From contig CALBHT010000086.1 of assembly GCA_937892755.1 (NCBI GenBank), positions 11 to 64,010 on the forward strand: a stretch of 64,000 nt of DNA, in the 5' to 3' direction. Source of the stretch: an uncultured Bacillales bacterium. GTDB taxonomy: Bacteria; Bacillota_I; Bacilli_A; RFN20; CAG-826. Positions 1-64,000 of the stretch are shown in pieces. Under the pieces are notes generated by a model. That model was not told the DNA's origin, ran no database searches, and saw only the letters and a program-made list of their open reading frames with translations. Both the position numbers and the translations under genes were made by a program. Numbering within the stretch: position 1 is the first letter of the stretch; every line of letters begins with the position of its first letter.

Positions 1-63
1 GAGAAAAGGCACTGGTGTTAACCAATGCCTTTTGTGATTAACGCTTGTTCCGAAATTTTGTCG

Positions 64-2811
64 TTATTCATCGAAAACGATGCTGTTTAATTGAACGGTA
101 CCGTTTTTATCACCTTTTTTAATGGAAAATTCAACCTTAATATAGTATTGGTTTTCTTTTGGCGTCTCGATATTCACGGTAAATGCTTTGGTTTTGCCTG
201 CCTTCGCTTCGTTCGTGATATCAATGATTGCGGCATCCGCAAAATCGGCGCTTGCAGAGGTATACAATTTAGCAGCGTTGATGTCGCTTAGATTCCTTGA
301 TTCAGTCAAATCAATAGTAACTTTCGAAATGGCTTCTGTGAATGCGGATTTTGTGGCAACAGATGCAGTTGAAGCGCCACTTTTTGAACCGGCTCTAACC
401 CAAGTCCAATTATTGTTCCATTTGTTGCTGTTCCAATTGGCCATAGAATAAGTCATGCCGCCAGCTGAATAATCCCAAGTGTTGCTGTACCCTGAAATAG
501 CACTCCCACCTTTCGTTGGGTCATTGAAATTCAACGTATAGCTCGCTTTCTCCACCTCGCCTGTATCGACTTCGAACTCGACGACAACATCATTCTTTTG
601 GCCCGCATTGAAGGAGCGAGAGATAGTGATGTCCGTTTCGCTATTATTTAAGCCGAGAACTTTGATGGATTTGACTTTATAGCCTTCTTTTGGGGTAGCG
701 GTAACCGTGATGGTCTCCCCATAAGCAATATCGGTCATTTTGCTTAACGAAACATCGCCTTGGCTTGAATCATATGCGACATTGGCAGTGAAGGTCGGAT
801 TGATATCTTCGACATAAACAAGAGCGTTCTTGATTTCTTTAGTTTTATTATTGCCGAAGACCGCGAAAGTTCCCATCATCGTGACGAACTTACCCTCATA
901 AGCTTTTGAAAGGGCAGTTTCCTTTGAATAGTCAAGGAAATAAGTTCCGTCCTCTTTTAGGGTGTAGGTGCCACCGAAATAGGAACCGAAAATCGTGATC
1001 TGTCCGCCATCAAAACCTTCGAGAATCGCATTGCCGTATTCTTCATTGGTAACGTTCTTGACAAATCCAGAAACGCAATAGATGTTCTTGGTGTCGTCTT
1101 TTTCCATGGCAAGCATCTCATTGACGCTCTTTTCGATGACTCCGCCGTCGATGACCGTCTTTGTGCCTTCTTGCCACAAATCAGTATCGACATTGTCATA
1201 GGTTGCCATATAGATAAGCGCATCAGTGGTGAGCTTAGTGTTGTAATCTCTAGAATGGACAGACACTTTGTGAGCGCCATTGCTCGCGATAGCTTTGCTA
1301 TTACCGGTGATGGAAAGATTCACATCTTGCTTATAGGCAGCGCTATCATTCCCGACGACAAGCGCGGCTGATGGAACTTCGTTTCCGCTTCTCCAGTCTC
1401 TTGTGACTTTAACATATTCCGTGTTAAGTGTTTTGTTAGCGTCATTGAGCGCGAGCCAATCACCAGTAACCTCAATCTGGGTATCAGTAATCTTCCAATC
1501 GCCAGTTCTTGCGATAATGCCTTGGCGATCTGCTTTGAATTTGGAATTAGAAATAGAGACCTTTAAGCCAAGGACGTTGCCAAGCATAGCGGCATTGTCT
1601 TTGTCTTCTGTAGTAACAGTGATTTCAGAGTCAGTAATCTCGATATTGGCGTTTTCCCCTTCAATATTGTTGGTTCCAACACCATAGGTCCCTTTGAAAT
1701 TGATTTTGGAGCCACGAATTGTGATATCCGAAATTTGGCTTCCATAAACCGCGGCAGAAGTCGCTGGATATTCATTCTCGTTTGTGAGAGTCACTCCTTC
1801 CATGAGAAGAGAGTTCGCAAATTGCGCGTCGATGACATTGTAATTCTTGCTGCCTGGAACGAATGAGGCCTTGCTAACGATATTGCCGTTTTTGATGACA
1901 ATGTCCTGTAATTTGCCTTCTTCGGCGTTAATGCCATTCGGATTATTGAGTGTTAACGTGTGACCGCCAAGATCATAAGTGGTCGCTTTTCCCGCCAAAG
2001 GAAGAACACCATCAACGGTTAGATCCTGCGTCAAAACGATTTTCGCTTCTTGGGCGGTAGCAACCGCATTCTTAACATCATCGGTTAACGCATCACCAAT
2101 TTTCGCACCAGAAACAAACGTCGCGCGGACAACGAATCCGCCTTCCACCATCTTCGTGGTATAAGAATTGGTTGCTTCATCCACTGCAACGGCTTCGCCA
2201 TTGAGATAAAGTTGATCGGCTAATTTGCCTTTATTTGGATAAACGGTGAATGTGATATCGGTACCGACAATTGCACTGCCGACACTTGGGACAACATATC
2301 CGCCATCGGATGGAAGAATCGTGCATGCCCAAGCGGTTTTACCATCTTCTCCTTTTTCACCATCGGCGCCTTTTTCGCCTTGAGGGCCTTGCTCGCCTTG
2401 AGGGCCTTGCTCGCCTTGAGCGCCATTGGATCCGGCTGCGCCAGGGTCGCCTTTGTCGCCTTTATCGCCCTTATCTCCTTTGTCGCCTTTATCGCCTTTG
2501 TCGCCTTGGAGACCTTGCTCGCCTTGAGCGCCATTGGATCCGGCTGCGCCAGGGTCGCCTTTGTCGCCTTTATCGCCCTTATCTCCTTTGTCGCCCTTGT
2601 CGCCTTTGTCACCTTTTGGACCTTGTTCTCCTTTGATAGATGCAAGCCATTCTTGATAAGTCATGGTTCCACCATCTTGTTGGTAGAGAACATAAGCGGC
2701 ATATTGATCGGCATCAACCGATGAAGTAGCCGGCGAGTTGGTGCAGCCCACTAATCCGCCTAAAACTAATGCGGCACTAGCGAGAGTCAACAATGCTTTG
2801 TTTTTCTTCAT
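64..2811 (-). CDS. Collagen-like repeat surface lipoprotein. GDK/GXY triple-helix repeats are followed by a probable beta-helix/adhesin-like region.
   Basis: Signal peptide MKKNKALLTLASAALVLGGLVGC carries a lipobox. The translated repeat is GDKGDKGDKGDKGDKGDPGAAGSNGAQGEQG(L/P)QGDKGDK. An RBS (AGGAGG) lies upstream of the ATG at 2811. Confidence 0.8.
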   Translation of the reverse strand: MKKNKALLTLASAALVLGGLVGCTNSPATSSVDADQYAAYVLYQQDGGTMTYQEWLASIKGEQGPKGDKGDKGDKGDKGDKGDKGDPGAAGSNGAQGEQGLQGDKGDKGDKGDKGDKGDKGDPGAAGSNGAQGEQGPQGEQGPQGEKGADGEKGEDGKTAWACTILPSDGGYVVPSVGSAIVGTDITFTVYPNKGKLADQLYLNGEAVAVDEATNSYTTKMVEGGFVVRATFVSGAKIGDALTDDVKNAVATAQEAKIVLTQDLTVDGVLPLAGKATTYDLGGHTLTLNNPNGINAEEGKLQDIVIKNGNIVSKASFVPGSKNYNVIDAQFANSLLMEGVTLTNENEYPATSAAVYGSQISDITIRGSKINFKGTYGVGTNNIEGENANIEITDSEITVTTEDKDNAAMLGNVLGLKVSISNSKFKADRQGIIARTGDWKITDTQIEVTGDWLALNDANKTLNTEYVKVTRDWRSGNEVPSAALVVGNDSAAYKQDVNLSITGNSKAIASNGAHKVSVHSRDYNTKLTTDALIYMATYDNVDTDLWQEGTKTVIDGGVIEKSVNEMLAMEKDDTKNIYCVSGFVKNVTNEEYGNAILEGFDGGQITIFGSYFGGTYTLKEDGTYFLDYSKETALSKAYEGKFVTMMGTFAVFGNNKTKEIKNALVYVEDINPTFTANVAYDSSQGDVSLSKMTDIAYGETITVTATPKEGYKVKSIKVLGLNNSETDITISRSFNAGQKNDVVVEFEVDTGEVEKASYTLNFNDPTKGGSAISGYSNTWDYSAGGMTYSMANWNSNKWNNNWTWVRAGSKSGASTASVATKSAFTEAISKVTIDLTESRNLSDINAAKLYTSASADFADAAIIDITNEAKAGKTKAFTVNIETPKENQYYIKVEFSIKKGDKNGTVQLNSIVFDE
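2377..2630. repeat. Tandem 108-bp (36-codon) repeat of about 2.3 copies inside the collagen-like gene, with nested 9-bp GDK sub-repeats.
   Basis: The unit gccttgagcgccattggatccggctgcgccagggtcgcctttgtcgcctttatcgcccttatctcctttgtcgcc is identical at 2413 and 2521. Partial copies flank it. Confidence 0.7.
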
Positions 2812-2930
2812 AGCTATCTTGTGAACCTCCTAATAGTTCATAGTCCATTATAATAGACGAAAAGGCGAGAAAGAGACACTCTTTTTCCGAATGGTTAAAT
2901 TAAAACGCGATGTAATCGGAATAAAATCTT

Positions 2931-2955
2931 AAAAAAGAGGGCGAGTCGCCCCCAT
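2931..2955 (-). terminator. Candidate rho-independent terminator downstream of the 150-aa gene.
   Basis: GC stem gggcg/cgccc with an A6 run on the plus strand, which is a U-tract in the minus-strand transcript. Confidence 0.35.
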
Positions 2956-2969
2956 CAAAAAATGAACAA

Positions 2970-3422
2970 TTATCTCTTTTTGTTTGCTCTTTTTGCTTTG
3001 CGTCTTTCTGAAGTCTCACGCTCAACAAGCTTTTTTAATAGACGTAAGTCATGATCGGATAATGAAATCGTAGTGTCAATGAGTCCGCCTGCATTCGTGA
3101 GCTTTGCATAAACAAAACTTGAAATCGTTGGGTATTGGGCGAGCTCCTTTTTCGTCACCGCTTCGTAACGAGGATAAGAAGGGTCTTTCTTTTTATTCTC
3201 TTCTTGATAAATTGCCTCTTCGATAGGCTCTGCCAAATCCTTAATATTCACGCTGGAATCCATAAGCAAAACAGGATTGATGAAGGAGAGATCATCGGCA
3301 AGAACATCCTGATAAATACCAACCCCATGGCTAAGCATATCCAAGGAAATGTATTTTCTTTTGCTTTCTTTTTTCAAATAAGAAGAGACTTTTTTAAGAT
3401 TCGATAGAGTCGATTTCTTCAT
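2970..3422 (-). CDS. Hypothetical 150-aa protein with a basic C-terminus (RRKAKRANKKR). It may bind DNA or RNA.
   Basis: Intact ORF with start MKKSTLSNL. No recognisable motif. Confidence 0.55.
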   Translation of the reverse strand: MKKSTLSNLKKVSSYLKKESKRKYISLDMLSHGVGIYQDVLADDLSFINPVLLMDSSVNIKDLAEPIEEAIYQEENKKKDPSYPRYEAVTKKELAQYPTISSFVYAKLTNAGGLIDTTISLSDHDLRLLKKLVERETSERRKAKRANKKR

Positions 3423-3498
3423 AGCGAGTTCATTATAGAATCAATCGAAAGAAATGCCAATTGGCCTATTGACCAATCTCTAAAAATCAAACGACTTT

Positions 3499-3528
3499 TT
3501 GGTAAAACCACGTTTTTTTACTATATAT
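3499..3528 (+). promoter_or_regulatory. Putative sigma70-like promoter (TTGGTA, 17-nt spacer, TATATA) driving unit 1.
   Basis: Hexamers read directly from the sequence. The same arrangement with an 18-nt spacer is at 3970-3999 in unit 2. Confidence 0.3.
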
Positions 3529-3599
3529 GGGTGAGGAGTAGATGCATATGCTTCCTCATAGCCTCCCCGGGAAGATGGGCGAGAATGGAGCGTTTTGTG

Positions 3600-3686
3600 A
3601 TGGACGGCACGGTAATCGTGATCATCCTGATCTTGATCTACCTCCTGGTGAATGAAAAGAACTCTAACGGCCAGAAAGGACGCTAG
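3600..3686 (+). CDS. Small hydrophobic peptide, 28 aa (MDGTVIVIILILIYLLVNEKNSNGQKGR). Candidate type I toxin-like membrane peptide.
   Basis: ATG is preceded by GGAG 9 nt upstream. A single TM segment is followed by a polar, charged tail. The peptide is conserved in unit 2 despite nucleotide divergence. Confidence 0.35.
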   Translation: MDGTVIVIILILIYLLVNEKNSNGQKGR

Positions 3687-3956
3687 AGCTCATCATTCAC
3701 TAACATTATAGCTTAGCCGAAGGGCTTTGCAATGATGGATGCCCTCTTCCCGGGGCCTAGGTATGTCAATCCCCTATTTGTGAGGAGGTAAAGCGCGCGG
3801 AAACTTCCTGATATATACATTTCCTTTGGTAAAACGCCATAAGACAAAATACATGCTCTTAGCCATCGGAGAAGATTCCAAAAGGATAAAAAACATTCTC
3901 CGGCAAAGAATTGCTTCGTATCATTCGGAGCGGTGTGCTCGATTGGGTTAAAAAAT

Positions 3957-4225
3957 TCCAACGACTTTTTTGGTAAAATCGCGTTTTCTTGACTATATAT
4001 GGGTGAGGAGTAGATGCATATGCTTCCTCATAGCCTCCCCGGGAGAGGGCAAAGAAAGGAAAGTCGCGATGGATGGACGGTAATCGTGATCATCCTGATC
4101 ATGCTTTACCTTCTTGCGAAAGAAAAAAGTTCTAATGGCCCAAGAGGCCAATAGAACAATCTTCCACTAACATTATAGCTTAGCCGCAAGGCTTTGCAAT
4201 GATGGATGCCCTCTTCCCGGGGCCT
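3957..4225 (+). repeat. Unit 2 of the duplicated small-peptide / structured-RNA locus.
   Basis: Matches unit 1 at 3489-3756. Confidence 0.7.
4069..4154 (+). pseudogene. Frameshifted second copy of the small hydrophobic peptide.
   Basis: ATG GAT GGA CGG TAA terminates after 4 codons because of a 1-nt deletion relative to unit 1. The +2 frame still encodes VIVIILIMLYLLAKEKSSNGPRGQ*. Confidence 0.25.
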
Positions 4226-4313
4226 GGTTCATTAACCTAGTAGTCTGTTATTACGATTAAGGGTCAGGAGTACTAACTAGCCGTATTTCAATTTCGTTAA
4301 TCACGTAACACAC

Positions 4314-4353
4314 AAACAAAAAACGAACCCACGCAAACGTACATGAGTTCGTA
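4314..4353 (-). terminator. Rho-independent terminator downstream of tRNA-Lys.
   Basis: Stem acgaac/gttcgt, followed by a U-tract on the minus-strand transcript. Confidence 0.45.
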
Positions 4354-4364
4354 TTTTAGTGAGC

Positions 4365-4440
<76 letters not shown>

Positions 4441-4550
4441 AACGCGCATTATGATATATCAAAGAGTGGGTGTCCGCAAGGTGTTTCTACTTGGTCTAAT
4501 TAATGACCTTTTTACCTTAAAACACGCAAAATAGTTCGTGACTCAATTAA

Positions 4551-4586
4551 GACAAAAACCGCTTTGGTTTCCCCATAAGCGGTTTA
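4551..4586 (-). terminator. Terminator downstream of the Big_2 lipoprotein gene. It is usable in both directions.
   Basis: Stem aaaccgctt/aagcggttt, flanked by A and T tracts. Confidence 0.5.
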
Positions 4587-4612
4587 TTGTTTTTGTAGTT
4601 TATTCAGTAAAA

Positions 4613-6406
4613 CTAGGCTCTCGACTCAGCAAAGAAATAGAGAGGCTTGGCTTCAGAGTATCCGCAATATTCCTCGAATTTACTAGTCTTATAATATTCA
4701 AGATAGACACTACCAGCCTTCATTGTAAACGCACCGGTTGTAGAACTGGCAGCAACAGTCCAGTCCATGGTTCCGTTTTTAGCATTGGAGCTCGAGGAAT
4801 TAATAACGGTATAGTGCGTTCCAGATGTGTAGGCATATAAATAGTTGTCAGCGTCTGCGTCGTGAAACTTAAACGTTCCATCCGTATCACCTTTTTCAAG
4901 AGTGAACACAGTTCCATTGAATTCGTCGCCGAGTTTTTCATCGGTAACTTCATCTTCTCCTACGTTCAAGTAGTAAGAGTTTTGGATTGTGTTCACAAGG
5001 GTTTTAACAGTTCCACTAGCAGCATTGGCAATAACAAGTTTGGACCCTTCTCTCACTTCATCGATAGAAGTAACAAGTTTGTATACGGCTTTGTCAGCAG
5101 TCCCAGCAACAGTGATTGTCGCGGTCGCGACCTTGGTTTCGTCAGCAACGCTCTTGGCGGTGATGTGGGCTACGCCTTCTGCAACGCCGGTGACATAGCC
5201 ACTGCTTGTAACAGTAGCGACTTCTTCATTATCACTGATCCAAGTGACTGCTGGATTGGCTCCAGCTGGAGCGATGGTTGCATTCAATTGCATGCCGGCT
5301 CCGACTTTGAGGCTTCCAGTGGTTTCGGATAGCGTGATAGATTCGACTGCCTCATAAGTTGGAACAGCATTAGTAACAAACATGAGAATCGATGTGCTGC
5401 CATGCTCAGTATATCCAGCTGGATAAGCAGTCACGGTGTAACGGACTCCGTTTAAGAACGTAAATGGGCAATTGTAAGTTCCAATATTAATGGTTTCACC
5501 ATCAATTTTGAATGAGGTCTTTCCACTAGCAACCGTCGCAGTTGATGTGAAGGTATAAGGAACAACGTCTTTTGGTAAAATCGGAGAGGCTGTTTGTTTC
5601 CAGCCAGAGGTAATGGAAGAAGTCAATTCGACCGGCGTTTTGAGCGTTGGTTTCGCTCCAACACCAGCAGCAACCTTTAAGGTAGCGTGAGTCGACTTGT
5701 CCGTTGGGTTATAGCTGCCCATTTGGAACATTTGAGTGAAATAAGAGAAAATATCGCCGGTTACAGCAACATAATCGCCGATTCCAAAATTACCACTAGA
5801 AAGAAGGTCGTCTTTGCTATAAACGTAAACGGCACCCGTTCCGTCATCAATGATAAAGCCATTCAGATTGTCTTTAGCAACAATCGTGCCGTAAAGAGTA
5901 ACGCCATTTTGAGCAGTCGTGATGCTACCAATGGCCGTTTTTTCAATGTCGTTCACGGTGACATTCACTTCCGCTTTGACAGTCGGATCGGCTTCTAAGG
6001 TAGCGACAACCTTGGTCGAACCAGCCGCAACGCCGGTGATTAGTCCGGCCTTAACAGTAGCGATGGTTTCATTTTCCGATGTCCAAATGACGTTTTGATT
6101 CTCGCTATTGGAAACGGTTTTCGTGACGAGTTCTTTTCCACCAACTTTCAATGTGACGTTTGTCTTATCAAGTGTGATACTTGCTTTGAGCACTTCACTC
6201 GATTCGGAGCTCGACTCTCCACCGGCCTCGGAGCTCGATTCTGGCGTGACATTGCTCGACTCCTTGTTTCCTTCGCTTGTGGAAGGGGTTGGGGTCGCGC
6301 TGCTAGTTGGAGCAGTGCTTGTGTTATCCCCACCACCATTCGTGCAGCTTGCCATAACGAAAGCAGCCGCGATGGTAAGAGGAAGAAGTATGATCTTACG
6401 ATTCAT
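4613..6406 (-). CDS. Surface lipoprotein with two bacterial Ig-like (Big_2) domains.
   Basis: Signal MNRKIILLPLTIAAAFVMASC with a lipobox. The start was chosen at the ATG with AAGGAG 9 nt upstream, so the track ORF is longer. Big_2 motifs VIWTSENETIATVKAGLITGVAAGST and VTWISDNEEVATVTSSGYVTGVAEGVAHI are present. Confidence 0.7.
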   Translation of the reverse strand: MNRKIILLPLTIAAAFVMASCTNGGGDNTSTAPTSSATPTPSTSEGNKESSNVTPESSSEAGGESSSESSEVLKASITLDKTNVTLKVGGKELVTKTVSNSENQNVIWTSENETIATVKAGLITGVAAGSTKVVATLEADPTVKAEVNVTVNDIEKTAIGSITTAQNGVTLYGTIVAKDNLNGFIIDDGTGAVYVYSKDDLLSSGNFGIGDYVAVTGDIFSYFTQMFQMGSYNPTDKSTHATLKVAAGVGAKPTLKTPVELTSSITSGWKQTASPILPKDVVPYTFTSTATVASGKTSFKIDGETINIGTYNCPFTFLNGVRYTVTAYPAGYTEHGSTSILMFVTNAVPTYEAVESITLSETTGSLKVGAGMQLNATIAPAGANPAVTWISDNEEVATVTSSGYVTGVAEGVAHITAKSVADETKVATATITVAGTADKAVYKLVTSIDEVREGSKLVIANAASGTVKTLVNTIQNSYYLNVGEDEVTDEKLGDEFNGTVFTLEKGDTDGTFKFHDADADNYLYAYTSGTHYTVINSSSSNAKNGTMDWTVAASSTTGAFTMKAGSVYLEYYKTSKFEEYCGYSEAKPLYFFAESRA

Positions 6407-6537
6407 TTGCATTTTCTCCTTATGAAAATCATTTTGATGCACCTCCATTTTAACCCTTGTAGATATAGGAAGCAAACATTTCGGATGCTCAAGATGAAAA
6501 AAGGCCACCATAAAGGTGGCCAATTCGTCGTTACAGA

Positions 6538-6969
6538 TTATTTACGGGAAAGCGTCGCAAGATAATTGATATCTTTTTTCGCTGCATTCCGCAAAAGGAT
6601 CGAACGAACGAGATTCGTCGTCCCAATTGCAAGTAGTACCACGCCAAGGCTCAAGCAGAGCACGCAGATAACGAATTGGAGAGAGGCAAAATTAACGCCC
6701 GTAATCTTGTTTCTCTCTTTCTTGAGGGAAAGAAAGATAAAGAGGATGCCAACAATGAGAGAAATTGCACCTAAAACCTCGAAACAAAGGGCATTCTGAG
6801 ATAAATCATATCCCTTGATGTCCCGCTTATGAGCGGCTTGGGAATAGACAGAAACGTCTTCGGCGGCGATTTCATCCGCCCAATCCGTCCCCTCTTCATT
6901 TCCTTCCCAACCCAAAGTGAAGTCGGAAGTGTTGAAACGCGGTTTTAACGCTTTTTCCTTTTCTTTCAT
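6538..6969 (-). CDS. Small membrane protein with 2 predicted TM helices. Hypothetical.
   Basis: Hydrophobic segments LGAISLIVGILFIFL and FVICVLCLSLGVVLLAI. Co-directional and tightly packed after the nuclease gene. Confidence 0.55.
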   Translation of the reverse strand: MKEKEKALKPRFNTSDFTLGWEGNEEGTDWADEIAAEDVSVYSQAAHKRDIKGYDLSQNALCFEVLGAISLIVGILFIFLSLKKERNKITGVNFASLQFVICVLCLSLGVVLLAIGTTNLVRSILLRNAAKKDINYLATLSRK

Positions 6970-6983
6970 ATAGAACCTCTCAT

Positions 6984-8978
6984 TTAATACGTTCCATTAA
7001 TGGTGACGTCTAAGGAAGACACAATGGTGATTTGATCACGATAATTCTTGCCAGAGGAAGAGATGTAATTCCCCCATATTCCGGTAAGACTTATCTTTTT
7101 GGCTTGGTATTCGGTGGTGATGAGGCGAGAAGCGATTGCCATTTCTTCTTCCGAATTCGCGTTGTTGTAGGTCAAAACGTTGCCTTCTTGGCCCTTATAG
7201 TTATACACATATTGGGCGCCTGCCGGATTGTAATAGTTGGTGCCTCCCGTATAGAACTTATAAGAATGGGAATTCTCCGTCCCGTACGTAACGAGGACGT
7301 TTTGATCTTCGACGATGCGGACCGCATTATCGGTGTTTTTCGTAGAAGTGGTCTTCGCGCCAAGCGAACCGAAGAAAACCAGTTTATTGCTGGAACAATA
7401 GAATGGATAGTGGGTATTGTAGCGATCCACTTCGTGGATACCACCATCGGTGAAAGTCGTATCCTGGAAGCAATAGACATCATCTTCGAAGGAGACAAGG
7501 ACATGATTCAGGTTATTATGATTGGTGCCGCCGCCATATTGGCTATATTGCTCTTGGGTGAGCTCAATTGGCTTAATCTTGTCCGCGGAAACAGATTTCA
7601 AAGAATCGATTTGGATATCGCGATATGGGTCAGCGTCAAAATCGTGATAAGAAACACCCATCATCTGAAGCGTGCCAGAATAAGAAGAAAGCACACCGAT
7701 GACGCTCACATAATCGCCAACCTTAATTGGGGTTTGAGCGTATGTGAAAACATACATGCCATACGCCTCAGGGAGAGAGCCATCAGCTGGTATATCATAT
7801 GACGGCTTATCTTGGAAATAGAAAGCACCATTGATTTTGCGCGTCACATAGCCAGAAAGCTTATAAAGCGTTTTGGAGCAATTTGTGTGCGTATCATCCA
7901 CGTCGAATAAAGGAGTGCTAAGAGTGTATGGTTTTGTAGTTGTAATTGTGACGGACTCGTAGACTTCCTTTAACGTCTTTTCAACTGGCGGGTTATCTTT
8001 CGAATAATAGAAATAGTTCGGATCAGGCATGCCGCTATATTGGTGGCGCTTATTGACTTGGGCGGATTTATTAGCGGCGTCAAAGGCCCAATAGAAATCC
8101 TCGCCCATATCTTCGACGGAGCCGATGCCTTGGGAGAATCCTTGGTAAACCATTTCGAGGTTCAAGCAGCGGAAATCATTGAGCTCTGGCTCTTCTTTTT
8201 CACTATACCAAACGTAAGCAAGGGAACGCTGATTGCCATCCGCCGTTGCCGATTTATTGTCATCCCCACGCGCCCAACCTTGGGATTCGAGAATGATATG
8301 CTTGGCCTTGGACAAGGTTTCTTTATTGAAAATAGAGGCGCTTTTCCCCCACTCTTCTAACTCGGAAGTGGATTCAGGTGTATCGATGCCTAAATAACGG
8401 ATTTTGACGGTGTAACCATAATTGAGCGTCGTAACGTGCGTGGTGTCACCATCAGCATAATTGAGGAATGCTTTATCCCCACTGTTATATTCGGTTTGCA
8501 TTTGCTCAACGCCATTCACGCGGAAATCAAGATATTCGGGCGCGTTCATGACGTTATAGAAAGTATCTTCATCGATATTGAGCTTAAAACGGTCAACCCA
8601 GTCAACGTCTTTGTCGACGACATAAGAGGCGCTGATTTTGTTTGTGCCTTTCTTTAGAAGGTAGGAGTAAAAACCATCCTCCCCTTTAGCGACGGTTTCG
8701 CCGTTCACTGTGACTTTGTCGACGAAGAAATCGGCGATTGGCTCGACTTTGAAGCGAAGCGTGTCGCCTTCTTCATACGAAGCATCTCCGTTTTCAACGG
8801 TCACTTTGCCATAATGGCTATTCGCCGTAAGATCCACCCACGTCGCCTTATTGCTTGTAGTAGAAGAAGAAATCGATGGGACGGAGCTTATAACGCTAGG
8901 TTCGCCATTGCCACCACAAGAAGCGAGTAAGCTCGTGGCGATGAAAGCGAAGAGTAAACTGAGTGCTTTTTTCTTCAT
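6984..8978 (-). CDS. Membrane nuclease lipoprotein with an SNase/thermonuclease-fold domain.
   Basis: Lipobox LLASCGG. Staphylococcal-nuclease signature KIRYLGIDTPEST...GNQRSLAYVWY...LNLEMVYQGFS. Confidence 0.75.
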   Translation of the reverse strand: MKKKALSLLFAFIATSLLASCGGNGEPSVISSVPSISSSTTSNKATWVDLTANSHYGKVTVENGDASYEEGDTLRFKVEPIADFFVDKVTVNGETVAKGEDGFYSYLLKKGTNKISASYVVDKDVDWVDRFKLNIDEDTFYNVMNAPEYLDFRVNGVEQMQTEYNSGDKAFLNYADGDTTHVTTLNYGYTVKIRYLGIDTPESTSELEEWGKSASIFNKETLSKAKHIILESQGWARGDDNKSATADGNQRSLAYVWYSEKEEPELNDFRCLNLEMVYQGFSQGIGSVEDMGEDFYWAFDAANKSAQVNKRHQYSGMPDPNYFYYSKDNPPVEKTLKEVYESVTITTTKPYTLSTPLFDVDDTHTNCSKTLYKLSGYVTRKINGAFYFQDKPSYDIPADGSLPEAYGMYVFTYAQTPIKVGDYVSVIGVLSSYSGTLQMMGVSYHDFDADPYRDIQIDSLKSVSADKIKPIELTQEQYSQYGGGTNHNNLNHVLVSFEDDVYCFQDTTFTDGGIHEVDRYNTHYPFYCSSNKLVFFGSLGAKTTSTKNTDNAVRIVEDQNVLVTYGTENSHSYKFYTGGTNYYNPAGAQYVYNYKGQEGNVLTYNNANSEEEMAIASRLITTEYQAKKISLTGIWGNYISSSGKNYRDQITIVSSLDVTINGTY

Positions 8979-8997
8979 AAATCATTCTCCTTTGGAC

Positions 8998-10593
8998 TTA
9001 ATAGGTTGGTTTCGTGGCTTTTACGGTGTTGTTATAGGCGTCTTGGAAAGCCTTATCCACGGATTTGCCTTGGGCGATGATATAAGTAAGAATCTGCCCA
9101 ACTTCATCACGCGCTTTCTCAGAACCAAGGAAGACCGCGGAAGTCATGTATTTGTCGCGAAGAGATGCCGTCGCGGCAGGGATGGCGTATTTCAAATCCG
9201 CGTCTTTTTGAGCAATCCATTCTTTGTATTCGTTTGTCTCGAAAGAAGAAACGCGGACTGGATCATAGGAGTTCTGCATCGCGAGTTTGGCATTATTCAC
9301 TGGGTTTGCGAGCTCTTTATAGAAGAGCCAGGCACCCTTATGAATATACGGATTGTCGTTATTGAAGAAGCAGATAGAAGGACCTTGTTGAATGTATTTC
9401 GGCGTTTTTCCTTCTGGATAAGGAACTGCGGCTAAACCAACGCGGAAATTGCTAGAAACGTTATAGCTGCTGCCGCCCGTTGAACCGATGCTCATCGCCG
9501 ATTGTTTGGCCGTGAAATAGTCGTTTGTATATTTCCCACCCAATAGCCCTTTCGTGATGAAAAGGCCATCTTGATAAAGCTTTACGACGTCGCTTACGAA
9601 CGCTTTCGCTTCTGGGTTATTGAATTTGATATGATCTTTTGGCTTAGAGATATTCTCGTTAGTCGTGTATTCAATACCTCTCATCGCGAATTGCGAAATA
9701 AGGAGGTTCGAGTCACTATCATAACCAACAGGGTAGAATTCGTTCGTCACTCCTTCTTTTTTGAGGTCTTCCTTCATCTTTTTGGAGACGGAAACCATTT
9801 GCTCCCAAGTGACTGGGACATCATAAACGTATCCATCATGCGCTTGCAGCCATGTTTTTAAGGCATTAAGCTGTTCGTCCGTGGACGAAGATGCGCTAGC
9901 AGGTTGACGAAGCGCCTCATATTCGGAATTGGAAGCGAATTTCTTGCTGTTTGCGGGGTTATCGCCAAAGAAATAGTTCATGTTGTAGTACATAATCTCG
10001 GTGGATTTGTACATTGGCATGGACCACTGTCCTTTGAACTGATAATCGCTGCCTTCCTCATAAAAAGCGGGGACAAAGTCTTTGATATCGTCTTCGCTAT
10101 AACCAAAATCCGCATCTTTGATGAAATTGTCCAAACGGAGAATCGCGCTATGCTCAATGCGCTGTCCCATATAGACGGAGAAGTTATCGGGGTATCCCAT
10201 CGTCAAAGCAGGGATTTCATTCGAAGCGAGTTTTTGCTTAATCGCGTCAGAAAGACCTTCGTATGTGCCAGCAATTTTTTCCTCAACGACTTTGTATTTC
10301 CCTTGGTATTTATTGTTGAAACCATCCATGATTTTGCCCAAGTTCGTGCTCTTCTCATGACCTAAGCAAGACCAGAATTTGATAGTGACTTCACTCGATG
10401 GATCATCCCTAGGAAGAACAGCGTCGACCACATCGACCTGCTCGAACTCTGAGGTTTCTCCATTAGAATTAGAGGAGTTAGGGTTGCCTCCTTGAGAGGA
10501 CTCTTCTGCTTCGTTCCCTCCGCAGCTAGCGAGGGTAAGGGCGCTGAGCACCCCCATGAGGGTGAGGGTCAATAATTTTTTCTTGTTTTTCAT
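8998..10593 (-). CDS. ABC transporter solute-binding lipoprotein (carbohydrate-type, family 1).
   Basis: Lipobox LTLASCGG. Its size and its position upstream of two MalFG-type permeases and a MalK-type ATPase support the call. Confidence 0.75.
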   Translation of the reverse strand: MKNKKKLLTLTLMGVLSALTLASCGGNEAEESSQGGNPNSSNSNGETSEFEQVDVVDAVLPRDDPSSEVTIKFWSCLGHEKSTNLGKIMDGFNNKYQGKYKVVEEKIAGTYEGLSDAIKQKLASNEIPALTMGYPDNFSVYMGQRIEHSAILRLDNFIKDADFGYSEDDIKDFVPAFYEEGSDYQFKGQWSMPMYKSTEIMYYNMNYFFGDNPANSKKFASNSEYEALRQPASASSSTDEQLNALKTWLQAHDGYVYDVPVTWEQMVSVSKKMKEDLKKEGVTNEFYPVGYDSDSNLLISQFAMRGIEYTTNENISKPKDHIKFNNPEAKAFVSDVVKLYQDGLFITKGLLGGKYTNDYFTAKQSAMSIGSTGGSSYNVSSNFRVGLAAVPYPEGKTPKYIQQGPSICFFNNDNPYIHKGAWLFYKELANPVNNAKLAMQNSYDPVRVSSFETNEYKEWIAQKDADLKYAIPAATASLRDKYMTSAVFLGSEKARDEVGQILTYIIAQGKSVDKAFQDAYNNTVKATKPTY

Positions 10594-10615
10594 ATTGGAA
10601 TTATCTCCTTAAAAA

Positions 10616-11545
10616 TTATCCTTTTATACCAGCGCGGGAAACGCCACGCATAATATACTTTCTGAAGAAAATGAAGACGAGCAAAAGCGGGACCGTAACA
10701 ACCACGGTCGCAGCCATCTGCGCCCCATAATCATCATAATTTTCGGCCGTAGAGAAGGTTTCACGCAAGCCGTTCGTGATAAGATAAAGCTCTTTATGCC
10801 CGGTTGTGATGAGGTTTGGCCAGACATAAGCGTTCCACGCGCCCATAAGCTTGAGAATGAAAATTGTGGTCAAGGTTGGCATCGCCAAAGGAACCATGAC
10901 TTTCCACAAATACTGCCAATCCGACTTTCCATCGACTTTTGCCGCTAGATAAAGCTCGTTCGGAATCTGCTTGAAATTCTGGCGGAGCAAATAGATGTAA
11001 AAAATGGAAATCATGAACGGGATGATCATTGCTGTATAGGAAGCGATCGCGTTCGTCCCACCCGTTAAGCCGAGGAGAGAAACGGAAATGTAGTTCGAGA
11101 TGACCATCATTTCCCCTGGAATCATCATCGTGGAAAGAAGAATCCCAAAGAGGAAGTCGCGACCCTTAAATTCAAGGCGCGCAAATGCAAAGGCGGCGAA
11201 AATGGTTGTGATTAACGTCCCAATTGTTGAGAAAATGCCAACAATCAAGGTGTTTTTGAGCAACACGCCAAAATTGAGGCGGCTCATCGCAGAAGCATAG
11301 TTATCGAAGCGGAATACCTCTGGCCACATCGTCGGGACAAGACGCTTGATTTCCGCACCGCCCTTCAAAGATGTGATAAGCATCCAATAAAAAGGGAAAA
11401 TCATAATAAGGGCGAAAACCGTCAAAAATAAGTAAATGAAAACCAAACTGACGATCGAAGCGATTCTCCCCAATTTCTCTTTTTTCTCTGTCGATAGTTT
11501 CTCATCGGCGAGAACAAGGTGCAATTCTGGATAATTGTTTTCCAT
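10616..11545 (-). CDS. ABC transporter permease (MalG/UgpE-like).
   Basis: Six TM helices. EAA loop YLAAKVDGKSDWQYLWKVMVPLAMP. Confidence 0.85.
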   Translation of the reverse strand: MENNYPELHLVLADEKLSTEKKEKLGRIASIVSLVFIYLFLTVFALIMIFPFYWMLITSLKGGAEIKRLVPTMWPEVFRFDNYASAMSRLNFGVLLKNTLIVGIFSTIGTLITTIFAAFAFARLEFKGRDFLFGILLSTMMIPGEMMVISNYISVSLLGLTGGTNAIASYTAMIIPFMISIFYIYLLRQNFKQIPNELYLAAKVDGKSDWQYLWKVMVPLAMPTLTTIFILKLMGAWNAYVWPNLITTGHKELYLITNGLRETFSTAENYDDYGAQMAATVVVTVPLLLVFIFFRKYIMRGVSRAGIKG

Positions 11546-11547
11546 AA

Positions 11548-12492
11548 TTAATAGTGAACCCTCCGTTTCGAAACCTGGAATTGAATCCCAGTGAAAATCA
11601 AAATGATGATGAATAGAATCACCGCCGCGGCGCAGGCATACTGTACGAAATTGTCGCTAATCTGCTCATAGATGAAATAAACAATGGTATGCATGTTTCC
11701 TGGGCCCGTGTTGATATCGAAAGCGCCACCGTTCGTGCCGAACAAGCCGATGACGGAATTGTATTCTTTGAACGCTCCGATGAAAGAAGTGATGGCAATA
11801 TACATGATTTGTGGAGACAAAAGAGGGACCGTGACTTTCATGACGGTTTTGAAGTGAGATGCCCCATCCACTTTCGCCGCATCATAATATTGCTTATCGA
11901 TGTTTTGAAGCCCACCTAAGAAAATGAGAATCTTGTAAGGCAAGGAATGCCAAACGATGTAAAAGCAAATCGCGAAGAACGCAGACCAATAATTGACTCT
12001 TTCCCCTGTGGCGATATTCATCGAAATCCAAGGATGGCCTTGAATCCCAAACAATGCATTGAATAATCCGTACTGTGTATCAAAGATAACAGAGAAGACC
12101 ATACCGATCGCAATCGCATTGGTGACATAAGGCAAAAAGAAGACAGTTTGGAAGAATTTCTTAAAAGCCTTAATCGAATTCAAGCCAATTGCAATCGCAA
12201 GGGCCAAAATAATGGAGGCCGGAACGGTGACGAAAGTTAGTAAAAGAGTGTTTGGCAAAGCAGTCACCATGACTTCATCAAAGAAGGAGATGCCATCTTC
12301 GTTCCCATTTGGCGAAAGAATTGCAAGATAGTTCCCAAATGTGAAGCCATCACTCGTCCCTAAAACGTAATCGTAATCCTTCAAGAAGGAAACAACGAAC
12401 GTGTTAAGAATCGGATAAAAGGTGAAAACGGAAAGGAGGATGATGACTGGTGCTAAATATAGCCAGGCTTTCCAGTTATTCTTACTTTCCAT
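11548..12492 (-). CDS. ABC transporter permease (MalF/UgpA-like).
   Basis: EAA loop YYDAAKVDGASHFKTVMKVTVPLL. The start was reset to the internal ATG (MESKNNW) with GAGGG upstream, which removes an 83-nt overlap with the ATPase. Confidence 0.8.
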   Translation of the reverse strand: MESKNNWKAWLYLAPVIILLSVFTFYPILNTFVVSFLKDYDYVLGTSDGFTFGNYLAILSPNGNEDGISFFDEVMVTALPNTLLLTFVTVPASIILALAIAIGLNSIKAFKKFFQTVFFLPYVTNAIAIGMVFSVIFDTQYGLFNALFGIQGHPWISMNIATGERVNYWSAFFAICFYIVWHSLPYKILIFLGGLQNIDKQYYDAAKVDGASHFKTVMKVTVPLLSPQIMYIAITSFIGAFKEYNSVIGLFGTNGGAFDINTGPGNMHTIVYFIYEQISDNFVQYACAAAVILFIIILIFTGIQFQVSKRRVHY

Positions 12493-13969
12493 AAACGCCC
12501 TCGAATTCGATTCTTTCTTCGGTATCGTGGTCAAAAACAAAGAGTTTATTCGGACGGATGCCAAATTTCATTTTGCCAACCTTCGCTTGGATATCGCTAT
12601 CGATGATGATCTTGATTTCGTCCCCCATGAACGAATCGTGCTTCGCTAAAAGGGACATATCGCGCCCCATCGTGACAATCGCGGAAACGTCGAGTGTCAA
12701 AACGCGTTTGGAGGCTGGTGTATGCTCATCGGCTAAGAAGCCTTCTGGGCGGATGCCGACATAAACTGGCTTATCGTCCCCCACGAATTGCGAAGAAGTG
12801 CAAATGACTTCGTCCCCGATGCGGAGCGCTCCACCCCCAATCACGCCTTCAAAAACATTGATTGGCGGCGTGCCGAGGAATTTAGCAACGAAGAGGTTCT
12901 TCGGGTTCTTGTAAACTTCCTGTGGAGCGTCTTCTTGCATTTTGACGCCGAGTTTCATAACGACGATGCGGTCAGAGATGGACATTGCCTCTTCTTGGTC
13001 GTGAGTAACGAAAATCGTGGTGATACCGGTTTCACGTTGAATGCGGCGAATCTCTTCACGGGTTTGTAAGCGAAGGCGGGCGTCGAGGTTGCTCAAAGGC
13101 TCATCGAGAAGCAAAACGCGTGGCTTCTTGACAAGGGCGCGGGCAATCGCGACACGTTGCTGCTGTCCACCCGAGAGCTCGCTTGGCTTACGGGAAAGGT
13201 ATTCATCAATCTGAACGAGACGGGCCGTTTCTTGGATGAGGCCATCCATTTCATCCTTCGTGAGTCTTCTTTTTTCTAGAACTGGGCTACCACCGACGAG
13301 GATTTCGCCTTTTTCGTTGACGGTTTGGCCTTTCGCGGTAAGTTTTTCCATTTCCTTATCGATTGATTGCTGGAGCTCGTTGATTTTTGCTTCCTTGAGA
13401 GCTTCGAGTTCCTCTCCACTTGGAACCAAATGAAGACCGTATTTGAAGATGGTTTTCGCTAAGCTCGAAACGATATGATATTCGAAAACGAGTTTGCGGA
13501 TGGATGCTTCTTTGGAGATTTTCCCCTCGAATGTCGACGAACGGATGATCTCAACGATTCTATCCGTTTCGTTTGTGAGTAACTCAATAAGTTTTTTCGA
13601 ATGGATGATTAAGTAATCTTTCTTGTTCGTTTCAACCCTGAGGTTCGTCAAAGGGAAGCGAACGTTGTCATAAACGGTCATATGCGGATACAAAGCATAG
13701 TTTTGGAATACCAAGCCGATTCCGCGCTTCTCTGGCGTTAAGTTTGTGACATCGTCATCGCCAAACCAAATTTCGCCAGACGTTGGGGCTTTTAAACCAG
13801 CGATCATATAAAGCGTGGTTGATTTTCCGCATCCAGAAGGACCTAGTAACCCAAGCAATTCGCCGTCCTTGATATCCAAATTGAAATCATTGACCGCGGT
13901 CGTGTCTGGGATGTTCTTCTGGGGGTTACCCGGGAACGTCTTCGTAAGATGTTTGATTCTAATTTCCAT
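12482..13969 (-). CDS. ABC transporter ATP-binding protein (MalK/UgpC-like) with a ~130-aa insertion.
   Basis: Walker A GPSGCGKST, signature LSGGQQQRVAIARAL, Walker B LLLDEPLSNLDA. A long charged coiled-coil-like insert sits between the Q-loop and the signature. Confidence 0.9.
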   Translation of the reverse strand: MEIRIKHLTKTFPGNPQKNIPDTTAVNDFNLDIKDGELLGLLGPSGCGKSTTLYMIAGLKAPTSGEIWFGDDDVTNLTPEKRGIGLVFQNYALYPHMTVYDNVRFPLTNLRVETNKKDYLIIHSKKLIELLTNETDRIVEIIRSSTFEGKISKEASIRKLVFEYHIVSSLAKTIFKYGLHLVPSGEELEALKEAKINELQQSIDKEMEKLTAKGQTVNEKGEILVGGSPVLEKRRLTKDEMDGLIQETARLVQIDEYLSRKPSELSGGQQQRVAIARALVKKPRVLLLDEPLSNLDARLRLQTREEIRRIQRETGITTIFVTHDQEEAMSISDRIVVMKLGVKMQEDAPQEVYKNPKNLFVAKFLGTPPINVFEGVIGGGALRIGDEVICTSSQFVGDDKPVYVGIRPEGFLADEHTPASKRVLTLDVSAIVTMGRDMSLLAKHDSFMGDEIKIIIDSDIQAKVGKMKFGIRPNKLFVFDHDTEERIEFEGVYGK

Positions 13970-14171
13970 AGAGTTAGGGGACTCCTTACATCATTCAATA
14001 AGTCTATTATTCTATAAGTTTGAGAAATCTTTTACAAACAATTCCAAAACGCATTCTCTTTCGCCTCGAAACCAAAGCGACAAACGGCTCGATTATTGCG
14101 AAGAAAAGTATCTTTTTCATCATCGCTTTTTGCCTTTAGAAAATCTTCGCTCAAACGGCAATGCGTTTTAA

Positions 14172-15146
14172 TCATTTGGATAAATGGAAGTCCGGATTTT
14201 CAAGACGAGCCGCTTCTTTGAGCCGCTTCGCCTCAAGATAATCCTCGACATTGAGGTAAACGGTATCGTAAGTGACGTCCACGACGTATTGGGAGAAAAG
14301 ATAATCCACGAGATTTTCTTTTCGTTTGCTCCAAAAAAGCATTCCCGTGGAAAGGGCGAAAGGAATCAAAAACGCGAAAAAATCCAAAAGGTAATAAACG
14401 AAATAGATGAAAAGGAAGCGAAACAGGTATTGTTTTGCTTTGATATTGAGTGCATTACTCCCAATAAGGGCTAGATGTAACAAATGTTTACCAAGAGTTT
14501 GTCGCCCCCGTTTCCAAATCACGAGCGGGAAGAACAAATAAAAGAGACAAATCGAAGCAGTCAAGCAAAGAAAGAATTCGATTGCCCCATAAAGAAATAG
14601 CTTTCTTGACGCTTCAGCGTAATCCCCGGTTTTGAAAAGCTCTGCTAAGGCGTAATCCTTTGTTTCCGTGACATAAAAATCATAAAGATAATTGGGGTTC
14701 ACATTGTTTTCCTTGATGGTTCCATCGCTATTCCTAGAAAATAAGAAAACATCATCTTGGCGAGCTTCTATTTTTCGTTTGTTGTATTCTTCGCGAATTG
14801 ACGCATTGGAGAATTTGCCATTCTCATAGAAACCATCAAGTCTCATCGAAAGAAAATCTTTTTTGTCGCCATACGTGAGGAGCGGGCAAGATTCACTTGC
14901 GGTGTATTCGTAAATCGCTTGCCCATCCTCCATATAAAGACCGGATTCTTTTTGGAGTTCCGTCCGGATTGCGGTTTGTTCTTTAGCAAACGGGAGAGAG
15001 GAAGCGGCCATATTGACCAAAGAAAATAGCGTCATCGATAGAAGAATCGTGAGGACGAAATCAATCAAAAAAGCAAGCGCTCTTTTTCCGCGGTGTGCTG
15101 GATGATATACCAGTTCTTCTTGCTTCGCTTTTTGTGTTTCTACCAT
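14172..15146 (-). CDS. RDD-family membrane protein with a large extracytoplasmic insert.
   Basis: N-terminal RGKRALAFLIDFVLTILL. C-terminal GRQTLGKHLLHLALIG plus TM helices. Confidence 0.55.
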   Translation of the reverse strand: MVETQKAKQEELVYHPAHRGKRALAFLIDFVLTILLSMTLFSLVNMAASSLPFAKEQTAIRTELQKESGLYMEDGQAIYEYTASESCPLLTYGDKKDFLSMRLDGFYENGKFSNASIREEYNKRKIEARQDDVFLFSRNSDGTIKENNVNPNYLYDFYVTETKDYALAELFKTGDYAEASRKLFLYGAIEFFLCLTASICLFYLFFPLVIWKRGRQTLGKHLLHLALIGSNALNIKAKQYLFRFLFIYFVYYLLDFFAFLIPFALSTGMLFWSKRKENLVDYLFSQYVVDVTYDTVYLNVEDYLEAKRLKEAARLENPDFHLSK

Positions 15147-15147
15147 G

Positions 15148-16377
15148 CTAAGCCTCTTTCTTTTCCTCTAGCGGAGTGCCTTTTTCTAATTCTTCGGTGT
15201 CTTTAACGAGGAGACGAGCGGCAAGCTCAGGCAAGCCTTGACGATTTTTCCCAAAAATCAAAGTGAAAACGGAAATGATGGCCATTAGCAAAGACGCTAG
15301 AAGAAGATAAAGGAAGCGAAAATAACCAAAGGAAACAAAGAGGAGCCCCCACTGTGAAAAGAAAAAGAGCACAAGAGCAGGTATAGAAGAATACATTAAT
15401 AAGCGAAGTGAGCTCTTCACGAAATAAGAATAAAACTTAGGAGAGGTTTCTTCTTCGGTAGAATAAGCGAGCTTATGAAGATGGTAACCTAGCGTCACCT
15501 TTCGCTTGCTAATAAGTGGGAACAGTTCACAAAGTGCGAAAGCAAAAACGTAGGAGAAGAAAACGGAAAGCAAATATCCCAAAGAGTAGCTATTATACGC
15601 AATAGAGAATGCCTTTTGATGGGATAGATATGGCTCGTAGTGGTTTTCCACTTCTTTGATAAAAACATTTTCGGCAGAAAGGAAGGCTTTTTGTAAAGAT
15701 AAATAATAAATAGAGCCCCCCGCATCCCCGTATACGAGATATTCCGCGATGTTTTTCGCTTTTTTGAAATCCAATTGTTGATAAACGGATAGCTCCTCCG
15801 TGACTTTCGTAAAATAGTCGCGATAATCCGCCTTCGCGTACGTAAATGCGGTTGAGTAAAGGAAATCTTCTTTATTCGCTTGGTAATCGACATCGTTATA
15901 AACATAAGAAGAAAGGGAGGCATGAGCAGGTTTGAACGAATAATAATAATAAGAAATGCGATCATGAAGATAGGTTCCGCTTTTCTCAAGGAAAGTATCT
16001 TCGATGGAGACATCTTTTGCCGAAGCATGGGTCAATGGATAAGGCACATTGTTCAAGTAATACGCGGTTTGGGTAAGCGTGATGATATATTCCTTTGCCA
16101 GATCGTTTAACGGCGTGAGCTTTTTGCTTTCGCTATCATAAGGCTGCAAACGTGTCTCGCTCACGACTTGCCGCAATATCGTCGTTTCCTCGGTGATTCT
16201 ATTTTTCTCTTCTTTTGTGGAGGGTAAAGCACCAAAGATTGGTAAACCCGCCAAAGCGAAAACAAGCATGGACAATACGAAAGTAATTCCATAGTCGCAT
16301 AACGAAGACAAAAAAATCTTTCCTTTTTTGGCTAACGTATTGTTCTTATAGGGAGAATAAAGAATCTGTTTATCCAT
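15148..16377 (-). CDS. RDD-like membrane protein paralog.
   Basis: Same architecture. N-terminal basic segment KKGKIFLSSLCDYGITFVLSML, central soluble region, C-terminal TM cluster with RKVTLGYHLHKL. Confidence 0.5.
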   Translation of the reverse strand: MDKQILYSPYKNNTLAKKGKIFLSSLCDYGITFVLSMLVFALAGLPIFGALPSTKEEKNRITEETTILRQVVSETRLQPYDSESKKLTPLNDLAKEYIITLTQTAYYLNNVPYPLTHASAKDVSIEDTFLEKSGTYLHDRISYYYYSFKPAHASLSSYVYNDVDYQANKEDFLYSTAFTYAKADYRDYFTKVTEELSVYQQLDFKKAKNIAEYLVYGDAGGSIYYLSLQKAFLSAENVFIKEVENHYEPYLSHQKAFSIAYNSYSLGYLLSVFFSYVFAFALCELFPLISKRKVTLGYHLHKLAYSTEEETSPKFYSYFVKSSLRLLMYSSIPALVLFFFSQWGLLFVSFGYFRFLYLLLASLLMAIISVFTLIFGKNRQGLPELAARLLVKDTEELEKGTPLEEKKEA

Positions 16378-16421
16378 CGATAATAATCTTAACCGAAAGA
16401 AGCAAAAACTTGAATGAAAGG

Positions 16422-17690
16422 CTACTCCTCTTTCTTATTCTCTTCTGCCCCGAATATCTCCTCACGTCCCTTTTTGATGGACTCGATGTCGATGACTTCC
16501 ACTTCTTTCACATTGGCTTCCGAAACGGCAGCATCGCGACTAGATTCGCCCGATAGATGACGTTCCTCGTCATCGGCGTTCTCGTAAATCTCGCTCTTTT
16601 TACGCTCCACGACGACCGTTTTTCCCAAGCGATCTTGAAGAGCCAAGGAGTTCGGGTTCCGTGCCCCAACCATAGTGATATAGTCGATCAAACAAACAAG
16701 GAACAGCAGGAAAACGAGATATAGATTCGAAATTGGAGCGATTACGTAAATAGAAGCGATAAGAAACATCACTCCTGAACGAATCAGTTTGCTAACGGGT
16801 CTCACGCGATACCCGTCTTGCCCCACAAGGCACGTACCAAACGCGAGCTTTCCGATCGTCTGACCATTTTTCATAAGAACCGGGATAAGGAAAAAGAAAG
16901 CGAAGGAAAACGGCAAATAACAAATGAGTCGGATTGCCCAATTCGTCATTTTGGAATGCTCGCTCATCGTTTGGTAATAGGGTTGCTTGGTAAGCACTTG
17001 ATTGGCTTGGACGAAAAGTGACTTATCCGCGCCATAGAAATAGGAATTCAATTTGTTGATAAGCTCCGCTTTCGCCGTCTCATCGTTGCCTTGAATCACG
17101 GCTTCGTATTGGCTTTGCAAAGTGGCAGGCAAGGAGAAATCGACCACCCCCGTCGCCTCATTGACCGCATAACGATAATACTTGCTTTCTCCATACAATT
17201 TGCTTTCGTCTTTCGTGATCTCCTCTTTTGTGAGATTTTTCGTAGAGTCATAATCAGGAAGTCCCAAAACGATGGTATGAAAATATTCCCGGCTATATTT
17301 GATCCCATTTTCTCCTTCGCGGTTTTCAATTCGCCAATCATTTGGACAGAACTCGTTATAAAAATAATCCAAAGAAGAATAATAAATCGGATAGAGAGAT
17401 GGCGCTTTGTTCCCAGCGCTCGATTCTTGGACATAGTAAGAAGTCGCCGCGACTTGAATAGATGTTTTGCTTTCGTCCGCGTATTCGAAAAGCTTCGAAT
17501 CGGTTGCAAAAGCGTAGAAATTGATAGTATCCGCTTTGGAACCCATGCTCTCAGCGAGGACATTCGTGCCTAGCGTGTAAAGCAAAGTGAGATAAAGAGC
17601 GAACGTGAGAACAAAATCGAGAGCGAAAGCCCCGATGCGCTTTCCTAAGGAAGCGATATGAATTGTGTCTTTCATTTTTTCCATATGCAA
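16422..17690 (-). CDS. RDD-family membrane protein paralog.
   Basis: N-terminal LGKRIGAFALDFVLTFAL. C-terminal NGQTIGKLAFGTCLVG...LALQDRLGKTVVV, the classic RDD C-terminal motif. Confidence 0.6.
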   Translation of the reverse strand: MHMEKMKDTIHIASLGKRIGAFALDFVLTFALYLTLLYTLGTNVLAESMGSKADTINFYAFATDSKLFEYADESKTSIQVAATSYYVQESSAGNKAPSLYPIYYSSLDYFYNEFCPNDWRIENREGENGIKYSREYFHTIVLGLPDYDSTKNLTKEEITKDESKLYGESKYYRYAVNEATGVVDFSLPATLQSQYEAVIQGNDETAKAELINKLNSYFYGADKSLFVQANQVLTKQPYYQTMSEHSKMTNWAIRLICYLPFSFAFFFLIPVLMKNGQTIGKLAFGTCLVGQDGYRVRPVSKLIRSGVMFLIASIYVIAPISNLYLVFLLFLVCLIDYITMVGARNPNSLALQDRLGKTVVVERKKSEIYENADDEERHLSGESSRDAAVSEANVKEVEVIDIESIKKGREEIFGAEENKKEE

Positions 17691-17768
17691 AGTCTAGTCG
17701 GGAGAAGGGAAAAAATCCATAGAGAACGAAGAAAGGGCGGAAGACCGCCCTCGGAGAAAAGTCCCTTC

Positions 17769-20270
17769 TTACTTGTTATAGTCAAGAAAACCATCACTTT
17801 GGGTGTTTTGCTTCACCCATGTATTCCATTCTTCGTCGTTTTTCAATAATTTCCGCTCACGGATGCCGCCGAATCCGACAAGCTGGACATAATTGCTCGT
17901 TCCTTCTTTTACGCGATAGCTATCTAACGAAACAGATTGGCGGGCACCCCATGTGACAAAATTATATTTGCTAACCAAATAGGATTCGCAAGCGCTTAAG
18001 ATATTAAGCCTTGTCTCCCCTACGGCTCTCGTCTCGCTATATTTTCCGCTATTGAGCTCATAGTACCAATTTCCTTCGCGTTTTCCGCTTCCGTCTCCCC
18101 CAAGCGTCATTCCGACGATTTCGTCTTTTTTTACGCCAAGCCCACCTTTTTTAGGACTCCAATCACCCGTTTTTAGGTTGATTTCAAGATAATCGCCATA
18201 AACTGGATCGGGCTCATACATCAAGGAGGAAGAGGTATATACTTCGAGCAAACCAAACGGATCGAAGATGGAACCTCCCCAGGTAGAAATGCCAAAATCG
18301 CAAGAACCTGCCCGGATATGCTCGCTATAATCACTTCCACTGATGACAATCTCGATATCGAGCTTTCCATCTAATTTCGTTCCTTTGACGAGCTTTTTAT
18401 AGGAATCAATGATCCAGCGAATCCGCTTGCTCCATCCTTCGTTATAGCTTTCCCAGATGAGATGGACGTTCTCTCCTTCTTTGTAGTGTCCTTCTTTGCT
18501 GGATGCGTTTTCTTCCGCAACCGCTTGGTCAATGAACTTCTTCGCCTCTTCGACATCATAACCAAAATAGTTGGGCTTTCCATCCGCATCTTTCCCAAAA
18601 TTATCCATGACAACGCGTTTTCCTTGCTTTGTGTCACGATAAAGAGTCTGGGTGGTAGGATCGCTAACATACATAAAGTTTATCGGCACATCGAAGGCGC
18701 GCCATCCCGCGGTCATCGTCTGGCAAAAGGTCTTACGGTCTAGCCCAAGCGATAACGCTTTGCGGAAATTTAAGTTGGACAAAATAGTGTGATTCCCCTT
18801 TCCGTCCTTTTCCTGAAGCTGTTTCAAATACTCGAACACGCTATTGACGGTCATCTTTGTAGTGAATGTCTGTGGTTCATAAAGAAGCCTTGAGCTTGAG
18901 CCAAAGATATTGAGGTCTTCCCCACGGAGAGAATAGTGGTCAATCTTTCCCGTTCGGAATAATGACAGCATCGTGTCTTCATTGGCAACGATTTCCGTCT
19001 CAATCCGATCAATTTGATAAAGACCATTATGCTTGTTGTCTTTATATCCATACCAGTTCTCGTTTCGTTCAAACGTTAGCATTTTATCCGCCTGGAATCG
19101 CGATAAGCGGTATGGACCATATGAGAGATAAGTATCCGTCGAAGTTCCATATGTTGAAGAATATAAGCCACTATCGGCAACGGGTTTCCTTAATTTCATC
19201 CAAAGGTCATGCTTCATAATCCAAGGAGAAGAGAAGAATACTTTCGCGTTGAAATCCGTCACTGGCGAAGTAAAGAAAAGCTGGAATTCGTATTGACTGA
19301 TCTTCTTAATGCCGACGGAAGAAAAAGGAACGTCTGGGTATTTGTAATAACGGGAGCACCAACTCGATAGCGAAATGGGCCCACTCCGCGAAACATCGCC
19401 AAGCGTAAAACCATCGGTAAAAGAAACCGATTCGAGTCCAAATACCGAAGAGAGTATCTTTTTAGCCACTTGGTAGACTTTTTGCTTCATCTTTTCATTA
19501 TCATCCAAACGAACGATTTTCGGTTTTGAGGCGTTCCCAAACGTTTCTTCGTCCGCGAGTAAAGCCATCGCTTCCGTTTTGTCATCAAGTAAAGAGCACG
19601 CTTCGGCGAAGCTATATTGATGCCACCATGGGTTCGATTCATAGGCGCTGAAAAACCATCCGTCTTTTGCTGGATTTCCCTCATGGGCGTGACCATTTTT
19701 GTCTAGATACGGCTCTAGAAACGTCTGCCCTTTTTGTAGATAACAGAGAGCCCCCGCAATCGCACGGTTCCCACTTGCGTAGTCCCCTGCCCTCCGATTT
19801 TGCATCTCTGGGTCAAGGATGTCTTGAAGCGATAATAGATAGGTGTCTGCATCAATTGGGGTGCCGTCTTCAAACGCTGCCTGGTGATTGAGTTTCACAC
19901 GCCACTTCTGCCCAGCGGTGAACTTCACACCCCCGTTCTCATCATCAACGTCCATTTTGTAACGTTGCACTTCTTCGTCGGTCAAAGTATTCGTGATGTC
20001 GGTCGGTATCTCTTCCGCCATTTCGGGGATAATCGCATAACCGTTTTTCTCCTTATTTAAAACGAATTCAACAAGGCCAAGTTCCGTATATTGAGGGACG
20101 ATGGCGTCTTCGTTCGTCTCCCAAGTTGCGGGAGCCCATTTCTTTGGAGCACCCATGGTCGCGTCAAAATAAGTGCGGACACTTGCTTTTTTCGGACTGC
20201 ATCCCGCTAGTAAGGCGCTTCCTAACGCGAATAGGGAGCAAATGGGGATGACTTTTACTGGTTTTCTCAT
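17769..20270 (-). CDS. Orphan family-5 (peptide/oligopeptide-type) ABC solute-binding lipoprotein.
   Basis: Lipobox LLAGCSP. SBP_bac_5-like core YGPYRLSRFQADKMLTFERNENWYG. No adjacent permease genes. Confidence 0.65.
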   Translation of the reverse strand: MRKPVKVIPICSLFALGSALLAGCSPKKASVRTYFDATMGAPKKWAPATWETNEDAIVPQYTELGLVEFVLNKEKNGYAIIPEMAEEIPTDITNTLTDEEVQRYKMDVDDENGGVKFTAGQKWRVKLNHQAAFEDGTPIDADTYLLSLQDILDPEMQNRRAGDYASGNRAIAGALCYLQKGQTFLEPYLDKNGHAHEGNPAKDGWFFSAYESNPWWHQYSFAEACSLLDDKTEAMALLADEETFGNASKPKIVRLDDNEKMKQKVYQVAKKILSSVFGLESVSFTDGFTLGDVSRSGPISLSSWCSRYYKYPDVPFSSVGIKKISQYEFQLFFTSPVTDFNAKVFFSSPWIMKHDLWMKLRKPVADSGLYSSTYGTSTDTYLSYGPYRLSRFQADKMLTFERNENWYGYKDNKHNGLYQIDRIETEIVANEDTMLSLFRTGKIDHYSLRGEDLNIFGSSSRLLYEPQTFTTKMTVNSVFEYLKQLQEKDGKGNHTILSNLNFRKALSLGLDRKTFCQTMTAGWRAFDVPINFMYVSDPTTQTLYRDTKQGKRVVMDNFGKDADGKPNYFGYDVEEAKKFIDQAVAEENASSKEGHYKEGENVHLIWESYNEGWSKRIRWIIDSYKKLVKGTKLDGKLDIEIVISGSDYSEHIRAGSCDFGISTWGGSIFDPFGLLEVYTSSSLMYEPDPVYGDYLEINLKTGDWSPKKGGLGVKKDEIVGMTLGGDGSGKREGNWYYELNSGKYSETRAVGETRLNILSACESYLVSKYNFVTWGARQSVSLDSYRVKEGTSNYVQLVGFGGIRERKLLKNDEEWNTWVKQNTQSDGFLDYNK

Positions 20271-20485
20271 TTTTGAACCTCCTCGCTTTTAAAGCGTTAT
20301 ATATCTCTACTCTTGCGGAATACAGCAAAATGTCAACATTTTATTTTGTTTTGTTCAATATTTTTTAAAAAGCAGTGCTTACGCTATTTTTTAGACATTT
20401 GTAAAGAATAAATAAGGTTATTTAATGATTCCATTGAAGAATCTGAAATAGATATTCATAAAGATCTATTTATGAAATGACAGAA

Positions 20486-20520
20486 TAAAAAAATTCCTGT
20501 TTTCGAAACCAAAACAGGAA
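20486..20520 (-). terminator. Rho-independent terminator downstream of the metalloprotease gene.
   Basis: 10-bp stem ttcctgtttt/aaaacaggaa, followed by a U7 run on the minus strand. Confidence 0.6.
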
Positions 20521-20560
20521 TCAACGAAAAAATCGCGAAAATGGATTCGTGATTGTTTCT

Positions 20561-22882
20561 TTATAGCCTCGTGAAATCAATGGTTATGGTTGAAGCGGTT
20601 TGGCTATTGATGGTGAAAGTGTAAGGGAAAGTCTCGCCATTATTGAATTTGCCGTTATTTTGATAGCAATTTCGGAGTTTCTCATTCGTGTAGGTATTGT
20701 TGACTGAAGACGTATAAAGATTGCTCATAGAACCAAAGTTTTTCTCAAACCCAGAAGAAAGGAACGCGCTTGTGCCACTCGCTGGCAATATCGTGATCAA
20801 GCGGTTCTTGGAGCCATAGGCGAGATCCTCACTATTGATGTCGGAATTTTTGACATCTAAAGAATAGGAAGCCGTGTTGCTCGCAGCAATCCAGCCATTG
20901 ATGAGAGTTGACCCGTCACTAAGTTGTTTTTCCAAAAATGTAGGATCGTCGCTATATTTCATATCGCTATAGGAACTGCTAGTCGCTCGATAAGAGAACA
21001 CCCTGCTATCGACGTGGAAAGCTTGTAAGCCGCTAGAAGCGTAAGTTCCGCCATGTCCATAAGAAGAGGAGTATTCTTCATAGCCATTACTATCTTTCGC
21101 GTTAAGTCCGGTCGGAGTGTAATACTGAAGAATCACATATTCGTCATAAGGAGTGCCATTCCAGGAAGAAGAAGGAATTAGCAAGAATTCTCCCGTGTCG
21201 GTAAAACTATTAAGAGTGATGGAGAAAGAACCCATCCCGGTGACAACCTTCGGTGCGCACCAGCCCATAAGCATTTTACTATACGCATCATGATCGCCGA
21301 CGTTGCAATCCATCATATCGACCATGCCACAAGGAGCTTCCGCATACGAATTCCCATTTCTTTCGTAAGAATAATAATCATCAAGCCCAAGCATATGCCC
21401 CGTTTCATGAATCAAAGTATGGGTATCAATGTTTGGCGAATAATACCCATTTTCAATCATGCTCATTGGGCTCCAGAAGTAACGATTCGCGACAGGGCTA
21501 GACGTATTGGCTTTTAGGCCTGTTCCTGTGGTATAAGCCCACCAAAGGTCCTCGTTATCATTGACTGTTTTGTCCGTGAAATAAACAAGATCAATGCCGT
21601 CATAATACCCATCGCTATTGGAATCGAACGTCTTGTTTAAGAAACCTTTCGTTTTTGCCCAGCTCACCGCCTCGCTCACAATATCGTTGGTGTCTTTGTA
21701 AGCACTATTTTTCTCACCTTCCTCAAAAGCGGTTTGGAAAGCACTCGCGCTCAATGAATACTGGAATGCGTCAGTTACCGTACCCGTGATGGTCAATTTG
21801 CCATACGATGATTTTCGATAGTAACTTGATAAAGATTCCCAACCCGTTTCGCTACTTTCACCGAAGAAAGCTTTTTGGATCGAGTCGAGCTCGCTAGTAG
21901 AAGGAGCGGCGTCCCCTGCAAAATAAACGGGGACAACCAATAATTTTGGCGAACCAATGGAAGGCAAATTCCCCACGCCAAGGATTCCATAGTCCTCGAA
22001 ATTATCCAAACGATACTTTTGAATTGCAGACAACTCGACGTCATAGTAGCCCTTTTCCCCTTCTCCTTGGCTAGAAGAACCCCCGCCGCTTGCTGATGAG
22101 CTAGATGAGCTTGAGCTCGATTCGTCGCTGGAAGAGGAAGCAATCTCTAATTCAATCTTCGCCAAATAGAAACGCTTGCTTTTCTTGCCCTCGATACGTA
22201 AATAAGAAGTGGTTCCGACATTCTCAAAAAGAAGGTAATTACTATCTGAGTAGGAAGTTCCGCTGACGCTTTTTGAGGCGGAGAAAGAAGATGCCTTCAA
22301 AGTCAAAGAAGCGGCTTCACTATCTTTATAAAGGAATGTGTATGCTTTTAGGGAGCGAATATGGACCGATGAAGAAAGAGTCAACTCCAAGTAGCCATCA
22401 TTTTTAGAAGAGCTGAAGCGGGCCGCTTTGCCTTTCGCGTTGGAATAACAATTCTCCGCGGCCACGTTACTGACGCTGAAACCGGTCACAGAAAAGCGAG
22501 AGGCGTCAATCACTGTGGAAACGCTAGAAGAAAGAGGCTCCGTCCCAAACTCAATTGTCGCTTTGCGCGTCGTTTCTTCGCTTGAAGAACTAGAGGCAGT
22601 GCTACTAGAACTAGAAGAGGCGCTCGAACTAGAAGAACTAGAAGAGGCGCTCGAACTAGATGAACTAGACGAACTAGAAGAGGAATTAGAGGATGTTTCC
22701 CCGCTTTCGCTGGATGAATATGTTACGGAAGAGTCAGAACCGTTTTCGCTAGAATTGGACTCCGAAGCACTTTGTTCGATGGAAGAGATGTCGCTAGAAG
22801 AGGTGCCCCCTTGACCACAAGAAGCGAGCAAAGCCATAGAAGCAAGCAAGCTGACAAGGACGAATTTGTTTTGTTTTCTCAT
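20561..22882 (-). CDS. Surface zinc-metalloprotease lipoprotein, M6 / immune-inhibitor-A-like, with a poly-Ser linker.
   Basis: Lipobox LLASCGQ. HExxHxxGxxD motif LIHETGHMLGLDDYY. An N-terminal KLLVVPVYFAGD segment is typical of InhA-like enzymes. Long Ser and Glu low-complexity tracts. Confidence 0.7.
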   Translation of the reverse strand: MRKQNKFVLVSLLASMALLASCGQGGTSSSDISSIEQSASESNSSENGSDSSVTYSSSESGETSSNSSSSSSSSSSSSASSSSSSSSASSSSSSTASSSSSEETTRKATIEFGTEPLSSSVSTVIDASRFSVTGFSVSNVAAENCYSNAKGKAARFSSSKNDGYLELTLSSSVHIRSLKAYTFLYKDSEAASLTLKASSFSASKSVSGTSYSDSNYLLFENVGTTSYLRIEGKKSKRFYLAKIELEIASSSSDESSSSSSSSSASGGGSSSQGEGEKGYYDVELSAIQKYRLDNFEDYGILGVGNLPSIGSPKLLVVPVYFAGDAAPSTSELDSIQKAFFGESSETGWESLSSYYRKSSYGKLTITGTVTDAFQYSLSASAFQTAFEEGEKNSAYKDTNDIVSEAVSWAKTKGFLNKTFDSNSDGYYDGIDLVYFTDKTVNDNEDLWWAYTTGTGLKANTSSPVANRYFWSPMSMIENGYYSPNIDTHTLIHETGHMLGLDDYYSYERNGNSYAEAPCGMVDMMDCNVGDHDAYSKMLMGWCAPKVVTGMGSFSITLNSFTDTGEFLLIPSSSWNGTPYDEYVILQYYTPTGLNAKDSNGYEEYSSSYGHGGTYASSGLQAFHVDSRVFSYRATSSSYSDMKYSDDPTFLEKQLSDGSTLINGWIAASNTASYSLDVKNSDINSEDLAYGSKNRLITILPASGTSAFLSSGFEKNFGSMSNLYTSSVNNTYTNEKLRNCYQNNGKFNNGETFPYTFTINSQTASTITIDFTRL

Positions 22883-22973
22883 CTTTTTCCCTCCGACAAC
22901 AAATTGAACTATTTATTGTCAATGAAAAACAAGTGAAGGGCAAGGAGAATAAGAAAAAGAAAGTGCTTAGCCT

Positions 22974-24713
22974 TTATAGATGCGTAAAGGAAATCGTAAT
23001 GGAAGATGAAGACTGCGCCGTCACTTCAAAGCGGTACGGGAAAGAAGAACCGTTATTGAATTTGCCATTATTTTGATAACAAGCGGCCATTTTCTCATTC
23101 GTGTAAACGGAAGAGGAAAAAGCATTCATTAAAAGAGTGGAAGAGCCAAAAAGTTTCTCGAATCCCGGATTTAAGAATGCGCTCGTTCCATTCGCGGGAA
23201 GGAAGGTAATCAAACGGTTTTTCGATCCATAAGTAAGCTCACCTGTTGAGATATCCGATTTTTTAACGTCGATAGAATAGCTCCCAGTGTTACTCGCAGC
23301 AATGCCAAGATTGATCGTGTAGGAGCCGTCAGAATGTTCTTTCTGGACTGTCAATGGATCCTCACTATATCGCAAATTGCTATACATGGGATCGGAACTA
23401 AACGGCGTTTTTACCATTTTCGCATCATATGAAACGACTCTGCTATCCACATGAAAAGCCTGTAAACCGGTTGAAGCGTAAGTACCACCATGCCCATAAG
23501 CGATGGAAGAATATTCTTTATACCCATTGCTATCTTTCTTGTTTAAACCGGTCGGGGTGTAATACTGAAGAATCATATATTCGTCATAAGGGGTGCCATT
23601 CCATGACCCAGAGGGAATCAGCAAGAATTCGCCCGTGTCGGTGAAACTATTGAGCGTGATAGAAAAACTCCCTTCTCCCAAGACTACTTTTGGGCTTACC
23701 CATCCCATAAGCATCTTGCTATAAGCGTTATGGTCGCCGACATTGCAATCCATCATATCCACCATCGCACAAGGAGATTCACTATAACGCTCCGTTCCTC
23801 CGATGGTCGTTCTATCGTAAGAATAATAATCGTCTATCCCCATCATATGCCCCGTCTCATGGATCAATGTATGCGTATCGATATTCGGCGAATAGTAGCC
23901 ATTTTCAATCATGCTCATCGGGCTCCAGAAATAACGATACGGAACTGGACTAGAGGCGTTCGCCTTGTTGCTATTTTTAGAATTGTTCGTGGTAAAAGCC
24001 CACCAAAGATTGGAATTATCCTTTTCCGTTTTATCCGTGAAATAAATCAAGTCCACACCATCGAGGAAACCATCCTTGTCCGTGTCGAAAGAAGCGTCAA
24101 AATAATGATTCTTCTTCGCCCAGTTCGTCGCCTCGATTAATAAGTCCGTCGTGTCTTTGTGACCACTTCTATTCTCTTCTAGTTCGAAGGCAATTTGAAA
24201 AGCGCTCGCGCTCAAAGAATATTGGAAAGGAGGCGTGACAACCCCTTCAATATCAAGAAGCCCATAAGAGGACTTCTGGTAATAACTTGATAAAGATTCC
24301 CAACCCGTGTCGCTACTTTCGCCAAAGAAAGCTTTTTGGATCGAGTCGAGTTCACTAGCAGAAGGAGCGGCATCCCCTGCAAAATAAACGGGGATCACGA
24401 GGAGCTTTGGTTTTCCTAGCGAAGGCATATTGCCACTTCCTAACGTTCCATATTCCCCATAATGAGAAAGGCTCATATTTTGAAAAGAGGAGAGAGAGGG
24501 TTCGTAATACCCTCCTTCGGAAAGAGAATAATCGTGAGAAACGGAGCCATATGAAATGCTTTCTTGTCTTGAAATTTCTCCGCTTGAAATTTCTTCACTT
24601 GAAGTGGAGCGAGACGGGAAAAACGTCGTCGGGAAATCGACGATGCCGCAGCTTGTTAATAGTAGAGGCGAAGCAAGTAGCGCACTCATCCATAGTTTTT
24701 TCCTTTTCTTCAT
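22974..24713 (-). CDS. Surface zinc-metalloprotease lipoprotein, M6/InhA-like paralog.
   Basis: The catalytic half (LIHETGHMMGIDDYYSY, KLLVIPVYFAGDAAPS) aligns closely with the 20561-22882 protein. The start was set at MKKRKK with GAGGTG upstream. The track ORF begins at an upstream GTG. Confidence 0.7.
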   Translation of the reverse strand: MKKRKKLWMSALLASPLLLTSCGIVDFPTTFFPSRSTSSEEISSGEISRQESISYGSVSHDYSLSEGGYYEPSLSSFQNMSLSHYGEYGTLGSGNMPSLGKPKLLVIPVYFAGDAAPSASELDSIQKAFFGESSDTGWESLSSYYQKSSYGLLDIEGVVTPPFQYSLSASAFQIAFELEENRSGHKDTTDLLIEATNWAKKNHYFDASFDTDKDGFLDGVDLIYFTDKTEKDNSNLWWAFTTNNSKNSNKANASSPVPYRYFWSPMSMIENGYYSPNIDTHTLIHETGHMMGIDDYYSYDRTTIGGTERYSESPCAMVDMMDCNVGDHNAYSKMLMGWVSPKVVLGEGSFSITLNSFTDTGEFLLIPSGSWNGTPYDEYMILQYYTPTGLNKKDSNGYKEYSSIAYGHGGTYASTGLQAFHVDSRVVSYDAKMVKTPFSSDPMYSNLRYSEDPLTVQKEHSDGSYTINLGIAASNTGSYSIDVKKSDISTGELTYGSKNRLITFLPANGTSAFLNPGFEKLFGSSTLLMNAFSSSVYTNEKMAACYQNNGKFNNGSSFPYRFEVTAQSSSSITISFTHL

Positions 24714-24770
24714 CATTTTCACCTCGCGAATAAACCTTATTATGCGTAGAACAACCACTTTTTCAAGAAT

Positions 24771-24797
24771 AATAAAAACCTCCCCGCTAGAGGGAGG
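24771..24797 (-). terminator. Terminator downstream of the 229-aa membrane protein gene, which is the last gene of the opp transcription unit.
   Basis: Stem cctccc/gggagg plus a U-tract in the minus-strand sense. Confidence 0.5.
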
Positions 24798-24805
24798 TCA
24801 CTCAT

Positions 24806-25495
24806 TTAATTGCCTTTTGAAAGGTCGACATGCGATTCGGTAAGCTGAAGCGGTTCTGGATCGTAATCGCTATAGATATTGATGAAGGATAAACCGACAT
24901 AAAGAGCGACCACAAGATGAGCCACGCCCCAATCCCCCCAATACACGATATCGCCTAGATACGAATAAGCATCAAGCAAACTATCGTATTGAACAAGTCC
25001 GAAATAAAGGGCGATGCCTGCTAAAACAAGGGAAATCATATAGATGCTGCCATAGTCTCCATCCCACGCTTTCTTAAGGAAGAAATAATGCATGACGATA
25101 AGAAGAACATCGGCTGCAATAAGAAAAACAAGGGAAATCACTTGGCGCGTAAAGCTCGTGTCGAAAGTCCAAACGGTCTTTGCAATGGCATAGGCGCTGA
25201 TGATGGCTTCACCAACAAGAACAAGCAAAACATGAGAAGAATCTTTCCGGAAAAGCAGATCGAGGGAAAGAAGGATGCAGTAGACGAAAAGAATTGCGGC
25301 AAAGGTGACGGAGATAGCATTCCCCATCGTGAATAGATAACCATTATTGCCCAAATCGTTTGGTTCAGGGTTAAAAGCGTCCGGATTACCGAGAGCTAAG
25401 AAATAATAGATGAAGAAAACGAATAGAAACACAATCGCAATGAGTGGAAAAAGGGCGAATGCGTTCCACTTAAATGAGAATTTATTCTTTTTCAT
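24806..25495 (-). CDS. Polytopic membrane protein, hypothetical. Last gene of the opp transcription unit.
   Basis: About 6 hydrophobic helices. Overlaps the oppF stop by 14 nt. Confidence 0.55.
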   Translation of the reverse strand: MKKNKFSFKWNAFALFPLIAIVFLFVFFIYYFLALGNPDAFNPEPNDLGNNGYLFTMGNAISVTFAAILFVYCILLSLDLLFRKDSSHVLLVLVGEAIISAYAIAKTVWTFDTSFTRQVISLVFLIAADVLLIVMHYFFLKKAWDGDYGSIYMISLVLAGIALYFGLVQYDSLLDAYSYLGDIVYWGDWGVAHLVVALYVGLSFINIYSDYDPEPLQLTESHVDLSKGN

Positions 25496-26744
25496 GGCGT
25501 TCCCTTTCCTGATCCAATTGATGAATCTCTTTTTTGTATTTTTCGATTTCGACGCTATTTGCTAAAACAAAGTGCCCTGGCAAAATCTCCGTCAAAGCAG
25601 GTTTTTCTTTTGAATAATCATGTTCTTTCGCCGGATTATAAATCGTTCTGACACGTCCTTTTTCAAAACGTGGGTCAGGTTTAGGAATCGCGGAAAGAAG
25701 CGCTTTTGTGTATGGGTGAAGCGGATGTTTGAAAAGCTCATCGCTCGTCGCGATTTCTACAATCGATCCATAATACATCACGGCAATGCGGTCGCAGAAA
25801 TATTTCACAACGCTCAAATCATGAGCGATGAAGAGCATCGTAAGGCCCATTTCTTCCTTGATATCATTTAATAAGTTAAGGATTTGGGCGCGGATGGATA
25901 CGTCAAGAGCGCTAATAGGTTCATCGCAAATAAGAAGCTTCGGGTTCATGACTAGAGCACGCGCAATGCCGATTCTTTGACGTTGGCCACCGCTGAATTC
26001 ATGAGGATAACGAGAAGCATATTCTGGGATAAGCCCGACTTTTTTGAGCATCTCCGCACAGATTCTAGCGTTTTCTTGTTTGTTATAATGTCCTTGAATA
26101 TGAAGTCCTTCTTGAATGATATCTTCCACCGTCATTCTTGGATCAAGAGAGTCAATCGGGTCTTGGAAAATCATTTGGATTTCGTTACGGAGGGCGCTAG
26201 GGCAATGAGCGTTATCGTAGCGGATTTGCTTGATAATCTCTTTTTGCTCTTTGACATGCGCTTCGTTTTCTTGGCGAATCGCTTTGATCTCTTTTTCGCA
26301 TTCTTCTTGAATAGAAGAAGCGCTTGCAGGATCTTGTTCAATCGCTTCTTTTGCTTTTAATCGAAGCGCTTTGATTTTCTCTTCTGCGTGGATACGACTC
26401 CATTTAATTTCTTTCTCGTTCCAACGGCTCCCCGCAGAAATACGATATCCACGGTAATAAATGGAACCGGAAGTCGCAGGATAAAGGCCAATCACGCAGC
26501 GGCCAGTCGTCGTTTTGCCACATCCCGATTCGCCAACAAGCCCAAAGCACTCCCCTTCATGAACATCAAAAGAGATGTCATGAACCGCTTTGGTTTTGTA
26601 TCCCCCGTAATTGAAGAATTCCTTCAAATGTTTGACGCGGAGAATAATCTTTTGGTCAACAAGTTCTTGCGAAAAAGTAACCTTTGGATCAACCGATGGG
26701 TTCTTTTCCATTTTGTTTTCGCTTAAATCCATGTGCTTTTTCAT
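25482..26744 (-). CDS. oppF: Oligopeptide ABC transporter ATP-binding protein OppF, with an internal insertion.
   Basis: Walker A GESGCGKTT, signature FSGGQRQRIGIARAL, Walker B LLICDEPISALD. An ATGA overlap with oppD. Confidence 0.85.
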   Translation of the reverse strand: MKKHMDLSENKMEKNPSVDPKVTFSQELVDQKIILRVKHLKEFFNYGGYKTKAVHDISFDVHEGECFGLVGESGCGKTTTGRCVIGLYPATSGSIYYRGYRISAGSRWNEKEIKWSRIHAEEKIKALRLKAKEAIEQDPASASSIQEECEKEIKAIRQENEAHVKEQKEIIKQIRYDNAHCPSALRNEIQMIFQDPIDSLDPRMTVEDIIQEGLHIQGHYNKQENARICAEMLKKVGLIPEYASRYPHEFSGGQRQRIGIARALVMNPKLLICDEPISALDVSIRAQILNLLNDIKEEMGLTMLFIAHDLSVVKYFCDRIAVMYYGSIVEIATSDELFKHPLHPYTKALLSAIPKPDPRFEKGRVRTIYNPAKEHDYSKEKPALTEILPGHFVLANSVEIEKYKKEIHQLDQERERHEKE

Positions 26745-28234
26745 TGCTTATTTCCTTTGGAACGCTCTAAGGAGTTGCGAATACGCTCACTCACAATCTT
26801 CGGCATGACCGCAATAGGTGCACGCTCATCTAATAGCCAACTTGCCACGTAATGAGTATCGCTCAGTGCAAACATTGGCGGCTCTTTTCTAAAATCGATG
26901 CCCATCGCGTATTTGCTACGGAAAGCAAACGCATCTCCAATAGGAGGATAAAGCATATTTGGCGGAGTTCCTGGAATGGCTTCAAGCCGCTCCTTGCTGT
27001 CAATATCCGGAATTGAGCTCAATAAGGCCCAAGTGTATGGGTGAGCAGGCGCGTAGAAGACATCTTCCGCCGTTCCATATTCAACAATTTTTCCTGCATA
27101 CATCACGGCTACACGGTCAGCCATATTCGCCACGACACCAAGGTCATGAGTGATGAAAATAATGGACATGTTTCTCGCTTTCTTTAAGCGATTGATGAGC
27201 TCAAGAATTTGAGCTTGAATGGTAACGTCGAGGGCGGTCGTTGGCTCATCGCAAATCAAAACGTCTGGGTTTGCGGTAAGAGCGATTGCAATAACAATAC
27301 GCTGTCTCATACCGCCAGAGAATTCAAACGGATATTGGTTGTAACGGCGTTCTGGATTCGGGATACCGACTTCCGCCATAATCTGAAGCGCTCTTTTCTT
27401 CGCTTCCTTATGGGTGACGCGACATTCGCTTAAATAACGGCGATGTTCTTTGATAAAGTCGCAATAAAAGCCAGCAAAATCCTTGAACATGTTTTTTTCA
27501 ATCGCCTTCACGTTATTGATATGACGCGTAAAGATTTCCTTTTTGTGGGCTTTCACGGTTTTTCTCGCTTCCGCTTTCTTTTTGCGTAAAGCCGCTTTAT
27601 CTGCGACTAAAATCTTTTTAAATTCGGCTTTCTTTTCGAAATAACGCGCTTTTGCTTTTGCGATATCTTCTTTGCTTGCCTTTGTTTTCTTCAAATGCTT
27701 CAGCGTTTCTTTTTCAAGCATAAGCAAACGCTGATCGTTTTTGTATTGAATGAATTCTTTGGCGATGATGTCTTCAAATTCTTTCTTTAAATGGTTGCCA
27801 TTTGCAATCATGACTTCGGTAATTTGCTTCCCGATTTTCATAATTGGGTTGAGAGAAGAAAGAGGATCTTGGAAAATCATCCCGATTTTGGTTCCTCTTA
27901 TTTTGTGGAATTCATCTTCCGCGATTTTGGTCAAATCTTCGCCTTCATAAATCACGGAGCCAGACTCGATCCGCGCATTCTTGGGCAAAATACCCATAAT
28001 CGTTTTATTCGTCACGGATTTCCCAGAACCCGATTCCCCAACGATGCAAAGGGTCTCTCCTTTATAAAGATCGAAAGAGACGCCTCGGACCGCTTGGACT
28101 TTTCCTTGATCGCTATGAAATGAAATCGAGAGATTGCGAACGGAAAGAACCGCTTCCTTATTGTTCTTCTTAGATACCGACGTCACGAAAGGATAATCAA
28201 TCGTTGGATAGATTTTCTTTGCTGTATTTTCCAT
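26741..28234 (-). CDS. oppD: Oligopeptide ABC transporter ATP-binding protein OppD, with a ~190-aa charged insertion.
   Basis: Walker A GESGSGKSV, signature FSGGMRQRIVIAIAL, Walker B VLICDEPTTALD. Confidence 0.85.
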   Translation of the reverse strand: MENTAKKIYPTIDYPFVTSVSKKNNKEAVLSVRNLSISFHSDQGKVQAVRGVSFDLYKGETLCIVGESGSGKSVTNKTIMGILPKNARIESGSVIYEGEDLTKIAEDEFHKIRGTKIGMIFQDPLSSLNPIMKIGKQITEVMIANGNHLKKEFEDIIAKEFIQYKNDQRLLMLEKETLKHLKKTKASKEDIAKAKARYFEKKAEFKKILVADKAALRKKKAEARKTVKAHKKEIFTRHINNVKAIEKNMFKDFAGFYCDFIKEHRRYLSECRVTHKEAKKRALQIMAEVGIPNPERRYNQYPFEFSGGMRQRIVIAIALTANPDVLICDEPTTALDVTIQAQILELINRLKKARNMSIIFITHDLGVVANMADRVAVMYAGKIVEYGTAEDVFYAPAHPYTWALLSSIPDIDSKERLEAIPGTPPNMLYPPIGDAFAFRSKYAMGIDFRKEPPMFALSDTHYVASWLLDERAPIAVMPKIVSERIRNSLERSKGNKQ

Positions 28235-30312
28235 TAGTCTTCCGCTCCTTTCAATGATGGGTTAAACGCATCACGTAACCCGTTCCCGAAGAGGTTGAAC
28301 GAAATCATGATAAGAGCCATGATGATCGAAGCGAGAACAATTAAATAGGAATAGTTGCCGATATCAGCCTGGGCGTTAGACAAAGTAATTCCGAAGCTTT
28401 GAGAGCCGGTGAACGCAAGCGCGTTCGGGAGCAAGTAAGAAATATTCGCCTCGGTGAAGATGACACTTGGGATCATTAAGACGGATCCTGTCACAATGGT
28501 GCCAATACCATTTGGTAAAATGTGACGGAAAATCAACCGCGCGTCACTTGCGCCAAGCGTGCGGGATGCGAGAACGTATTCTCTTCCTTTATAACGATAG
28601 AATTGGCTTCGTGTGGATCCAGCAACGCCCATCCATCCCGTCAAGCAAAGCGCTAGAAGGAAGGTCCAGAAATTTGATCCGAGAAGAAGAATGATGAGTG
28701 TCATCATGACAATCCAAGGCATGCCGCCAAGAATCTCGGTGAAGCGTTCCATGACCATGTCGACCCAACCGCCGAAATAGCCGCTGATGGAACCCCAGAC
28801 AACGCCGATAGCAATATTAATAACCGCGCTCAAAAAGCCTAAACCAAGGGAAGTCAATAGACCGCTGAAAACCTCTTTGAAGAAGTCATGCCCAAATTTA
28901 TTGGTTCCAAAAATGTATTTTTGTGGCTGGCAGCTTCCGATGTAACCCATTTGGTAGTCATAGCGATATAGCGAACGCTTGCAGTAAAGCTCTTTCACTT
29001 CGACCGGTTTTCCAATCACGGCGCTTGTTTTGGTGTGATTTTGGTAAATCACTTCACGAATCGGGCAATACTGTTCGCCAAGCTCGGTAAGAACGAACTT
29101 GCCAGGCGTTTTGTGCGTGCCCATTTCGCTCGTCCACACGTAAGTCATATATCCTTTATTAATATAAGAATTGATGGTTTCCTCGGCGAACATGAATTCA
29201 TCGATGCCAAAAGCGGCTTCATAATAATCGTATTGGAACGAGCCATAATATACTTTTGCGTGATAAATCCCAACGCTGCTTGTAGAACTATAAGCGCTCC
29301 AGTAAAGTGCTTTTCCCGTTTTCGAATCCACGGTTTTCTGATTGAAATTGCCAACAAAGGAAGTTGCGTCAGAAAATAGGCCATTCGAAATATCCGTCAT
29401 CTCATCGTTCTTCGTTCCGCTGATAGAAGTCAAATAAACATTCTTCTCAACATGGGCTTCGTCGCCACGTAGCCCGACAACCAAAGACGGTTCGACACTT
29501 TCCGGTTTCCCTGATGCCACATATGCATCGTTATTTTTGAGATAAGAAGTGACATCATGGATCGTGATGGCATAATTGTCTTCGCTTAAAATGACATCGC
29601 CGCCAAGAGGGATAAAGGTCACAACGCCCGTTTCGAATTCACACTGAAGGCCAAAGAAGAGTGCTGGATTCACCCCTTTGTTTTCTTCATTCATCGAAGC
29701 GTAGTCGAATGTAAAAGTGAATGAAACATCATCGGAAACGACGATATCCATCGGTTGTGAATAAATACCCGCATCTTTGTATGGGTTTTCAGCGTCGTTA
29801 CGGTCCTTCACATAAGATAAGGCAACATTGCCACCTTCTCCGTATTCAGCAACAAGTGCGCTATAACTATTCGCGTAGGATTCGGTGACTTCGATTTCGC
29901 CGATAACGCCATTTTGTTTATAATTGCCATCCGCCGGTAGTTTCTTAGTCGCTGGGTCAAGAATTGCTTTATCCACATGACCAGTCCCATCAAGGAAATG
30001 CGCATCATTCACGTCATTCCATTTTGGGGGGAGATAGGCAAGGGTGTCGATATTCGTCTCAATATCATTGTGATTAGCAAGAGGGACGATGATTGCCATC
30101 GCGATAAGAACAAACAAAATACCACTCGCGACAACGCTACTTTTATTTTTCACGAAACGCTTCATCGCGTCCTTGAAAAAAGTAGTCGGCTTAGAATCAA
30201 ATTTCTTATCAAAAATTTTGTCGTCTTTTTGGGCGAATTCGAAATCAGGAACGTTCGCAAAAGGAAGTTCTTGTTTCGTTTCGACGGTTTGTTTTTCCAT
30301 CTTCTTCCTCAT
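28234..30312 (-). CDS. oppC: Oligopeptide ABC permease OppC with a ~350-aa extracytoplasmic insertion.
   Basis: N-terminal TM anchor, a large soluble loop, then DppC-like TM core GASDARLIFRHILPN...IMISFNLFGNGLRDAFNP. Confidence 0.8.
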   Translation of the reverse strand: MRKKMEKQTVETKQELPFANVPDFEFAQKDDKIFDKKFDSKPTTFFKDAMKRFVKNKSSVVASGILFVLIAMAIIVPLANHNDIETNIDTLAYLPPKWNDVNDAHFLDGTGHVDKAILDPATKKLPADGNYKQNGVIGEIEVTESYANSYSALVAEYGEGGNVALSYVKDRNDAENPYKDAGIYSQPMDIVVSDDVSFTFTFDYASMNEENKGVNPALFFGLQCEFETGVVTFIPLGGDVILSEDNYAITIHDVTSYLKNNDAYVASGKPESVEPSLVVGLRGDEAHVEKNVYLTSISGTKNDEMTDISNGLFSDATSFVGNFNQKTVDSKTGKALYWSAYSSTSSVGIYHAKVYYGSFQYDYYEAAFGIDEFMFAEETINSYINKGYMTYVWTSEMGTHKTPGKFVLTELGEQYCPIREVIYQNHTKTSAVIGKPVEVKELYCKRSLYRYDYQMGYIGSCQPQKYIFGTNKFGHDFFKEVFSGLLTSLGLGFLSAVINIAIGVVWGSISGYFGGWVDMVMERFTEILGGMPWIVMMTLIILLLGSNFWTFLLALCLTGWMGVAGSTRSQFYRYKGREYVLASRTLGASDARLIFRHILPNGIGTIVTGSVLMIPSVIFTEANISYLLPNALAFTGSQSFGITLSNAQADIGNYSYLIVLASIIMALIMISFNLFGNGLRDAFNPSLKGAED

Positions 30313-31373
30313 TTTTTTGCTCCCATGCGAATACGCGGATCAACGATGCCATAGCTCAAATCCACAATCAAAGTGGCGAATAAGCCAATCAAGGTGTAGA
30401 TGGCGCTATCAACCATGACGACAGAATAGTCTTTGTCATTTAGTGCTTCGACGAACAAGCTGCCAACGCCTGGAATACCATAGAGTTGTTCAAGAACCAT
30501 GGAGCCAGACAAAATGCCAATAAACTGCCCAATGATCATTGGGACAATCGGAACCATGGAATTGCGTAAAGCGTGACGAATGACGCTTTGTCCTTTTGTT
30601 AACCCTTTGGTGCGAGCAAGAAGAAGGAATTCGCTTGACATCACTTCTGTAAGCTCCGCGCGGGTGTAGCGAGCAAAGGCAGCAACTGAGCCAAAGCAAA
30701 GCGCGGCAACCGGGATAATATAAGCTTTAAAAGCCAGCAAATGATCAGCATTTGCTTGCGCGTCACTCGGCCAACGATTGGGGAGCCATCCCGTGGAATA
30801 GCTAAGCCAAATAAGAAGGAAGGAAATCAAGACGAAACTCGGAACGGAAATGAAAACCATGATCACGGTTGAAATGATGGAATCGGTCAAATTGTTCTTG
30901 TTCAAAGCCGCAATGACCCCTAAACCAATACCGAGTGGGATAGAAATAATCATTGAAATGATATTCAAGCGCATCGAATATGGAAGACGGCTCATCAAGA
31001 TGGTGATAACGCTTTGACCGACGGAAATCTTGCTGGATGTGCCCCAGTCCCATTTCGTCACAATATTCCCAAGCCACATCACATAGCGGTGCATAATCGG
31101 GTAAGGGGCATAATAAACCGTGGTCTGTCCCAAAGAGACTTGCGCCGCGAAATCGCCGCTTTGAATGCGGCTGAGATCTTTCACTGGGTCAAGTTCGTAA
31201 TAATACCCGAGTTTGACTTGCTCATTCCAAAACGCCCAAGCTTCCGCCGGCTTGTTTCCGACTGTTGTAACAGGCAAACATTGGAGAAGGATGTAAGTGA
31301 CGGAGAGAATGATGAACGCCGTCAAGAAGATGAACAGAATTCGTTCGAGTACGTATTTTAATGTTTCTTTCAT
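30309..31373 (-). CDS. oppB: Oligopeptide ABC permease OppB.
   Basis: DppB/OppB-like. C-terminal VDLSYGIVDPRIR. Confidence 0.85.
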   Translation of the reverse strand: MKETLKYVLERILFIFLTAFIILSVTYILLQCLPVTTVGNKPAEAWAFWNEQVKLGYYYELDPVKDLSRIQSGDFAAQVSLGQTTVYYAPYPIMHRYVMWLGNIVTKWDWGTSSKISVGQSVITILMSRLPYSMRLNIISMIISIPLGIGLGVIAALNKNNLTDSIISTVIMVFISVPSFVLISFLLIWLSYSTGWLPNRWPSDAQANADHLLAFKAYIIPVAALCFGSVAAFARYTRAELTEVMSSEFLLLARTKGLTKGQSVIRHALRNSMVPIVPMIIGQFIGILSGSMVLEQLYGIPGVGSLFVEALNDKDYSVVMVDSAIYTLIGLFATLIVDLSYGIVDPRIRMGAKK

Positions 31374-31481
31374 AGTGGTTAACGAAAGAATTTTACTCGC
31401 TTTATCTAAAAAGATAAACGCTTAGTTTTCATTGAAAGGAAAAAGCCCCGCGAATAAGCGGAGCTTTCTACGTTTTTTCTT

Positions 31482-34067
31482 TTATGGATGGACGGGTTCC
31501 ATGCCGATATCGGAGAGGTTCGCGTAACTAAATATTGATTTGTATTTTGTTACCGTTTCGCCGTTTACATCCTTATAGGAATATTCCAAATTGCATTGGA
31601 CGTAATAGATATTTTGCGTCGCTTTTGCGTCTTTGGCGTTTTTCTTAGCTTGCTTTGTGATGTCGCTCTTCTTCACCTTGATGCGGATTTCGCCATTGGC
31701 GGTAACTGTCTCTGCATTGGCGCTATAAATGTAAGTCAAAGCGCTGACACTTTCGGCAGTAGTAATGGCAACGCCGCTTGTCTTAAACGAGAAGATGTAT
31801 TCACCGTTATCGTCTGTCATGTCCGGATAGACAGCAGTCAAGTCAACCGTCTCCCCATCCTCGCCTTCAACGATTTGGACATTGCCAGCAATTGGAGTGA
31901 CAAGTCCTTCATTTACGACAGTAGAAGCGTTTGCGGCGCTCCAAAGTGCGTCATAGCTCCAAGCCTCTTCTTTTTTGTCTTTGGAAAGTGGATTTGCGTA
32001 AATGATCGGGTCTTCTTCGTTTAGATTTGCGGTGATATCGCCCCAGTTAAGGCAGAAGCCTTGGGCCAAATCATCGGTCGCGCATGTACTCATGAATTCG
32101 AGAGGATTGAGGACGTTACCAGAGATGGCGCCTTCCGCGAAATCGAATTCGCCGTGGTCCATCAAGGTGTAAGTATCGGTGTACTGAGTTCCACCGATTT
32201 TGAGTTCGATGGTAAGCTCGATATCGTAATCTTTCGCAACCTCATTAAAGTCATCTTCAATGTATTTCTTGACCCATTTTCCGATGTTGTCGATGGTATC
32301 TTGATAACGATAGATACCGGTCAATTTAATCTTTTGGCCACGTTTCATTTTGCCAGAAGCGAGCATGTCTTCGATGCAACGTTTGAAAAGGCTTTGCGCC
32401 GTCGCGGAACTGAAACCGTATTCGTTGCCACCGGCACTTTCGATATAAGGAGCAACAACGGCTTTTCCTTGTTCGGTGTCTCTCCAGAACTCTTTGGCGT
32501 CTGGGTCTTGCGTATAAGCGTTGGACAAATAGCCAAGAGCGGCAGTACGGCCGGCGATTTTGGCAAGTTCCCCACGATTGATGGCGAAATAGCATCCAGT
32601 CAAGAAGTCGTCATTGCTCATGATTGGTTTGACGGCCCAGTATTTATCGGCGGTATGCTTGAACACTTTTCCGTTTTCGCCGAAGTAGTATTCCCACTCC
32701 TCTTTCGTGCAGGAATTGATGTTGAGCTTAATAACGGTCGATCCTTTCGTCTTCAAAACGGTGCCGTCACTTCCGTGATTTTTGAGTTCCCCTGTCGGAA
32801 TCGTGACTTCGTCTAGTTCGTTATTCAAGAACGCTTGATAAGCGTCTTTATCGGCGTTCGAGCCGCTATAAACACGCTCCGTCAAACCAGCGAAATGGTA
32901 TTTGCTGCTATTGTAATACAAGTCGTTTTTCTTGAAGGCCATGATTTGGTTGTCTTCCCACCATGTTGGGACATATGGACCACAAGAAATGACATTATCG
33001 AGAGTTTTGGATGGATCAGCAGGATTGGAAACGCGTTTTCCATAGTTGTCCGCTCCGCCAATATCCGAGATAAAAGAGGCTGGAACTGGGGAATAAAGCC
33101 CACTGGAAAGAGAAGTGCGGGCATAGTTCATCGTCTTTGGGGTGATGAATTCAAAGTCGAGGGAGCCAGCCGCTTCATTGACTTGAATGCCGACTTTGCT
33201 CCAGTCTTTGGAACCATACATGTATTCCATAACGCCTTCGAAGCCGCTGGAATCCTGCCCTAACTCAGAAGCGCGAACGAAGCGGTTATCGAGCATCACT
33301 TTGAACGGAGTGAGATAGTCTTCAAGTTCCACCCCTTTATCATTGTATTTTTGGTAGAGTTTGCTCGTTTCTGGGACGGCGTATTTGACGCCATCTTTCC
33401 CGGTTTTAAGCGTAACGCGCCAATATTTGGACGATTTCCCCTCACTATTAGCAACGACATTTCCGTTTTTGTCGAGCATGATTGGCTCATCGGTTTTGGA
33501 TAAGCCGGCGACCCACTTATAGTCGGTCTTGGCGTCATTCATATCAACTTCGAAATAGCCGCTGGTGATCATGCTGTTTCGATCAGCGACATCCGCACCC
33601 GTGCTATTCCAATAATTGAATGTGCCGGAATCAATGGAAGTATAGGAATGGAAATAGTCCTTCCATTCTTCTTTTGGCTCATTAATTTCGCCGTCGTACA
33701 TCATGCGGCTTCCCTTGAAATCGGCCATGCCGGTTCCAAAACCGAAGTTCGTGATGTAAGTGTGAGTTGGAAGATTGTTGAAGACGCGCTGTGAGAACTG
33801 CTCACTGCTGGAATCGTCGTAAAGAGGGATGCCAGCAAGATGGTTTTTCAGCGCATAGGATTCCAATTTTCCAAGGATGTCGAGACGATCTTGATAATCC
33901 AAGGTTGTGAAATCGTAAACGCCAGAAGCTCTTGCCCCTTCGTATTTTTTGATCTCCGAACTGCCTGTGCTGCCGCCGGATTCGGAAGTGTCACCACCAC
34001 CGCCGCAACTAGCAAGCATCATCGCAGCCAAGAACAAAGGAATACCAACTTTCATGAATTTTTTCAT
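31482..34067 (-). CDS. oppA: Oligopeptide-binding lipoprotein OppA (family 5 SBP).
   Basis: Lipobox MLASCGG. Core CGPYVPTWWEDNQIMAFKKNDLYY. First gene of the opp operon. Confidence 0.75.
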   Translation of the reverse strand: MKKFMKVGIPLFLAAMMLASCGGGGDTSESGGSTGSSEIKKYEGARASGVYDFTTLDYQDRLDILGKLESYALKNHLAGIPLYDDSSSEQFSQRVFNNLPTHTYITNFGFGTGMADFKGSRMMYDGEINEPKEEWKDYFHSYTSIDSGTFNYWNSTGADVADRNSMITSGYFEVDMNDAKTDYKWVAGLSKTDEPIMLDKNGNVVANSEGKSSKYWRVTLKTGKDGVKYAVPETSKLYQKYNDKGVELEDYLTPFKVMLDNRFVRASELGQDSSGFEGVMEYMYGSKDWSKVGIQVNEAAGSLDFEFITPKTMNYARTSLSSGLYSPVPASFISDIGGADNYGKRVSNPADPSKTLDNVISCGPYVPTWWEDNQIMAFKKNDLYYNSSKYHFAGLTERVYSGSNADKDAYQAFLNNELDEVTIPTGELKNHGSDGTVLKTKGSTVIKLNINSCTKEEWEYYFGENGKVFKHTADKYWAVKPIMSNDDFLTGCYFAINRGELAKIAGRTAALGYLSNAYTQDPDAKEFWRDTEQGKAVVAPYIESAGGNEYGFSSATAQSLFKRCIEDMLASGKMKRGQKIKLTGIYRYQDTIDNIGKWVKKYIEDDFNEVAKDYDIELTIELKIGGTQYTDTYTLMDHGEFDFAEGAISGNVLNPLEFMSTCATDDLAQGFCLNWGDITANLNEEDPIIYANPLSKDKKEEAWSYDALWSAANASTVVNEGLVTPIAGNVQIVEGEDGETVDLTAVYPDMTDDNGEYIFSFKTSGVAITTAESVSALTYIYSANAETVTANGEIRIKVKKSDITKQAKKNAKDAKATQNIYYVQCNLEYSYKDVNGETVTKYKSIFSYANLSDIGMEPVHP

Positions 34068-34209
34068 AAAACTCCTTTCATTAACTTTCTTGTCTATAAT
34101 TTAGTCATATGCGCCTTACCCATGGGCGCAATGTATAAAGGAAACCAAAGATTGGCGAAATTTCAATCATTATTTTCAAAATTCACTAAGAATTATCGCT
34201 TGATGTAAG

Positions 34210-34623
34210 TTACGAATGGCTTGCAACAGTCACTTCGATAATCACAAGTAGCACAATCGCCGCTACAAGAAAAATAGAGCTAATAATTAAATAAGGCCAA
34301 TAATAAGGACCGCTTCTCCTCCGCTTCTCCTCTTTTTCGATTTTGTACTCGTAAGCAGTATCCCATCTCTTTATACCATCTGGACGAAAAGACTCAAAAA
34401 ATCGATAGAATTGGAAGTTAAACACATCAAATGCTCCGCTTCTTTCTATCCAAACGAAAAGAAGGATTGCAATATCGATTGAAGCAGCGCAAAACAAAGC
34501 GTCGCAAACACCGGTTATTGTATAAATTTTCCGTAAGAAAAAGACGAGGCAGAAAACAAGAACGGCCACACCGACGGCGACAAGCCAGCCAACGATTCTC
34601 CTTTTTTTCCACGCGTCCATCAT
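34210..34623 (-). CDS. Small membrane protein with 3 TM helices. Hypothetical.
   Basis: Hydrophobic segments VGWLVAVGVAVLVFCLVFFL and ISSIFLVAAIVLLVIIEV. Confidence 0.45.
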   Translation of the reverse strand: MMDAWKKRRIVGWLVAVGVAVLVFCLVFFLRKIYTITGVCDALFCAASIDIAILLFVWIERSGAFDVFNFQFYRFFESFRPDGIKRWDTAYEYKIEKEEKRRRSGPYYWPYLIISSIFLVAAIVLLVIIEVTVASHS

Positions 34624-34824
34624 TGCAGTAGTCTAAAGCAAAATCATGAGAAAGAAAAACACGAATCGCATTTTTCCTCATCGGCGAAAACAAGTAGTGG
34701 ATTCCTTAAATTATCCTTGACATTGTTTTTTATCCTTGTAGTCTTCTCAACGTGAACTCGCCTATGCGCACATACGCATTAAGTGTGTTATTAAGTAATT
34801 CGATTACCATGAAAGGAGACATGT

Positions 34825-36936
34825 ATGACGAATGCAAAAAGCAAAAAGACAATTGCCCTATTCGCTCTTGCCGCGACTGGTTTATTAAGCTTGGCCTCAT
34901 GCGGCCCTAGTGGGGAAACGTCGGCCCCTTCTTCGGAAGGCGGTTCCCTTTCGCCTATTTCAAGTAGAGACCATACAAACGACGACACCTATTTAGAGGT
35001 CACCTTGAAGAATACGGATATTCCAGAAGGCGGAACGTTCTTCGATAGTGCAAAACCGACTGTCACATATGTGAATAACAAAACGGGGAAACGTCAAGAC
35101 GCCACCAACTGGCAGTTCCGCACTTCTTATTCGATTGTTGACCGAAACGACAGCAGCAAAACTTATAAAGCAGGTGATGCCTTGCCCGCTGGCTTATATC
35201 GAGCGACGATCTCAAACGAAGAAGATTTGATCGAGACTCAAATCGATTTCTCCGTCAGTCAAAAGGAAGTCGCCGTCGCTAGTGAGGGAAATGGTTATAA
35301 GACCGTCTCCGCCTCCAGTATGGCGAAATATGCCGTTAATAAGCATAAGGAACTTGGCGCACTCAAAGCGGGAAAATTCCCATCCTTAGGCACCCCAAAG
35401 ATCCTTGTGGTCCCCGTCGAATTTGCAAAAGACAAAAACGGGAACGCCTCTTCTGGAGCGTTATTCGAAAACCGCGATGATGTCTTAAGAACGCTAGACG
35501 AGGCTTTCTTCGGGAGCACGAAGCATAGTAAATACCAATCCGTTTCAAAATGGGAATCCCTCAGCTCCTATTATTACAAGAGCAGCTATGGGAAACTCGA
35601 TATCGGAGGAGAAGTCACGCCCGTGTACACCTACACAGGTGCTTCTACGAAAGACTTCGAGCGGAACAATTTGGATAAGCTCATTAACGATATCGTCAAT
35701 TGGCTGAAAACATCGCAAAACTACGATATGAAGGATTACGATTACGACAAAGATGGCTATATTGATGGAATCGAAGTCGTATACATGACCGATCAAATCA
35801 CCCCAGGGGCGAGCGGTGTCAATACGGGCAATGACCTTTGGTGGAATTTCTGCACTGTTCTCAATAGTCAAGCTCCGCAGATGGGCAATCCAGATAACCC
35901 AGTTCCACAACGCTATTTCTGGAGCCGCTGGGATTACGTAAAGAACAATTATTACGCCAAGAACAATGATGGACAGCCCTGCGCAGACGCACACACCATC
36001 GTTCATGAAACCGGCCACATGATGGGTTTGAACGATTATTATTCCTACGACAAAACCGATAGCGGCGCTCAGCTTGGTGGCCCAGCCGGCGGCGTGGATA
36101 TGATGGATATGAACGTCGGTGATCATAACGCCTATAGCAAAATGGCTTATAACTGGGTCGATGCAAAAGTCATCGACGGAAGCTCGAGCAACTTCAAGAT
36201 CACGCTCAATAGTTACACCGACACCGGCGACTTCCTCGTCCTAAGAAACACAAGCGAAGACAAATGGAACGAGACGCCATGGGATGAATATCTGCTTCTT
36301 GAATACTACACCCCCACTGGCGTGAACGAAGCCGATAGCCAAGGTTACCCCGAATGGCAAGTTGCTTCTTCCACAGGTTCTAACGCCTATGGCCATGGCG
36401 GCACTTACGAGCATCCAGGCTTACAAGTATTCCACGTCGATTCGCGCTTAGCTTCGACGAAAGGCAAATGGGATAGTGCCAACAAAAAGCCAGTATCGAA
36501 CACTTCTAAGTTCGGATATACGGACAATCTCTATGATGAGCAAACTATCAATGAGGAAAATGGCACTTACGAAAGCGCCTTCACCTCTCCGCATAGCAAC
36601 ACCCCTTCACGAAGCGTTGATGTCGATAACAACAAGAGCGAAAACGGCGCTTATCGTGAACTCCATGCCATCTTCTCAAGTGGCGTGAATGGCCTGGACG
36701 GAACAGGCTATTATAGTAGCTTCGGCAACACCAAAAACCTCTTTGGGAAAAGTGACTACAAATACAAAGGCAGTGAAGATAATCTCTATGGTGGAAGTAA
36801 TTACAGCAACTACAGAATGCGCGATTTCTTCCCGAACGATTTGCTCTTCGATGATAAAACAAGTTTGAATTGGACGTTCAATGTCGTCGAGCAAACCGAT
36901 AGTTCCATCACACTGCACTTTATTGAGAATAAATAA
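34825..36936 (+). CDS. Surface zinc-metalloprotease lipoprotein, M6/InhA-like, third paralog.
   Basis: SD AAAGGAG. Lipobox LLSLASCGP. TIVHETGHMMGLNDYYSYDK (HExxHxxGxxD). KILVVPVEFAKD. Confidence 0.75.
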   Translation: MTNAKSKKTIALFALAATGLLSLASCGPSGETSAPSSEGGSLSPISSRDHTNDDTYLEVTLKNTDIPEGGTFFDSAKPTVTYVNNKTGKRQDATNWQFRTSYSIVDRNDSSKTYKAGDALPAGLYRATISNEEDLIETQIDFSVSQKEVAVASEGNGYKTVSASSMAKYAVNKHKELGALKAGKFPSLGTPKILVVPVEFAKDKNGNASSGALFENRDDVLRTLDEAFFGSTKHSKYQSVSKWESLSSYYYKSSYGKLDIGGEVTPVYTYTGASTKDFERNNLDKLINDIVNWLKTSQNYDMKDYDYDKDGYIDGIEVVYMTDQITPGASGVNTGNDLWWNFCTVLNSQAPQMGNPDNPVPQRYFWSRWDYVKNNYYAKNNDGQPCADAHTIVHETGHMMGLNDYYSYDKTDSGAQLGGPAGGVDMMDMNVGDHNAYSKMAYNWVDAKVIDGSSSNFKITLNSYTDTGDFLVLRNTSEDKWNETPWDEYLLLEYYTPTGVNEADSQGYPEWQVASSTGSNAYGHGGTYEHPGLQVFHVDSRLASTKGKWDSANKKPVSNTSKFGYTDNLYDEQTINEENGTYESAFTSPHSNTPSRSVDVDNNKSENGAYRELHAIFSSGVNGLDGTGYYSSFGNTKNLFGKSDYKYKGSEDNLYGGSNYSNYRMRDFFPNDLLFDDKTSLNWTFNVVEQTDSSITLHFIENK

Positions 36937-36964
36937 GATTATATAGGAAAGGAAAATACATATT

Positions 36965-38782
36965 ATGAAAAGAAAATTATTAGCATTATCGCTCTTAGCC
37001 ATCACCGGAACACTCACTCTCGTTTCATGCGGTGGCGAATCGAGCAGTAGCGAGTCTAGCAGCATCGCTTCCGTCGCTGGAAGAATCGTGCTCGACACAA
37101 AAGTCCCTGCCGAAATTGAAGTCAACAAGACGCTCAATCTCGAGGATTATGTCACGGTTACCAAAGTCGATACATGGTCGCTTGAAAGCGAGAACGATAA
37201 TATCTCCATCGACGGTCATATCATTAAAGGAATCGACTATGGCGACTTCACGGTCATGATCATCGCTGGAACGACAAAAAAAGCCTATAAAGGCACTGTC
37301 GTGAGTAAGGCGAAGATGGCATTCAACGAGAAAGTCACCGCATTGGATAGCAATTATACTGCCTATACCCTTGCCGTAGGAACCAATACTTCCACAACCT
37401 ATGATACGTCCCTAGGTATCAATTTCCACAACGAAAAGTATTTCGCTACTCAAACCAAAAATAATTACACTCCCACGAAATCTTGGACTGGCTATGTGGA
37501 AGCGCCAAACGATGTCACTTACTCGATGAGTTTTAGCGCGAATGCCGAAGACGGAAAAAACCCCACCGATTTGGTTGTCGACCCAGGCATGCAAAGAAGC
37601 CTCGACAATTATTATTTAGGCAACCCCATCTCGTTTAAATCCACCGATTTCACGGAAATCTTAGACAAAGATGGCTCGCCAACAGGTGTTTATGCCCTCA
37701 CCAACCGCAACACGAATGATTACGGGAATACCTTAGTCGGAGATTTCGGGCATTTCTCCGCTGGCTTGTCCTTAGATAGCTATGTGGAAAGCTACCAAGC
37801 GACTTTCTGGGCCGAGCTAGGCGAGAATGAAGACGGAACATTAACTGGCGACATTATCTTCCACCTTGTGGGAACGAGCGCAGGACAGACAGGGTTACTT
37901 GGAATAGCCATCGATATTTACGATGTCGGAACCACCAAAATCGATGTGGTCGAGAATTGGCTTGCATCCCCTTCTTACCCGGCTCCATACGACGTTTCCT
38001 CACTTACGACCGTTTTTGACAAAATGAATTCCACAAAGAATTACACTGTAGAAAGCAGCGGCTACTGGCTGAACGCAAACACTGGCGAAAAAGCAAGCGT
38101 TGCCCAAGCGACCGCGGCGACAAGTAGCGCGAATGGCTTATTCTTCACTTACGATGTGACCACTTACGTAACCGAAAATGATTATTATTCTAGAATCGAA
38201 GCCGTTTCCGATGCCGAGGCTTATGGAGCGGGCGCTTTCACCTCTGGGCAAGTCAACGCTGCCGTCGTGAGAGATAACACCTTCTATTTGGTTGATGGAA
38301 CCTACGCAAATGGCACCACCACTTGGGGCACCCCAACTGCTTCTAGCGAAATCGTTGCGAAAGAAGGCGAGACCATCAGCATTTGGAATAGCACCTTCTC
38401 TAGCTCTTACTTCACCGCAGAGAATCTAGCAAAAGCCAACTGGAACAGCAAAGCCGATGCCGAAGATGGCACATCTGCTTTCTATTTCGACGAAATGGGT
38501 GAGGACGAAGGCGCTCTCATCACTTCTAGTATGCTACAGATCGGGAATTTCATCGGTGCCACCATTTTCTCGAATTTCACCGCCAATTACGCGCAGTATC
38601 AATATAACTATTGGGCGACGAATGCCGATGGTTCCCTCACTTTGGCATCCTTCATTCCATGGGGAAATGTCGGAGAATACACCTTCTATTATTTCATGGA
38701 GAGCACGTTTAAAAACATTGGCTCGACATCGATTCCAGCAGAAGCGAACCTCAGTGGAATCAATATTCCTACAAACGCATAA
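36965..38782 (+). CDS. Hypothetical surface lipoprotein.
   Basis: Signal MKRKLLALSLLAITGTLTLVSCGG followed by a Ser-rich linker. Confidence 0.65.
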   Translation: MKRKLLALSLLAITGTLTLVSCGGESSSSESSSIASVAGRIVLDTKVPAEIEVNKTLNLEDYVTVTKVDTWSLESENDNISIDGHIIKGIDYGDFTVMIIAGTTKKAYKGTVVSKAKMAFNEKVTALDSNYTAYTLAVGTNTSTTYDTSLGINFHNEKYFATQTKNNYTPTKSWTGYVEAPNDVTYSMSFSANAEDGKNPTDLVVDPGMQRSLDNYYLGNPISFKSTDFTEILDKDGSPTGVYALTNRNTNDYGNTLVGDFGHFSAGLSLDSYVESYQATFWAELGENEDGTLTGDIIFHLVGTSAGQTGLLGIAIDIYDVGTTKIDVVENWLASPSYPAPYDVSSLTTVFDKMNSTKNYTVESSGYWLNANTGEKASVAQATAATSSANGLFFTYDVTTYVTENDYYSRIEAVSDAEAYGAGAFTSGQVNAAVVRDNTFYLVDGTYANGTTTWGTPTASSEIVAKEGETISIWNSTFSSSYFTAENLAKANWNSKADAEDGTSAFYFDEMGEDEGALITSSMLQIGNFIGATIFSNFTANYAQYQYNYWATNADGSLTLASFIPWGNVGEYTFYYFMESTFKNIGSTSIPAEANLSGINIPTNA

Positions 38783-38885
38783 TCTCTTTTCGCTTCCTCA
38801 AAAGCTCGCCATTCATCCTGACGGGCTTTTTTATTTCAGTTACCAATTTCCTTAAATAATGATTGAAAGAAAATAAATCCATTGC

Positions 38886-40256
38886 ATGATTATCACCATG
38901 ATGAAAAAGAAAATATTGTTTTTGCTGCTATCTCCCGCCTTGCTCCTTACTTCTTGTGGAGGAAATGAGACGTCCACTATTTTTTCAAACTCTTCGGGCT
39001 ACCTCACTTCACTTCCTAGCGATTACAACGCTTCAGTGAAGAATTACCTAAAAGCATTGAAAGCGGTGCGGAATTATTCCATTGCCGAAGTTGTTTCTTC
39101 CTCTCAGACAAGCGCCATCAATTTCATTCAGATTTCCTACACGGAAAATGCTTTTTATTACTCTTTTGGCGAAAATAGTTATGGATATATCGCCGCCAAA
39201 GAAGGCGTATATGGCGTCTCTTTAAAACATGACGAACTCATCGGAAGCGAACTTTTGTTCGATGAGAAGAATAAGCCTTATCAGTCTTTTTGGAATAGTG
39301 ATCTCGTAACGAGCTTCGCTTCCTTCGATGATGAGCAAATCAATTCTTTGGAAGATGGCGTGAAAGCCGATATCAAAGGGAAGAAAAACAAGGTCGCTTT
39401 GCTTTCGATGCTTGGCCTAGGCACCAATTACTACGCCTCTATCAATAAGCTCACCGGTTCCATCACCAAATCGGGAAAACTGCTCATTACGTTAAGCGTC
39501 AGCAATGCGAGTGCTGGCACCATCACCATTGAGGCAACCGTGGATTCGCTACTAGAAACCACGATTCCAGAAATTAACGATTATTTATCTAGTGGCGGCA
39601 CTTACTACACCGTGGATGAAGATTTATCGAAAGCGCGCACCATCATGCGCAATAATAACTACACGCATTATTACTATGAAGGAAATAGAAAAGTAGGAAC
39701 GGAATATTTCCACCAAGATTATTATTTCGTCAATTGGGACAGTGCATATGTCGCGAGTAGTGGCCAAATTCTTCTTAGTCAAGGGCTTATCGGCATCGAT
39801 CACAAAAAAGACCCAAATAACGGCGCTTTGCTCAATGGCAGTTATTTGGTGAGCATGAATGGAAACACACTGCAAATATCTTTATCCGCCCCCTATAACA
39901 ATGATCCCGATATTCCTTCGGTTTACCACTATCCAAGCTTCCTTTCTCTTTGGGACGATCTTCAATATTTCGAGGAAGATGTCATTCCTAGCGACATGGA
40001 CGCTAGTTACGTCACGGATGATGCGTTCATCATGAATGATTTTGTGACCAATTTCTCGCTTGAAAATAGCACTGCAAACGTCACATTAACAAAGTTACAT
40101 ATGGGCTTTGCCGATATTGACAATAAACAAAATAAACAAACCATCCGCTTTGAATTAGAAACCAGTGGCGGCACCCTTTCTTACGATTTTGTGAATTTCG
40201 GGAGCACAAATATCCCTGCTTTTGACCAATTTCTTTCCTCTTTGGTCGATCAATAA
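38886..40256 (+). CDS. Hypothetical surface lipoprotein. Alternative starts at 38898 or 38901.
   Basis: MMKKKILFLLLSPALLLTSCGG lipobox. No strong SD. Confidence 0.6.
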   Translation: MIITMMKKKILFLLLSPALLLTSCGGNETSTIFSNSSGYLTSLPSDYNASVKNYLKALKAVRNYSIAEVVSSSQTSAINFIQISYTENAFYYSFGENSYGYIAAKEGVYGVSLKHDELIGSELLFDEKNKPYQSFWNSDLVTSFASFDDEQINSLEDGVKADIKGKKNKVALLSMLGLGTNYYASINKLTGSITKSGKLLITLSVSNASAGTITIEATVDSLLETTIPEINDYLSSGGTYYTVDEDLSKARTIMRNNNYTHYYYEGNRKVGTEYFHQDYYFVNWDSAYVASSGQILLSQGLIGIDHKKDPNNGALLNGSYLVSMNGNTLQISLSAPYNNDPDIPSVYHYPSFLSLWDDLQYFEEDVIPSDMDASYVTDDAFIMNDFVTNFSLENSTANVTLTKLHMGFADIDNKQNKQTIRFELETSGGTLSYDFVNFGSTNIPAFDQFLSSLVDQ

Positions 40257-40284
40257 TTCTTGATTTATCGTTTTCTTCTCTCTA

Positions 40285-40318
40285 AAAGCGGATTGCTTTG
40301 CCTTCCGCTTTTTTTATA
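40285..40318 (+). terminator. Rho-independent terminator of the lipoprotein gene.
   Basis: Stem agcgga/tccgct followed by a T8 run. Confidence 0.6.
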
Positions 40319-40371
40319 AGTTACAAACAGTTATTCGAGAAGTTTTCGCTTCAAATTCTTTACCATAAATG

Positions 40372-40421
40372 CGTTTATATTTTTCGGGAATGAGATAAAA
40401 ATCTGATTTGGCGAAAAATAT
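40372..40421. repeat. Left 50-bp direct repeat flanking the AAA+ ATPase cassette.
   Basis: cgtttatatttttcgggaatgagataaaaatctgatttggcgaaaaatat is identical to the repeat at 42030-42079. Confidence 0.85.
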
Positions 40422-40462
40422 GCAATAAAACATAACCATGTATTTCCAAAATGGTGTTATAA

Positions 40463-40506
40463 TTTTCGGGAATGAGATAAAAAGTTTAATTTGCGAAAAT
40501 TATAAT
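40463..40506. repeat. Degenerate third copy of the direct repeat, with a TATAAT hexamer just upstream of the ATPase RBS.
   Basis: ttttcgggaatgagataaaaagtttaatttgcgaaaattataat. Confidence 0.6.
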
Positions 40507-40524
40507 TCGTTTTGGAGGCATGTC

Positions 40525-41973
40525 ATGCTGATTGGAAGAAAACGCGAAATTGATGAATTGAACGCTTTGTATTCGAGCGATGAAGCAGAGCTCGTGGCCC
40601 TTTATGGCAGAAGGCGTGTTGGAAAGACGTATTTGATTAATGAGACTTTTAAAGGGCGTTTTTCATTTATGCATGCAGGACTATCGCCTATCGAAGTTTC
40701 TAAAAACGGAGCAGCCAAAGCAACGAGAATGAAAGAACAACTCTTACATTTCTATCATTCGCTTCTTACGTTTGGAATGAAGCCATCGAAATGCCCAACC
40801 TCTTGGATTGAAGCCTTCTACATGCTTGAGACTCTTTTGTCTTCAAAATGCGGAGGCGAAAAGCAAGTTGTGTTCTTTGACGAAATTCAATGGATGGATA
40901 CTCCAAAGTCGGGCTTTATGACCGGTTTTGAAGCGTTTTGGAACGGATGGGCTTGCGGAAGGCACAATATTATGGTTATCGTCTGTGGCAGTTCTACTTC
41001 ATGGGTTTTGGACAAATTAATCAACAACCATGGCGGTCTTTACAATCGAGTCACAAAGCAAATTCGCTTAAATCCATTTTCGTTGTCAGAATGTGAGGAA
41101 TATCTAATCAAAAACGGATTCAATTATTCCCGGTACGACATAGTGCAAACTTATATGGTGTTCGGAGGCATCCCCTATTATTTAAAGCATCTCGATAGGA
41201 GTAAGAGTTTCGCGCAGAACATCGATGATTTGTTTTTCGAAGGCAACGCACCATTTCAAAGCGAATTCGATCGTCTGTTCCAATCCATTTTTGTCAATCC
41301 AGAAACCATGCAGGCGATTATCAAGGCGATTGGTTCGAAAAAGAGCGGATTAACGCGCCAAGAATTACTAGATTCTCTAAAAATACAGGACAGCGGTTCC
41401 TTTTCGAAATTCCTCAAAGCGCTCATGGAAGGTGGTTTTATTTTTAAATATGTTCCATTTGGTGCCCATAAACGAGAAGAACGTTTCAAACTCATTGACC
41501 CGTTTTGCCTTTTCTATATCCATTTTTACGAAAAACGAGGAAGGAAGGATAATTGGTCAAATAACATCGACTCCCAAGGCATCACCGTTTGGAGAGGAAT
41601 CGCGTTTGAAAACGTGTGTTTCAATCATATCAAACAAATTAAAAGCAAATTGGGTATTTCCGGAGTCTCCACGAATGAATCTCTTTGGCTAAAAAAAGGA
41701 GACAACAACGAGGAAGGTACGCAAATCGATTTGATTATCGATAGAAAAGATAACATTATCGATTTGTGTGAAGCAAAGTTCTGGAGTGACGAATTCGTTA
41801 TCGACAAAAATTATCATTTTTCCTTAGTTAGGCGAAAAGCAATTGTTCAAAAAAACGTTTCCAAGAAAAAGACAGTGCAAAACATTTTGATATCCACATA
41901 CGGCTTGAGAAAAAACGAATATTCTTGGGACTTTTCTTCGATAGTCACTATGGATGATCTTTTCAAAGACTGA
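40525..41973 (+). CDS. AAA+ ATPase of the COG1672 type (archaeal-ATPase-like N-domain plus a C-terminal PD-(D/E)xK / DUF234-like domain).
   Basis: LIGRKREIDELNALY...LVALYGRRRVGKTYL with a P-loop. C-terminal IDLIIDRKDNIIDLCEAKF. SD GGAGG 6 nt upstream. TGA stop. Confidence 0.8.
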   Translation: MLIGRKREIDELNALYSSDEAELVALYGRRRVGKTYLINETFKGRFSFMHAGLSPIEVSKNGAAKATRMKEQLLHFYHSLLTFGMKPSKCPTSWIEAFYMLETLLSSKCGGEKQVVFFDEIQWMDTPKSGFMTGFEAFWNGWACGRHNIMVIVCGSSTSWVLDKLINNHGGLYNRVTKQIRLNPFSLSECEEYLIKNGFNYSRYDIVQTYMVFGGIPYYLKHLDRSKSFAQNIDDLFFEGNAPFQSEFDRLFQSIFVNPETMQAIIKAIGSKKSGLTRQELLDSLKIQDSGSFSKFLKALMEGGFIFKYVPFGAHKREERFKLIDPFCLFYIHFYEKRGRKDNWSNNIDSQGITVWRGIAFENVCFNHIKQIKSKLGISGVSTNESLWLKKGDNNEEGTQIDLIIDRKDNIIDLCEAKFWSDEFVIDKNYHFSLVRRKAIVQKNVSKKKTVQNILISTYGLRKNEYSWDFSSIVTMDDLFKD

Positions 41974-42029
41974 GCCAGTATTCAGACTTTTAAAGCACAC
42001 ACCAAAGCTATTTTTATCATTTGTAGAAA

Positions 42030-42079
42030 CGTTTATATTTTTCGGGAATGAGATAAAAATCTGATTTGGCGAAAAATAT
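42030..42079. repeat. Right 50-bp direct repeat flanking the AAA+ ATPase cassette.
   Basis: Identical to 40372-40421. Confidence 0.85.
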
Positions 42080-42097
42080 AGCAAACACTGAAAGAAT

Positions 42098-42130
42098 CAA
42101 AAAAAGCCACCCCGATTACTCGTAGTGGCC
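42098..42130 (-). terminator. Terminator downstream of the 898-aa lipoprotein gene.
   Basis: Stem gccac/gtggc. An A7 run on the plus strand gives a U-tract on the minus transcript. Confidence 0.55.
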
Positions 42131-42147
42131 AATAGAACATGGCTTAA

Positions 42148-44844
42148 TTAAGCGTCAAGAGTGAACCATTCGTATTCCGCTGGACCATCTTCTTCCTCTG
42201 GATATCCGACAAGATAGTTCGTTTCTGTTTCTCCAGCGCCAGAATAAGTGCTTTCACAAGCGTAGATGCCAAGAAGCCCATAGTCCTCAAGCGTGGCCCC
42301 GCCAATCTCAAAGTCGGTCATCGTCAAGGAGTCTCCACTAGAACCGGACTTCGTCATTTCGGCGCTCGCCAAGGATAGAAGCATCGATCCGCTATCGCCA
42401 ACGCCATAGCGATAATAGAAATGATAAGTGGTACCGCTGATGGTTAATGTTCCCTTCTTGTAAGTCAATCCGTTGATTGTTTTCCCGTCCTCATCGCTGA
42501 AGGCAAGCTTAGCAGCGACAAAGGTTCCTTCCATATAGCGAGGATCGGTATCTTTGACACCATCTTTGGTGACGAAGTCATACGCGGTCCAGCTTGTCCC
42601 CACTAAAGAAGAAGGAAGCAAAGACGGGGTTCCAGGGTTGATGGTCAAAGTAATCTCGCTTTCAAGAGTTGGGTCCCCTTTATCCTTCACGATAATCGTC
42701 TCGGTCAACTTCGTATCGGTTGAAACCGCGCTCGCGTCAATGGTGAGCACATAGGCGGGGAAGGAAGCGATGGTCGAAACGGTAGGAACGACCATTCCAT
42801 CGCTCAAAGTAAGCTTGATATTCGAATTAGAGCAAGATAGCTCTGGACGAATCGCGCAATCAGCTGGGGACCCCCAAAGATACACGTTCATCCGTCTACC
42901 CGCTTTCATGGTAACCGAAGTGGAAGTAGGGACGTCGTCTTCCGTTTCATTGCCATAAGCCCAAACGTAATACCCTTTAGGAGAAGGAGCTTCATCGACG
43001 GTGACATTCGTTTTGATGGTGACATCATTCGTGGAATGATTGCCGATCGTGATTTCCGTCGTCCCTGGGGCATTCGCGGTCCATTCTAATGGGCGAGAGA
43101 CGTTTTTCCCAACGATGGAACTATCATTAGAAGCAACAATGCCGTATTCCCAACTATCTAGCGCTGTAATAGGCGCATAATCAAAATGTAACGTCGTCGT
43201 ATAACCCACGCTATCATCGTCAATTGATTTCGTATTCGGATCGCGACGCGCTTCATCGAGCACTTCCTTGAATTTGACGTGGCCCTCTTCCTTTGTTTTG
43301 TCTTTATTACTCTTCACTTTCAAATTGGAGATAGACGTGATGAAGTATGGGGCGGTATCAAAATCAATTGGCGTCGACAAAGGTTCGCCATACCCATAAG
43401 AATAAGAAGAAGATTCGATGGTTTTCCCTTCCATTCCTGGTTTTACGGACCCGCCATTAGAAGCGGCATCATTGAAATTGAAATTGCTCTCCGTGTAATA
43501 AGTCTCTTCATAAGAACCACTTTTCAAGGTGCCGTCTGCGTTGATATTGATGGTAATCGCATATTCATAGCGAGTGTGGGCATTATTGCTATCCGCGTAG
43601 TTCTTCCAGCTATTGACGGTTGTGACGAAGGAGCCATCATCGTTTTTCTTCGCATCGAATTTGCGGTCACACGCTTTGAGTTCATCCTCAATCACGTACC
43701 CGACAGAATATCCGTACTGCATCCCCATATTGATACTATGGAGCTCATGAGACGGCGTTTCGATATCGCGCGTCGCCTCGAAAAGCGTTTTCTCATAATG
43801 GGAATTGCTCACTTCGTCCACAATCGCGTATTTTCCAGAATATTTCACCGTATCGCTTAGTTTTGTCCGGTCAAAAGCATTGCCATCAGCATCGGTGCCA
43901 CTTTCGATATATTCGTCGACGACGGTGAAAACGTTATCTTTTACGGCTTTATATACGAATGCTGTTTTATCGGTGGAGATATTCTTTGCTTTGGCAATGG
44001 AGCCGTCTAAGTGCAAGTCCCAAGAATACTGAACAAGCGTCCTAGAATTCCGGTATTCGACGTGATTGAGTCCCTTCACGTTATAAGCCCCACCATCAAG
44101 TACATTTCTTCCGGCGTAAGAACCGCAGAAATAAGAACCGATTTCATCGGCGTTGGAAGGTGCTTTAAGGATACCGGTTCGATAAACGGAAATCGGTTTT
44201 TCGCCTCTCCGCAAGTCGAAAGTGACTTCATAAATCGCGTTTCCTCCTAATTCGAATTGGGTGACTTTGGAGGAAGAAACATGCACGCTATCAATATCGG
44301 CGTAACTCAAATCGAAGTCAACCGCGCCATATCCATATTGATTGCTACCGACATTGACAAGCAATTTCGTCGCGTTTTCGCAAGTGATATTCGCTTTATA
44401 CGAACCATCTTCTTGCTTAGCGAAAACCGCGGCCATATCGCCGCTTAAGGTGACATCACCAACCGCATTCAAACTTGCGGTGATGGAGACGGGGCTATCG
44501 CCCATCGCGAAGGAATAAGTGGTGTCGTTGACTTTTGTACATTCCACTTTGTTCGCGTAAAGAGCAAGGAGCACATATCCTTCATCGAGAGTGACATTCA
44601 CGATGACCGTTTCCCCTTTCTTCGCTTTCGTTTTGCTGAACGTGAGGTTGACTCCGACGCCTGTACGGTCGATAATCGCATATTCTGTCTCTGGGGTGAT
44701 GCCGCTTGTAGATGAACTCCCACCGCCTGATTCGCTTGTGCTCACGCTTTGGGATTGTTCTTTTTCTGAGGAAGCGCCATCCCCGCAACCCGCTAACAAT
44801 CCAGCGCATGCAAGAATGGTCAATAGTTTCACTGAGTTTTTCAT
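42148..44844 (-). CDS. Large hypothetical surface lipoprotein containing the shared ~90-aa repeat domain.
   Basis: Lipobox LLAGCGDG. The domain reads YAIIDRTGVGVNLTFSKTKAKKGETVIVNVT...TYSFAMGDSPVSI. Confidence 0.7.
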   Translation of the reverse strand: MKNSVKLLTILACAGLLAGCGDGASSEKEQSQSVSTSESGGGSSSTSGITPETEYAIIDRTGVGVNLTFSKTKAKKGETVIVNVTLDEGYVLLALYANKVECTKVNDTTYSFAMGDSPVSITASLNAVGDVTLSGDMAAVFAKQEDGSYKANITCENATKLLVNVGSNQYGYGAVDFDLSYADIDSVHVSSSKVTQFELGGNAIYEVTFDLRRGEKPISVYRTGILKAPSNADEIGSYFCGSYAGRNVLDGGAYNVKGLNHVEYRNSRTLVQYSWDLHLDGSIAKAKNISTDKTAFVYKAVKDNVFTVVDEYIESGTDADGNAFDRTKLSDTVKYSGKYAIVDEVSNSHYEKTLFEATRDIETPSHELHSINMGMQYGYSVGYVIEDELKACDRKFDAKKNDDGSFVTTVNSWKNYADSNNAHTRYEYAITININADGTLKSGSYEETYYTESNFNFNDAASNGGSVKPGMEGKTIESSSYSYGYGEPLSTPIDFDTAPYFITSISNLKVKSNKDKTKEEGHVKFKEVLDEARRDPNTKSIDDDSVGYTTTLHFDYAPITALDSWEYGIVASNDSSIVGKNVSRPLEWTANAPGTTEITIGNHSTNDVTIKTNVTVDEAPSPKGYYVWAYGNETEDDVPTSTSVTMKAGRRMNVYLWGSPADCAIRPELSCSNSNIKLTLSDGMVVPTVSTIASFPAYVLTIDASAVSTDTKLTETIIVKDKGDPTLESEITLTINPGTPSLLPSSLVGTSWTAYDFVTKDGVKDTDPRYMEGTFVAAKLAFSDEDGKTINGLTYKKGTLTISGTTYHFYYRYGVGDSGSMLLSLASAEMTKSGSSGDSLTMTDFEIGGATLEDYGLLGIYACESTYSGAGETETNYLVGYPEEEDGPAEYEWFTLDA

Positions 44845-44868
44845 AGAGTATTTTTCCCTTTCTTCTCA

Positions 44869-45675
44869 TTAAGCTTCCGCTTGAGGGACAAAAATCCCAA
44901 GCAAAGCATTACGCGTATGGGCATGGAGCCAATCGCCTGTGTTCCAAACCGCGAAGTAATCAAATACGAAATCGGTTAATTTCCATTCGGATACGCGATA
45001 GATATACCAATGTTCATGTTCTTCTGATATGGATGAATAAGCGCCATCGTAAGCGTAAGTGAACGCTTCGTTATTCAGCGTGACGCCGCCGGATTCGGTT
45101 CCACTAATATATCCTTTCGCCCCTTCCATGAACACAATTTCCAATTGCCCGGTAAAAGAAGCGAATTGTTTGTGACTCCCCCAGTGATCGGTGTCAATAA
45201 GAAGCGCGTCCACTTCTTCTTTGCTCATTTTCTTTTTTACTTGGATTAGCTTTCGGTAATGGATGATCGTGTCGCCATCTTCAATAATGAGATGACTTTT
45301 CCCAGCCTTATGGGTAAGAAGCGTATACGAGGTTCCAGATTCGCTTTTTTTCACAGTGAGGACATTAGGGTTGTCTGTATAGACATTAACGACGCCAGAA
45401 GAATTGTTTTTGAGTGTGAAGGAAATGCCATATTCACTATCGCTCGCTAAGGACATTCCGACGTTGATGTCCCCTAAATAACCGGAAATTGGAACGGAAA
45501 TATCCACACTGATATCGGAAAGCTCAGGAAGCTCCGTATTATCGATATCCCCGATACTGACACTAGAAGAGATTGTCTCGGCGCTTGACTCGTTATTACT
45601 CATGCCGTTTCCTTGCTCGCCACACCCCATCAATAGGAATGAAGTAACCGCAAGAAACAAGCACTTAGATTTCAT
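44869..45675 (-). CDS. Hypothetical lipoprotein with a Big_2-like segment.
   Basis: Lipobox LLMGCGEQ. VNVYTDNPNVLTVKKSESGTSYTLLTHKAGKSHLII. Confidence 0.6.
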   Translation of the reverse strand: MKSKCLFLAVTSFLLMGCGEQGNGMSNNESSAETISSSVSIGDIDNTELPELSDISVDISVPISGYLGDINVGMSLASDSEYGISFTLKNNSSGVVNVYTDNPNVLTVKKSESGTSYTLLTHKAGKSHLIIEDGDTIIHYRKLIQVKKKMSKEEVDALLIDTDHWGSHKQFASFTGQLEIVFMEGAKGYISGTESGGVTLNNEAFTYAYDGAYSSISEEHEHWYIYRVSEWKLTDFVFDYFAVWNTGDWLHAHTRNALLGIFVPQAEA

Positions 45676-45698
45676 ATTGTTAACCTCGTTTTGATCCA

Positions 45699-45737
45699 GA
45701 CAAGGAATATCCTTGTAGCCTTGTCAATATATAGACA
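45699..45737. promoter_or_regulatory. Two adjacent perfect inverted repeats, candidate operator sites, upstream of the lipoprotein operon.
   Basis: acaagga-ata-tccttgt at 45699-45715 and ttgtc-aatatata-gacaa at 45720-45737. Confidence 0.25.
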
Positions 45738-45810
45738 AAGTAAAGAATTTCAATCGTTAAATTCATTTTTTGCTTATTTCATGATTTTGCTATGGAAACG
45801 CAAAGGGATA

Positions 45811-45843
45811 AAGAGAAAACGAGTTCCCCATCTGGACTCGTTT
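45811..45843 (-). terminator. Terminator downstream of the 757-aa lipoprotein gene.
   Basis: Stem aaacgagt/actcgttt with a U-rich tail in the minus sense. Confidence 0.5.
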
Positions 45844-45855
45844 CCTTGTTACGTT

Positions 45856-48129
45856 CTATTCGGTGTACACGCTAAATTTCGCGTTTGCGAAATACATGCC
45901 AGTTGTTCCGCCTTTTAGTTGAAAATAACCAACCCCAGAACTTTTTGGAACGTAAGTAAATGTGACAGAAACGCCTTCTGTTCGCGAAGAACTATAGATT
46001 TTCCCATTGATCGTGTTCCCATTTACGACTTTATAATCGATGTCTTTTTGTTCATAGGAACCATTGAGGCATTTGCAGTCATATTTCAATTCGTTGGCAT
46101 GAAATGAAAGAATGAATTTTTCCATGGAATCATCGTCACTGCTACTCCATTGCGACCAGCCACTGAACTTATATCCGGCCCATTCAGGAAGTGCAGTAGC
46201 TTCTTTCTCACTTGTCACGACGAATGTCTTCGTTGATGCGTCAATCGTTCCATTTATCGTTTTTGAATTACTCGTTAATGTGATTTCATTCGCCGTTAAT
46301 ACATAGGCAAACGTCTCTCCATCGTAAGTGGCGCCCCCCATACCATCAAGATGAAGTGTTTTCCCGCCTTCGGTGAGATAATCGCCATATTCTTCACCTA
46401 AAAGGATGCGATTGCCGCTTCCGCCATCTCCTTGCGAGCCGACTTTTAGTAGCGAAGTGCCGTTCTTATTTACAATAAACAAGGCTTCCGCGTCGCTTAC
46501 ATACGTGCCCGCTAGCATTTCGATCTCAACGCCGAAAGAGACCGAATTTCTACCGTTTTCGCGTTTCACTAGCACATTGTCGTAAATGGCTCCATCGCGA
46601 TAAAAACAGATTACGCCATAAACGATTTCGTTTACCTTGAATTGCGTCGCTTTCACTTGGTAAAGACTATTGGTGTCATTCGCGTTTTCCTTCTTTACCG
46701 CCACATAAAGATAACTCGTCGTGTTCGCTGAACCCTCTAAATAGGTATCGCCGACAATGGCTTTCCCATCGTAAAGGAAACTTCCTGAGCTAGAAGAAAC
46801 ACCATTGGATAATTTTGCATTTCCTTCCCCTTCCTTTGCGTCCGCTTCTGAAATAAGACGTTCCTCGGTCTTCTCCCCTTTTGTCATAGAAAGAAGGCCT
46901 GAGGGCTGAACACGCAAAGAATAGCCATCAGTGAATGACGTCTTGTCCATATTTCCACCATTGGACAAATCAAGCATCAGATAATCCCCAAGGAAACCAT
47001 AATCCGCATATGCCGTAGTATCGTATTCGGTAATGGTTACCGTGAGATTTTCAAATTTCGGCGCCCGGAAATGGTAAAAGCCGTCCGCATCGTCATCAAT
47101 GGATTTGCTGATATCTTCAGTCGTGATGGTTCCGCCGTTATTTTTATAAGAATAAGCGACAGTTTTAATGGAATAACGTCCATCTACATTATTCTCTTTC
47201 GGTCTCGCTAGCACGTAAACCTCGCTATAAGGAACGACAAGATTGTCGTCAATCGTCGTCACTTTATCCTCTTTATATAGTGTCAACGAAAAATGATCGC
47301 TTTCCACTTTTGTGATGGCAATGGGCATATCTTCTTTTTCGATACGAATGGAACTATCCTTCGCCGGCATAAGGAAAGTGAAGGACATTTGCCCCTTTAA
47401 ATCGATGACTTCGCCATTCACGGAAACGCTCGTCAATAGATAATCGCCTGACGCTTGGAGTTCCACTTTTATGGTCGCACCAAATTCGGCCGTCTTATAA
47501 GTGATTTCGCTAGTCTCTTCCCCTTCTTCCGTGTCTCCACTACCTTCCGTAATGGTATCCAAATCGACAAAATCCGCCGCTCCGACTTTCTTTTGTTTAA
47601 TAGAGGCGATGAAGTCCCCCGGATCACCCGCTGTGAGCTTATAAGAAAGACGATTTGTGGTGATCGTGATGCTCACCCCACGTTTTGGCATGATAAAAGA
47701 ATAGACACCGTTTTCCCCTTTCGTCAAAACGACTTCGTTCACTCCAGCGACCGCTTTGACATCGCTAATTGCAAAACCATTCTCCGCTATCAAAGTGAAA
47801 GTGACATTCGCTCCCGCTTCATATTTATCTTCTAACCCTGATAAGCGAACGCCTTCCTCTTTCGTAACCTCGACGGAATACGTAGCCGCTTCGCGATTAG
47901 ATGAGGAAGCATTCGAACTATCTTCCGCTTTGCTAGAAGATTGAGCGATGCTAGATGAAGCCTCACTTGAAGAATTCGTAGTGCTCGTATCGCCTAAGGA
48001 GGAAACTGTAGACGCCTCGACACTACTTTCTTTGGATTCTGCTTTGCTAGTAGTAGCAGGCATCGAGCATCCGCTTAAAAGCAAAAGCGAGGATAAGGCT
48101 ACAACGAATAATTTTGATTTTTTGCACAT
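45856..48129 (-). CDS. Large hypothetical surface lipoprotein with tandem ~90-aa repeat domains.
   Basis: Lipobox LLLSGCSM. Repeats such as YSVEVTKEEGVRLSGLEDKYEAGANVTFTLIAENGFAISDVKAVAGVNEVVLTKGENGVYSFIMPKRGVSITI. Confidence 0.7.
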   Translation of the reverse strand: MCKKSKLFVVALSSLLLLSGCSMPATTSKAESKESSVEASTVSSLGDTSTTNSSSEASSSIAQSSSKAEDSSNASSSNREAATYSVEVTKEEGVRLSGLEDKYEAGANVTFTLIAENGFAISDVKAVAGVNEVVLTKGENGVYSFIMPKRGVSITITTNRLSYKLTAGDPGDFIASIKQKKVGAADFVDLDTITEGSGDTEEGEETSEITYKTAEFGATIKVELQASGDYLLTSVSVNGEVIDLKGQMSFTFLMPAKDSSIRIEKEDMPIAITKVESDHFSLTLYKEDKVTTIDDNLVVPYSEVYVLARPKENNVDGRYSIKTVAYSYKNNGGTITTEDISKSIDDDADGFYHFRAPKFENLTVTITEYDTTAYADYGFLGDYLMLDLSNGGNMDKTSFTDGYSLRVQPSGLLSMTKGEKTEERLISEADAKEGEGNAKLSNGVSSSSGSFLYDGKAIVGDTYLEGSANTTSYLYVAVKKENANDTNSLYQVKATQFKVNEIVYGVICFYRDGAIYDNVLVKRENGRNSVSFGVEIEMLAGTYVSDAEALFIVNKNGTSLLKVGSQGDGGSGNRILLGEEYGDYLTEGGKTLHLDGMGGATYDGETFAYVLTANEITLTSNSKTINGTIDASTKTFVVTSEKEATALPEWAGYKFSGWSQWSSSDDDSMEKFILSFHANELKYDCKCLNGSYEQKDIDYKVVNGNTINGKIYSSSRTEGVSVTFTYVPKSSGVGYFQLKGGTTGMYFANAKFSVYTE

Positions 48130-48375
48130 GGTGTTATCTCCCTATTGCGCTCAAACGAGTCGCATATATGGGAGAAACTAGCAAAAAAGAGAAAGACTTC
48201 AAGCATTCTTTTTGTTATTTGCCCCTAGATATCGAAAAACACAAAATAATTTGTAATTTGCAAAACTAATCATTGAAAAATAAAAGTCTTAAGACATACT
48301 TAGGCATTATTGCGCGTACACGCGTTAAATGTAACGTCAATAATCCATAAAAACAGGAGGGAAAATGTAAGGAAA

Positions 48376-50115
48376 ATGAAAAATAAGCCTCTATTGTTGC
48401 TGTCCACACTATTGCTATTAACGGGCTGCTCATCACCAATTACTAGTAGTGATATCTCTTCAAACAATCAGTCATCAGGGACGGTTGTTTCAAGCGAAGT
48501 CGCCTCCTCATCCAAAAATAATACAGTAACGTCAACGAACGACAGCTCTTCCTCGGGATCGAATGGGGTTTCTGAATCTGGTTCGAGTTCCGTAGAAGCG
48601 TCAAAGGAACAATCTTCATCTAGCGAAAGCGTTGCGAAATATTACGAATTGAAAATGAATTTCAATCCGAAAGTCAACGCGAAAGGTCTCAAACAGAGAT
48701 ATCAAGCGGGCGCGACCGTAAGTTTCACCATCGACTACGATGAAAATGAACTCATCGACGTCAAAGTATTGCTCAATGGTTCCCTCCTTACCCCCACTAG
48801 CGAAAAAGAGTATTCCTTCCTCATGCCGGAACAAGACTCCACCCTTGTCATCACTGGTGAGGAAGCCATCAAGAAATATCACATCACGGAAAATGTCCAA
48901 AACGCGACGCTCAGTTATATCGGGCTTGAAGAAAATGACCGCAACAAAGGACTCGCAGAGGGAAGCGAAGTCAAATTTCAAGTCTTCCCGGATGTAAATT
49001 ACGGCGTAACCTCTATATCCGTCACTTATGTTGACCAAGATGGCATTTCCGTGGAAGCGGATTTGGCGCTAGAAAATAATATCTATGCCTTCCAAATGCC
49101 AGCAGCAAACGTTGTCATCAACGTGGAAACGGGACGCCTATATGAAATCAATTTCCCTAGTTCGGTTAATAACGGATTCGTTATCCGTTACACGGAAGGT
49201 GGAAGTAAAGCCGCTCCTGGAGCAAGCGTCTCCTTCCGTATTGAGCAAACCGATCCTTCCTATTTATTCCGCAGCGTAAGCCTATGGACGAACTTCGATT
49301 TCAGCGGAAAAACGGGCACGGGTGCCGTGAATTGCTATCAAAATGATGATGTTTACACCTTCACGATGCCAGAGAAAAACGTCTATGTCATCGTCAATGC
49401 CGACAAACGTTACGCGGTAAAGACAGAAAAGGATGACAATGTTGATTCCATCACAATTGATAACTCAAAAGATTACTATTCCACTTCGGACGAAATCACC
49501 TTCTCCATTGTCTTCAAAGAAGGATATAAAGCCGACAAGGTCCAGCTTGTGAAGGGGGATGGAAGCATCTCCTTGCTACTACCTAACGAAACCGGCAAAT
49601 ATTCGTTTAAGGGTCTTACAAGTGATGCAACCATTAAAGTCACAAGCAAAGCAATAGACGTCGAAGCGAACTCTTATTGGAGCGGTGATACCATCTATTA
49701 TTACGAAGAAAAGAGTTGGAGAGGCGATTACTACTACTCCTATAAGTATCTGGAAGAAATCACCATTCACCCGGAAACGGAAACGCTCGATATCATCGTC
49801 TATATGAACTCCTTTGACGATGGAGGCGGAGATTATTACGATGCGCGTCGCCCCGTTCGCAAAGCCTATGAAAGCAAAGGAACGCCTGAATGGCAAAAGG
49901 GTGGCGATTGGAGCAAGATGGGCAGCTATCAGTTCACCAACTTGCCTTATACGTTCGATCAAAGTACGAACAAAATGGTCGCTACCGATAGTGAAAGAGA
50001 AAAAACCTATACGCTCACATTCACTATCAAAGACGGAGAAGCCATATCATTATCAATCGACGTAAACGCGTTTAATGACTTCTCCACGGTAAACCAAACA
50101 TTCACGCGCTTCTAA
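48376..50115 (+). CDS. Hypothetical surface lipoprotein with four or more tandem ~90-aa repeat domains.
   Basis: Start MKNKPLLLLSTLLLLTGCSS. The track ORF starts further upstream. Repeats end ...YSFLMPEQDSTLVI, ...YAFQMPAANVVINV, ...YTFTMPEKNVYVIV. Confidence 0.7.
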   Translation: MKNKPLLLLSTLLLLTGCSSPITSSDISSNNQSSGTVVSSEVASSSKNNTVTSTNDSSSSGSNGVSESGSSSVEASKEQSSSSESVAKYYELKMNFNPKVNAKGLKQRYQAGATVSFTIDYDENELIDVKVLLNGSLLTPTSEKEYSFLMPEQDSTLVITGEEAIKKYHITENVQNATLSYIGLEENDRNKGLAEGSEVKFQVFPDVNYGVTSISVTYVDQDGISVEADLALENNIYAFQMPAANVVINVETGRLYEINFPSSVNNGFVIRYTEGGSKAAPGASVSFRIEQTDPSYLFRSVSLWTNFDFSGKTGTGAVNCYQNDDVYTFTMPEKNVYVIVNADKRYAVKTEKDDNVDSITIDNSKDYYSTSDEITFSIVFKEGYKADKVQLVKGDGSISLLLPNETGKYSFKGLTSDATIKVTSKAIDVEANSYWSGDTIYYYEEKSWRGDYYYSYKYLEEITIHPETETLDIIVYMNSFDDGGGDYYDARRPVRKAYESKGTPEWQKGGDWSKMGSYQFTNLPYTFDQSTNKMVATDSEREKTYTLTFTIKDGEAISLSIDVNAFNDFSTVNQTFTRF

Positions 50116-50140
50116 TAATCAGGAAAGGAAAACACATATC

Positions 50141-53100
50141 ATGAAAAACGGAAAATCAATGAAACTCGTTCTTGCGGCAGTCGCCTTACTCGGCGGATTG
50201 TCGCTAGCAAGCTGCGGAGGAAATGGCAATAACAATTCCTCTGAGGCAAGTCGCGTATCGGCTCACTTCCAGGGAGAGGGCGAGCCAGCCACAACGCTAG
50301 GGCAAGACGGGGACACCTATACCGATACCGCGACGAACGTGAATTACACCAAAATCAATGGAGCTTGGGTAAAAAACACAGATTCCAACCATTTTGAGGG
50401 GGCTGGAGTGCCAGATAATTCCATTGGAAAAAACGGAGATACCTATACCGACACAAGCACTGGTAACGAATATACCAAGCAAAACGGCTATTGGGTCAAA
50501 ACGAAAGAAGGCGACAACGTCAACAAAGTCACTGTCAGCTTCGATTTGAATGGCGGCATTATGAGCAATGGTGATGCGACCGTCACCCCGCAAACCATCG
50601 ATCAAGGAAGTTGGGCGCTTGATCCAGGCGATCCAGTCAAAACGCACTGCAATTTCTTAGGCTGGTATGCAGGAAGCGCGAAATGGGATTTCAATACCCC
50701 GGTTTATAAAGACCTTACCCTTATTGCGAAATGGAGTGTCAACGAAGACGAAAAAGTCACCATTACTATCAATCCAGGCAATGGCGGCGAAAGTTATACG
50801 GTTGATACTTTCGAGGGGGATTCCCCACGTCTTGATATTCCTTCCAAAGAAGGTTATTCATTCAAAGGGTGGTATATCGATGGCCAAGAAAGCAAGCCTT
50901 GGACCGGCATTGTCCGTGCGGATGAACTCAATGGTCACACCATCATCGCTTTGTTCGACAAGTCCGCATTCAATTTCAAATTTAAAACAAACGAGGATGG
51001 CACCCTTACCATCACCGGCTTATTGAATATCAATAGCGCTCTTGCTGATATTCCTAGCAGTATTGGTGGCAAAAAGGTCACCGCGATTGGGGAAACGGCT
51101 TTCCAAAGCAGAATCAGCTTGATTCAAGTGAATATCCCCGATAGCGTCACTTCTATCGACCCACGCGCGTTCTTAGGCGCAAGAAAACTCTCGACAATTC
51201 TCGTAAGCGGTTCGAACATCGCTTATAAATCCGAGAATGGTGTTCTTTATTCTCGCGATGGCAATACGCTTGTCTATTGCCCACCAAAGAACACCCAAAG
51301 CACTTTTGACGTTCCTTCTGGCGTCACGAAAATCGGCGATTACGCTTTCTATGGACAAGGGGATGAAGGCATCACCGGCGTGAATCTCCCTGAGGGGCTA
51401 GTTGAAATCGGAAACCGCGCTTTCTATGGCATCAATAATAGTTCCTTCACTTCCATCAGTTTCCCGAACTCTCTTAAGAAGATCGGCGATTACGCCTTTG
51501 CTTATGTCGCTTCTTCTTCAGAAGGAGTCCTCCAGCAAGTTAGTTGGGGAAGCGGCGTTGAAGAAATCGGTTATGCCGCCTTCTTCGGCCAATATTTCAA
51601 GAATGAACTCGTCATTCCTTCCAGCGTAAAGATCATTCGTGAGCGTGCTTTCTCTAACTGCAGCGCGATTACCAAAATCACACTTCCGGCCGGTATTACA
51701 CTCGTGGAGCCTGGCTTTGCCGCGTATGCGCAAGGCATTATGGAAATCGCCATCGCTGGAACGGGCGCAAACGACTATTACAAAGTCGTCAATAACACCC
51801 TTTATTCGGCAGATGGGAAGATTTTAGTTTATAGCCCAGCTAACCGCACTGATTCTACTTCCATCGAAGTTCCTACTGGTGTCACGCAAATCGCAGATTA
51901 TGCTTTCTACTGCAATAAATTCGTGGAAAGCATCACACTTCCTAATACCGTCACTTCCTTAGGAAAAGAATCTTTCCGTGAAGTGTATAAATTAAGTGAA
52001 TTTGTAATGCCAAATAGCGTGCTCACGATGGGTGAAGATTGCTTCTCTGGCTGCACATATATGACGAATTTCACCATCGGAACTGGACTCACAAGACTCC
52101 CCCGCTATTCGTTAAGCGAGACGGGTTTGACTCAAATCAATATTCCGTCCAACATCGTCACCATCGATGATAGCGTCTTCTATAACTGCACGAAGCTAGC
52201 GACTATCAATTTCGCCGAAGGCCTAGAAGAAATCGGTGCTGCCGCTTTCTATATCAGCGCTTATACTGGCGATGAGGAAATTGCCGTTGCTCAGGCTGGC
52301 TCCATTCGAACGCTAGACTTCCCACTTTCATTAAAGAAAATCGGAAGCCGTGCGTTTGCAAATCAAACCAAACTCACCAGCGTCAAATTCGGTAATATCC
52401 AAGAAATGGGCACCGCTGTCTTCGATAGCGCCTCCTCTTTGTCACGTATCAGCAAAAAGACTGGCGCCACCACGATTGAAATCGACGATGCTTCCGTCCT
52501 TTATACCGCCGATCATAAAAAACTGCTCTTTGCGATTACGAATGGCTTAGTTGGCGAACTCACTATGAACAGTGCTACGGAAGAAATCGCCCCTTACGCT
52601 TTCTATGGTTGCAAAGAGATTACAAAAATCACGCTCCCAAGCGGACTGAAGAAAATCGGCGAAGGCGCTTTCGAGAGCGCGGTGAAATCAAGCGACAATA
52701 CGGATTGGACGCTCTTCATTCCGGCTTCTGTCACCGAAATCGGTGAAGCGGCATTCTGTTTCACCAACAAAGTGAGCAAGCTTGAATTCGAGGCAGGTAG
52801 CAAGCTTAAAACAATTGGCAAAGACGCCTTCTGCATGCTTGATATGACAAGTGTCACTTTGCCTGATTCTTTGGAAACCATTGGCGAATCCGCCTTCTCC
52901 AGCAATATGAAACTCACAAATCTCACCCTTGGGAAAGGATTAAAGAGCATCGGTGCGGAAGCGTTTGTCCGCTGCCGCAACCTAACAGGGGACATCGCTC
53001 TTCCAAAGACCCTCACTTCTATTGGGGCGAATGCCTTTGGCGATACAAAAGTAAGTAGCTTCACCTTGGAAGAAGGAAACGCGAGCTTCGCTTTAGAAGG

Positions 53101-53467
53101 CGGCTTCCTTATGGACATAACCAAAGAGCATCTCATTGCTTACTTAGGCAAGCAAGATGGCACCAATATCAGCTTACCTTCTACCGTCAAATACATTGAT
53201 GATTATGCGATGGCTGGCACAACTGCCAAAGTGGTCAATCTGCCAAGCGGCCTCCTTTCAATCGGAGAATGCGCATTTATGGACTCAACGAGCGTTCGTT
53301 TGCTCGACATCCCTGCTTCCGTCACGAATATCGGAGCGAGCGCCTTCCGTGGATGGTCTTCTTCTCAACAAATCAAGATTCATAAGAGCCAAGAAGCCGC
53401 AGCAATCGCTTTCGATGACGAATATCTGAATAGTTGCTATGCGGCCGTCACTTATGTCGCGGAGTAA
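50141..53467 (+). CDS. Giant surface lipoprotein with BspA-type leucine-rich repeats and an Flg_new (Listeria-Bacteroides) repeat.
   Basis: Lipobox LSLASCGG. Duplicated N-terminal 35-aa repeat. FLGWY Flg_new motif. More than 20 LRR_5-like units, for example VTKIGDYAFYG, LKKIGEGAFES, LETIGESAFSS. Confidence 0.75.
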   Translation: MKNGKSMKLVLAAVALLGGLSLASCGGNGNNNSSEASRVSAHFQGEGEPATTLGQDGDTYTDTATNVNYTKINGAWVKNTDSNHFEGAGVPDNSIGKNGDTYTDTSTGNEYTKQNGYWVKTKEGDNVNKVTVSFDLNGGIMSNGDATVTPQTIDQGSWALDPGDPVKTHCNFLGWYAGSAKWDFNTPVYKDLTLIAKWSVNEDEKVTITINPGNGGESYTVDTFEGDSPRLDIPSKEGYSFKGWYIDGQESKPWTGIVRADELNGHTIIALFDKSAFNFKFKTNEDGTLTITGLLNINSALADIPSSIGGKKVTAIGETAFQSRISLIQVNIPDSVTSIDPRAFLGARKLSTILVSGSNIAYKSENGVLYSRDGNTLVYCPPKNTQSTFDVPSGVTKIGDYAFYGQGDEGITGVNLPEGLVEIGNRAFYGINNSSFTSISFPNSLKKIGDYAFAYVASSSEGVLQQVSWGSGVEEIGYAAFFGQYFKNELVIPSSVKIIRERAFSNCSAITKITLPAGITLVEPGFAAYAQGIMEIAIAGTGANDYYKVVNNTLYSADGKILVYSPANRTDSTSIEVPTGVTQIADYAFYCNKFVESITLPNTVTSLGKESFREVYKLSEFVMPNSVLTMGEDCFSGCTYMTNFTIGTGLTRLPRYSLSETGLTQINIPSNIVTIDDSVFYNCTKLATINFAEGLEEIGAAAFYISAYTGDEEIAVAQAGSIRTLDFPLSLKKIGSRAFANQTKLTSVKFGNIQEMGTAVFDSASSLSRISKKTGATTIEIDDASVLYTADHKKLLFAITNGLVGELTMNSATEEIAPYAFYGCKEITKITLPSGLKKIGEGAFESAVKSSDNTDWTLFIPASVTEIGEAAFCFTNKVSKLEFEAGSKLKTIGKDAFCMLDMTSVTLPDSLETIGESAFSSNMKLTNLTLGKGLKSIGAEAFVRCRNLTGDIALPKTLTSIGANAFGDTKVSSFTLEEGNASFALEGGFLMDITKEHLIAYLGKQDGTNISLPSTVKYIDDYAMAGTTAKVVNLPSGLLSIGECAFMDSTSVRLLDIPASVTNIGASAFRGWSSSQQIKIHKSQEAAAIAFDDEYLNSCYAAVTYVAE

Positions 53468-53470
53468 AAT

Positions 53471-54586
53471 ATGAAACGAAATCTAATCCTATTATCAGTT
53501 GCCACATCTTTGCTCGCATTAACGAGCTGCGGAGGGGGAAATAACCCCTCCGTGAATTACCACGTTGCCACATTTCATCTTAATTACGAAACGGAAAATG
53601 AGGCGTATTTATCCCTTGTCGTCAATCTCGATGCGAAACTAGAAGCGCCGACGAATCCGACTCGTGAAGGCTTCGTGTTTGCGAATTGGACCATAGACCA
53701 AGAAAATCAAAACGTCTATGCTGACTTTGGTAAAACGCTCAACAAAGACATTGATTTATATGCTTCTTGGACGCCTATTTCAGAAGTTAGTGACGCTACG
53801 AAACTCGGTATGCTCGTGGATTCTTTAACATCTGTCTCAAGCGGTGCAAACCACGCCTACGCCAAACAAAAGCAGGTGGAATATTACCCACAATTTCAAG
53901 AGTCGCCACTTTCTTATTATCAAGAAAGAGATATCACCCGCTACAAAGACATCACCATCGCGAAATATTACGAAAGCGATACTTCCAAAGACGTTTTGGC
54001 GGAGCAGCAATATCAATATGACAACACCTCTTTCTATAGTTTATTGAAAGACTATGGGAACGAAAGCGGAAGTTCTAAGGTTACTACCGCCTTCGACGCG
54101 ACGCAGATCGACAATTTTCTAAACGTCGATTTTATGAATCTATATGGCGCAGATTTGAAGGCGCTCCTTAAACTTTTGAATAACCCAAATAAGATTCGCG
54201 TCCCTTATGGGGAGGATGATAGCTCTTCTTCCACGAGCGAAACAGAAGAATTCGTGGGCGATTATAGCGCGGAAATGGCCTTCGATCCTAGCGCCTTCTC
54301 TCTTTCTAAAGAATCCTATTCGTTTGCCGTCGCTTATGAGACTTATTACAAAAACGAACAATATGGTTGGATTACGCAATCTTATAGCACCACCGCAACC
54401 ATCAGCTTCTTAAACGGGAAAATCAATCGGGCGATCGTGCAAATGAGTTATTCCTTTGCCTTAAGTGAAGGTCCTTATTATATCAGCGTTTCCTCAGAGA
54501 CATGCTCTTGGAATTATGGCGAATACATAGACTATTCTGGCACGCGTTTCAACCCAGCCGATTTCACGGAAAACACCAATAGTTGA
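53471..54586 (+). CDS. Hypothetical lipoprotein with an N-terminal Flg_new-like repeat.
   Basis: Lipobox LALTSCGG. ...EGFVFANWTIDQ. Translationally coupled, 3 nt after the upstream stop. TGA stop. Confidence 0.65.
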   Translation: MKRNLILLSVATSLLALTSCGGGNNPSVNYHVATFHLNYETENEAYLSLVVNLDAKLEAPTNPTREGFVFANWTIDQENQNVYADFGKTLNKDIDLYASWTPISEVSDATKLGMLVDSLTSVSSGANHAYAKQKQVEYYPQFQESPLSYYQERDITRYKDITIAKYYESDTSKDVLAEQQYQYDNTSFYSLLKDYGNESGSSKVTTAFDATQIDNFLNVDFMNLYGADLKALLKLLNNPNKIRVPYGEDDSSSSTSETEEFVGDYSAEMAFDPSAFSLSKESYSFAVAYETYYKNEQYGWITQSYSTTATISFLNGKINRAIVQMSYSFALSEGPYYISVSSETCSWNYGEYIDYSGTRFNPADFTENTNS

Positions 54587-54602
54587 TTTATCATGTATCA
54601 AA

Positions 54603-54635
54603 GGAAAGCGAGGCACCATGCCCCGCTTTTTTGTT
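54603..54635 (+). terminator. Terminator of the plus-strand lipoprotein gene pair.
   Basis: Stem aaagcg.gg / cc.cgcttt followed by a T6 run. Confidence 0.5.
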
Positions 54636-54718
54636 TGCCTCCGTTCTCGCTATATGGTGAACTTATAAAAACGATAAAGAGCACGATCACCCCCTTTTTT
54701 GCATTCTTAAACAAAAAT

Positions 54719-54751
54719 GCAAAAAGAAAACCCAGGACTAAACCTGGGTCT
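54719..54751 (-). terminator. Terminator downstream of the 1376-aa lipoprotein gene.
   Basis: Stem acccagg/cctgggt with a U-tract in the minus sense. Confidence 0.6.
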
Positions 54752-54766
54752 ATCTTTGAAAACGAA

Positions 54767-57700
54767 TTAGGCGGCTGCGGTGAAGGCGATGTTCTTCAAA
54801 TACGCCGTATCAAGGCCATTGTTGCCAGAGCCGTCTTTTCGGAAGGAGATAACTACAACATCACCCGCTTTCACGGTGATTTTTTGATTATGCCATTCTA
54901 AATCCGCGACAGTATCAACTGGAGCTGGATTGTCAGTTTTGGTAACAATATCATCATCGTTTTTCTTGACGAGCAAATAATCGTAGTTCTTCTCGCCTGA
55001 GGAAGCCCAATCAAAGGAGAATTCGCCATCCTTATAGAAGGTATAAGTGAGAATGCTGCGTCCATTGTTTGTCCCAGTGCATCCGGACTTAAGTGATCCT
55101 GTTACGCCCGTATCCGCGCTTGCATCAACCCACTCTTTACCTTCCTCGATGTCGCCTGTTCCAAGAACGGTATCGCTCGTGGAATTGATTCCGCCAACAT
55201 TCGATTTATCGTAATCCGGAAGTTCTTTGTGTTGAAGTGCGACAACAACGGAAGAAGCAGATGCTTCATCGTTATTTTTCACACAAACATAATACGTTCC
55301 TTTGAAAGCGATGAAGGAAACGGCATCGCCACCCGTCGAGATCGTAGCAACAGGTGTTGCCAAATCCCCTTCTTTGTAGAAAGAGATGGTTGCTGCTCCC
55401 GCCTCTAACGCCTCTGAAGAAATGGTCAATGTCTCAGAAGCGGCAAGAGTGATTTTATTCCAATACCCGTTCGCGCTGGATTGAGCGGTCAGAGAATCTT
55501 TTGCGCTATCAACCATACCAAGATCGCTAGCAACGTCATAGCTATCTCCGACTTGTTTCTCAGCGATACCAAATTTCAAAGTGTCGAATTGATCTGCACT
55601 AAGAGCAGGAATTTTCATCTCGATGAAGTAAGTTTCGCCAGCAGTGAATGCGTATTCGGCATAGGCGCTCCATTTCCCTTTCGTTTCAGGGTGTTTGAAT
55701 TGATCGTCACCGAGATTTTCAATAGCGGTCAACGCAGTGCCATCACTAGAAACGACGCTCTTGATGTTCGTGTCCGCACCATTCTTAGAGCCATCGCCGG
55801 CTAACGTGGACTGGAAGAATAGTTTATAAGTGTTCGTTGCGCTTGCGGTGTAGGAAATCCAGAAGCTATTTTGTGCTTGGCTCGTCACATAGTCCGTGAG
55901 ATCCATGATTCCATCCGTTCCCGCAAAATCAAGCGCAGTTTCTTTGCTGCTGCCGTTTTTCACGGAGTCTTGGCGAGAGAAGCGAACATTGCCAGTCCCA
56001 TCCGCGCCAGAGAGTTTTAACACATAAGAAGTATCTGCCACAGTCTTGAAGGTGATTTTGCCTTTGACTGGAACGTAAAGCGAGGAATACTCGCTCACAA
56101 TCTCTGCGTTTACTCCAGAAGGAAGAGCGCTGACGTCGATGATAAGGTAGTTATCAGCCGATGATTGAATCGAGTAGAAACGGCCAGATACCGTTGAAGT
56201 GAGTTCGACATCAGTGTCAAGCGCTGGAGTGATGGCAAGAGGACATTTGAATTTGTCCCCCGCTTGCACTTCCACTAAGCTGAAGGTAAGCGTCCCCCAT
56301 TTATCCGCTGTCACTTTCGTGCCACTTTCGTAGCCGTAACTACTCTTTGAGGCGCCGCTATAACCAACGCTCATGTAATAAGTGCCCGCTTCTAGCGTGA
56401 TGTCTTCGGTAATCACTGAGGAATTATAAGATGCGGTCTTTTCGAATACTTTTGTGGTCTTATCTTCTTTATAAATAACGACTTTGTTCTTATAGGAAGT
56501 AGACCCTTCGTTGGTCGACAAGGTGTATAGCCCGTCTTTAGCAACGGTGAATGTGTAATAAGCACCGCCTTCATAGCTACCAATTGTCAAATTCACCGGT
56601 TCGACGGTCGCGGTTTCGCCAATGGTATAAGCAAGCGCACTAGCGAAAGAATAACCAGCTGGGGTATCCGTGAAGGAAAGTTTGACCCAGTTATCCGCTT
56701 CGAAGTGAGAGGTGGCATAGTTAGAATAGGCTTCGATGTAGTAGGTATGGCCCTCAACGACACTTAGGCACGAATTGGTGTTGGAAGTGCCTGATGGCTT
56801 CAACAATTCTTTCGTCACATCTTCCCCATCAACGACTTTCAAATTCATATATGGGGTTCCATAAGCAGCCGTCGACATGTTAATGCGATTAAAGAGCACT
56901 TCTTTCGTTGCCGTCGCTGTATATTTGAGAAGAACTTTGTGATCGGTGTCCACCATCTCCGGAATCGCGATTTCATTGCCGAATTCCATTACTTCCGCTT
57001 CGTCAAGAGTATCGTGATCATAAGTCTTGAACTTGAACGCGATGGTCCCGTAATTATGCTTATCGGCGGTTGAAGACATTCTTGCCTTGATGTAATAAGA
57101 AGTACCCGGCTCGCCATATAGACGAATCGAATTGGTGTAACTATACGACATGCACTGCGCCTTCATCGTGTTCGAGACCGAGGCGGTCGTCAAACCCTTG
57201 ATTTCGTTCTTGCTTGCGTCATAGACGGTCATTTCGCCGCCAAGATAAGAAGCGGTTGAAGCGGCTTGGTCCCTCACGCAGTTCGATTCATCGACGGATA
57301 AGTAATACCAATCCGCTTTCGGCGCATCGGAAGGAATACTAAGCTTGATGTATTCGTATTCTTTTCCAGGATAGAGCTCTGCGGTAAAGTTTTCGGCCTG
57401 CTCTGGAGTGATGACTAACGGGTTATCCATAGAATAGCCAGCGGATGGTTCACCATAAACCGCATATAAGTCAAATGGAGCGGTCACTAACGTCGAGAAA
57501 TCGTAAGCTTCTGTCCCCGCTTCATCAAGGAACCACCCTTGGAATTCTTTTCCAGCTAGAACTGGGCTTCCAGGATTTGCGAGAGTTTTTCGGTTACGTG
57601 CATTCACGACTTGATCGCCGGTAACTTCGCCGATTGCACCTTCTCCATAGTGGAATGTGACGGAAGAATAGGTGGTGTCGGCGCAAATCGCATCAATCGC

Positions 57701-58897
57701 GAAGAAACCGTTCCCCTTATTATCGTCCGTTTTTAAAGCATTCCACTGTTCTTCCGTCCCTTTGTAGGTCAAAGAGGCAACGGTGTAACCCGAAGCAAAG
57801 AATGTCTCTGGGAGCGATTCCACAGTCGTATTCACGACGACATTCTTTGCTTGTAAATAGAGAGTGTTACTATTCACGAGATTCTTTGCCGAATATACAA
57901 GATTATCCAACTCGACGGAGCTACCGCCGCCGCTTCTATACCCATAGAATGCACTTTGGCCAATGGAAACGACATTCTCAGGAATATTGATTTTCTTGAG
58001 CTTATCGTTAGAGCCGAATGCGTATGCGTTAATGGTCTTGATGGAGGAAGGCAAAACGTATTCCGTGACAGATCCGCAGCTATTGAAAGCGCCACTGGAG
58101 GTATATACGCCCTTAGGATCTCCGATGGAAGTGACTTCGCCTTTTATAGTCGCGTAATAATCTGTGACTTCGTAATACTTTTCAGGAATCGTGATGACGC
58201 CCGATAGAGTACCTTCTCCTTTTTCAACGTAGTATTCGTTTCCTTCTTCGCCAATTTTGACAAAAGCCAAATCGGTTCTTTGTCCTCTCACGCCGTAGGC
58301 GTTGAAGAGGAAAGACTGATGGGTTTCTTCTTGGGAAGTCGCGGAAAAAGTGACACTGATGGTGTCAAAGGCATGGTCAACAGGAACATTGCGAAGCGTG
58401 TAAACGATGTAATATTTCTTCGCGAAAACGGTCGCATCAATATCCCCCGTCCATTTGATGTTTGCTTCGTCTTTCAAAGAAGAATACACTTCTTTCACAT
58501 CAAAGGTTTGTTCTTCTTTAACGATTGTTTCGTCTTCCTTTGCGGTGTTTTTCTCATCGCGAGGAGTGACGACTTTGCTTGTCACGCTAGCGCTAGAAAG
58601 GCTCTTATACCCATTCAAAACCGCGATGACTCTTACGGAGAGAGTCTTTTCGGTTTCGTTTAGGACTTGATACCCAAAAGCGCTTGCCATTTGGACTTGA
58701 CCTTCTGCAATGGCTTCTCCACTTCTAAGAACGACTTTCGTTCCGATATCGTCAGCGGTTTCCACTTCGTCTTGGATTACGCTTTGAGCCGGTTTTTCAT
58801 CCTTTGGCGCTTCTTTCGTTAAAGCGCAGCCAGCGCCCACAAGCCCCAAGACGGAGGCGAGTGATAGCATCAAAATATTAGAATTGCGTTTTTTCAT
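54767..58897 (-). CDS. Giant surface lipoprotein (1376 aa) with BspA-type LRRs, an Flg_new repeat and beta-rich repeats.
   Basis: Lipobox LVGAGCAL. LRRs IKTINAYAFGSNDKLKKINIPENVVSIGQSAFYG. Flg_new VTFHYGEG...FQGWFLDEAG. Confidence 0.75.
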   Translation of the reverse strand: MKKRNSNILMLSLASVLGLVGAGCALTKEAPKDEKPAQSVIQDEVETADDIGTKVVLRSGEAIAEGQVQMASAFGYQVLNETEKTLSVRVIAVLNGYKSLSSASVTSKVVTPRDEKNTAKEDETIVKEEQTFDVKEVYSSLKDEANIKWTGDIDATVFAKKYYIVYTLRNVPVDHAFDTISVTFSATSQEETHQSFLFNAYGVRGQRTDLAFVKIGEEGNEYYVEKGEGTLSGVITIPEKYYEVTDYYATIKGEVTSIGDPKGVYTSSGAFNSCGSVTEYVLPSSIKTINAYAFGSNDKLKKINIPENVVSIGQSAFYGYRSGGGSSVELDNLVYSAKNLVNSNTLYLQAKNVVVNTTVESLPETFFASGYTVASLTYKGTEEQWNALKTDDNKGNGFFAIDAICADTTYSSVTFHYGEGAIGEVTGDQVVNARNRKTLANPGSPVLAGKEFQGWFLDEAGTEAYDFSTLVTAPFDLYAVYGEPSAGYSMDNPLVITPEQAENFTAELYPGKEYEYIKLSIPSDAPKADWYYLSVDESNCVRDQAASTASYLGGEMTVYDASKNEIKGLTTASVSNTMKAQCMSYSYTNSIRLYGEPGTSYYIKARMSSTADKHNYGTIAFKFKTYDHDTLDEAEVMEFGNEIAIPEMVDTDHKVLLKYTATATKEVLFNRINMSTAAYGTPYMNLKVVDGEDVTKELLKPSGTSNTNSCLSVVEGHTYYIEAYSNYATSHFEADNWVKLSFTDTPAGYSFASALAYTIGETATVEPVNLTIGSYEGGAYYTFTVAKDGLYTLSTNEGSTSYKNKVVIYKEDKTTKVFEKTASYNSSVITEDITLEAGTYYMSVGYSGASKSSYGYESGTKVTADKWGTLTFSLVEVQAGDKFKCPLAITPALDTDVELTSTVSGRFYSIQSSADNYLIIDVSALPSGVNAEIVSEYSSLYVPVKGKITFKTVADTSYVLKLSGADGTGNVRFSRQDSVKNGSSKETALDFAGTDGIMDLTDYVTSQAQNSFWISYTASATNTYKLFFQSTLAGDGSKNGADTNIKSVVSSDGTALTAIENLGDDQFKHPETKGKWSAYAEYAFTAGETYFIEMKIPALSADQFDTLKFGIAEKQVGDSYDVASDLGMVDSAKDSLTAQSSANGYWNKITLAASETLTISSEALEAGAATISFYKEGDLATPVATISTGGDAVSFIAFKGTYYVCVKNNDEASASSVVVALQHKELPDYDKSNVGGINSTSDTVLGTGDIEEGKEWVDASADTGVTGSLKSGCTGTNNGRSILTYTFYKDGEFSFDWASSGEKNYDYLLVKKNDDDIVTKTDNPAPVDTVADLEWHNQKITVKAGDVVVISFRKDGSGNNGLDTAYLKNIAFTAAA

Positions 58898-58913
58898 TGT
58901 TCGTTACCTCTGC

Positions 58914-60689
58914 TTACCAATCTTGGCTGATGCCGGAATCGTCTCCGGCCTCCCCACCGTTATTCACGTTGTGATGATTTATCGTGATGGAGAGATCAAC
59001 TTCTTCCGTGATGGTGATAGGAGAAACGTCCTCGCCGCCGAATGTAACCCCTAAGCCAATGACGGTATCGGCATTGACATCAATCGCGACTAAGAAACTC
59101 GTTACGTATTCATGAACACCAAGTATGTATAAAAGCGAAGCAATACTGCTATTCTCGCCAAAAGCGGATGCCTCGGCAGTGAATAAGTCGACGGCCATCG
59201 TCTCATTCGTAGAAGTCGACGTGAAGGCGAGAGCGGGATCAGACAAGATACTCTCCCAAGAGAAAGCTTGATTCATTTCCGCGATTGTGACGTCACTAGA
59301 CGCTTCATCGCGATATAGCCATTCTTCTTCCTCTTCTTGATAAAACACTTCGTGAGGTTGATCTTCTACAACGTAATAGCCAAATTTTCCATTTGCCGAT
59401 ACTATTGCTTTGTCTTTGATGAATTCCATTTGGTGGAGTTCTTGCTTGTCTTCTTTCGCCGGGTTCCCCGTCGCTGAAGTAATAACGTAATTTCCATCGC
59501 CATCTTTCGTTGCGTTCACGACGCCGAAATCAAAATCACCAGCATTGCCATAAAGCCGCAATTGTGCTAGATAAATGCCAGCATTAAGTTCTTGAGTGGT
59601 AAAGAAATCGTTGCTCGTCGCCGTATATCTCAAAGCGTTTTCGTCGGAATTACTTCTTGAGTCATTTTCGGGATATGGAATTTTAATGTTTGTGAAAGTC
59701 CCATCGTCGGAAATAGATGCAAGGGAAGCAATCCCAGTATCAATTTCTTTTCCTGCGGCATTAAGACCGCCATGGGAGAAAAGATAATAAGTGCCGCTTT
59801 CTTTGACAATAAATTTGACATAGCAGGTTCTATCCGACCCATCAATTACTTCAGTTTCTAATAAACGCATCGTAGGAACGTTCACCGAGGTACCGTCGTA
59901 ATCAACTTCAATCGAAGAATTGGTTTTGAAATCGTATGGATCGCTCGTGCTATGCCCACCATGCGTAACATCGATTTGATACTTGCGCGTCACTTCCGCT
60001 TTATAAGAAACTGGAAGTCCACTATTCGCGGCATTGATAATTGGATCGCCGACAGTGATTAACACGGAATCGGATTTCGTGCCGTTTTTCGCTGTAATTG
60101 TGGCGGTTCCTTTTTGGAGTCCTTTAACTAAACCATTATTATCAACGGAAACGATTTCCGGATTATCCGATTCCCAAGCAATTGTTTTATCCGTCGTGTT
60201 ATTTGGAGAAACGGTCGCGGTAAGCTGTTTCTCGCGGCGAAGTGGCAATACGCCGATATTCTCTTTATCGACGATTGTAATACCTTCACTAGCGACAACA
60301 TTAACGGTTAATTCATATGCAGCGCTCACTTCTCCAAGAGCGGCTTTAATCGTCGCCTCCCCCGCTTGCAATGCGTTCACGGTGCCACCAGCTACGGTCG
60401 CAACAGTCTCATTGCTGCTTGTCCAAGCGATTTGATTAGCGTCGCCATTGGTAACGGTAGCAGTCAAAATAAATGTATCGCCAACATAAGCGGTTCCGCT
60501 ACTGTTCCCGGAAGCGTCTTTTAAGACAATCGTCACAACAGGCGCTGGCTCTTCGCTACTCGAGGACTCCTTTTGGGATTGTTCTTGGCTAACGGATTGA
60601 GATTCAGATGAATTCCCAGCGCCATTTGAGCATCCCGCAAGAATCATCGAGAGAGCTAACGGAACGAATAGTAATCTTTTTTTCTTCAT
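58914..60689 (-). CDS. Surface lipoprotein with Big_2 Ig-like domains.
   Basis: Start MKKKRLLFVPLALSMILAGCSNG with AAGGAG 8 nt upstream. The track ORF starts at an upstream codon. Big_2 motifs IAWTSSNETVATVAGGTVNALQAGEATI and IAWESDNPEIVSVDNNGLVKGLQKGTATI. Confidence 0.7.
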   Translation of the reverse strand: MKKKRLLFVPLALSMILAGCSNGAGNSSESQSVSQEQSQKESSSSEEPAPVVTIVLKDASGNSSGTAYVGDTFILTATVTNGDANQIAWTSSNETVATVAGGTVNALQAGEATIKAALGEVSAAYELTVNVVASEGITIVDKENIGVLPLRREKQLTATVSPNNTTDKTIAWESDNPEIVSVDNNGLVKGLQKGTATITAKNGTKSDSVLITVGDPIINAANSGLPVSYKAEVTRKYQIDVTHGGHSTSDPYDFKTNSSIEVDYDGTSVNVPTMRLLETEVIDGSDRTCYVKFIVKESGTYYLFSHGGLNAAGKEIDTGIASLASISDDGTFTNIKIPYPENDSRSNSDENALRYTATSNDFFTTQELNAGIYLAQLRLYGNAGDFDFGVVNATKDGDGNYVITSATGNPAKEDKQELHQMEFIKDKAIVSANGKFGYYVVEDQPHEVFYQEEEEEWLYRDEASSDVTIAEMNQAFSWESILSDPALAFTSTSTNETMAVDLFTAEASAFGENSSIASLLYILGVHEYVTSFLVAIDVNADTVIGLGVTFGGEDVSPITITEEVDLSITINHHNVNNGGEAGDDSGISQDW

Positions 60690-61040
60690 TAATTTGTCTC
60701 TCCTTTGCGTGGAATGGGAACATTTTTCCACGGTGTTTACAATCGTCAATAATTATTTTTAGTTTTTATCGATTATTTTTTGCTGACGTTTACATTTGCT
60801 TGCCATTTGTAAAAATGAAAGCAGTTTCGTTACATTCATTTTTAAAAAAGTCGCGATGAATGATGAGCTATCGGAGGGGCTTCTCTTTACTCTATATAAA
60901 AAAGGAAAACACAAAGATAATAAGAAATGACGTTTTCATTAAACAAATTGCTATCAATAATTCAATGACTCACGCTCATTAAGCATTATTAAATTATCAT
61001 TTCATAAAAAAGGATTGATTTTTTGATCAGCTTTAAAAGC

Positions 61041-61066
61041 AAAAAAGCACCCCTTTCGAGGTGCTC
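61041..61066 (-). terminator. Rho-independent terminator of tuf.
   Basis: The minus-sense sequence agcacctcgaaaggggtgct is followed by a T6 run. Confidence 0.7.
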
Positions 61067-61090
61067 GTTGTTTCATTAGATCGAATCTAA

Positions 61091-62308
61091 TTAGTGGAGA
61101 ATCTCAGCGACAGTTCCGGCGCCGACGGTCTTACCACCTTCGCGGATGGAGAACTTGGTTCCCTTTTCAAGAGCGATTGGGTGGATGAGCTCGACGGTGA
61201 AGGTAACATGGTCACCAGGCATAACCATATCGGTTCCGGCAGGAAGAGTGATCGAACCGGTGATATCGGTGGTGCGGAAGAAGAATTGTGGACGATAGCC
61301 GTTTAAGAAAGCGGTGTGACGGCCACCCTCTTCTTTGGTGAGGATGTAAACAGTCGCGGTGAATTTATCGTGTGGGACGATGGATCCTGGCTTAGCAAGG
61401 ACTTGGCCACGCTCGACTTGGTCATGGGTGATACCACGGAGAAGGACACCGACGTTGTCTCCACCTTCCGCGAAATCAAGGGTCTTACGGAACATTTCAA
61501 GACCAGTGATAACGGTCTTTTGCGTCGGACGGATACCGACGATTTCGGCTTCGTCGTTGAGGTGAGCAACACCACGTTCGACTCTACCAGTGACGACAGT
61601 GCCACGGCCAGAGATGGTAAGGACGTCTTCGATTGGGAGAAGGAATGGCTTATCATCGTCACGGACTGGGTCTGGGACATAGGTATCTAACGCATTGAGA
61701 AGCTCAAGGATGGACTTGACGTTCGGATCGTTGAGATCTTTCGCTTCGCCAGCGAGCTTCGCGCTGCCACGGACGATTGGGGTGTCATCGCCTGGGAATC
61801 CGTATTTGTTAAGAAGGTCACGGACATCCATTTCGACGATGTCGATGAGTTCTGGGTCATCGACCATATCGCATTTATTGAGATAAACGATGATGTAAGG
61901 AACGCCGACTTGACGAGCAAGAAGGACGTGCTCACGGGTTTGTGGCATAACGCCATCAGCGGCACTAACAACAAGGATAGCGGCATCCATTTGGGCGGCG
62001 CCGGTAATCATGTTCTTGACGTAGTCAGCGTGCCCTGGGCAGTCGACGTGCGCATAGTGACGTTTCGCGGTTTCGTATTCCTCGTGCGCGGTATTGATTG
62101 TGATACCACGAGCTTTTTCTTCTGGGCTGCTATCGATTTGGGAATAAGCCATATCGACGGCGTTTCCGTCTTTTCCGCCAGTGGCTTTGCCAACCATGGA
62201 AAGGACGTGGGTGATAGCGGCGGTAAGAGTGGTCTTACCGTGGTCGACGTGACCGATGGTGCCAACGTTAAGATGGACACGATCACGGTTGAATTTTTCT
62301 TTTGCCAT
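61091..62308 (-). CDS. tuf: Elongation factor Tu.
   Basis: [18 protein letters not shown] and NKCD GTP-binding motifs along the full length. Confidence 0.97.
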
Positions 62309-62432
62309 TGTGTTTTTTCCTCCAAAAATGGTTTTCTAACGACACGCTAGATAATATTAGAGCAATGAACTTCGTTTGACAATCATTTACGTAGTAAGGG
62401 AGAAATCTCCCCCACTACGATATTGATTATGT

Positions 62433-64000
62433 TTAGCGGAGATTCATCGCGCTCTTCTTGACGATCTCGTCTTGGACGAAGCGTGGGCACTGTCCATAAT
62501 GATCGAAGGTCATCGTGAAGTTTCCTCTGCCCTGCGTGAGGGAGCGGAGGTCAGTGACGTAACCAAACATCTCGGCAAGCGGAACTTCGCAAGTGACGAC
62601 TTTCGCGTTGCCACGAACCGTCTCATTGGTCAAGGTTCCACGTCTACGGCTGATATCGCCTAGAACGTCACCATAATATTGTTCTGGAACAGTAACATCC
62701 ACTTTCATGATTGGTTCGAGGATGACTGGTCCGCACTTATTCGCGGCCTCTTTAAGTGCCATAGAAGCAGCAATCTTATAAGCGGCTTCGGAGCTATCGA
62801 CTTCGTGGTAGCTTCCGTCGAACAAGGTTGCTTTGATATCGATGGCAGGGAAGCCAGCGATTAAGCCACGATTAAGGGCATCGACCAAACCTTGTTGCGT
62901 TGGTTTGATAAATTCCTTTGGAACCGCACCGCCGACAATCGCGTCGACGAATTCGAATCCTTTGCCAGGATTTGGTTCGAAGCGAATCCAAACGTCACCA
63001 TATTGACCGTGTCCGCCGGATTGCTTGATATATCTACCTTCGGCCTCACCCGTTTTGGTGATGGTTTCGCGGTAGTTAACTTGTGGAGCGCCGACATTAA
63101 CATCGACATTGAATTCACGTCTCATACGCTCAACGAGAACATCGAGTTGAAGCTCGCCAACGCCACCAATGATGGTTTGACCAGTTTCGTTATTGGTATG
63201 AACGCGGAAGGTCGGGTCTTCTTCAGCGAGTTTTTGAAGCGCGATGGCCATCTTTTCGATGTCCGCTTTGGTCTTTGGTTCGACTGCTTCTTCAAGAACT
63301 GGCTCTGGGAATTCCATCTTCTCAAGGACAACTGGCTCACTTGGATCGGTGAGAGTATCACCTGTGGTCGTGTTCTTTAAGCCAATGACGGCACCGATTT
63401 CACCAGCGTGAAGCACGCTGACTTCTTGACGGCGGTTACTATGCATAAGGACTAAGCGCGCGATACGTTCTTGGGATCCGCGGGAAGAGTTATAAACATA
63501 GCTTCCACTCTTAAGTTCGCCTTGGTAAACGCGGACATAAGCGAGACGCCCGACGAATGGATCAGTCGCAATCTTGAAGGCAAGACCGACGAATGGGGCA
63601 TCATCTGTGACGCGGCAAACATATGGCTCACCTTTGAGTTCACCCTTTTCTCCAGGGATATCAAGTGGGGATGGGAGATAATCGATGACCGCATCGAGAA
63701 GGAGCTGAACGCCTTTGTTCTTGAAGGCGGTTCCGCAGAAGACAGGGAAGAATTTTCCTGTGATCGTGGCCTTTCTCATGACGGCCTTGATTTCTTCAAC
63801 ACTTGGTTCTTCTCCATCAAGAACCTTCATCATAAGATCATCGTCATAATTGGCGAGTTTCTCAAGAAGTTGCTGATGATAGAAATTGGCTTTGTCTTTG
63901 AGCTCATCCGGAATTGGTTTCTCAGTTGGAGCATCGTCTTTATTGCCGGTGTAATACCAGGCAACCATTCTCACAAGGTCGATTTCGCCCGTGAAGCCAG
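62433..64000 (-). CDS. fusA: Elongation factor G. Partial: the N-terminus lies beyond the window end.
   Basis: EF-G domain III-V sequence. The ORF stays open to the window edge. Canonical fusA-tuf order. Confidence 0.95.
   Translation of the reverse strand, partial: GFTGEIDLVRMVAWYYTGNKDDAPTEKPIPDELKDKANFYHQQLLEKLANYDDDLMMKVLDGEEPSVEEIKAVMRKATITGKFFPVFCGTAFKNKGVQLLLDAVIDYLPSPLDIPGEKGELKGEPYVCRVTDDAPFVGLAFKIATDPFVGRLAYVRVYQGELKSGSYVYNSSRGSQERIARLVLMHSNRRQEVSVLHAGEIGAVIGLKNTTTGDTLTDPSEPVVLEKMEFPEPVLEEAVEPKTKADIEKMAIALQKLAEEDPTFRVHTNNETGQTIIGGVGELQLDVLVERMRREFNVDVNVGAPQVNYRETITKTGEAEGRYIKQSGGHGQYGDVWIRFEPNPGKGFEFVDAIVGGAVPKEFIKPTQQGLVDALNRGLIAGFPAIDIKATLFDGSYHEVDSSEAAYKIAASMALKEAANKCGPVILEPIMKVDVTVPEQYYGDVLGDISRRRGTLTNETVRGNAKVVTCEVPLAEMFGYVTDLRSLTQGRGNFTMTFDHYGQCPRFVQDEIVKKSAMNLR

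Follow-up and report, generated by a model that had tools for sequence, protein, structure and literature searches.

A 64,000-nt stretch of DNA from an uncultured Bacillales bacterium, referred to here as the window, encodes a surface nuclease next to the components of an ABC importer, which raises the question of whether the two work together and what the transporter would then carry. The best reading is that the locus is a cassette of the mhp379/MAG_5040 type in an RF39-like bacterium with the standard genetic code, likened to its mycoplasma counterparts by component set, by proposed role, and by weak model matches of its solute-binding protein (SBP). A mycoplasma nuclease–transporter cassette would thus occur in a new lineage, where it offers a guess at the transporter's substrate.

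The window has a GC content of about 45%, and its 35 main open reading frames (ORFs), five of which stop at TGA, cover 91% of it under code 11; the ORFs ended by TGA and the code 11 tiling indicate that the host uses the standard code. The lineage clue in the original prediction leads, in keeping with the GC content and TGA stops, to RF39-like or 'Candidatus Enteromonas'-like reduced Bacilli and not to Mycoplasma itself. The host is a gut bacterium related to mycoplasmas.

The operon occupies the minus strand from 13969 to 6538, and its features, with the next gene downstream, are as follows.

14009–14037, minus strand: promoter-like site (TTGTAA-17 nt-TAGAAT), from a consensus scan and sequence reading; a consensus match only
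12482–13969, minus strand: UgpC/MalK-like ABC ATPase, 495 aa (Pfam ABC_tran 1.4e-36 in two stretches, OB_MalK 2e-5)
11548–12492, minus strand: UgpA/MalF-like permease A, 314 aa (BPD_transp_1 3.9e-18; best NCBIfam match UgpA, 3.9e-20)
10616–11545, minus strand: UgpE/MalG-like permease B, 309 aa (BPD_transp_1 2.4e-19; best NCBIfam match UgpE, 6.9e-30)
8998–10593, minus strand: SBP lipoprotein, 531 aa, from the UgpB clade within CUT1 (SBP_bac_8 7.7e-16)
6984–8978, minus strand: surface nuclease lipoprotein, 664 aa (Pfam SNase 9.9e-10)
6538–6969, minus strand: membrane protein with hydrophobic segments, 143 aa, last gene before the terminator
6497–6521, minus strand: intrinsic-terminator-like hairpin (GGCCACC-TTTAT-GGTGGCC plus TTTTTT), from a scan and sequence reading
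4613–6406, minus strand: surface lipoprotein, 597 aa, with two Big_2 Ig-like domains (1.3e-21) and a putative OB-fold

The gene order originally proposed, from a MalK-like ATPase through two permeases and an SBP lipoprotein to a nuclease lipoprotein, was borne out, with all five minus-strand ORFs lying where predicted. The nuclease had been placed at the end of the operon; it is instead the penultimate gene, with the 143-aa gene 14 nt downstream and then the terminator. Intergenic gaps of at most 19 nt had also been claimed, and those measured from ATPase to nuclease were −11, 2, 22, and 19 nt, so that only the 22-nt gap departs from the claim. Each operon gene is preceded by a Shine-Dalgarno sequence. 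The promoter-like site sits in the 202-nt gap 5' of the ATPase gene, and the single, clean terminator of the operon region (a 7-bp stem with six GC pairs) lies 17 nt past the point where the 143-aa gene's stop codon ends the operon's coding sequence. The nuclease and transporter genes are probably co-transcribed.

The ATPase carries Walker A (residues 43–50), signature (265–269), and Walker B (285–290) motifs and a C-terminal MalK-type OB regulatory domain, and its best NCBIfam match is UgpC (6.6e-103, under the cutoff). An insert of about 110–125 aa that separates the Q-loop region from the LSGGQ signature is missing from the ATPases of distant cassettes (354–377 aa). Permease A, with several hydrophobic (TM-like) segments, starts at the ATG at 12492, overlapping the ATPase stop by 11 nt; the mechanical ORF opens at a TTG at 12564.

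The 143-aa protein, which had no Pfam match, has two hydrophobic (TM-like) segments (approximately 58–85 and 88–126). Among 80 loci, 47 have its gene directly after that of the nuclease, and these 47 all belong to the RF39-like set. The 597-aa lipoprotein gene lies downstream, beyond the terminator, and is separated from the 143-aa gene by 131 nt. Its product showed weak OB-type matches (RMI2, 5.6e-4; stress_OB_fold, 4.7e-3) and a BLASTP match to the nuclease's OB region (E 0.001) that hhalign did not confirm; its homologues P0287 and P0299 contain PF01336. Proteins with aBig_2, Lamin-tail, and OB-fold domains are the products of the gene that succeeds the nuclease gene in distant cassettes. 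The 597-aa lipoprotein is a candidate nucleic-acid-capturing accessory, and our confidence in its membership in the system is low.

Domain analysis of the nuclease confirmed the expected SNase domain with a score above the gathering threshold (39.3 versus 21 bits) and located the three motifs on which the original prediction relied: YLGIDTPE at residue 195 (window 8373–8396), GNQRSLAYVWY at residue 248 (8205–8237), and LNLEMVYQGFS at residue 272 (8133–8165). A signal peptide and a lipobox (L-A-S-C), whose Cys21 is invariant across the family, are followed by a disordered linker (residues 22–43), an Ig-like beta-sandwich (44–121; window 8616–8849), a helical region (122–170), the SNase domain (171–320; window 8019–8468), an OB-like barrel (366–445; window 7644–7883), and a beta-rich C-terminal domain (446–664). 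The OB-like region gave weak OB-type structural matches to the ExoVII large subunit, LysRS, and tRNA_anti-like proteins, and the corresponding region of distant homologues matched DUF5689. The AF2 model (pLDDT 81.7) superposes on S. aureus nuclease (Foldseek TM ~0.8, E 1e-7); together with the HMM E-values and the 486 nuclease homologues found, those listed being mostly full-length, this excludes chance and marks a real locus. Residues D176, D178, R194, D199, T200, E202, and R251 align with SNase D19, D21, R35, D40, T41, E43, and R87, and all seven catalytic and Ca2+-binding residues are invariant in 18 family members, contrary to what a nuclease-dead sequence would show. On these residues, the protein is predicted to be an active enzyme.

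Conservation of the cassette was assessed by a synteny scan with one genome per species, seeded solely with nuclease peptide motifs; a locus counted as informative when its upstream sequence spanned 5.5 kb or more. The ATPase–permease–permease–SBP–nuclease order was collinear on one strand in all 63 of the 63 informative loci. Conserved cassettes included those of distant nucleases (28–40% identity) from metagenome-assembled genomes labelled Izemoplasmatales, Acholeplasmatales, Tenericutes, Erysipelotrichaceae, and Clostridia. That lineages so divergent retain one gene order points to a common function.

The SBP likewise begins with a signal peptide and a lipobox (L-A-S-C; Cys24, invariant across the family), and the anticipated SBP_bac_8 domain was recovered. 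The description of the importer as 'sugar-type' holds only in the sense that it falls within the CUT1 superfamily, as the SBP and permeases belong to the Ugp (phosphate-ester) branch and not to the maltose/sugar one. In NCBIfam, each of the four transporter proteins matched a Ugp protein best, and 23 of the 27 SBP family members hit UgpB; the Ugp matches were all well under the curated cutoffs (UgpB, 49 versus 411 bits). A search of the PDB with the SBP family profile gave 13 matches at E ≤ 1e-3, all UgpB-clade chains headed by a G1P/G3P-binding UgpB, with no sugar-binding SBP at this threshold. We consider very unlikely an ordinary CUT1 sugar/oligosaccharide importer beside a non-nutritional nuclease that would attack DNA of the host or of competitors, extracellular traps, or biofilm matrix. 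Such a pairing would fit the Pfam families, which are generic 'sugar' ABC families, the annotation of homologues as 'multiple sugar transport system substrate-binding protein', and the mycoplasma SNases, which are documented cytotoxins implicated in extracellular-trap degradation (PMC9740415); it is opposed by the profile result, by the 63/63 gene order, and by an invariant phosphate-binding tetrad. A defensive role of the nuclease is compatible with a nutritional one.

This tetrad, Tyr/Ser/Ser/Tyr in the UgpB clade, is reported missing from glucose binders, and a Trp188/Trp191 clamp is said to define G1P/G3P binders (PMC12718374). The tetrad of the SBP is Y111, S197, S371, and Y443, which do not vary in 27/27 family members or in the SBPs of 14/14 distant cassettes. 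In place of Trp188/Trp191 and Glu88, the SBP has Y291, N296, and P135, a substitution seen throughout the family (27/27) and in 12–14 of 14 distant members. Gly303 of UgpB is kept, and Arg393, a glycerol-hydroxyl ligand, may correspond to R495, which was aligned in one comparison and in an insert state in another. These data bear on a genuine Ugp system importing sn-glycerol-3-phosphate (G3P) or glycerophosphodiesters, with the nuclease as a co-regulated phosphate scavenger whose products are not transported. The best NCBIfam matches, the top-ranked UgpB, the tetrad, and Gly303 speak for it, as do the annotation of the homologous M. pneumoniae transporter as a putative G3P system and the poor growth of MPN133 mutants on glycerol (PMC3178575, PMC4766277); the NCBIfam matches, the profile ranking, the M. 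pneumoniae data, and the possible R495 counterpart of Arg393 also count against nucleic-acid scavenging. We nevertheless judge a genuine Ugp system unlikely, given scores far under the cutoffs, the replaced clamp, and an unfailing SNase linkage that is no known trait of Ugp operons.

Structural comparison of the SBP model (AF2, pLDDT 87) placed a dinucleotide (UpG)-binding protein of T. thermophilus in the top 18 Foldseek positions (E 7e-20), followed by UgpB, whose E-value was only some tenfold higher. The same protein, bound to uridylyl-3'-5'-guanosine, was the best single-sequence PDB match. Its eight ligand-site residues probed by mutation (Y56, F79, N81, S127, Y224, T240, Y246, and Q274) correspond to Y111, Y134, D136, S197, Y355, S371, Y377, and Q403 of the SBP, all identical or conservative and family-invariant; Y355, Y377, Q403, and D136 are common to the dinucleotide binder and not to UgpB. 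The SBP also weakly matched the Mycoplasma lipo_P68 (2e-8; 16/27 family members) and Lipoprotein_X (MG185/MG260; 0.015) models. Its ligand is predicted to be a phosphate-bearing nucleotide or dinucleotide.

Bacterial salvage mostly imports nucleosides rather than nucleotides, and an enzyme encoded elsewhere might dephosphorylate the products outside the cell for an SBP that binds nucleosides. The aromatic pocket residues could stack bases, and a gene for a nucleoside hydrolase (IU_nuc_hydro) is found in a close relative, roughly 8 kb away from the cassette. This arrangement nonetheless appears distinctly improbable: the four phosphate-coordinating residues are invariant in close and distant cassettes, which makes a phosphate-free ligand hard to explain, the conserved cassette includes no nucleotidase or phosphatase gene, either in the window or in the distant loci examined, and the nucleoside ABC importers known so far are of another family, the CUT2/BmpA type.

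The 63/63 synteny and the SBP ligand pocket strongly back a functional coupling of nuclease and transporter. With moderate confidence, we propose, in line with the original prediction, a nucleic-acid scavenging operon in which extracellular digestion precedes nucleotide or dinucleotide import. The lipid-anchored, Ca2+-dependent staphylococcal-type nuclease would cut extracellular DNA and RNA on the cell surface, with the Ig-like and OB-like domains flanking its catalytic domain probably holding the polymer. SNase chemistry yields 3'-mononucleotides and short oligonucleotides or dinucleotides, which would be the products here. The SBP, with its phosphate tetrad and with aromatic and Gln/Asp residues instead of the glycerol clamp, would capture phosphate-bearing fragments, from which we infer the identity of the transported ligand, and would hand them to the two permeases for ATPase-driven import, allowing nucleotide and phosphate salvage. 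SNase products bear a 3'-phosphate and UpG has no terminal phosphate, which counts against this proposal, as do the narrow Foldseek margin over UgpB and the origin of the Thermus ligand described below.

Among known systems, the Thermus dinucleotide SBP is the closest structural match (TM 0.79–0.80). Both proteins belong to the UgpB clade and have the phosphate tetrad, but identity is 17–19%, and the window SBP is a lipoprotein about 125 aa longer. We know of no nuclease linkage of the Thermus gene. The Thermus structures (PDB 7C0F/7C0K/7C0L and mutants) are those of Chandravanshi et al. (FEBS J 2021, cited in PMC12718374). In them the ligand was 'endogenously bound', having been carried through purification from the expression host, and any physiological role it has is putative.

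Of the named families, UgpBAEC of E. coli, M. tuberculosis, and Phaeobacter, an ABC importer of G3P and glycerophosphodiesters, comes nearest to the four transporter subunits, and UgpB has the SBP fold and phosphate-binding residues in common with the window SBP. The window proteins differ in their far lower scores, in the missing Trp clamp and glycerol-holding Glu, in a larger, lipid-anchored SBP, in the long ATPase insert, and in the constant nuclease linkage. S. aureus Nuc has the SNase fold, Ca2+ ligands, and catalytic Arg/Glu/Arg in common with the window nuclease, in which its Y85, K84, Y113, and Y115 are not kept. Bacillus subtilis YhcR is a multi-domain extracellular SNase, and such enzymes also pair SNase with OB-type nucleic-acid-binding domains. 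Nuc and YhcR-type SNases rely on secretion or sortase, whereas the window nuclease has a lipid anchor, no 5'-nucleotidase domain, and a gene inside a transporter operon.

The mycoplasma precedent named in the original prediction proved sound: MAG_5040, mhp379, MPN133, MHO_0730, and MbovNase are SNase lipoproteins adjoining an ABC transporter. The operons comprise mhp379 (M. hyopneumoniae), MAG_5030(P80)-MAG_5040-MAG_5050-5070 (M. agalactiae), and MslA-MGA_0676 (M. gallisepticum), with MPN133-136, MG186, MHO_0730, and MBOV_RS02825 as further members. The pairing has been interpreted as a nucleotide-uptake machine (PMC3585158, PMC4045577, PMC9740415); the component set is polycistronic in M. agalactiae, and the SBP-like lipoprotein MslA binds DNA in both single- and double-stranded form (PMC3585158, PMC4045577). 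The order in M. agalactiae is SBP–nuclease–ATPase–permeases, in contrast to that of the window, and the window nuclease is much longer than MAG_5040 (664 versus 390 aa), adding Ig-like, OB-like, and C-terminal domains. The window also differs in its host's standard code and ~45% GC and in the extra conserved 143-aa membrane protein. As in the window, adjacent genes of the mycoplasma operons encode an SNase lipoprotein that keeps its catalytic residues, a large SBP-like lipoprotein, a single ATPase of the Ugp/MalK type, and a pair of permeases, and the role proposed for them matches, namely that external nucleic acid would be digested and then imported.

The minus strand between positions 13969 and 6538 of the window carries six closely spaced genes, listed here in transcriptional order:

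12482-13969, minus strand: ABC ATPase, 495 aa (Pfam ABC_tran/OB_MalK, above curated cutoffs)
11548-12492, minus strand: permease A (Pfam BPD_transp_1, above curated cutoff)
10616-11545, minus strand: permease B (Pfam BPD_transp_1, above curated cutoff)
8998-10593, minus strand: solute-binding protein (SBP), 531 aa (Pfam SBP_bac_8, above curated cutoff)
6984-8978, minus strand: nuclease, 664 aa (Pfam SNase, above curated cutoff)
6538-6969, minus strand: 143-aa protein, acidic in its N-terminal part and containing two TM-like hydrophobic segments (no family match)

The successive intergenic gaps are -11, 2, 22, 19, and 14 nt, and each gene is preceded by a Shine-Dalgarno-like sequence. A consensus scan found a promoter-like site (TTGTAA-17-TAGAAT) within the 202-nt gap upstream of the ATPase gene, and a hairpin with a T-run, of the textbook terminator type, lies 17 nt past the 143-aa gene. 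On the basis of the short gaps, the single promoter-like site, and the single terminator, the six genes are predicted to form one transcription unit. The original prediction of a nuclease lipoprotein within an ABC importer operon was borne out by the ORFs, Pfam matches, and lipoboxes, and by the three peptide motifs it had quoted, which are present at nuclease residues 195, 248, and 272. The gene layout and operon signals call for two small corrections: one gap measures 22 nt where all had been put at 19 nt or less, and the nuclease gene, described as the last of the operon, is penultimate in the predicted unit, with the 143-aa gene at its end.

The SNase domain of the nuclease matched Pfam PF00565 with an E-value of 9.9e-10 (39.3 bits against a cutoff of 21). 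Its N-terminus consists of a signal peptide and a LASC lipobox, with Cys21 invariant in the family, and the SBP likewise begins with a signal peptide and an L-A-S-C lipobox whose Cys is invariant in its own family. Pairwise alignment placed D19, D21, R35, D40, T41, E43, and R87 of S. aureus nuclease, in which D21, D40, and T41 are Ca2+ ligands and R35, E43, and R87 are catalytic, at D176, D178, R194, D199, T200, E202, and R251, and all of the mapped residues were invariant across 18 aligned homologues (43-88% identity). An AlphaFold (AF2) model of the nuclease (mean pLDDT 81.7) had S. aureus nuclease as all of its best Foldseek matches (TM 0.77-0.81, E ~1e-7). The original prediction was to be abandoned if the SNase domain was missing or its active site dead; the family model matched above cutoff and no catalytic or Ca2+ residue was missing on alignment, so neither situation was found and a nuclease-dead protein was ruled out. 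By sequence and model, the protein is an SNase-family member with an intact predicted active site. It differs from S. aureus nuclease, which is far smaller, in its multi-domain architecture:

behind the lipobox: disordered linker (AF2 model)
residues 44-121: Ig-like beta-sandwich (AF2 model)
between the Ig-like domain and the SNase core: helical region (AF2 model)
residues 171-320: SNase core
residues 366-445: plausible OB-like barrel (AF2 model topology, weak Foldseek OB matches)
after the OB-like barrel: beta-rich C-terminal domain (AF2 model)

The OB assignment is plausible from the model topology, from weak Foldseek matches to OB-fold nucleic-acid-binding proteins in a viral library, and from DUF5689 matches in distant nuclease homologues. 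Foldseek gave no domain assignment for the C-terminal half, as the PDB list was filled by SNase variants. A nuclease profile searched against 1.84 billion cluster representatives identified 1,396 relatives at E ≤ 1e-3, of which 93 reached E ≤ 1e-30; approximately 25 relatives had the full-length architecture, and a larger group of 400-500 aa had the SNase-plus-OB core in common. An exact-sequence search with the nuclease gave no match, and a neighbouring protein had a 100%-identical counterpart on ENA metagenome contigs of 71-177 kb. In three cassettes from Acholeplasmatales/Tenericutes-labelled MAGs, the nuclease N-terminus showed a PASTA-domain match (E 2e-5 to 5e-3) at the site occupied by the Ig-like domain in the window nuclease; this match was above the Pfam cutoff in L068:9476-10924 and L060:9482-11044 and below it in L076:9542-11029.

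Conservation of the gene order was evaluated by searching the GTDB set, represented by a single genome for each species, for two peptide patterns, both derived from the nuclease alone; this gave 152 relatives, with 80 loci retained. The loci were compared by tblastn with the window proteins and were considered informative when they extended at least 5.5 kb upstream of the nuclease. The order ATPase-permease A-permease B-SBP-nuclease was present on a single strand in all 63 of the 63 informative loci, and the 17 truncated loci showed as much of it as their contigs hold, the sole exception being L066, a locus with permease matches downstream of the nuclease. The order was also kept where the nucleases were only 28-40% identical, in MAGs labelled Izemoplasmatales, Acholeplasmatales, Tenericutes, Erysipelotrichaceae, and Clostridia. 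Other features were limited to the RF39-like subset, namely the 143-aa membrane protein (47 loci), the RDD genes upstream (38 loci), and an insert in the ATPase, the distant ATPases being 354-377 aa long. In those 47 loci the 143-aa gene lies right behind the nuclease gene, as it does inside the predicted transcription unit of the window. Preservation of the order across such divergence is strong evidence that the nuclease and transporter share a function, and we consider it likely that they work together. The strict five-gene order across many reduced Bacilli goes beyond the original prediction: the cassette is not restricted to mycoplasma pathogens and is intact in every informative locus of many uncultured reduced Bacilli, whose MAGs came from gut, rumen, and environmental samples.

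Several loci showed additional genes. Between permease B and the SBP, the distant cassettes L067, L070, L073, and L074 have one or two extra ORFs (471-505 aa), which by size and position may be additional binding proteins. In L081, an 84%-identical relative, an inosine-uridine-preferring nucleoside hydrolase gene (IU_nuc_hydro, L081:20111-21040) lies approximately 8 kb downstream of the nuclease gene; the matching position falls just beyond the window.

All four transporter subunits had Ugp proteins as their best family match, with scores far below the family cutoffs. A profile built from 27 SBP family members matched 13 PDB sequences at E ≤ 1e-3, all of the UgpB clade (Phaeobacter UgpB, E. 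coli UgpB, and a Thermus thermophilus protein that was also the best single-sequence PDB match of the SBP). Because the family profile matches only UgpB-clade structures, a plain sugar importer was rejected as the favoured interpretation. In Foldseek, the AlphaFold SBP model (pLDDT 87) had the Thermus protein as its top 18 matches (E 7e-20, TM 0.79-0.80), with UgpB ranking approximately tenfold behind, a small margin. The Thermus structures are of an ABC-transporter dinucleotide-binding protein with uridylyl-3'-5'-phospho-guanosine bound, a ligand (UpG) that was co-purified. Many SBP homologues bear a precomputed match to PF27319, a family that may have been defined recently for precisely this group of binding proteins.

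The phosphate is held by a pair of Tyr and a pair of Ser residues common to UgpB, the glycerophosphocholine binder of M. tuberculosis, and the U3G binder from Thermus; glucose binders are without these residues, and the Trp188/Trp191 clamp is restricted to G1P/G3P binders (PMC12718374). Adopting the phosphate tetrad from that study (Tyr64, Ser143, Ser266, and Tyr342 in Phaeobacter numbering), we mapped the pocket positions via the SBP family HMM. The tetrad corresponds to Y111/S197/S371/Y443 in the SBP and was invariant in all family members (27/27) and in the SBPs of distant cassettes (14/14). Trp188 and Trp191, which together with Glu88 hold the glycerol moiety in G3P/G1P-binding UgpB, are replaced by Y291 and N296, and Glu88 by P135. 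UgpB Gly303 is retained as G404, and the counterpart of Arg393 is ambiguous, being R495 in the profile-versus-PDB alignment and an insert state in the family-HMM mapping. The eight ligand-site residues mutated in the Thermus structure series (Y56, F79, N81, S127, Y224, T240, Y246, and Q274) correspond to SBP Y111, Y134, D136, S197, Y355, S371, Y377, and Q403, with five identities and three conservative replacements, and the SBP counterparts were invariant or at least 96% conserved in the family. Y355, Y377, Q403, and D136 are common to the SBP and the dinucleotide binder but not UgpB.

With the tetrad kept and the clamp and Glu88 replaced, the pocket looks made for a non-glycerol phosphate ester, and it looks similar to a known dinucleotide site. 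Nucleases of the staphylococcal type yield 3'-mononucleotides and dinucleotides, so the expected enzyme products match the predicted ligand of the SBP. The pocket residues thus point away from glycerol-3-phosphate and sugars as cargo and toward nucleotides or dinucleotides, a second result that goes beyond the original prediction. From homology, we lean slightly toward a phosphate-bearing (di)nucleotide; the narrower reading, in which the cassette would serve specifically to import dinucleotides or 3'-phosphorylated oligonucleotides of very short length, is tentative and falls a little short of even. If true, this would be the first CUT1/Ugp-branch ABC system with the direct product of a co-encoded surface nuclease as its physiological cargo, and the SBP signature (the Tyr/Ser/Ser/Tyr tetrad plus Y134, D136, Y291, N296, Y355, Y377, and Q403) would define a new specificity subfamily spanning RF39, Izemoplasmatales, Acholeplasmatales, and, by extension, the mycoplasma P80/MslA/MG185 lipoproteins. 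The prediction that the SBP binds phosphate-bearing nucleotides or dinucleotides, not glycerol-3-phosphate, can be tested at the bench; its confirmation would place a widespread but wrongly annotated 'sugar transporter' in a substrate class and help to account for the way in which RF39-type gut bacteria live on nucleic acids of dietary, host, and microbial origin.

A surface protein capturing nucleic acid beside the cassette would fit, and one candidate gene lies past the terminator:

4613-6406, minus strand: lipoprotein of 597 aa, 131 nt downstream of the 143-aa gene, with a pair of Big_2 domains and weak signals of an OB-fold

This gene is syntenic in close relatives. BLASTP matched its product to the OB region of the nuclease over 62 residues (E 0.001), and profile-profile comparison of the two proteins with hhalign aligned only the signal peptides and did not reproduce the OB match; we assign the lipoprotein to the nuclease-importer system with low confidence. 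In three distant cassettes, the nuclease gene is followed by one for a giant protein, 1,129-1,773 aa in length (L068:11074-16395, L076:11061-15737, and L072:10992-14381), carrying Ig-like atrophied Big_2 repeats, with a Lamin-tail domain in L068 and L076 and an OB-fold nucleic-acid-binding domain in L076 only. By analogy with the Big_2 lipoprotein, these may be nucleic-acid-capturing surface proteins. Just downstream of the lipoprotein gene are a tRNA-Lys(CTT) gene (4365-4440, minus strand) and then a 13-bp hairpin with a T-run (4323-4352, minus strand).

On the other side of the cassette, three tandem RDD-family membrane proteins of 324, 409, and 422 aa are encoded directly upstream (14172-17690, minus strand), and no terminator-like site was found between the RDD genes and the ATPase gene. 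In 38 of the 80 related loci, the first RDD gene is likewise found upstream of the ATPase gene and shares its strand. Next comes an Opp-like operon for a peptide ABC transporter (17769-34067, minus strand) in which several members are unusual; it comprises two SBP_bac_5 proteins of very large size (833 and 861 aa), an OppC-like permease of 692 aa, two oligo_HPY ATPases, and three interposed ORFs (773, 594, and 229 aa) without a Pfam match. The cassette ATPase (12482-13969, minus strand) has a predicted helical insert of approximately 110-125 aa (residues ~113-236) between the Q-loop region and the LSGGQ signature, and an Opp-type ATPase (26741-28234, minus strand) is also split by a long insert, so that ABC_tran spans residues 50-333. 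With the cassette ATPase insert present across RF39-like loci, insert-bearing ABC ATPases look like a lineage trait. The GC content dips to 38% at 40001-42000, against approximately 45% elsewhere, coinciding with an ATPase_2/AAA_14 ORF (40438-41973, plus strand) flanked by several ORFs without a Pfam match (34825-40256 and 42148-48129); this region may be an acquired island. The window also encodes the following large putative surface proteins and elongation factors:

64-2811, minus strand: collagen-triple-helix plus InlB-B-repeat protein, 915 aa, putative surface protein
50141-53467, plus strand: BspA-type LRR protein, 1,108 aa, putative surface protein
54767-58897, minus strand: BspA-type LRR protein, 1,376 aa, putative surface protein
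58914-60749, minus strand: Big_2 protein, 611 aa, putative surface protein
61091-62308, minus strand: EF-Tu
62433-63974, minus strand: EF-G, C-terminal four-fifths (the gene runs past the window end, and its GTG 'start' is an artefact of the mechanical ORF call)

The GC content of 44-46% throughout the window, the main ORFs tiling 91% of it under code 11, and the use of TGA as a stop ruled out a Mycoplasma origin. Homologues came nearly all from metagenome-assembled genomes labelled 'Candidatus Enteromonas', 'Candidatus Onthovivens', 'Bacilli/Bacillales bacterium', 'uncultured Mollicutes', or 'Erysipelotrichaceae', which we take to be the RF39 group of reduced Bacilli. Reduced-genome bacteria rely on external nucleotide sources, and the rest of the window, with its Opp-type operon, three RDD proteins, collagen-repeat, BspA-LRR, and Big_2 proteins, and many ORFs without a Pfam match, fits a transporter-dependent organism rich in surface proteins.

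Mycoplasma surface SNases adjoining ABC transporters have reportedly been proposed as a nucleotide supply line since 2007, although to our knowledge the molecule carried by these nuclease-linked transporters has never been shown. The precedent named in the original prediction, an SNase lipoprotein beside an ABC importer, agrees with the literature (PMC3585158, PMC4045577, PMC9740415). In M. agalactiae, the gene for the SNase lipoprotein MAG_5040 has that for P80 (MAG_5030), an SBP-like lipoprotein, on one side and those for an ATPase and two permeases on the other; all five are co-transcribed, the arrangement is kept across the M. hominis group, and import of nucleotide precursors was proposed by the authors (PMC3585158). 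The M. bovis and M. gallisepticum homologues were termed a putative nucleotide transporter operon, and the SBP-like lipoprotein MslA binds to DNA, both single-stranded and double-stranded (PMC4045577). The same genomic context was listed for mhp379, MPN133, MG_186, MHO_0730, and MbovNase (PMC9740415). MPN134-136 were drawn as a putative G3P transporter (PMC3178575), and MPN133 mutants grew poorly on glycerol (PMC4766277); the substrate is not settled even for the mycoplasma transporters, and the (di)nucleotide reading, if true, would answer what they carry. Our literature searches yielded no description of the cassette beyond Mycoplasma, nor any paper that connects it with the dinucleotide-binding protein; the Izemoplasma DNA-degradation locus of Wasmund et al. 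is built around a phosphate ABC transporter, with no sign in the passages covered of its being this cassette.

The window cassette shares with the mycoplasma systems an SNase lipoprotein and an adjoining Ugp/MalK-type ATPase with two permeases on the same strand, and it has an adjoining SBP lipoprotein. The SBP showed sub-threshold matches to the mycoplasma surface lipoprotein family lipo_P68 of NCBIfam (2.2e-8, 33 bits against a cutoff of 200), a model also matched by 16 of the 27 family members and by 6 of 8 SBPs from distant cassettes, and to Pfam Lipoprotein_X (MG185/MG260; E 0.015), which is consistent with remote homology to mycoplasma lipoproteins. The gene order differs from that of the mycoplasma operons, the nuclease is much larger and multi-domain, the 143-aa protein is an extra component, and the host, unlike mycoplasmas, uses the standard genetic code. 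These comparisons support the window locus as a mycoplasma-type nuclease-plus-importer cassette in an RF39-like gut bacterium; the cassette itself would not surprise a specialist, and its predicted ligand makes an old question directly testable.

Follow-up and report, generated by a model that had tools for sequence, protein, structure and literature searches.

Divergent M6-like metalloprotease lipoproteins encoded beside an oligopeptide importer operon in a small-genome gut bacterium and its relatives

Three M6-like metalloprotease lipoproteins (P1, P2, and P3) are encoded on the two sides of a complete oppABCDF operon in the 64,000-nucleotide stretch of DNA analysed here (the window), and the adjacency of such proteases to opp genes is strongly conserved in evolution. 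With moderate confidence, the locus is judged to serve nutrition, as a proteolysis-and-import module of a gut/rumen bacterium with a small genome (Candidatus Enteromonas/RFN20). Three lipid-anchored zinc endopeptidases, divergent InhA-like enzymes (M6, Asp-metzincin) at the membrane's outer surface, would cut environmental or host proteins to oligopeptides. These would be captured by the lipoprotein OppA, and probably also by a second SBP_bac_5 protein, and imported by OppBCDF, with intracellular peptidases finishing the breakdown. Dozens of gut bacteria with small genomes show the same pairing, so that the locus most likely represents an ordinary feeding module of a poorly studied lineage; the organism would depend on imported peptides. 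For the reduced biosynthesis ascribed to it in the original prediction, the support is indirect only and comes from relatives, whose genomes are roughly 1 to 1.2 Mb in size (range, 1.06–1.2 Mb). The features of the locus are collected in Table 1.

Table 1. Genes, active-site motifs, and predicted signals of the protease–opp region (positions within the window)
Feature	Positions	Strand	Evidence or description
Second SBP_bac_5 (OppA-like) lipoprotein, 833 aa	17769..20270	-	Pfam SBP_bac_5 E 2.4e-34; lipobox LLAGCS
Terminator-like hairpin after P1	20492..20522	-	12-bp stem then T-run, 39 nt past P1 stop
P1, M6-like metalloprotease lipoprotein, 773 aa	20561..22882	-	TIGR03296 E 3.1e-23
P1 zinc site HETGHMLGLDD	21377..21409	-	motif scan
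Short tandem repeat in P1 poly-Ser tract	22607..22681	-	27-nt and 9-nt periods; TRF
P2, M6-like metalloprotease lipoprotein, 579 aa	22974..24713	-	TIGR03296 E 3.6e-19
P2 zinc site HETGHMMGIDD	23829..23861	-	motif scan
Promoter-like site before P2	24739..24766	-	TTGAAA-16-CATAAT; 10/12 consensus positions
Terminator-like hairpin closing opp unit	24777..24799	-	GACCTCCCTCTAGCGGGGAGGTT then TTTTATTATT
Multi-pass membrane protein, 229 aa	24806..25495	-	between oppF and P2
oppF, ATPase, 420 aa, charged insertion	25482..26744	-	ABC_tran + oligo_HPY
oppD, ATPase, 497 aa, Lys/Glu-rich insertion	26741..28234	-	ABC_tran + oligo_HPY
oppC, permease, 692 aa	28234..30312	-	OppC_N 44-96, BPD_transp_1 503-688; Opp3C E 3e-76
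oppB, permease, 354 aa	30309..31373	-	BPD_transp_1 E 1.6e-37; Opp3B E 3e-63
oppA, substrate-binding lipoprotein, 861 aa	31482..34067	-	SBP_bac_5 E 2e-9; lipobox MLASCG
DUF3899 small membrane protein	34210..34623	-	Pfam DUF3899 E 1.8e-10; between oppA and P3
P3, M6-like metalloprotease lipoprotein, 703 aa	34825..36936	+	TIGR03296 E 2.9e-24
P3 zinc site HETGHMMGLND	36004..36036	+	H394, E395, H398, G401, D404; then Y405 and Y406
Lipoprotein, 605 aa	36965..38782	+	28 nt downstream of P3

All three protease genes proposed in the original prediction were present as intact, uninterrupted open reading frames, and both tblastn and an HExxH scan put their copy number in the window at exactly three. Their paralogy was borne out (38–68% identity): P1 and P2 are 66–68% identical, and P3 shares 38–41% identity with each across >500 residues (tblastn E values of 1e-94 to 1e-103), a likeness that, judged from sequence, is far beyond chance. 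The signal peptides are closed by a lipobox in every case (LLASCG, LLTSCG, and LSLASCG), the Cys of which is kept throughout the M6-like family, in keeping with their description as lipoproteins. The zinc motif was found as described (IHETGHMLGLDDYYSY, IHETGHMMGIDDYYSY, and VHETGHMMGLNDYYSY), the three proteins sharing the invariant core HETGHMxGxxDYY. A first shared motif is likewise present in all three, but had been quoted slightly too strictly; its real forms are KLLVVPVYFAGD, KLLVIPVYFAGD, and KILVVPVEFAKD.

The proposed assignment to M6/InhA-like peptidases held, but only as a distant relationship. Pfam Peptidase_M6 (PF05547), the model suggested as a check, matched none of the three proteins. 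NCBIfam TIGR03296 (M6 domain) matched all of them over profile positions 13–275 of 286, with E values of 3.6e-19 to 2.9e-24 and scores of 70–86 bits that lie below the curated cut-off of 110.8 bits. Therefore, the family assignment depends on the fold together with a sequence match that stays under threshold. When the AlphaFold (AF2) model of P3 (pLDDT 91.6, pTM 0.90) was compared with the PDB using Foldseek, InhA2 from B. anthracis (4yu6/4yu5) was the only significant match (E values of 6e-10 to 2e-9, probability 1.00), the next candidate having a probability of 0.06. By sequence, InhA2 was recovered neither by phmmer nor by the family profile. The motif region aligned to no non-peptidase family, and P1–P3 most likely represent a divergent M6-like subfamily that Pfam does not detect (~1,850 clusters at E ≤ 1e-30) and that does a conventional job.

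Rather than being substituted in orthologs, the catalytic residues are conserved. E395 and G401 (P3 numbering) are invariant in alignments of both 26 and 101 relatives, the latter reaching down to ~30% identity, and H394, H398, and D404 are invariant in the 26 and at least 90% conserved in the 101. The motif sits on a predicted helix (residues 390–399 of the P3 model) and is followed in family alignments directly by a conserved Y-Y and then by a conserved D-M-M-D stretch, a candidate Met-turn. Metzincins with Asp as the third ligand are represented by snapalysins and thuringilysins (PMC12237041), and the predicted site and candidate Met-turn of P1–P3 fit the metzincin definition with an Asp third ligand. 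The three proteins are presumably active endopeptidases. That they are instead catalytically dead binding proteins, in which the metalloprotease fold only holds peptides or proteins for OppA, is extremely unlikely: the sequence models do score under their cut-offs, but active-site conservation of this kind is expected only with retained catalysis.

P2 is the shortest form, with a lipobox, a short linker, the catalytic domain, and a C-terminal domain; a GAGGTG ribosome-binding site precedes its ATG codons at 24716 and 24713, and its orthologs (L063, L069, and L079) are 63–66% identical. In P3, the lipobox is followed by an Ig-like beta domain (~55–145), the catalytic domain (~155–530), and a C-terminal beta domain. 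P1, whose orthologs L070 and L080 show 65–67% identity, runs from the lipobox through a poly-Ser linker, an extra domain, a second Ser linker, and the catalytic domain to a C-terminal beta domain. The second Ser-rich stretch lies at residues 250–278, so that two linkers bracket the extra domain of ~145 aa. The long linker noted in P1 is real, but its composition is poly-Ser rather than Ser/Glu, with Ser at 50 of the 78 positions from 27 to 104 and Glu at only 7. Its length varies among orthologs and is not conserved; an extended stalk is a plausible role for it.

As predicted, the oppABCDF operon is complete, with all five genes identified. The oppC product carries an extracytoplasmic insertion of ~380–400 aa between TM1 and TM2, and the best NCBIfam matches of OppD and OppF are the Mycoplasma-type MMSYN1_0167 OppD (E 1.5e-137) and MMSYN1_0168 OppF (E 2e-124). 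The protease products are the presumed Opp substrates; because the Opp components score under NCBIfam equivalog cut-offs, oligopeptides are only the putative transported substrate. Proteases flank opp on both sides, but not immediately, as had been claimed, since one small membrane-protein gene intervenes on each. The DUF3899 gene separates oppA from P3, which is transcribed divergently, and of the 46 arrangement-A loci (described below) at least 20 have this gene in the corresponding place. The 229-aa membrane protein on the other side has no family match in Pfam or NCBIfam, evolves fast, and was detected in only 4 loci; its gene shares 14 nt with the end of oppF and can therefore be taken as the last of the opp unit. 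Two further conserved neighbours were missing from the original prediction. Directly downstream of P1, the second SBP_bac_5 gene has no dedicated permease genes in its vicinity and encodes a protein only 22% identical to OppA; its orthologs in relatives head a second opp-like operon adjoining M6-like genes. The 605-aa lipoprotein gene is a conserved neighbour of P3 (34 of 46 arrangement-A loci) whose product has no Pfam, NCBIfam, or PDB sequence match, and its beta-rich AF2 model (pLDDT 75.8) gave no convincing fold match.

A predicted terminator, 7 nt past the stop of the 229-aa gene, and a promoter-like site part opp from P2-P1, and P3 is divergent. These signals suggest separate transcription units rather than one operon, namely oppABCDF with the 229-aa gene, P2-P1, and P3 with the 605-aa lipoprotein gene, which is probably co-transcribed with P3. 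A shared upstream motif, a CodY box, a T-box, and a riboswitch were searched for and none was found; with no common regulatory motif, the presumed co-regulation of protease and opp genes is unsupported. Firmicutes pheromones enter via Opp, some of them after maturation by extracellular metalloproteases, and P1–P3 might process exported pro-peptides into pheromones for re-import by Opp, as in RRNPP quorum sensing. This is very unlikely, as neither a small-peptide gene nor a regulator of the RRNPP type is evident beside the module and at least three large multi-domain paralogs per 1-Mb genome would be excessive.

The protease–opp module proposed in the original prediction is supported by synteny in 80 species-level genomes of uncultured gut/rumen Bacilli (Candidatus Enteromonas, order RFN20, ~1 Mb). 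Linkage was defined as opp permease genes ≤10 kb from an M6-like gene, and loci with both flanks ≥8 kb were considered assessable (n = 44). Linkage was seen in 37 of the 44 assessable species-representative loci, and opp permease genes lay within the same distance of an M6-like gene in 52 of 80 loci overall; in ~1-Mb genomes, chance would be expected to yield only a few percent. At least three arrangements occur, in different paralog clades. Arrangement A (oppFDCBA, DUF3899, a divergent P3-type gene, and the 605-aa lipoprotein gene) was found in 46 loci, among which protease identity falls as low as 39%, and is probably one inherited ancestral arrangement, so that these loci are not independent events. 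In arrangement B (5 loci), SBP5 and oppBCDF are followed by two same-strand M6-like genes, and in arrangement C (3 loci) a P2-type gene is divergent from an SBP5-oppBCD cluster. In one relative that is only 30% identical, the protease gene is again divergent from an opp operon. Of the assessable family loci, about one fifth lack opp in their surroundings (e.g. P0099 and L053–L058).

Canonical InhA cleaves insect antibacterial peptides, and P1–P3 might similarly serve host defence or colonisation by destroying antimicrobial peptides, immunoglobulin, or mucus proteins at the cell surface, with Opp recycling the debris or being unrelated. The nearest solved structure is of the immune inhibitor A family, the carrier organisms are gut/rumen commensals, differing N-terminal domains in three or more paralogs would be suited to a variety of targets, and the window is packed with genes for host-interaction-type surface proteins (collagen repeats, BspA-type LRR, Big_2, and Flg_new). 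IgA cleavage is proven for a metzincin from a gut member of the Erysipelotrichales that has Asp as its third ligand (PMC12237041); its motif spacing differs, however (HExxHxxxGxxD), and P1–P3 matched neither an M64 model nor an M64 structure. This role is not mutually exclusive with feeding, but as the main explanation it is unlikely, leaving the opp adjacency in three arrangements, several clades, and deep divergence without explanation. The crowd of large surface lipoproteins encoded in the same window could also provide targets for sheddases or maturases that trim or release the cell's own lipoproteins and giant adhesins, as in mycoplasmas, in surface remodelling rather than feeding. The conserved 605-aa lipoprotein co-encoded with P3 would fit such a role, and InhA1 is called a modulator of the B. 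anthracis secretome in the title of Arolas 2016 (cited in PMC12237041). It is nevertheless quite unlikely, the conserved partner being a peptide importer rather than adhesin genes, and the adhesin genes of the window not being adjacent to the protease genes.

The nutritional module favoured here can be compared with several known systems. The role for which canonical InhA is chiefly known is immune evasion, not feeding. InhA1 and InhA2 of the Bacillus cereus group (MEROPS M6, thuringilysins) have, like P1–P3, an HExxHxxGxxD site with Asp as the third ligand, and TIGR03296 aligns with P1–P3 over almost its whole length; InhA2 has its catalytic-domain fold in common with the P3 model, at an identity of only 12–13%. 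InhA is secreted, whereas P1–P3 are lipid-anchored and, unlike InhA, have beta domains (Ig-like or other) at the N terminus and a domain without a Pfam match at the C terminus; their genes, unlike those of InhA, are linked to opp. In the system of lactic acid bacteria, made up of PrtP, Opp, and Pep peptidases, the surface-anchored cell-envelope proteinase PrtP degrades external protein, Opp imports the oligopeptides, and the cell, an amino-acid auxotroph, relies on the pathway as a whole. The logic is the same as that proposed here, with a wall-anchored subtilisin-like serine protease (S8) in place of an M6-like lipoprotein; as a rule, prtP is carried on a plasmid and does not adjoin opp. In the oppDFBCA-pepO operon of Lactococcus lactis, the metallopeptidase gene pepO does adjoin opp; PepO is an intracellular M13 enzyme.

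Snapalysin (M7) and IgAse (M64) have an Asp third ligand and a Tyr two residues after the Asp, as in the M6-like proteins. The M6-like family profile finds the snapalysin motif HETGHVLGLPDHY (E 0.16, motif only) in a protein of just 132 aa, and IgAse, with its extra motif residue (PMC12237041), is unmatched by sequence or fold. A nutritional role on host proteins, like that proposed here, is documented for InhA1 (M6), by which B. anthracis draws on haemoglobin and serum proteins for essential amino acids (Terwilliger 2015, cited in PMC11163986). In S. aureus, the extracellular zinc metalloprotease aureolysin yields peptides from host collagen that sustain growth only with Opp3 (PMC6495380); aureolysin differs in being a secreted M4 thermolysin-like enzyme whose gene is unlinked to opp3. 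The window also holds a parallel module (6984–13969) where the gene for an SNase lipoprotein follows those of an ABC importer, an arrangement interpreted in mycoplasmas as nucleotide scavenging (PMC3585158). In these wall-less or reduced Bacilli, MAG_5040 and mhp379 have the same design as the protease–opp locus, a surface hydrolase lipoprotein beside the importer of its supposed products, with a nuclease and a sugar-type importer for nucleic-acid precursors instead of a protease and Opp, and synteny was used there as an argument, as it is here (PMC3585158).

Three paralogous M6/InhA-like metalloprotease lipoproteins, here designated P1, P2 and P3, had been predicted around an oppABCDF operon, and a scan of the whole window for HExxH inside long ORFs recovered exactly three related genes, all three at the predicted coordinates. 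P1 and P2 share 66–68% identity, and P3 aligns with both at 38–41% identity across more than 500 residues (tblastn E 1e-94 to 1e-103). All three N termini carry a basic and hydrophobic signal peptide closed by a lipobox (defined as [LVI][ASTVI][GAS]C), which reads LASC in P1 and P3 and LTSC in P2, and its Cys does not vary across 26 relatives and is kept in at least 90% of a set of 101. The zinc motif (I/V)HETGHM(L/M)G(L/I)(D/N)DYYSY is common to the three proteins, and the shared strand motif is also present, in a looser form than had been quoted (KLLVVPVYFAGD, KLLVIPVYFAGD and KILVVPVEFAKD). From the lipid anchor a linker leads to an N-terminal beta domain that varies among the paralogs; the catalytic domain and then a C-terminal beta domain (~170 aa, without a Pfam match) follow. 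P3 has an Ig-like N-terminal domain, P1 a different, extra one of 145 aa, and P2 none; when these two domains and the C-terminal domain were scanned singly with Pfam, no match was obtained.

Features of the protease–opp region and of its surroundings in the window
Feature	Position	Strand	Size	Remark
P1	20561-22882	-	773 aa	
P1 poly-Ser DNA	22607-22681			27-nt tandem duplication
P2	22974-24713	-	579 aa	
P3	34825-36936	+	703 aa	
oppF	25482-26744	-		
oppD	26741-28234	-		
oppC	28234-30312	-	692 aa	
oppB	30309-31373	-		
oppA	31482-34067	-	861 aa	lipoprotein
Multi-pass membrane protein	24806-25495	-	229 aa	overlaps oppF end by 14 nt, precedes P2
DUF3899 membrane protein	34210-34623	-	137 aa	between oppA and P3
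Second SBP_bac_5 lipoprotein, OppA-like	17769-20270	-	833 aa	downstream of P1
605-aa lipoprotein	36965-38782	+	605 aa	28 nt 3' of P3
Terminator-like hairpin, strong, then T-run	24799-24777	-		7 nt past stop codon of 229-aa gene
Promoter-like TTGAAA-16-CATAAT	24766-24739	-		after that hairpin, ahead of P2
Terminator-like site	20522-20492	-		after P1
Terminator-like site	17752-17733	-		after second SBP_bac_5 gene
SNase-domain lipoprotein	6984-8978	-	664 aa	lipobox LLASCG
Sugar-type ABC importer	8998-13969	-		SBP_bac_8 lipoprotein at 8998-10593
RDD-domain and unassigned proteins	14172-17690	-	324, 422, 409 aa	directly downstream of second SBP_bac_5 gene
Large surface proteins	64-2811, 4613-6523, 42148-48129, 50141-60749			
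tuf and 3' part of fusA	61091-63974	-	405 aa (EF-Tu)	right end

The linker of P1 is rich in Ser, with residues 27–104 being 64% Ser (50 of 78) and including 7 Glu, and a second Ser-rich stretch (residues 250–278) follows the extra domain. The DNA of the poly-Ser tract is a near-perfect duplication (2.3 copies of 27 nt, 97% match) that also shows a 9-nt period. Two orthologs of P1, at loci L070 and L080 of the relatives, keep the extra domain with a linker of ~20–35 residues and no second linker. The difference from the 78 residues found here, together with the tandem duplication in the tract, suggests repeat-driven variation in length, and a flexible spacer of non-conserved length is a plausible description of the linker.

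The assignment to M6/InhA stands, as that of a divergent branch. The NCBIfam M6 domain model TIGR03296 aligns with all three paralogs over profile positions 13–275 of 286 at 69.7–86.5 bits (E 3.6e-19 to 2.9e-24), under its curated cut-off of 110.8 bits, and this match is read from sequence as true homology beyond the curated boundary. The Pfam check that had been proposed (PF05547, Peptidase_M6) found none of the three at E ≤ 0.01 and nothing at E ≤ 5 with the isolated catalytic domain; 3 of 26 relatives matched weakly (best E 1.8e-6). No match was obtained by phmmer against PDB sequences; with a profile built from 26 sequences, matches there were limited to the snapalysin motif (E 0.16) and to a signal peptide, the latter spurious. 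An AlphaFold2 model of P3 (101 homologs; pLDDT 91.6, pTM 0.90) places HETGH on a predicted helix (residues 390–399, P3 numbering here and below). When this model was compared with the PDB by Foldseek, one significant family was returned, the Bacillus anthracis InhA2 zymogen (4yu6 and 4yu5; E 6e-10 to 2e-9, probability 1.00, 12–13% identity), and the next match had a probability of 0.06. The model thereby shows the InhA catalytic-domain fold, with a whole-chain TM of ~0.4 that suggests superposition of only part of the chain.

Conservation was followed in two alignments, one of 26 and one of 101 relatives, which extend to ~30% identity. E395, G401 and Y405 are invariant in both alignments, and H394, H398, D404 and Y406 are invariant in the smaller and at least 90% conserved in the larger. 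All three paralogs have the zinc-binding consensus HExxHxxGxxD with Asp as third ligand. A conserved D425-M426-M427-D428, 21 residues past the Asp ligand D404, is a candidate Met-turn, the metzincin hallmark beneath the zinc site; N430-x-G-D-H434 is conserved among relatives, and so is a D-x(3)-D-G-x(2)-D stretch (D306, D310, G311 and D314) that resembles an EF-hand and may bind calcium. All this agrees with the definition of metzincins, here with an Asp third ligand, as in snapalysins and thuringilysins, where a Tyr follows two residues later (PMC12237041). The M64 IgA proteases were considered and rejected: their motif, HExxHxxxGxxD, has one residue more (PMC12237041) than that found here, and neither a Pfam M64 match nor an IgA protease among the Foldseek matches was seen. 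The idea that P1–P3 are non-catalytic binders is contradicted by the conserved active site and appears scarcely tenable. Because of the TIGR03296 alignment, the InhA2 fold match and the conserved active-site residues, P1–P3 are assigned to a divergent InhA-like (M6-like) subfamily that escapes Pfam detection with every catalytic position intact; the motif region did not align instead to a non-peptidase family, and the catalytic Glu and His are retained among relatives at the frequencies just stated.

The opp operon between the paralogs is complete, as had been predicted, with five components that match SBP_bac_5, OppC_N/BPD_transp_1 and ABC_tran plus oligo_HPY, all encoded on the minus strand. 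The best NCBIfam models are the Mycoplasma-type MMSYN1_0167 (OppD) and MMSYN1_0168 (OppF), with Opp3B and Opp3C for others; all of these matches fall under the equivalog cut-offs, so an oligopeptide substrate is presumed. OppD and OppF contain Lys/Glu-rich charged insertions, as in the Mycoplasma models. The length of OppC is due to an extracytoplasmic insertion of ~380–400 residues (~97–480), which separates the transmembrane helix of OppC_N from the BPD_transp_1 core. The paralogs do bracket opp, but not immediately: the fast-evolving 229-aa membrane protein gene comes before P2, and the DUF3899 gene, found in the same position in at least 20 loci, separates oppA from the divergent P3. Two conserved neighbours had been overlooked, namely the second SBP_bac_5 lipoprotein and the 605-aa lipoprotein, both of which, like OppA, have a lipobox. 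The former is 22% identical to OppA and lacks dedicated permease genes here; in the relatives' loci L047, L051, L052, L063, L066, L069, L073 and L079, its orthologs come first in another opp-like operon, which itself adjoins M6-like genes. In the genome under study it may share OppBCDF. Directly downstream of it are genes for two RDD-domain membrane proteins and a protein without a family match. The 605-aa lipoprotein had no Pfam, NCBIfam or PDB sequence match and only 10 homologs in a word-based search; an identical protein is present in the UBA MAG GCA_002478085.1. Its AlphaFold2 model is beta-rich and of moderate confidence (pLDDT 75.8), and comparison with PDB folds gave nothing convincing (weak BFA1 and TbpB matches, TM ≤ 0.14).

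A second pairing of surface hydrolase and importer occurs at 6984-13969, where the SNase-domain lipoprotein gene lies directly behind a sugar-type importer consisting of the SBP_bac_8 lipoprotein, two permeases and a MalK-like ATPase. The Mycoplasma loci MAG_5040 and mhp379 have the same layout, for which scavenging of nucleic-acid precursors or nucleotides has been proposed (PMC3585158). Very large predicted surface proteins are unusually dense in the window and include collagen triple-helix repeats (915 aa), Big_2, BspA-type LRR_5 (1108 and 1376 aa) and Flg_new/InlB B-repeat sequences, consistent with the surface of a host-associated, possibly wall-less cell. The tuf and fusA genes are housekeeping anchors usable for phylogenetic placement of the genome.

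All window proteins were searched against 80 loci of relatives, of which 44 have at least 8 kb on both sides and were regarded as assessable. Opp permease genes occur within 10 kb of the protease genes in 52 of the 80 loci and in 37 of the 44 assessable ones, so the neighbourhood is conserved; for ~1-Mb genomes with one or two opp operons, adjacency by chance would be expected in a few percent. Arrangement A, present in 46 loci, has oppF, D, C, B, A and (DUF3899) on one strand, followed by a divergent P3-type gene and the 605-aa lipoprotein gene (the latter in 34 of the 46), and matches 25482-38782 of the window exactly, at protease identities of 39–73%; the OppC insertion is kept in all of these loci, judged by full-length matches. 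In arrangement B (5 loci), SBP5 (an SBP_bac_5 binding protein), oppB, C, D, F and two M6-like genes, both more divergent, follow each other on the same strand. Arrangement C (3 loci) has a P2-type ortholog (63–66% identical) divergent from an SBP5–oppBCD cluster, the binding protein of which is the ortholog of the window's second SBP_bac_5 protein. One further locus has opp on the opposite side of two M6-like genes, and a relative with only 30% identity to P3 again has its gene divergent from an SBP5–oppBCDF operon. Opp is absent from ~7 assessable loci and from the neighbourhood of P0099, another locus of the family; several other loci without opp are incomplete. Arrangement A probably represents one inherited state; that it survives to ~39% protein identity, and that independent arrangements occur with the other SBP5 system and with further paralog clades, speaks for a functional coupling of the M6-like proteases and opp.

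Transcription of the neighbouring genes appears to be divided. A GAGGTG ribosome-binding site precedes the P2 start codon, and a terminator was looked for without success in the 91 nt that separate P2 from P1. From the terminator-like and promoter-like sites, the likely units are oppABCDF with the 229-aa gene, P2–P1, the second SBP_bac_5 gene, the DUF3899 gene, and P3 with the 605-aa gene. A search for CodY boxes gave 1 match against 8 expected by chance, k-mers shared by the five upstream regions comprised the ribosome-binding site only, and Rfam returned one tRNA-Lys and neither a T-box nor a riboswitch. Co-regulation of the protease genes with opp is therefore unproven, and the "module" is to be understood as a conserved neighbourhood and not an operon.

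The subfamily is large and largely unannotated. A word-indexed search gave 275 homologs, nearly all from "Bacilli bacterium" MAGs and named hypothetical by NCBI or "M6 family metalloprotease-like protein" by JGI. When 1.84 billion cluster representatives were searched exhaustively with a profile, the matches numbered 1,850 at E ≤ 1e-30, 4,282 at E ≤ 1e-10 and 8,486 at E ≤ 1e-3, the ~1,850 being clusters counted at 50% identity. When GTDB species were scanned, each by one genome, 562 relatives were confirmed; the best 80 of these come from MAGs of gut and rumen origin that bear the labels uncultured Bacilli, Mollicutes, Candidatus Enteromonas or Candidatus Alloenteromonas, with one closed 1.06-Mb chromosome among them. 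Several M6-like copies are kept per ~1-Mb genome. Candidatus Enteromonas corresponds to GTDB genus UBA733 (family CAG-826, order RFN20), with a genome of ~1.2 Mb (PMC8035907). Reassignment of AGG or CGG exists in some RFN20 clades; an alternative code was ruled out here, since an Arg of P1 that never varies in the family is encoded by AGG and every codon is used normally, and the standard code therefore holds.

Surface proteolysis by InhA-like lipoproteins that feeds oligopeptides to Opp is the best-supported reading, and a fairly probable one. Lipid-anchored InhA-like endopeptidases would break down proteins from outside the cell at its membrane surface; the resulting oligopeptides would be captured by OppA, and probably also by the second SBP_bac_5 protein, and carried in by OppBCDF, and cytoplasmic peptidases encoded outside the window would finish the digestion. 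What the analysis shows is the kinship of the three genes, their lipobox signals, the retained catalytic residues, the fold, the completeness of the importer and its conserved closeness to the protease genes; protease activity, substrate range, the flow of products and a dependence on imported peptides are inferred from these. The original prediction is thus confirmed in its observation, and its protease–import interpretation appears supported as far as computation on sequences and models allows. Among other roles, taken in order of falling confidence before non-catalytic binding, action in host defence or colonisation is compatible with feeding and is unlikely, processing of the cell's own surface proteins is quite unlikely, and pheromone maturation is very improbable. 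An extension of the feeding reading, itself unlikely, takes the region as a dedicated "peptide utilisation locus" of wall-less or reduced Bacilli, the parts of which form one physical surface machine. The protease would dock on or beside OppA and the inserted ectodomain of OppC (~400 residues), the 605-aa lipoprotein would be a substrate-capture subunit and DUF3899 a membrane organiser, and proteins would be cut and their peptides passed straight to the transporter. Such a machine, if real, would correspond, in a Gram-positive lineage, to the complexes with which Bacteroidota utilise glycans or peptides at their surface.

Members of the order RFN20 and related Bacilli with small genomes are common but uncultured inhabitants of the guts of humans, chickens, horses and ruminants. 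The evolutionary tie of InhA-like proteases to Opp gives a testable picture of their feeding, on protein by way of peptides; peptones or casein and zinc are possible cultivation additives, and annotation is improved as well. Proteolysis at the surface as a source of food is favoured by three precedents. The PrtP–Opp–Pep system of lactic acid bacteria follows the same strategy. Through InhA1, haemoglobin and serum proteins serve B. anthracis as sources of essential amino acids (Terwilliger 2015, as cited in PMC11163986), and growth of Staphylococcus aureus on aureolysin-digested collagen requires Opp3 (PMC6495380). Extracellular proteolysis followed by Opp import is a familiar strategy and no new mechanism; a modest novelty lies in how deep and consistent the genomic coupling to opp is in this uncultured gut lineage with small genomes, and in how large the unannotated subfamily is. 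InhA is reportedly a secreted zymogen in which a pro-peptide is followed by catalytic, VEG and MAM-like domains. Pfam detects no domain in the N- or C-terminal regions of P1–P3, which, in contrast to the secreted InhA, are lipoproteins with Ig-like or other N-terminal domains.

Follow-up and report, generated by a model that had tools for sequence, protein, structure and literature searches.

Palindromic repeats around a PDC-S27-type ATPase gene in an uncultured Bacillales bacterium: candidate operators at a long-resident locus

A single ATPase gene of an uncultured Bacillales bacterium lies between two perfect copies of a 50-bp direct repeat, in the gap between two convergent lipoprotein genes. 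The question raised by this arrangement is whether the repeats are the ends of a cassette that arrived recently, as a preliminary description of the locus had proposed, or sites that serve the gene where it stands. To answer it, we examined a 64,000-nucleotide stretch of contig CALBHT010000086.1 (assembly GCA_937892755.1), called the window here, and compared the window locus (W) with related loci and contigs, which carry L-numbers. The reading that we favor, with confidence somewhat above even when all of its parts are taken together, is that a long-resident PDC-S27 module carries a family-specific operator palindrome and is repressed by its own ATPase, and that its outer repeats, H1 and H3, were made identical by conversion of H1 from H3.

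The ATPase gene and its repeats

The features of the locus are collected in Table 1. The flanking genes are convergent and the terminators of both fold as a hairpin followed by a U-run, which bears out the convergent-terminator gap described previously. All neighbors between 34825 and 48129 begin with lipobox signal peptides. The GC content of the cassette is 38%, compared with ∼45% in its surroundings, and the ATPase gene lacks a canonical terminator. The same structure is seen in independent assemblies, with 2 mismatches in 13.4 kb in L014, and agreement in L001, L002, and L016.

The 50-bp direct repeat is perfect, as was reported, and the degenerate third copy, formerly placed at 40463-40506, is the same element as H2. 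The 21-mer TTTTCGGGAATGAGATAAAAA, common to the copies, occurs 3 times in 64 kb, compared with 0.03 occurrences expected by chance. A point absent from the preliminary description is that each copy of the repeat also forms an imperfect palindrome of ∼45–48 nt (z -4.5 to -5.8), with hairpins of -14.2 kcal/mol (z -4.5) at H1 and -16.6 kcal/mol (z -5.2) at H3. Since H3 is not followed by a U-run, it is not a canonical terminator. The differences of H2 from H1 and H3 include an A/T change in both arms that retains the symmetry, and H1 begins 82 bp upstream of H2, a distance of ∼8 helical turns.

Table 1. Features of the ATPase locus (positions are those of the window; residues are those of the 482-aa protein)
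Feature	Position	Strand	Remarks
Intrinsic terminator of upstream lipoprotein gene (38886-40256)	40284..40319	+	Left gap boundary; 9-bp stem and U-run; -13.3 kcal/mol, z -4.4
H1, direct-repeat copy 1	40372..40421	+	100% identical to 42030-42079
H1 arms	40377-40386 and 40412-40421		ATATTTTTCG and CGAAAAATAT; imperfect palindrome
H2, promoter-proximal palindrome	40454..40506	+	80% identical to H1/H3 (aligned copy 40454-40503)
H2 arms	40457-40468 and 40494-40505		Perfect, 12 bp
Ribosome-binding site (RBS), GGAGG	40514..40518	+	6 nt 5' of ATG; direct sequence reading
PDC-S27-type gene, 482 aa	40525..41973	+	Full-length PADLOC profile match
AAA+ ATPase part	residues ∼1-225		Walker A 28-35, Walker B 119-120
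Helical and winged-helix part	residues ∼226-340		
PD-(D/E)xK-like domain	residues ∼345-482		D402, E416, K418
H3, direct-repeat copy 2	42030..42079	+	Begins 56 nt past stop codon
H3 arms	42034-42044 and 42070-42080		
Intrinsic terminator of downstream convergent lipoprotein gene (42148-44844, minus)	42098..42130	-	Right gap boundary; stem and U7; -14.4 kcal/mol, z -3.6

The protein matched the PADLOC profile PDLC04984 (PDC-S27) with an E value of 1.5e-190 and 632 bits, aligning residues 2-480 of 482 with profile positions 4-473 of 474, and in Pfam it matched ATPase_2 (1.4e-13) and also AAA_14. Its sequence contains the P-loop YGRRRVGKT and the motif QIDLIIDRKDNIIDLCEAK. The P-loop and the C-terminal nuclease-like motif noted at first sight were confirmed, and G28-T35, D119/E120, D402, E416, and K418 are invariant across 14 relatives. 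In the AF2 model (pLDDT 82), the C-terminal domain has an alpha-beta-beta-beta-alpha-beta pattern, and Foldseek matched the model to 2qen, Orc1/Cdc6, Apaf-1, NRC, and Avs3. The C-terminal domain gave weak matches to DUF4143, DUF234, RE_TdeIII, and NERD, PDB profile searches with it returned nothing relevant, and its single-sequence model reached pLDDT 36, too low to confirm the fold. As modeled, the product combines an AAA+ ATPase of the Orc1/Cdc6- and STAND-like type with a predicted winged helix and, at its C terminus, a nuclease-like domain with D...ExK.

In the literature, PDC-S27 is a fusion of an ATPase with PD-(D/E)xK and has candidate status (PMC12988326; bioRxiv 10.1101/2024.01.29.577857). 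The same architecture, Walker A/B and D...ExK, is present here; Pfam, the invariant motifs, the AF2 pattern, and the weak profile matches all indicate an ATPase fused to a PD-(D/E)xK-superfamily domain. MAGs from rumen and gut are rich in PDC-S27, and the present relatives have the same origin. A homolog with 83% identity lies in a defence-island-like setting of AbiL-like, PDC-S41/AbiO-like, and Schlafen-like genes and, together with the full-length profile match, upholds the earlier suggestion of a defence-related module. We regard the gene as a candidate anti-phage defence module of the PDC-S27 type. Relatives at 36-57% identity are found on 7 viral or proviral contigs. A plasmid or phage origin of the cassette was considered and rejected, because blastn gave no match in the plasmid or phage collection. 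For one PDC-S27 representative in E. coli B, no protection against T4, T5, or T7 was reported, and the four systems that did protect do not include it (PMC12881386). We found no mention of promoter palindromes or flanking repeats in the papers on PDC-S27 that we read.

Age of the locus and identity of the outer repeats

The length and exactness of the repeat had been taken as a sign of recent insertion. A recent insertion is expected to be absent from the orthologous sites of more distant relatives, but in L148 and L149, whose DNA identity to the window is 79% and 75%, respectively, the same pair of lipoprotein genes encloses the cassette with all three palindromes. Synteny at 75-79% identity implies that the insertion is old. 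The ATPase retains 91.5% (L148) and 85.9% (L149) amino acid identity, compared with 74-88% for the flanking lipoproteins, and the ratio of synonymous to non-synonymous differing codons is 112:41 (L148) and 174:68 (L149). Judged by these comparisons, the ATPase has kept pace with its flanks in divergence and is under purifying selection, and a recent arrival at a site already occupied in both relatives was discarded.

In L148 and L149, H1 and H3 are not identical to each other. When W and L148 were compared, the orthologous copies were 82% (H1) and 86% (H3) identical, whereas H1 and H3 are 100% identical within W. Since the two repeats differ in the relatives, the perfect 50 bp represent recent homogenization rather than a fresh att site or target duplication. 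The repeat in W has the H3-type left flank AGAAACGTTTATATTTTTCGGG, as in H3 of L149. Gene conversion from H3 to H1 is the best explanation of the perfect identity, with H3 probably the donor.

The palindrome at the promoter

The preliminary description placed a TATAAT hexamer next to the RBS. This plus-strand hexamer is present at 40501-40506, in the right arm of H2 and 7 nt before the RBS, but the extended -10 sequence TGTTATAAT at 40455-40463, in the left arm of H2, is the better, conserved candidate. TGnTATAAT is kept at H2 in W, L148, L149, and L003, and is not found at H1 or H3; sequence comparison revealed that the GGAGG RBS is also kept in L148, L149, and L003.

A palindrome at the promoter is a trait of the family. 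Using a lenient definition, 73 of 84 family genes had a palindrome in the preceding 150 nt, compared with 14 of 122 control genes, and perfect inverted repeats occurred at 3.74 per kb in the upstream 150 nt, compared with 0.21 per kb elsewhere in family loci. The enrichment of the upstream palindrome over background is thus ∼8-fold to 18-fold, and spans two phyla. In both Firmicutes-type and Bacteroidota-type loci the palindromes overlap the core promoter, and in ∼20 loci the palindrome, whose end is 4-16 nt from the ATG, encloses the Bacteroidota -7 box TAnnTTTG. Most family loci carry only the upstream palindrome, placed on the promoter, and H3 is missing from many; the downstream copy is kept in W, L148, L149, L003, L026, L032, and L099. 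In some lineages the palindrome is triplicated and brackets the gene.

The arm sequences vary by lineage, yet remain complementary. Among 18 close copies, 89.5% of cells were paired, compared with 37-54% when partners were slid, 7 of 16 pairs had changed on both sides, and none of 500 shuffles matched the observed values. The spacing between H1 and H2 is 82-85 bp in five loci, and the position of H1 is kept in L148, L149, and L003. In these three loci and in W, all three copies hold their position and symmetry through compensatory changes. Such maintenance, and the enrichment of the upstream palindrome in two phyla, count against the idea that the repeats are functionless leftovers of an old duplication or insertion, homogenized in this lineage. 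We consider this idea highly improbable, although the lineage-specific perfect identity, explained by gene conversion, and the absence of H3 from many family loci would be consistent with it.

Upstream enrichment and overlap with the core promoter in both phyla point instead to operators, and, with the promoter inside the palindrome, the left arm would be untranscribed, suggesting a function at the level of DNA. Since the arms vary by lineage and the ATPase is the sole gene that travels with them, its winged helix is the most likely binder. We infer that the palindromes are operators, and that the protein most likely to bind them is the ATPase; a regulator-binding site, offered previously as an alternative to a mobile cassette, is the reading favored by the family-wide overlap with the core promoter. 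H2, the primary copy, would straddle the gene's own core promoter and serve as the operator, while H1, which we read as an auxiliary operator-like site, and H3, just past the stop codon, would be auxiliary copies. Binding by the winged-helix domain would result in tight autorepression, possibly with DNA looping between the sites. H1 and H3 would be two old paralogous sites, identical here through recent gene conversion, and, as a by-product, recombination of the direct copies may delete the gene and leave a solo palindrome. Several observations do not fit this model easily. The half-site centers are ∼36-38 bp apart, an uncommon distance for a simple dimeric repressor, the right arm contains a second TATAAT, and the transcription start is a predicted one. 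By itself, the model also leaves unexplained the conserved copy downstream of the gene and the excess of direct repeats flanking family genes.

The hairpins could alternatively act in RNA, with H2 as a 5'-UTR structure for translation or stability, H3 as a 3' stabilizer or weak terminator of a gene that lacks a canonical one, and H1 as a read-through insulator. The hairpins are strong on the sense strand (-12.5 to -16.6 kcal/mol). In this lineage they are weaker on the minus strand, because inner pairs are G.U, and this strand difference also counts against the operator reading. In the window, CCAAAAUGG and CGUUUUGG can pair in an extended stem over the RBS. However, transcripts starting from the extended -10 in the left arm of H2, or from a -7 box inside the Bacteroidota palindromes, would lack the left arm, strand bias in folding is not significant across the family (Wilcoxon p 0.135), the RBS-pairing flank is not kept in L148, L149, or L003, and H3 is without a U-run. 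No Rfam family matched, the best matches in Rfam 15 scoring 13-28 bits against gathering thresholds of 44-245. Sequestration of the RBS by the extended H2 stem was rejected, since it is not conserved in orthologs and the stem is upstream of the predicted transcription start. A role in RNA therefore appears quite improbable to us.

Mobility and comparison with known systems

The operator reading has also to be weighed against the possibility of a hairpin-based cassette system, in which the palindromes would serve as recombination sites, like integron attC or the ends of IS200/IS605, the H1-H3 unit would be moved by an enzyme in trans or by its own ATPase-nuclease, and solo palindromes would represent empty sites. 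The unit is discrete, as was first proposed, because the H1-to-H3 module recurs in L003 in another genomic context, with homology stopping at the outer palindromes; against movement as a unit, H1 appears inverted relative to H3 in L003. Single-palindrome configurations were found at both loci. In L015 (GCA_002478085.1), from the same population, one repeat copy lies between the lipoprotein genes, the arrangement that the preliminary description had predicted for an empty site, and the flanks are 100% identical to the window; L022, from a species ∼92% identical to L003, has a solo palindrome. However, both are MAG assemblies, in which a repeat-bounded loop may have been skipped (in L015, by short-word assembly at the 50-bp repeat), and look-ups of the 898-aa and 268-aa neighbors yielded no independent empty-site contig. 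The cassette-only Logan contigs L001 and L002 were rejected as evidence of an excised circle, since their lengths (1688 = 1658 + 30 and 1668 = 1608 + 60) are as for an integrated repeat pair in a k=31 graph, and so are uninformative.

Direct repeats flank 11 of 82 family genes, but only 2 of 132 neighbors, making them ∼10 times more frequent at the family genes, and the L063 array consists of a repeat, an AAA_14 gene, a repeat, a PDC-S27 gene, and a repeat. Some of these flanking repeats have no relation to the palindrome (L063, L086). A cassette system would be consistent with this excess and with the array, as well as with the greater similarity of H1 to H3 than to H2 in W, L149, and L032 and the low GC content of the cassette. 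On the other hand, one site has been held across lineages with divergence in step with the flanks, and most family loci have the upstream palindrome alone, exactly on the promoter. No Pfam match to a recombinase or transposase was detected in window ORFs of at least 150 aa, and no further copy of the hairpin was found in the window or in carrier genomes. All three copies in the 64 kb are at the ATPase gene, and when the loop-independent pattern TATAWTTTTCGGGA-N(10-30)-CGAAAAWTAT was searched in 185,579 species genomes, only the ATPase loci of two MAG species and 4 apparently unrelated single sites were found. A generic intergenic motif spread genome-wide was rejected on these grounds. A looser pattern, applied to viral contigs, returned L103 (a known ATPase locus), a contig-end match in L154, and a match in a giant-virus MAG that is probably due to chance. 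With these results, the earlier suggestion of an att-like site reused elsewhere was not sustained, and we consider a hairpin-based cassette system unlikely. It seems to us less likely still that Firmicutes and Bacteroidota share an undescribed, hairpin-dependent cassette system with PDC-S27-type and related AAA+ ATPase-nuclease genes as its cargo or even its engine, and with the palindrome serving as both promoter-operator and recombination site. If this were true, insertion would duplicate or recombine a hairpin or the 3' end of a gene, producing repeat-bounded single-gene cassettes and arrays such as L063, and excision would leave solo palindromes (L015, L022).

In archaea, and in bacteria of the gut and rumen, PDC-S27 ranks with the most abundant candidate defence genes. 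A conserved promoter palindrome that covaries by lineage provides a testable handle on whether an ORC-like ATPase-nuclease binds its own palindromic, cruciform-prone DNA; such binding, if it occurs, might keep the gene silent or sense foreign DNA. Perfect repeats around such genes can also make assemblies drop the gene, creating false empty sites, and these genes may be undercounted in MAG surveys as a consequence.

Among known systems, integron cassettes and attC sites, including integrase-less attC clusters (CALINs), resemble this locus in having a single gene bounded by ∼50-bp imperfect palindromes in direct orientation, with defence-type cargo and a possible solo-site state. Integron cassettes are usually promoterless, whereas the window palindrome overlaps the promoter of its gene, and the locus is syntenic over long divergence. 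With CGTTTATA at its start and AAAATAT at its end, the repeat does not match the attC boxes R'' (RYYYAAC) and R' (GTTRRRY) on either strand; neither an integron integrase (window ORFs of at least 150 aa) nor an attC array (three repeat copies in 64 kb) was found. IS200/IS605 elements, their transposase-less derivatives (PATEs), and REP/MITE sequences likewise have same-orientation sub-terminal hairpins at both ends of a short unit, but the window unit is not multi-copy, and no Y1 (HUH) transposase was found in the 64-kb window. The window unit also has a third, internal hairpin on the promoter, and the pattern across the family is that of an upstream hairpin alone.

Two other systems invite comparison. 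Repression of lac uses one primary and two auxiliary operators, with O3 92 bp upstream and O2 ∼400 bp downstream. Here, too, one site is on the promoter, another lies in helical phase ∼82 bp upstream, and a further one is past the start, but the third site is beyond the whole gene, ∼1.6 kb away, and the sites are 48-bp palindromes. In archaea, inverted ORB elements adjoin the gene for Orc1/Cdc6 itself (structures 2qby, 2v1u). The PDC-S27-type protein differs from Orc1/Cdc6 in its nuclease-like C-terminal domain, and the window locus shows no sign of a counterpart to replication origin function. The likeness is one of fold and layout only: the AAA+ and winged-helix fold is shared (Foldseek), and inverted repeats around an AT-rich spacer likewise lie directly upstream of the encoding gene.

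The repeat-bounded gene and its family

Comparison of the window with itself bore out the perfect 50-bp direct repeat reported in the preliminary description and its degenerate third copy. The repeats bracket a single ORF, whose real start is an ATG with GGAGG 6 nt before it, and the whole unit (the cassette) lies, as had also been described, in the gap left by two convergent lipobox genes, between their intrinsic terminators. Its GC content is 38%, compared with ~45% in the surroundings, and its sequence was reproduced by independent assemblies (L014, L016, L001 and L002). Every repeat copy is an imperfect palindrome of 45-48 nt overall (folding z-scores of -4.5 to -5.8), in which the outer 10-12 bp of the arms are perfect (ATATTTTTCG...CGAAAAATAT) and inner pairs are added; in the degenerate copy, T>A / A>T changes on both arms keep the symmetry.

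The encoded protein of 482 aa has matches to Pfam ATPase_2 (1.4e-13) and, from end to end, to the PADLOC candidate defence family PDC-S27 (E 1.5e-190), so the gene joins a known candidate-defence family as a new member, in line with the defence-related module suggested earlier. PDC-S27, described as the fusion of an ATPase with a PD-(D/E)xK domain, is an unvalidated candidate that came from "guilt by embedding" (PMC12988326; bioRxiv 10.1101/2024.01.29.577857); one representative, challenged with T4, T5 and T7 in E. coli B, fell outside the protective systems (PMC12881386). The family is very large, with >7,900 matches among the candidates scored. Because the AlphaFold2 model (pLDDT 82) resembles P. 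abyssi PABY2304, Orc1/Cdc6 of archaea and eukaryotes, and the STAND proteins Apaf-1, plant NRCs and Avs3, the N-terminal part is predicted to comprise an AAA+ module and, after it, helical and winged-helix domains. The last 140 residues, at the C-terminus, follow an alpha-beta-beta-beta-alpha-beta pattern, with D402 and E416-x-K418 invariant, and weakly match DUF4143, DUF234, RE_TdeIII and NERD.

The closest homolog beyond the window's species group, P0002 (83% identical; locus L003, from UBA4691), has another genome context, a defence-island-like stretch. Its layout is that of the window: a pair of palindromes, spaced by 82 bp, lies upstream and a single one downstream. The two loci share the arms (TATAATTTTCGGGA / TCCCGAAAATTATA) and differ in the loops.

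The window's surroundings are chromosome rich in surface proteins, among them one of 915 aa that combines collagen triple-helix repeats with Flg_new_2, one of 664 aa containing a staphylococcal-nuclease domain, and large BspA-type LRR_5 / Flg_new proteins. The region also encodes two Opp-like ABC systems, whose SBP_bac_5 lipoproteins are very long, and fus/tuf lie at the right end.

Coordinates of repeats, genes and neighbouring features in the window and in relatives
Locus	Feature	Position	Strand	Remarks
Window	Outer upstream copy, H1	40372-40421		identical to H3
Window	Promoter-proximal copy, H2	40454-40503		in register; 80% identity to the other two
Window	Downstream copy, H3	42030-42079		
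Window	ATPase gene	40525-41973	+	
Window	Promoter-like site	40499-40526	-	11/12 matches (ATGACA, 16 nt, TATAAT)
Window	Surface-protein-rich surroundings	64-2811, 6984-8978, 50141-58897		
Window	Part forming its own contig in L001, L002	40392-42079		
L003	P0002 neighbours	7986-15605		AbiLi-like ATPase (2e-25) and small ORF; PDC-S41/AbiO/Nhi-like SLFN-g3 helicase and MazG-like gene; SLFN_AlbA_2/HATPase_c_4 (Schlafen/AlbA_2) protein
L003	Segment absent from UBA6865	4552-9803		5.2 kb
L063	Region with the 113-nt repeat	1330-4730		copies at 1330, 2754, 4454; 76%, 100%, 95% identity
L063	AAA_14 ATPase	1546-2739		repeat-bounded
L063	PDC-S27 gene	2995-4434		repeat-bounded
L063	92-aa ORF	4452-4730	-	3' end = repeat
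L086	48-nt direct repeat around ATPase gene	2825-4786		100% identical
L086	Convergent ORF	4743-5456		3' end overlapped by downstream repeat copy
L154	Palindrome	9414-9460		

Age of the cassette and possible recombination

The recent insertion proposed earlier is wrong in its timing. Two syntenic relatives (L148 and L149/L150) have the same lipoprotein neighbours in DNA that shares 79% and 75% identity with the window across ~9 kb, with the ATPase gene and all three palindromes in the window's positions. Their ATPases are 91.5% (L148) and 85.9% (L149) identical to that of the window at the amino acid level, the flanking lipoproteins 74-88%, and synonymous and non-synonymous differences number 112:41 and 174:68. 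Because of this synteny, these identities and the synonymous excess, the cassette has been passed on together with its flanking DNA, and kept by purifying selection, from a time before these lineages separated. H1 and H3 are 76-84% alike within L148 and L149, whereas in the window they are identical. Since orthologous copies of the window and L148 are only 82% (H1) and 86% (H3) alike, and the left flank of the window's repeat is that found at H3 in L149, this identity is probably the signature of recent H3-to-H1 gene conversion, not of recent insertion.

Single-copy states were found in L015 (GCA_002478085.1), where the lipoprotein genes are joined with exactly one repeat copy and the flanks show 100% identity to the window, and in L022 (Bacillales bacterium UBA6865, ~92% identical to L003), whose one palindrome has a left flank orthologous to that of L003 H1 and a loop and right flank orthologous to L003 H3. 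Both fit deletion between direct copies, but both are MAG assemblies, presumably made with a short-word assembler, able to skip a repeat-bounded loop. A skipped loop emerges as a separate contig, as in L001 and L002 (Logan, k=31); the 1688-nt L001 has the same 30 nt at both ends, giving a 1658-nt cycle. In k=119 assemblies and SPAdes-style (NODE_) contigs the site is filled. L022 is the more credible empty site, because L003 H1 and H3 have only 14-17 nt in common. In the protein search, many members of the family came from contigs of 1.6-2.5 kb only, so that repeat-bounded copies may be common and dropped from MAGs. UBA6865 also lacks a segment of UBA4691 comprising the feoB 5' part, feoA, an LRR_5 gene and the AbiLi-like pair; the junction (GTGCATAAGAA / CAAAATG) has no repeat and leaves a truncated feoB.

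These solo palindromes speak for a cassette mechanism with the palindromes as recombination sites, as do the fading of DNA homology between the window and L003 cassettes at the outer palindromes, the closer likeness of H1 to H3 than to H2 in the window, L149 and L032, and the bracketing of 11/82 family genes by direct repeats, compared with 2/132 neighbours (Fisher p 6e-4). The repeat of L063 and that of L086 are each formed by the 3' end of the convergent gene downstream, and the L063 array (repeat, AAA_14 gene, repeat, PDC-S27 gene, repeat) has the look of serial insertion at a single gene end. We nevertheless consider this mechanism unlikely, and the att-like role first envisaged for the repeat probably mistaken, given the long synteny of the locus, the lack of a recombinase among the window's ORFs of >=150 aa and of attC boxes in the repeat, the inverted H1 loop in L003, and the presence of the palindrome upstream only in most family loci. 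Nor does the repeat behave as a generic motif: the 21-mer shared by all three copies has no further occurrence in 64 kb (0.03 expected by chance), and, which again speaks against mobility, no extra copies of the hairpin were found in the window or in the genomes that carry it. That the repeats are scars seems very improbable.

A palindrome on the predicted family promoter

We surveyed relatives at 36-58% identity in 80 metagenomic loci and 7 viral or proviral ones. Over the 150 nt that precede the family gene, the density of perfect inverted repeats (arm >=10, loop 8-30) was 3.74 per kb, compared with 0.21 per kb in the rest of the loci; with one mismatch allowed, 73/84 family loci had a palindrome, compared with 14 of 122 neighbouring-gene upstream regions. 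Its overall length is nearly constant (~44-55 nt), and the arms are lineage-specific with complementarity kept (e.g., TTATAATTTTCGG, TTTTATTCAGCGG, TATTTTGCCG, TATATTCTGCCGCAA, TTTATTCCGCTACGAAAT). When 18 close copies were aligned, 89.5% of cells were paired (37-54% with slid partners) and 7/16 pairs had changed on both sides, covariation values reached by 0/500 shuffles. Within the searched literature, this conserved promoter-embedded palindrome of the PDC-S27 family is new; in the window it is triplicated and brackets the gene.

In L032, L099 and L026, loci of other lineages with different arms, the ATPase gene likewise has the palindrome both before and after it. The distal-upstream copy of L032 and its downstream copy are 89% alike over 47 nt and nearer to each other than to the promoter copy, and L099 has a 120-nt repeat with two palindromes on each side. 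The 9.6-kb viral contig L154 carries a palindrome with arms of the window's type (TATATTTTTCG...CGAAAAATATA) 168 nt from its end, with no ATPase start visible in between.

At the Firmicutes-type loci (window, L148, L149 and L003), a conserved extended -10 (TGnTATAAT) makes up the left arm of the proximal palindrome, and TATAAT ends the right arm 7-10 nt before GGAGG; TGn is missing from the auxiliary copies. Among Bacteroidota-type loci, ~20 have a palindrome that encloses the -7 box TAnnTTTG and ends 4-16 nt before the ATG; those of a second class have one that stops 12-35 nt upstream of the box. The palindrome thus overlaps or abuts the predicted core promoter in two phyla with different promoter grammar, so that its left arm is predicted to lie outside the transcript. 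In the window, a promoter-like site also points antisense from the start of the ATPase gene, with the palindrome's right arm as its -10.

With the left arm predicted to be untranscribed, no family-wide strand bias of folding energy (p 0.135) and no match for the palindrome in Rfam, it is distinctly doubtful that the palindromes act as RNA hairpins; together with the promoter overlap, the same observations point to a putative DNA-level operator. The regulator-binding site that the preliminary description offered as an alternative is therefore the best-supported candidate reading, and we lean towards an operator model with gene conversion. The most economical candidate binder would be the winged helix of the ATPase itself, because the arms co-vary with lineage and the ATPase is the sole gene that moves along with them. 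The palindrome-ATPase layout recalls Orc1/Cdc6, whose gene has inverted ORB elements next to it, and the H1-H2 spacing of 82-85 bp (8 turns) recalls auxiliary operators.
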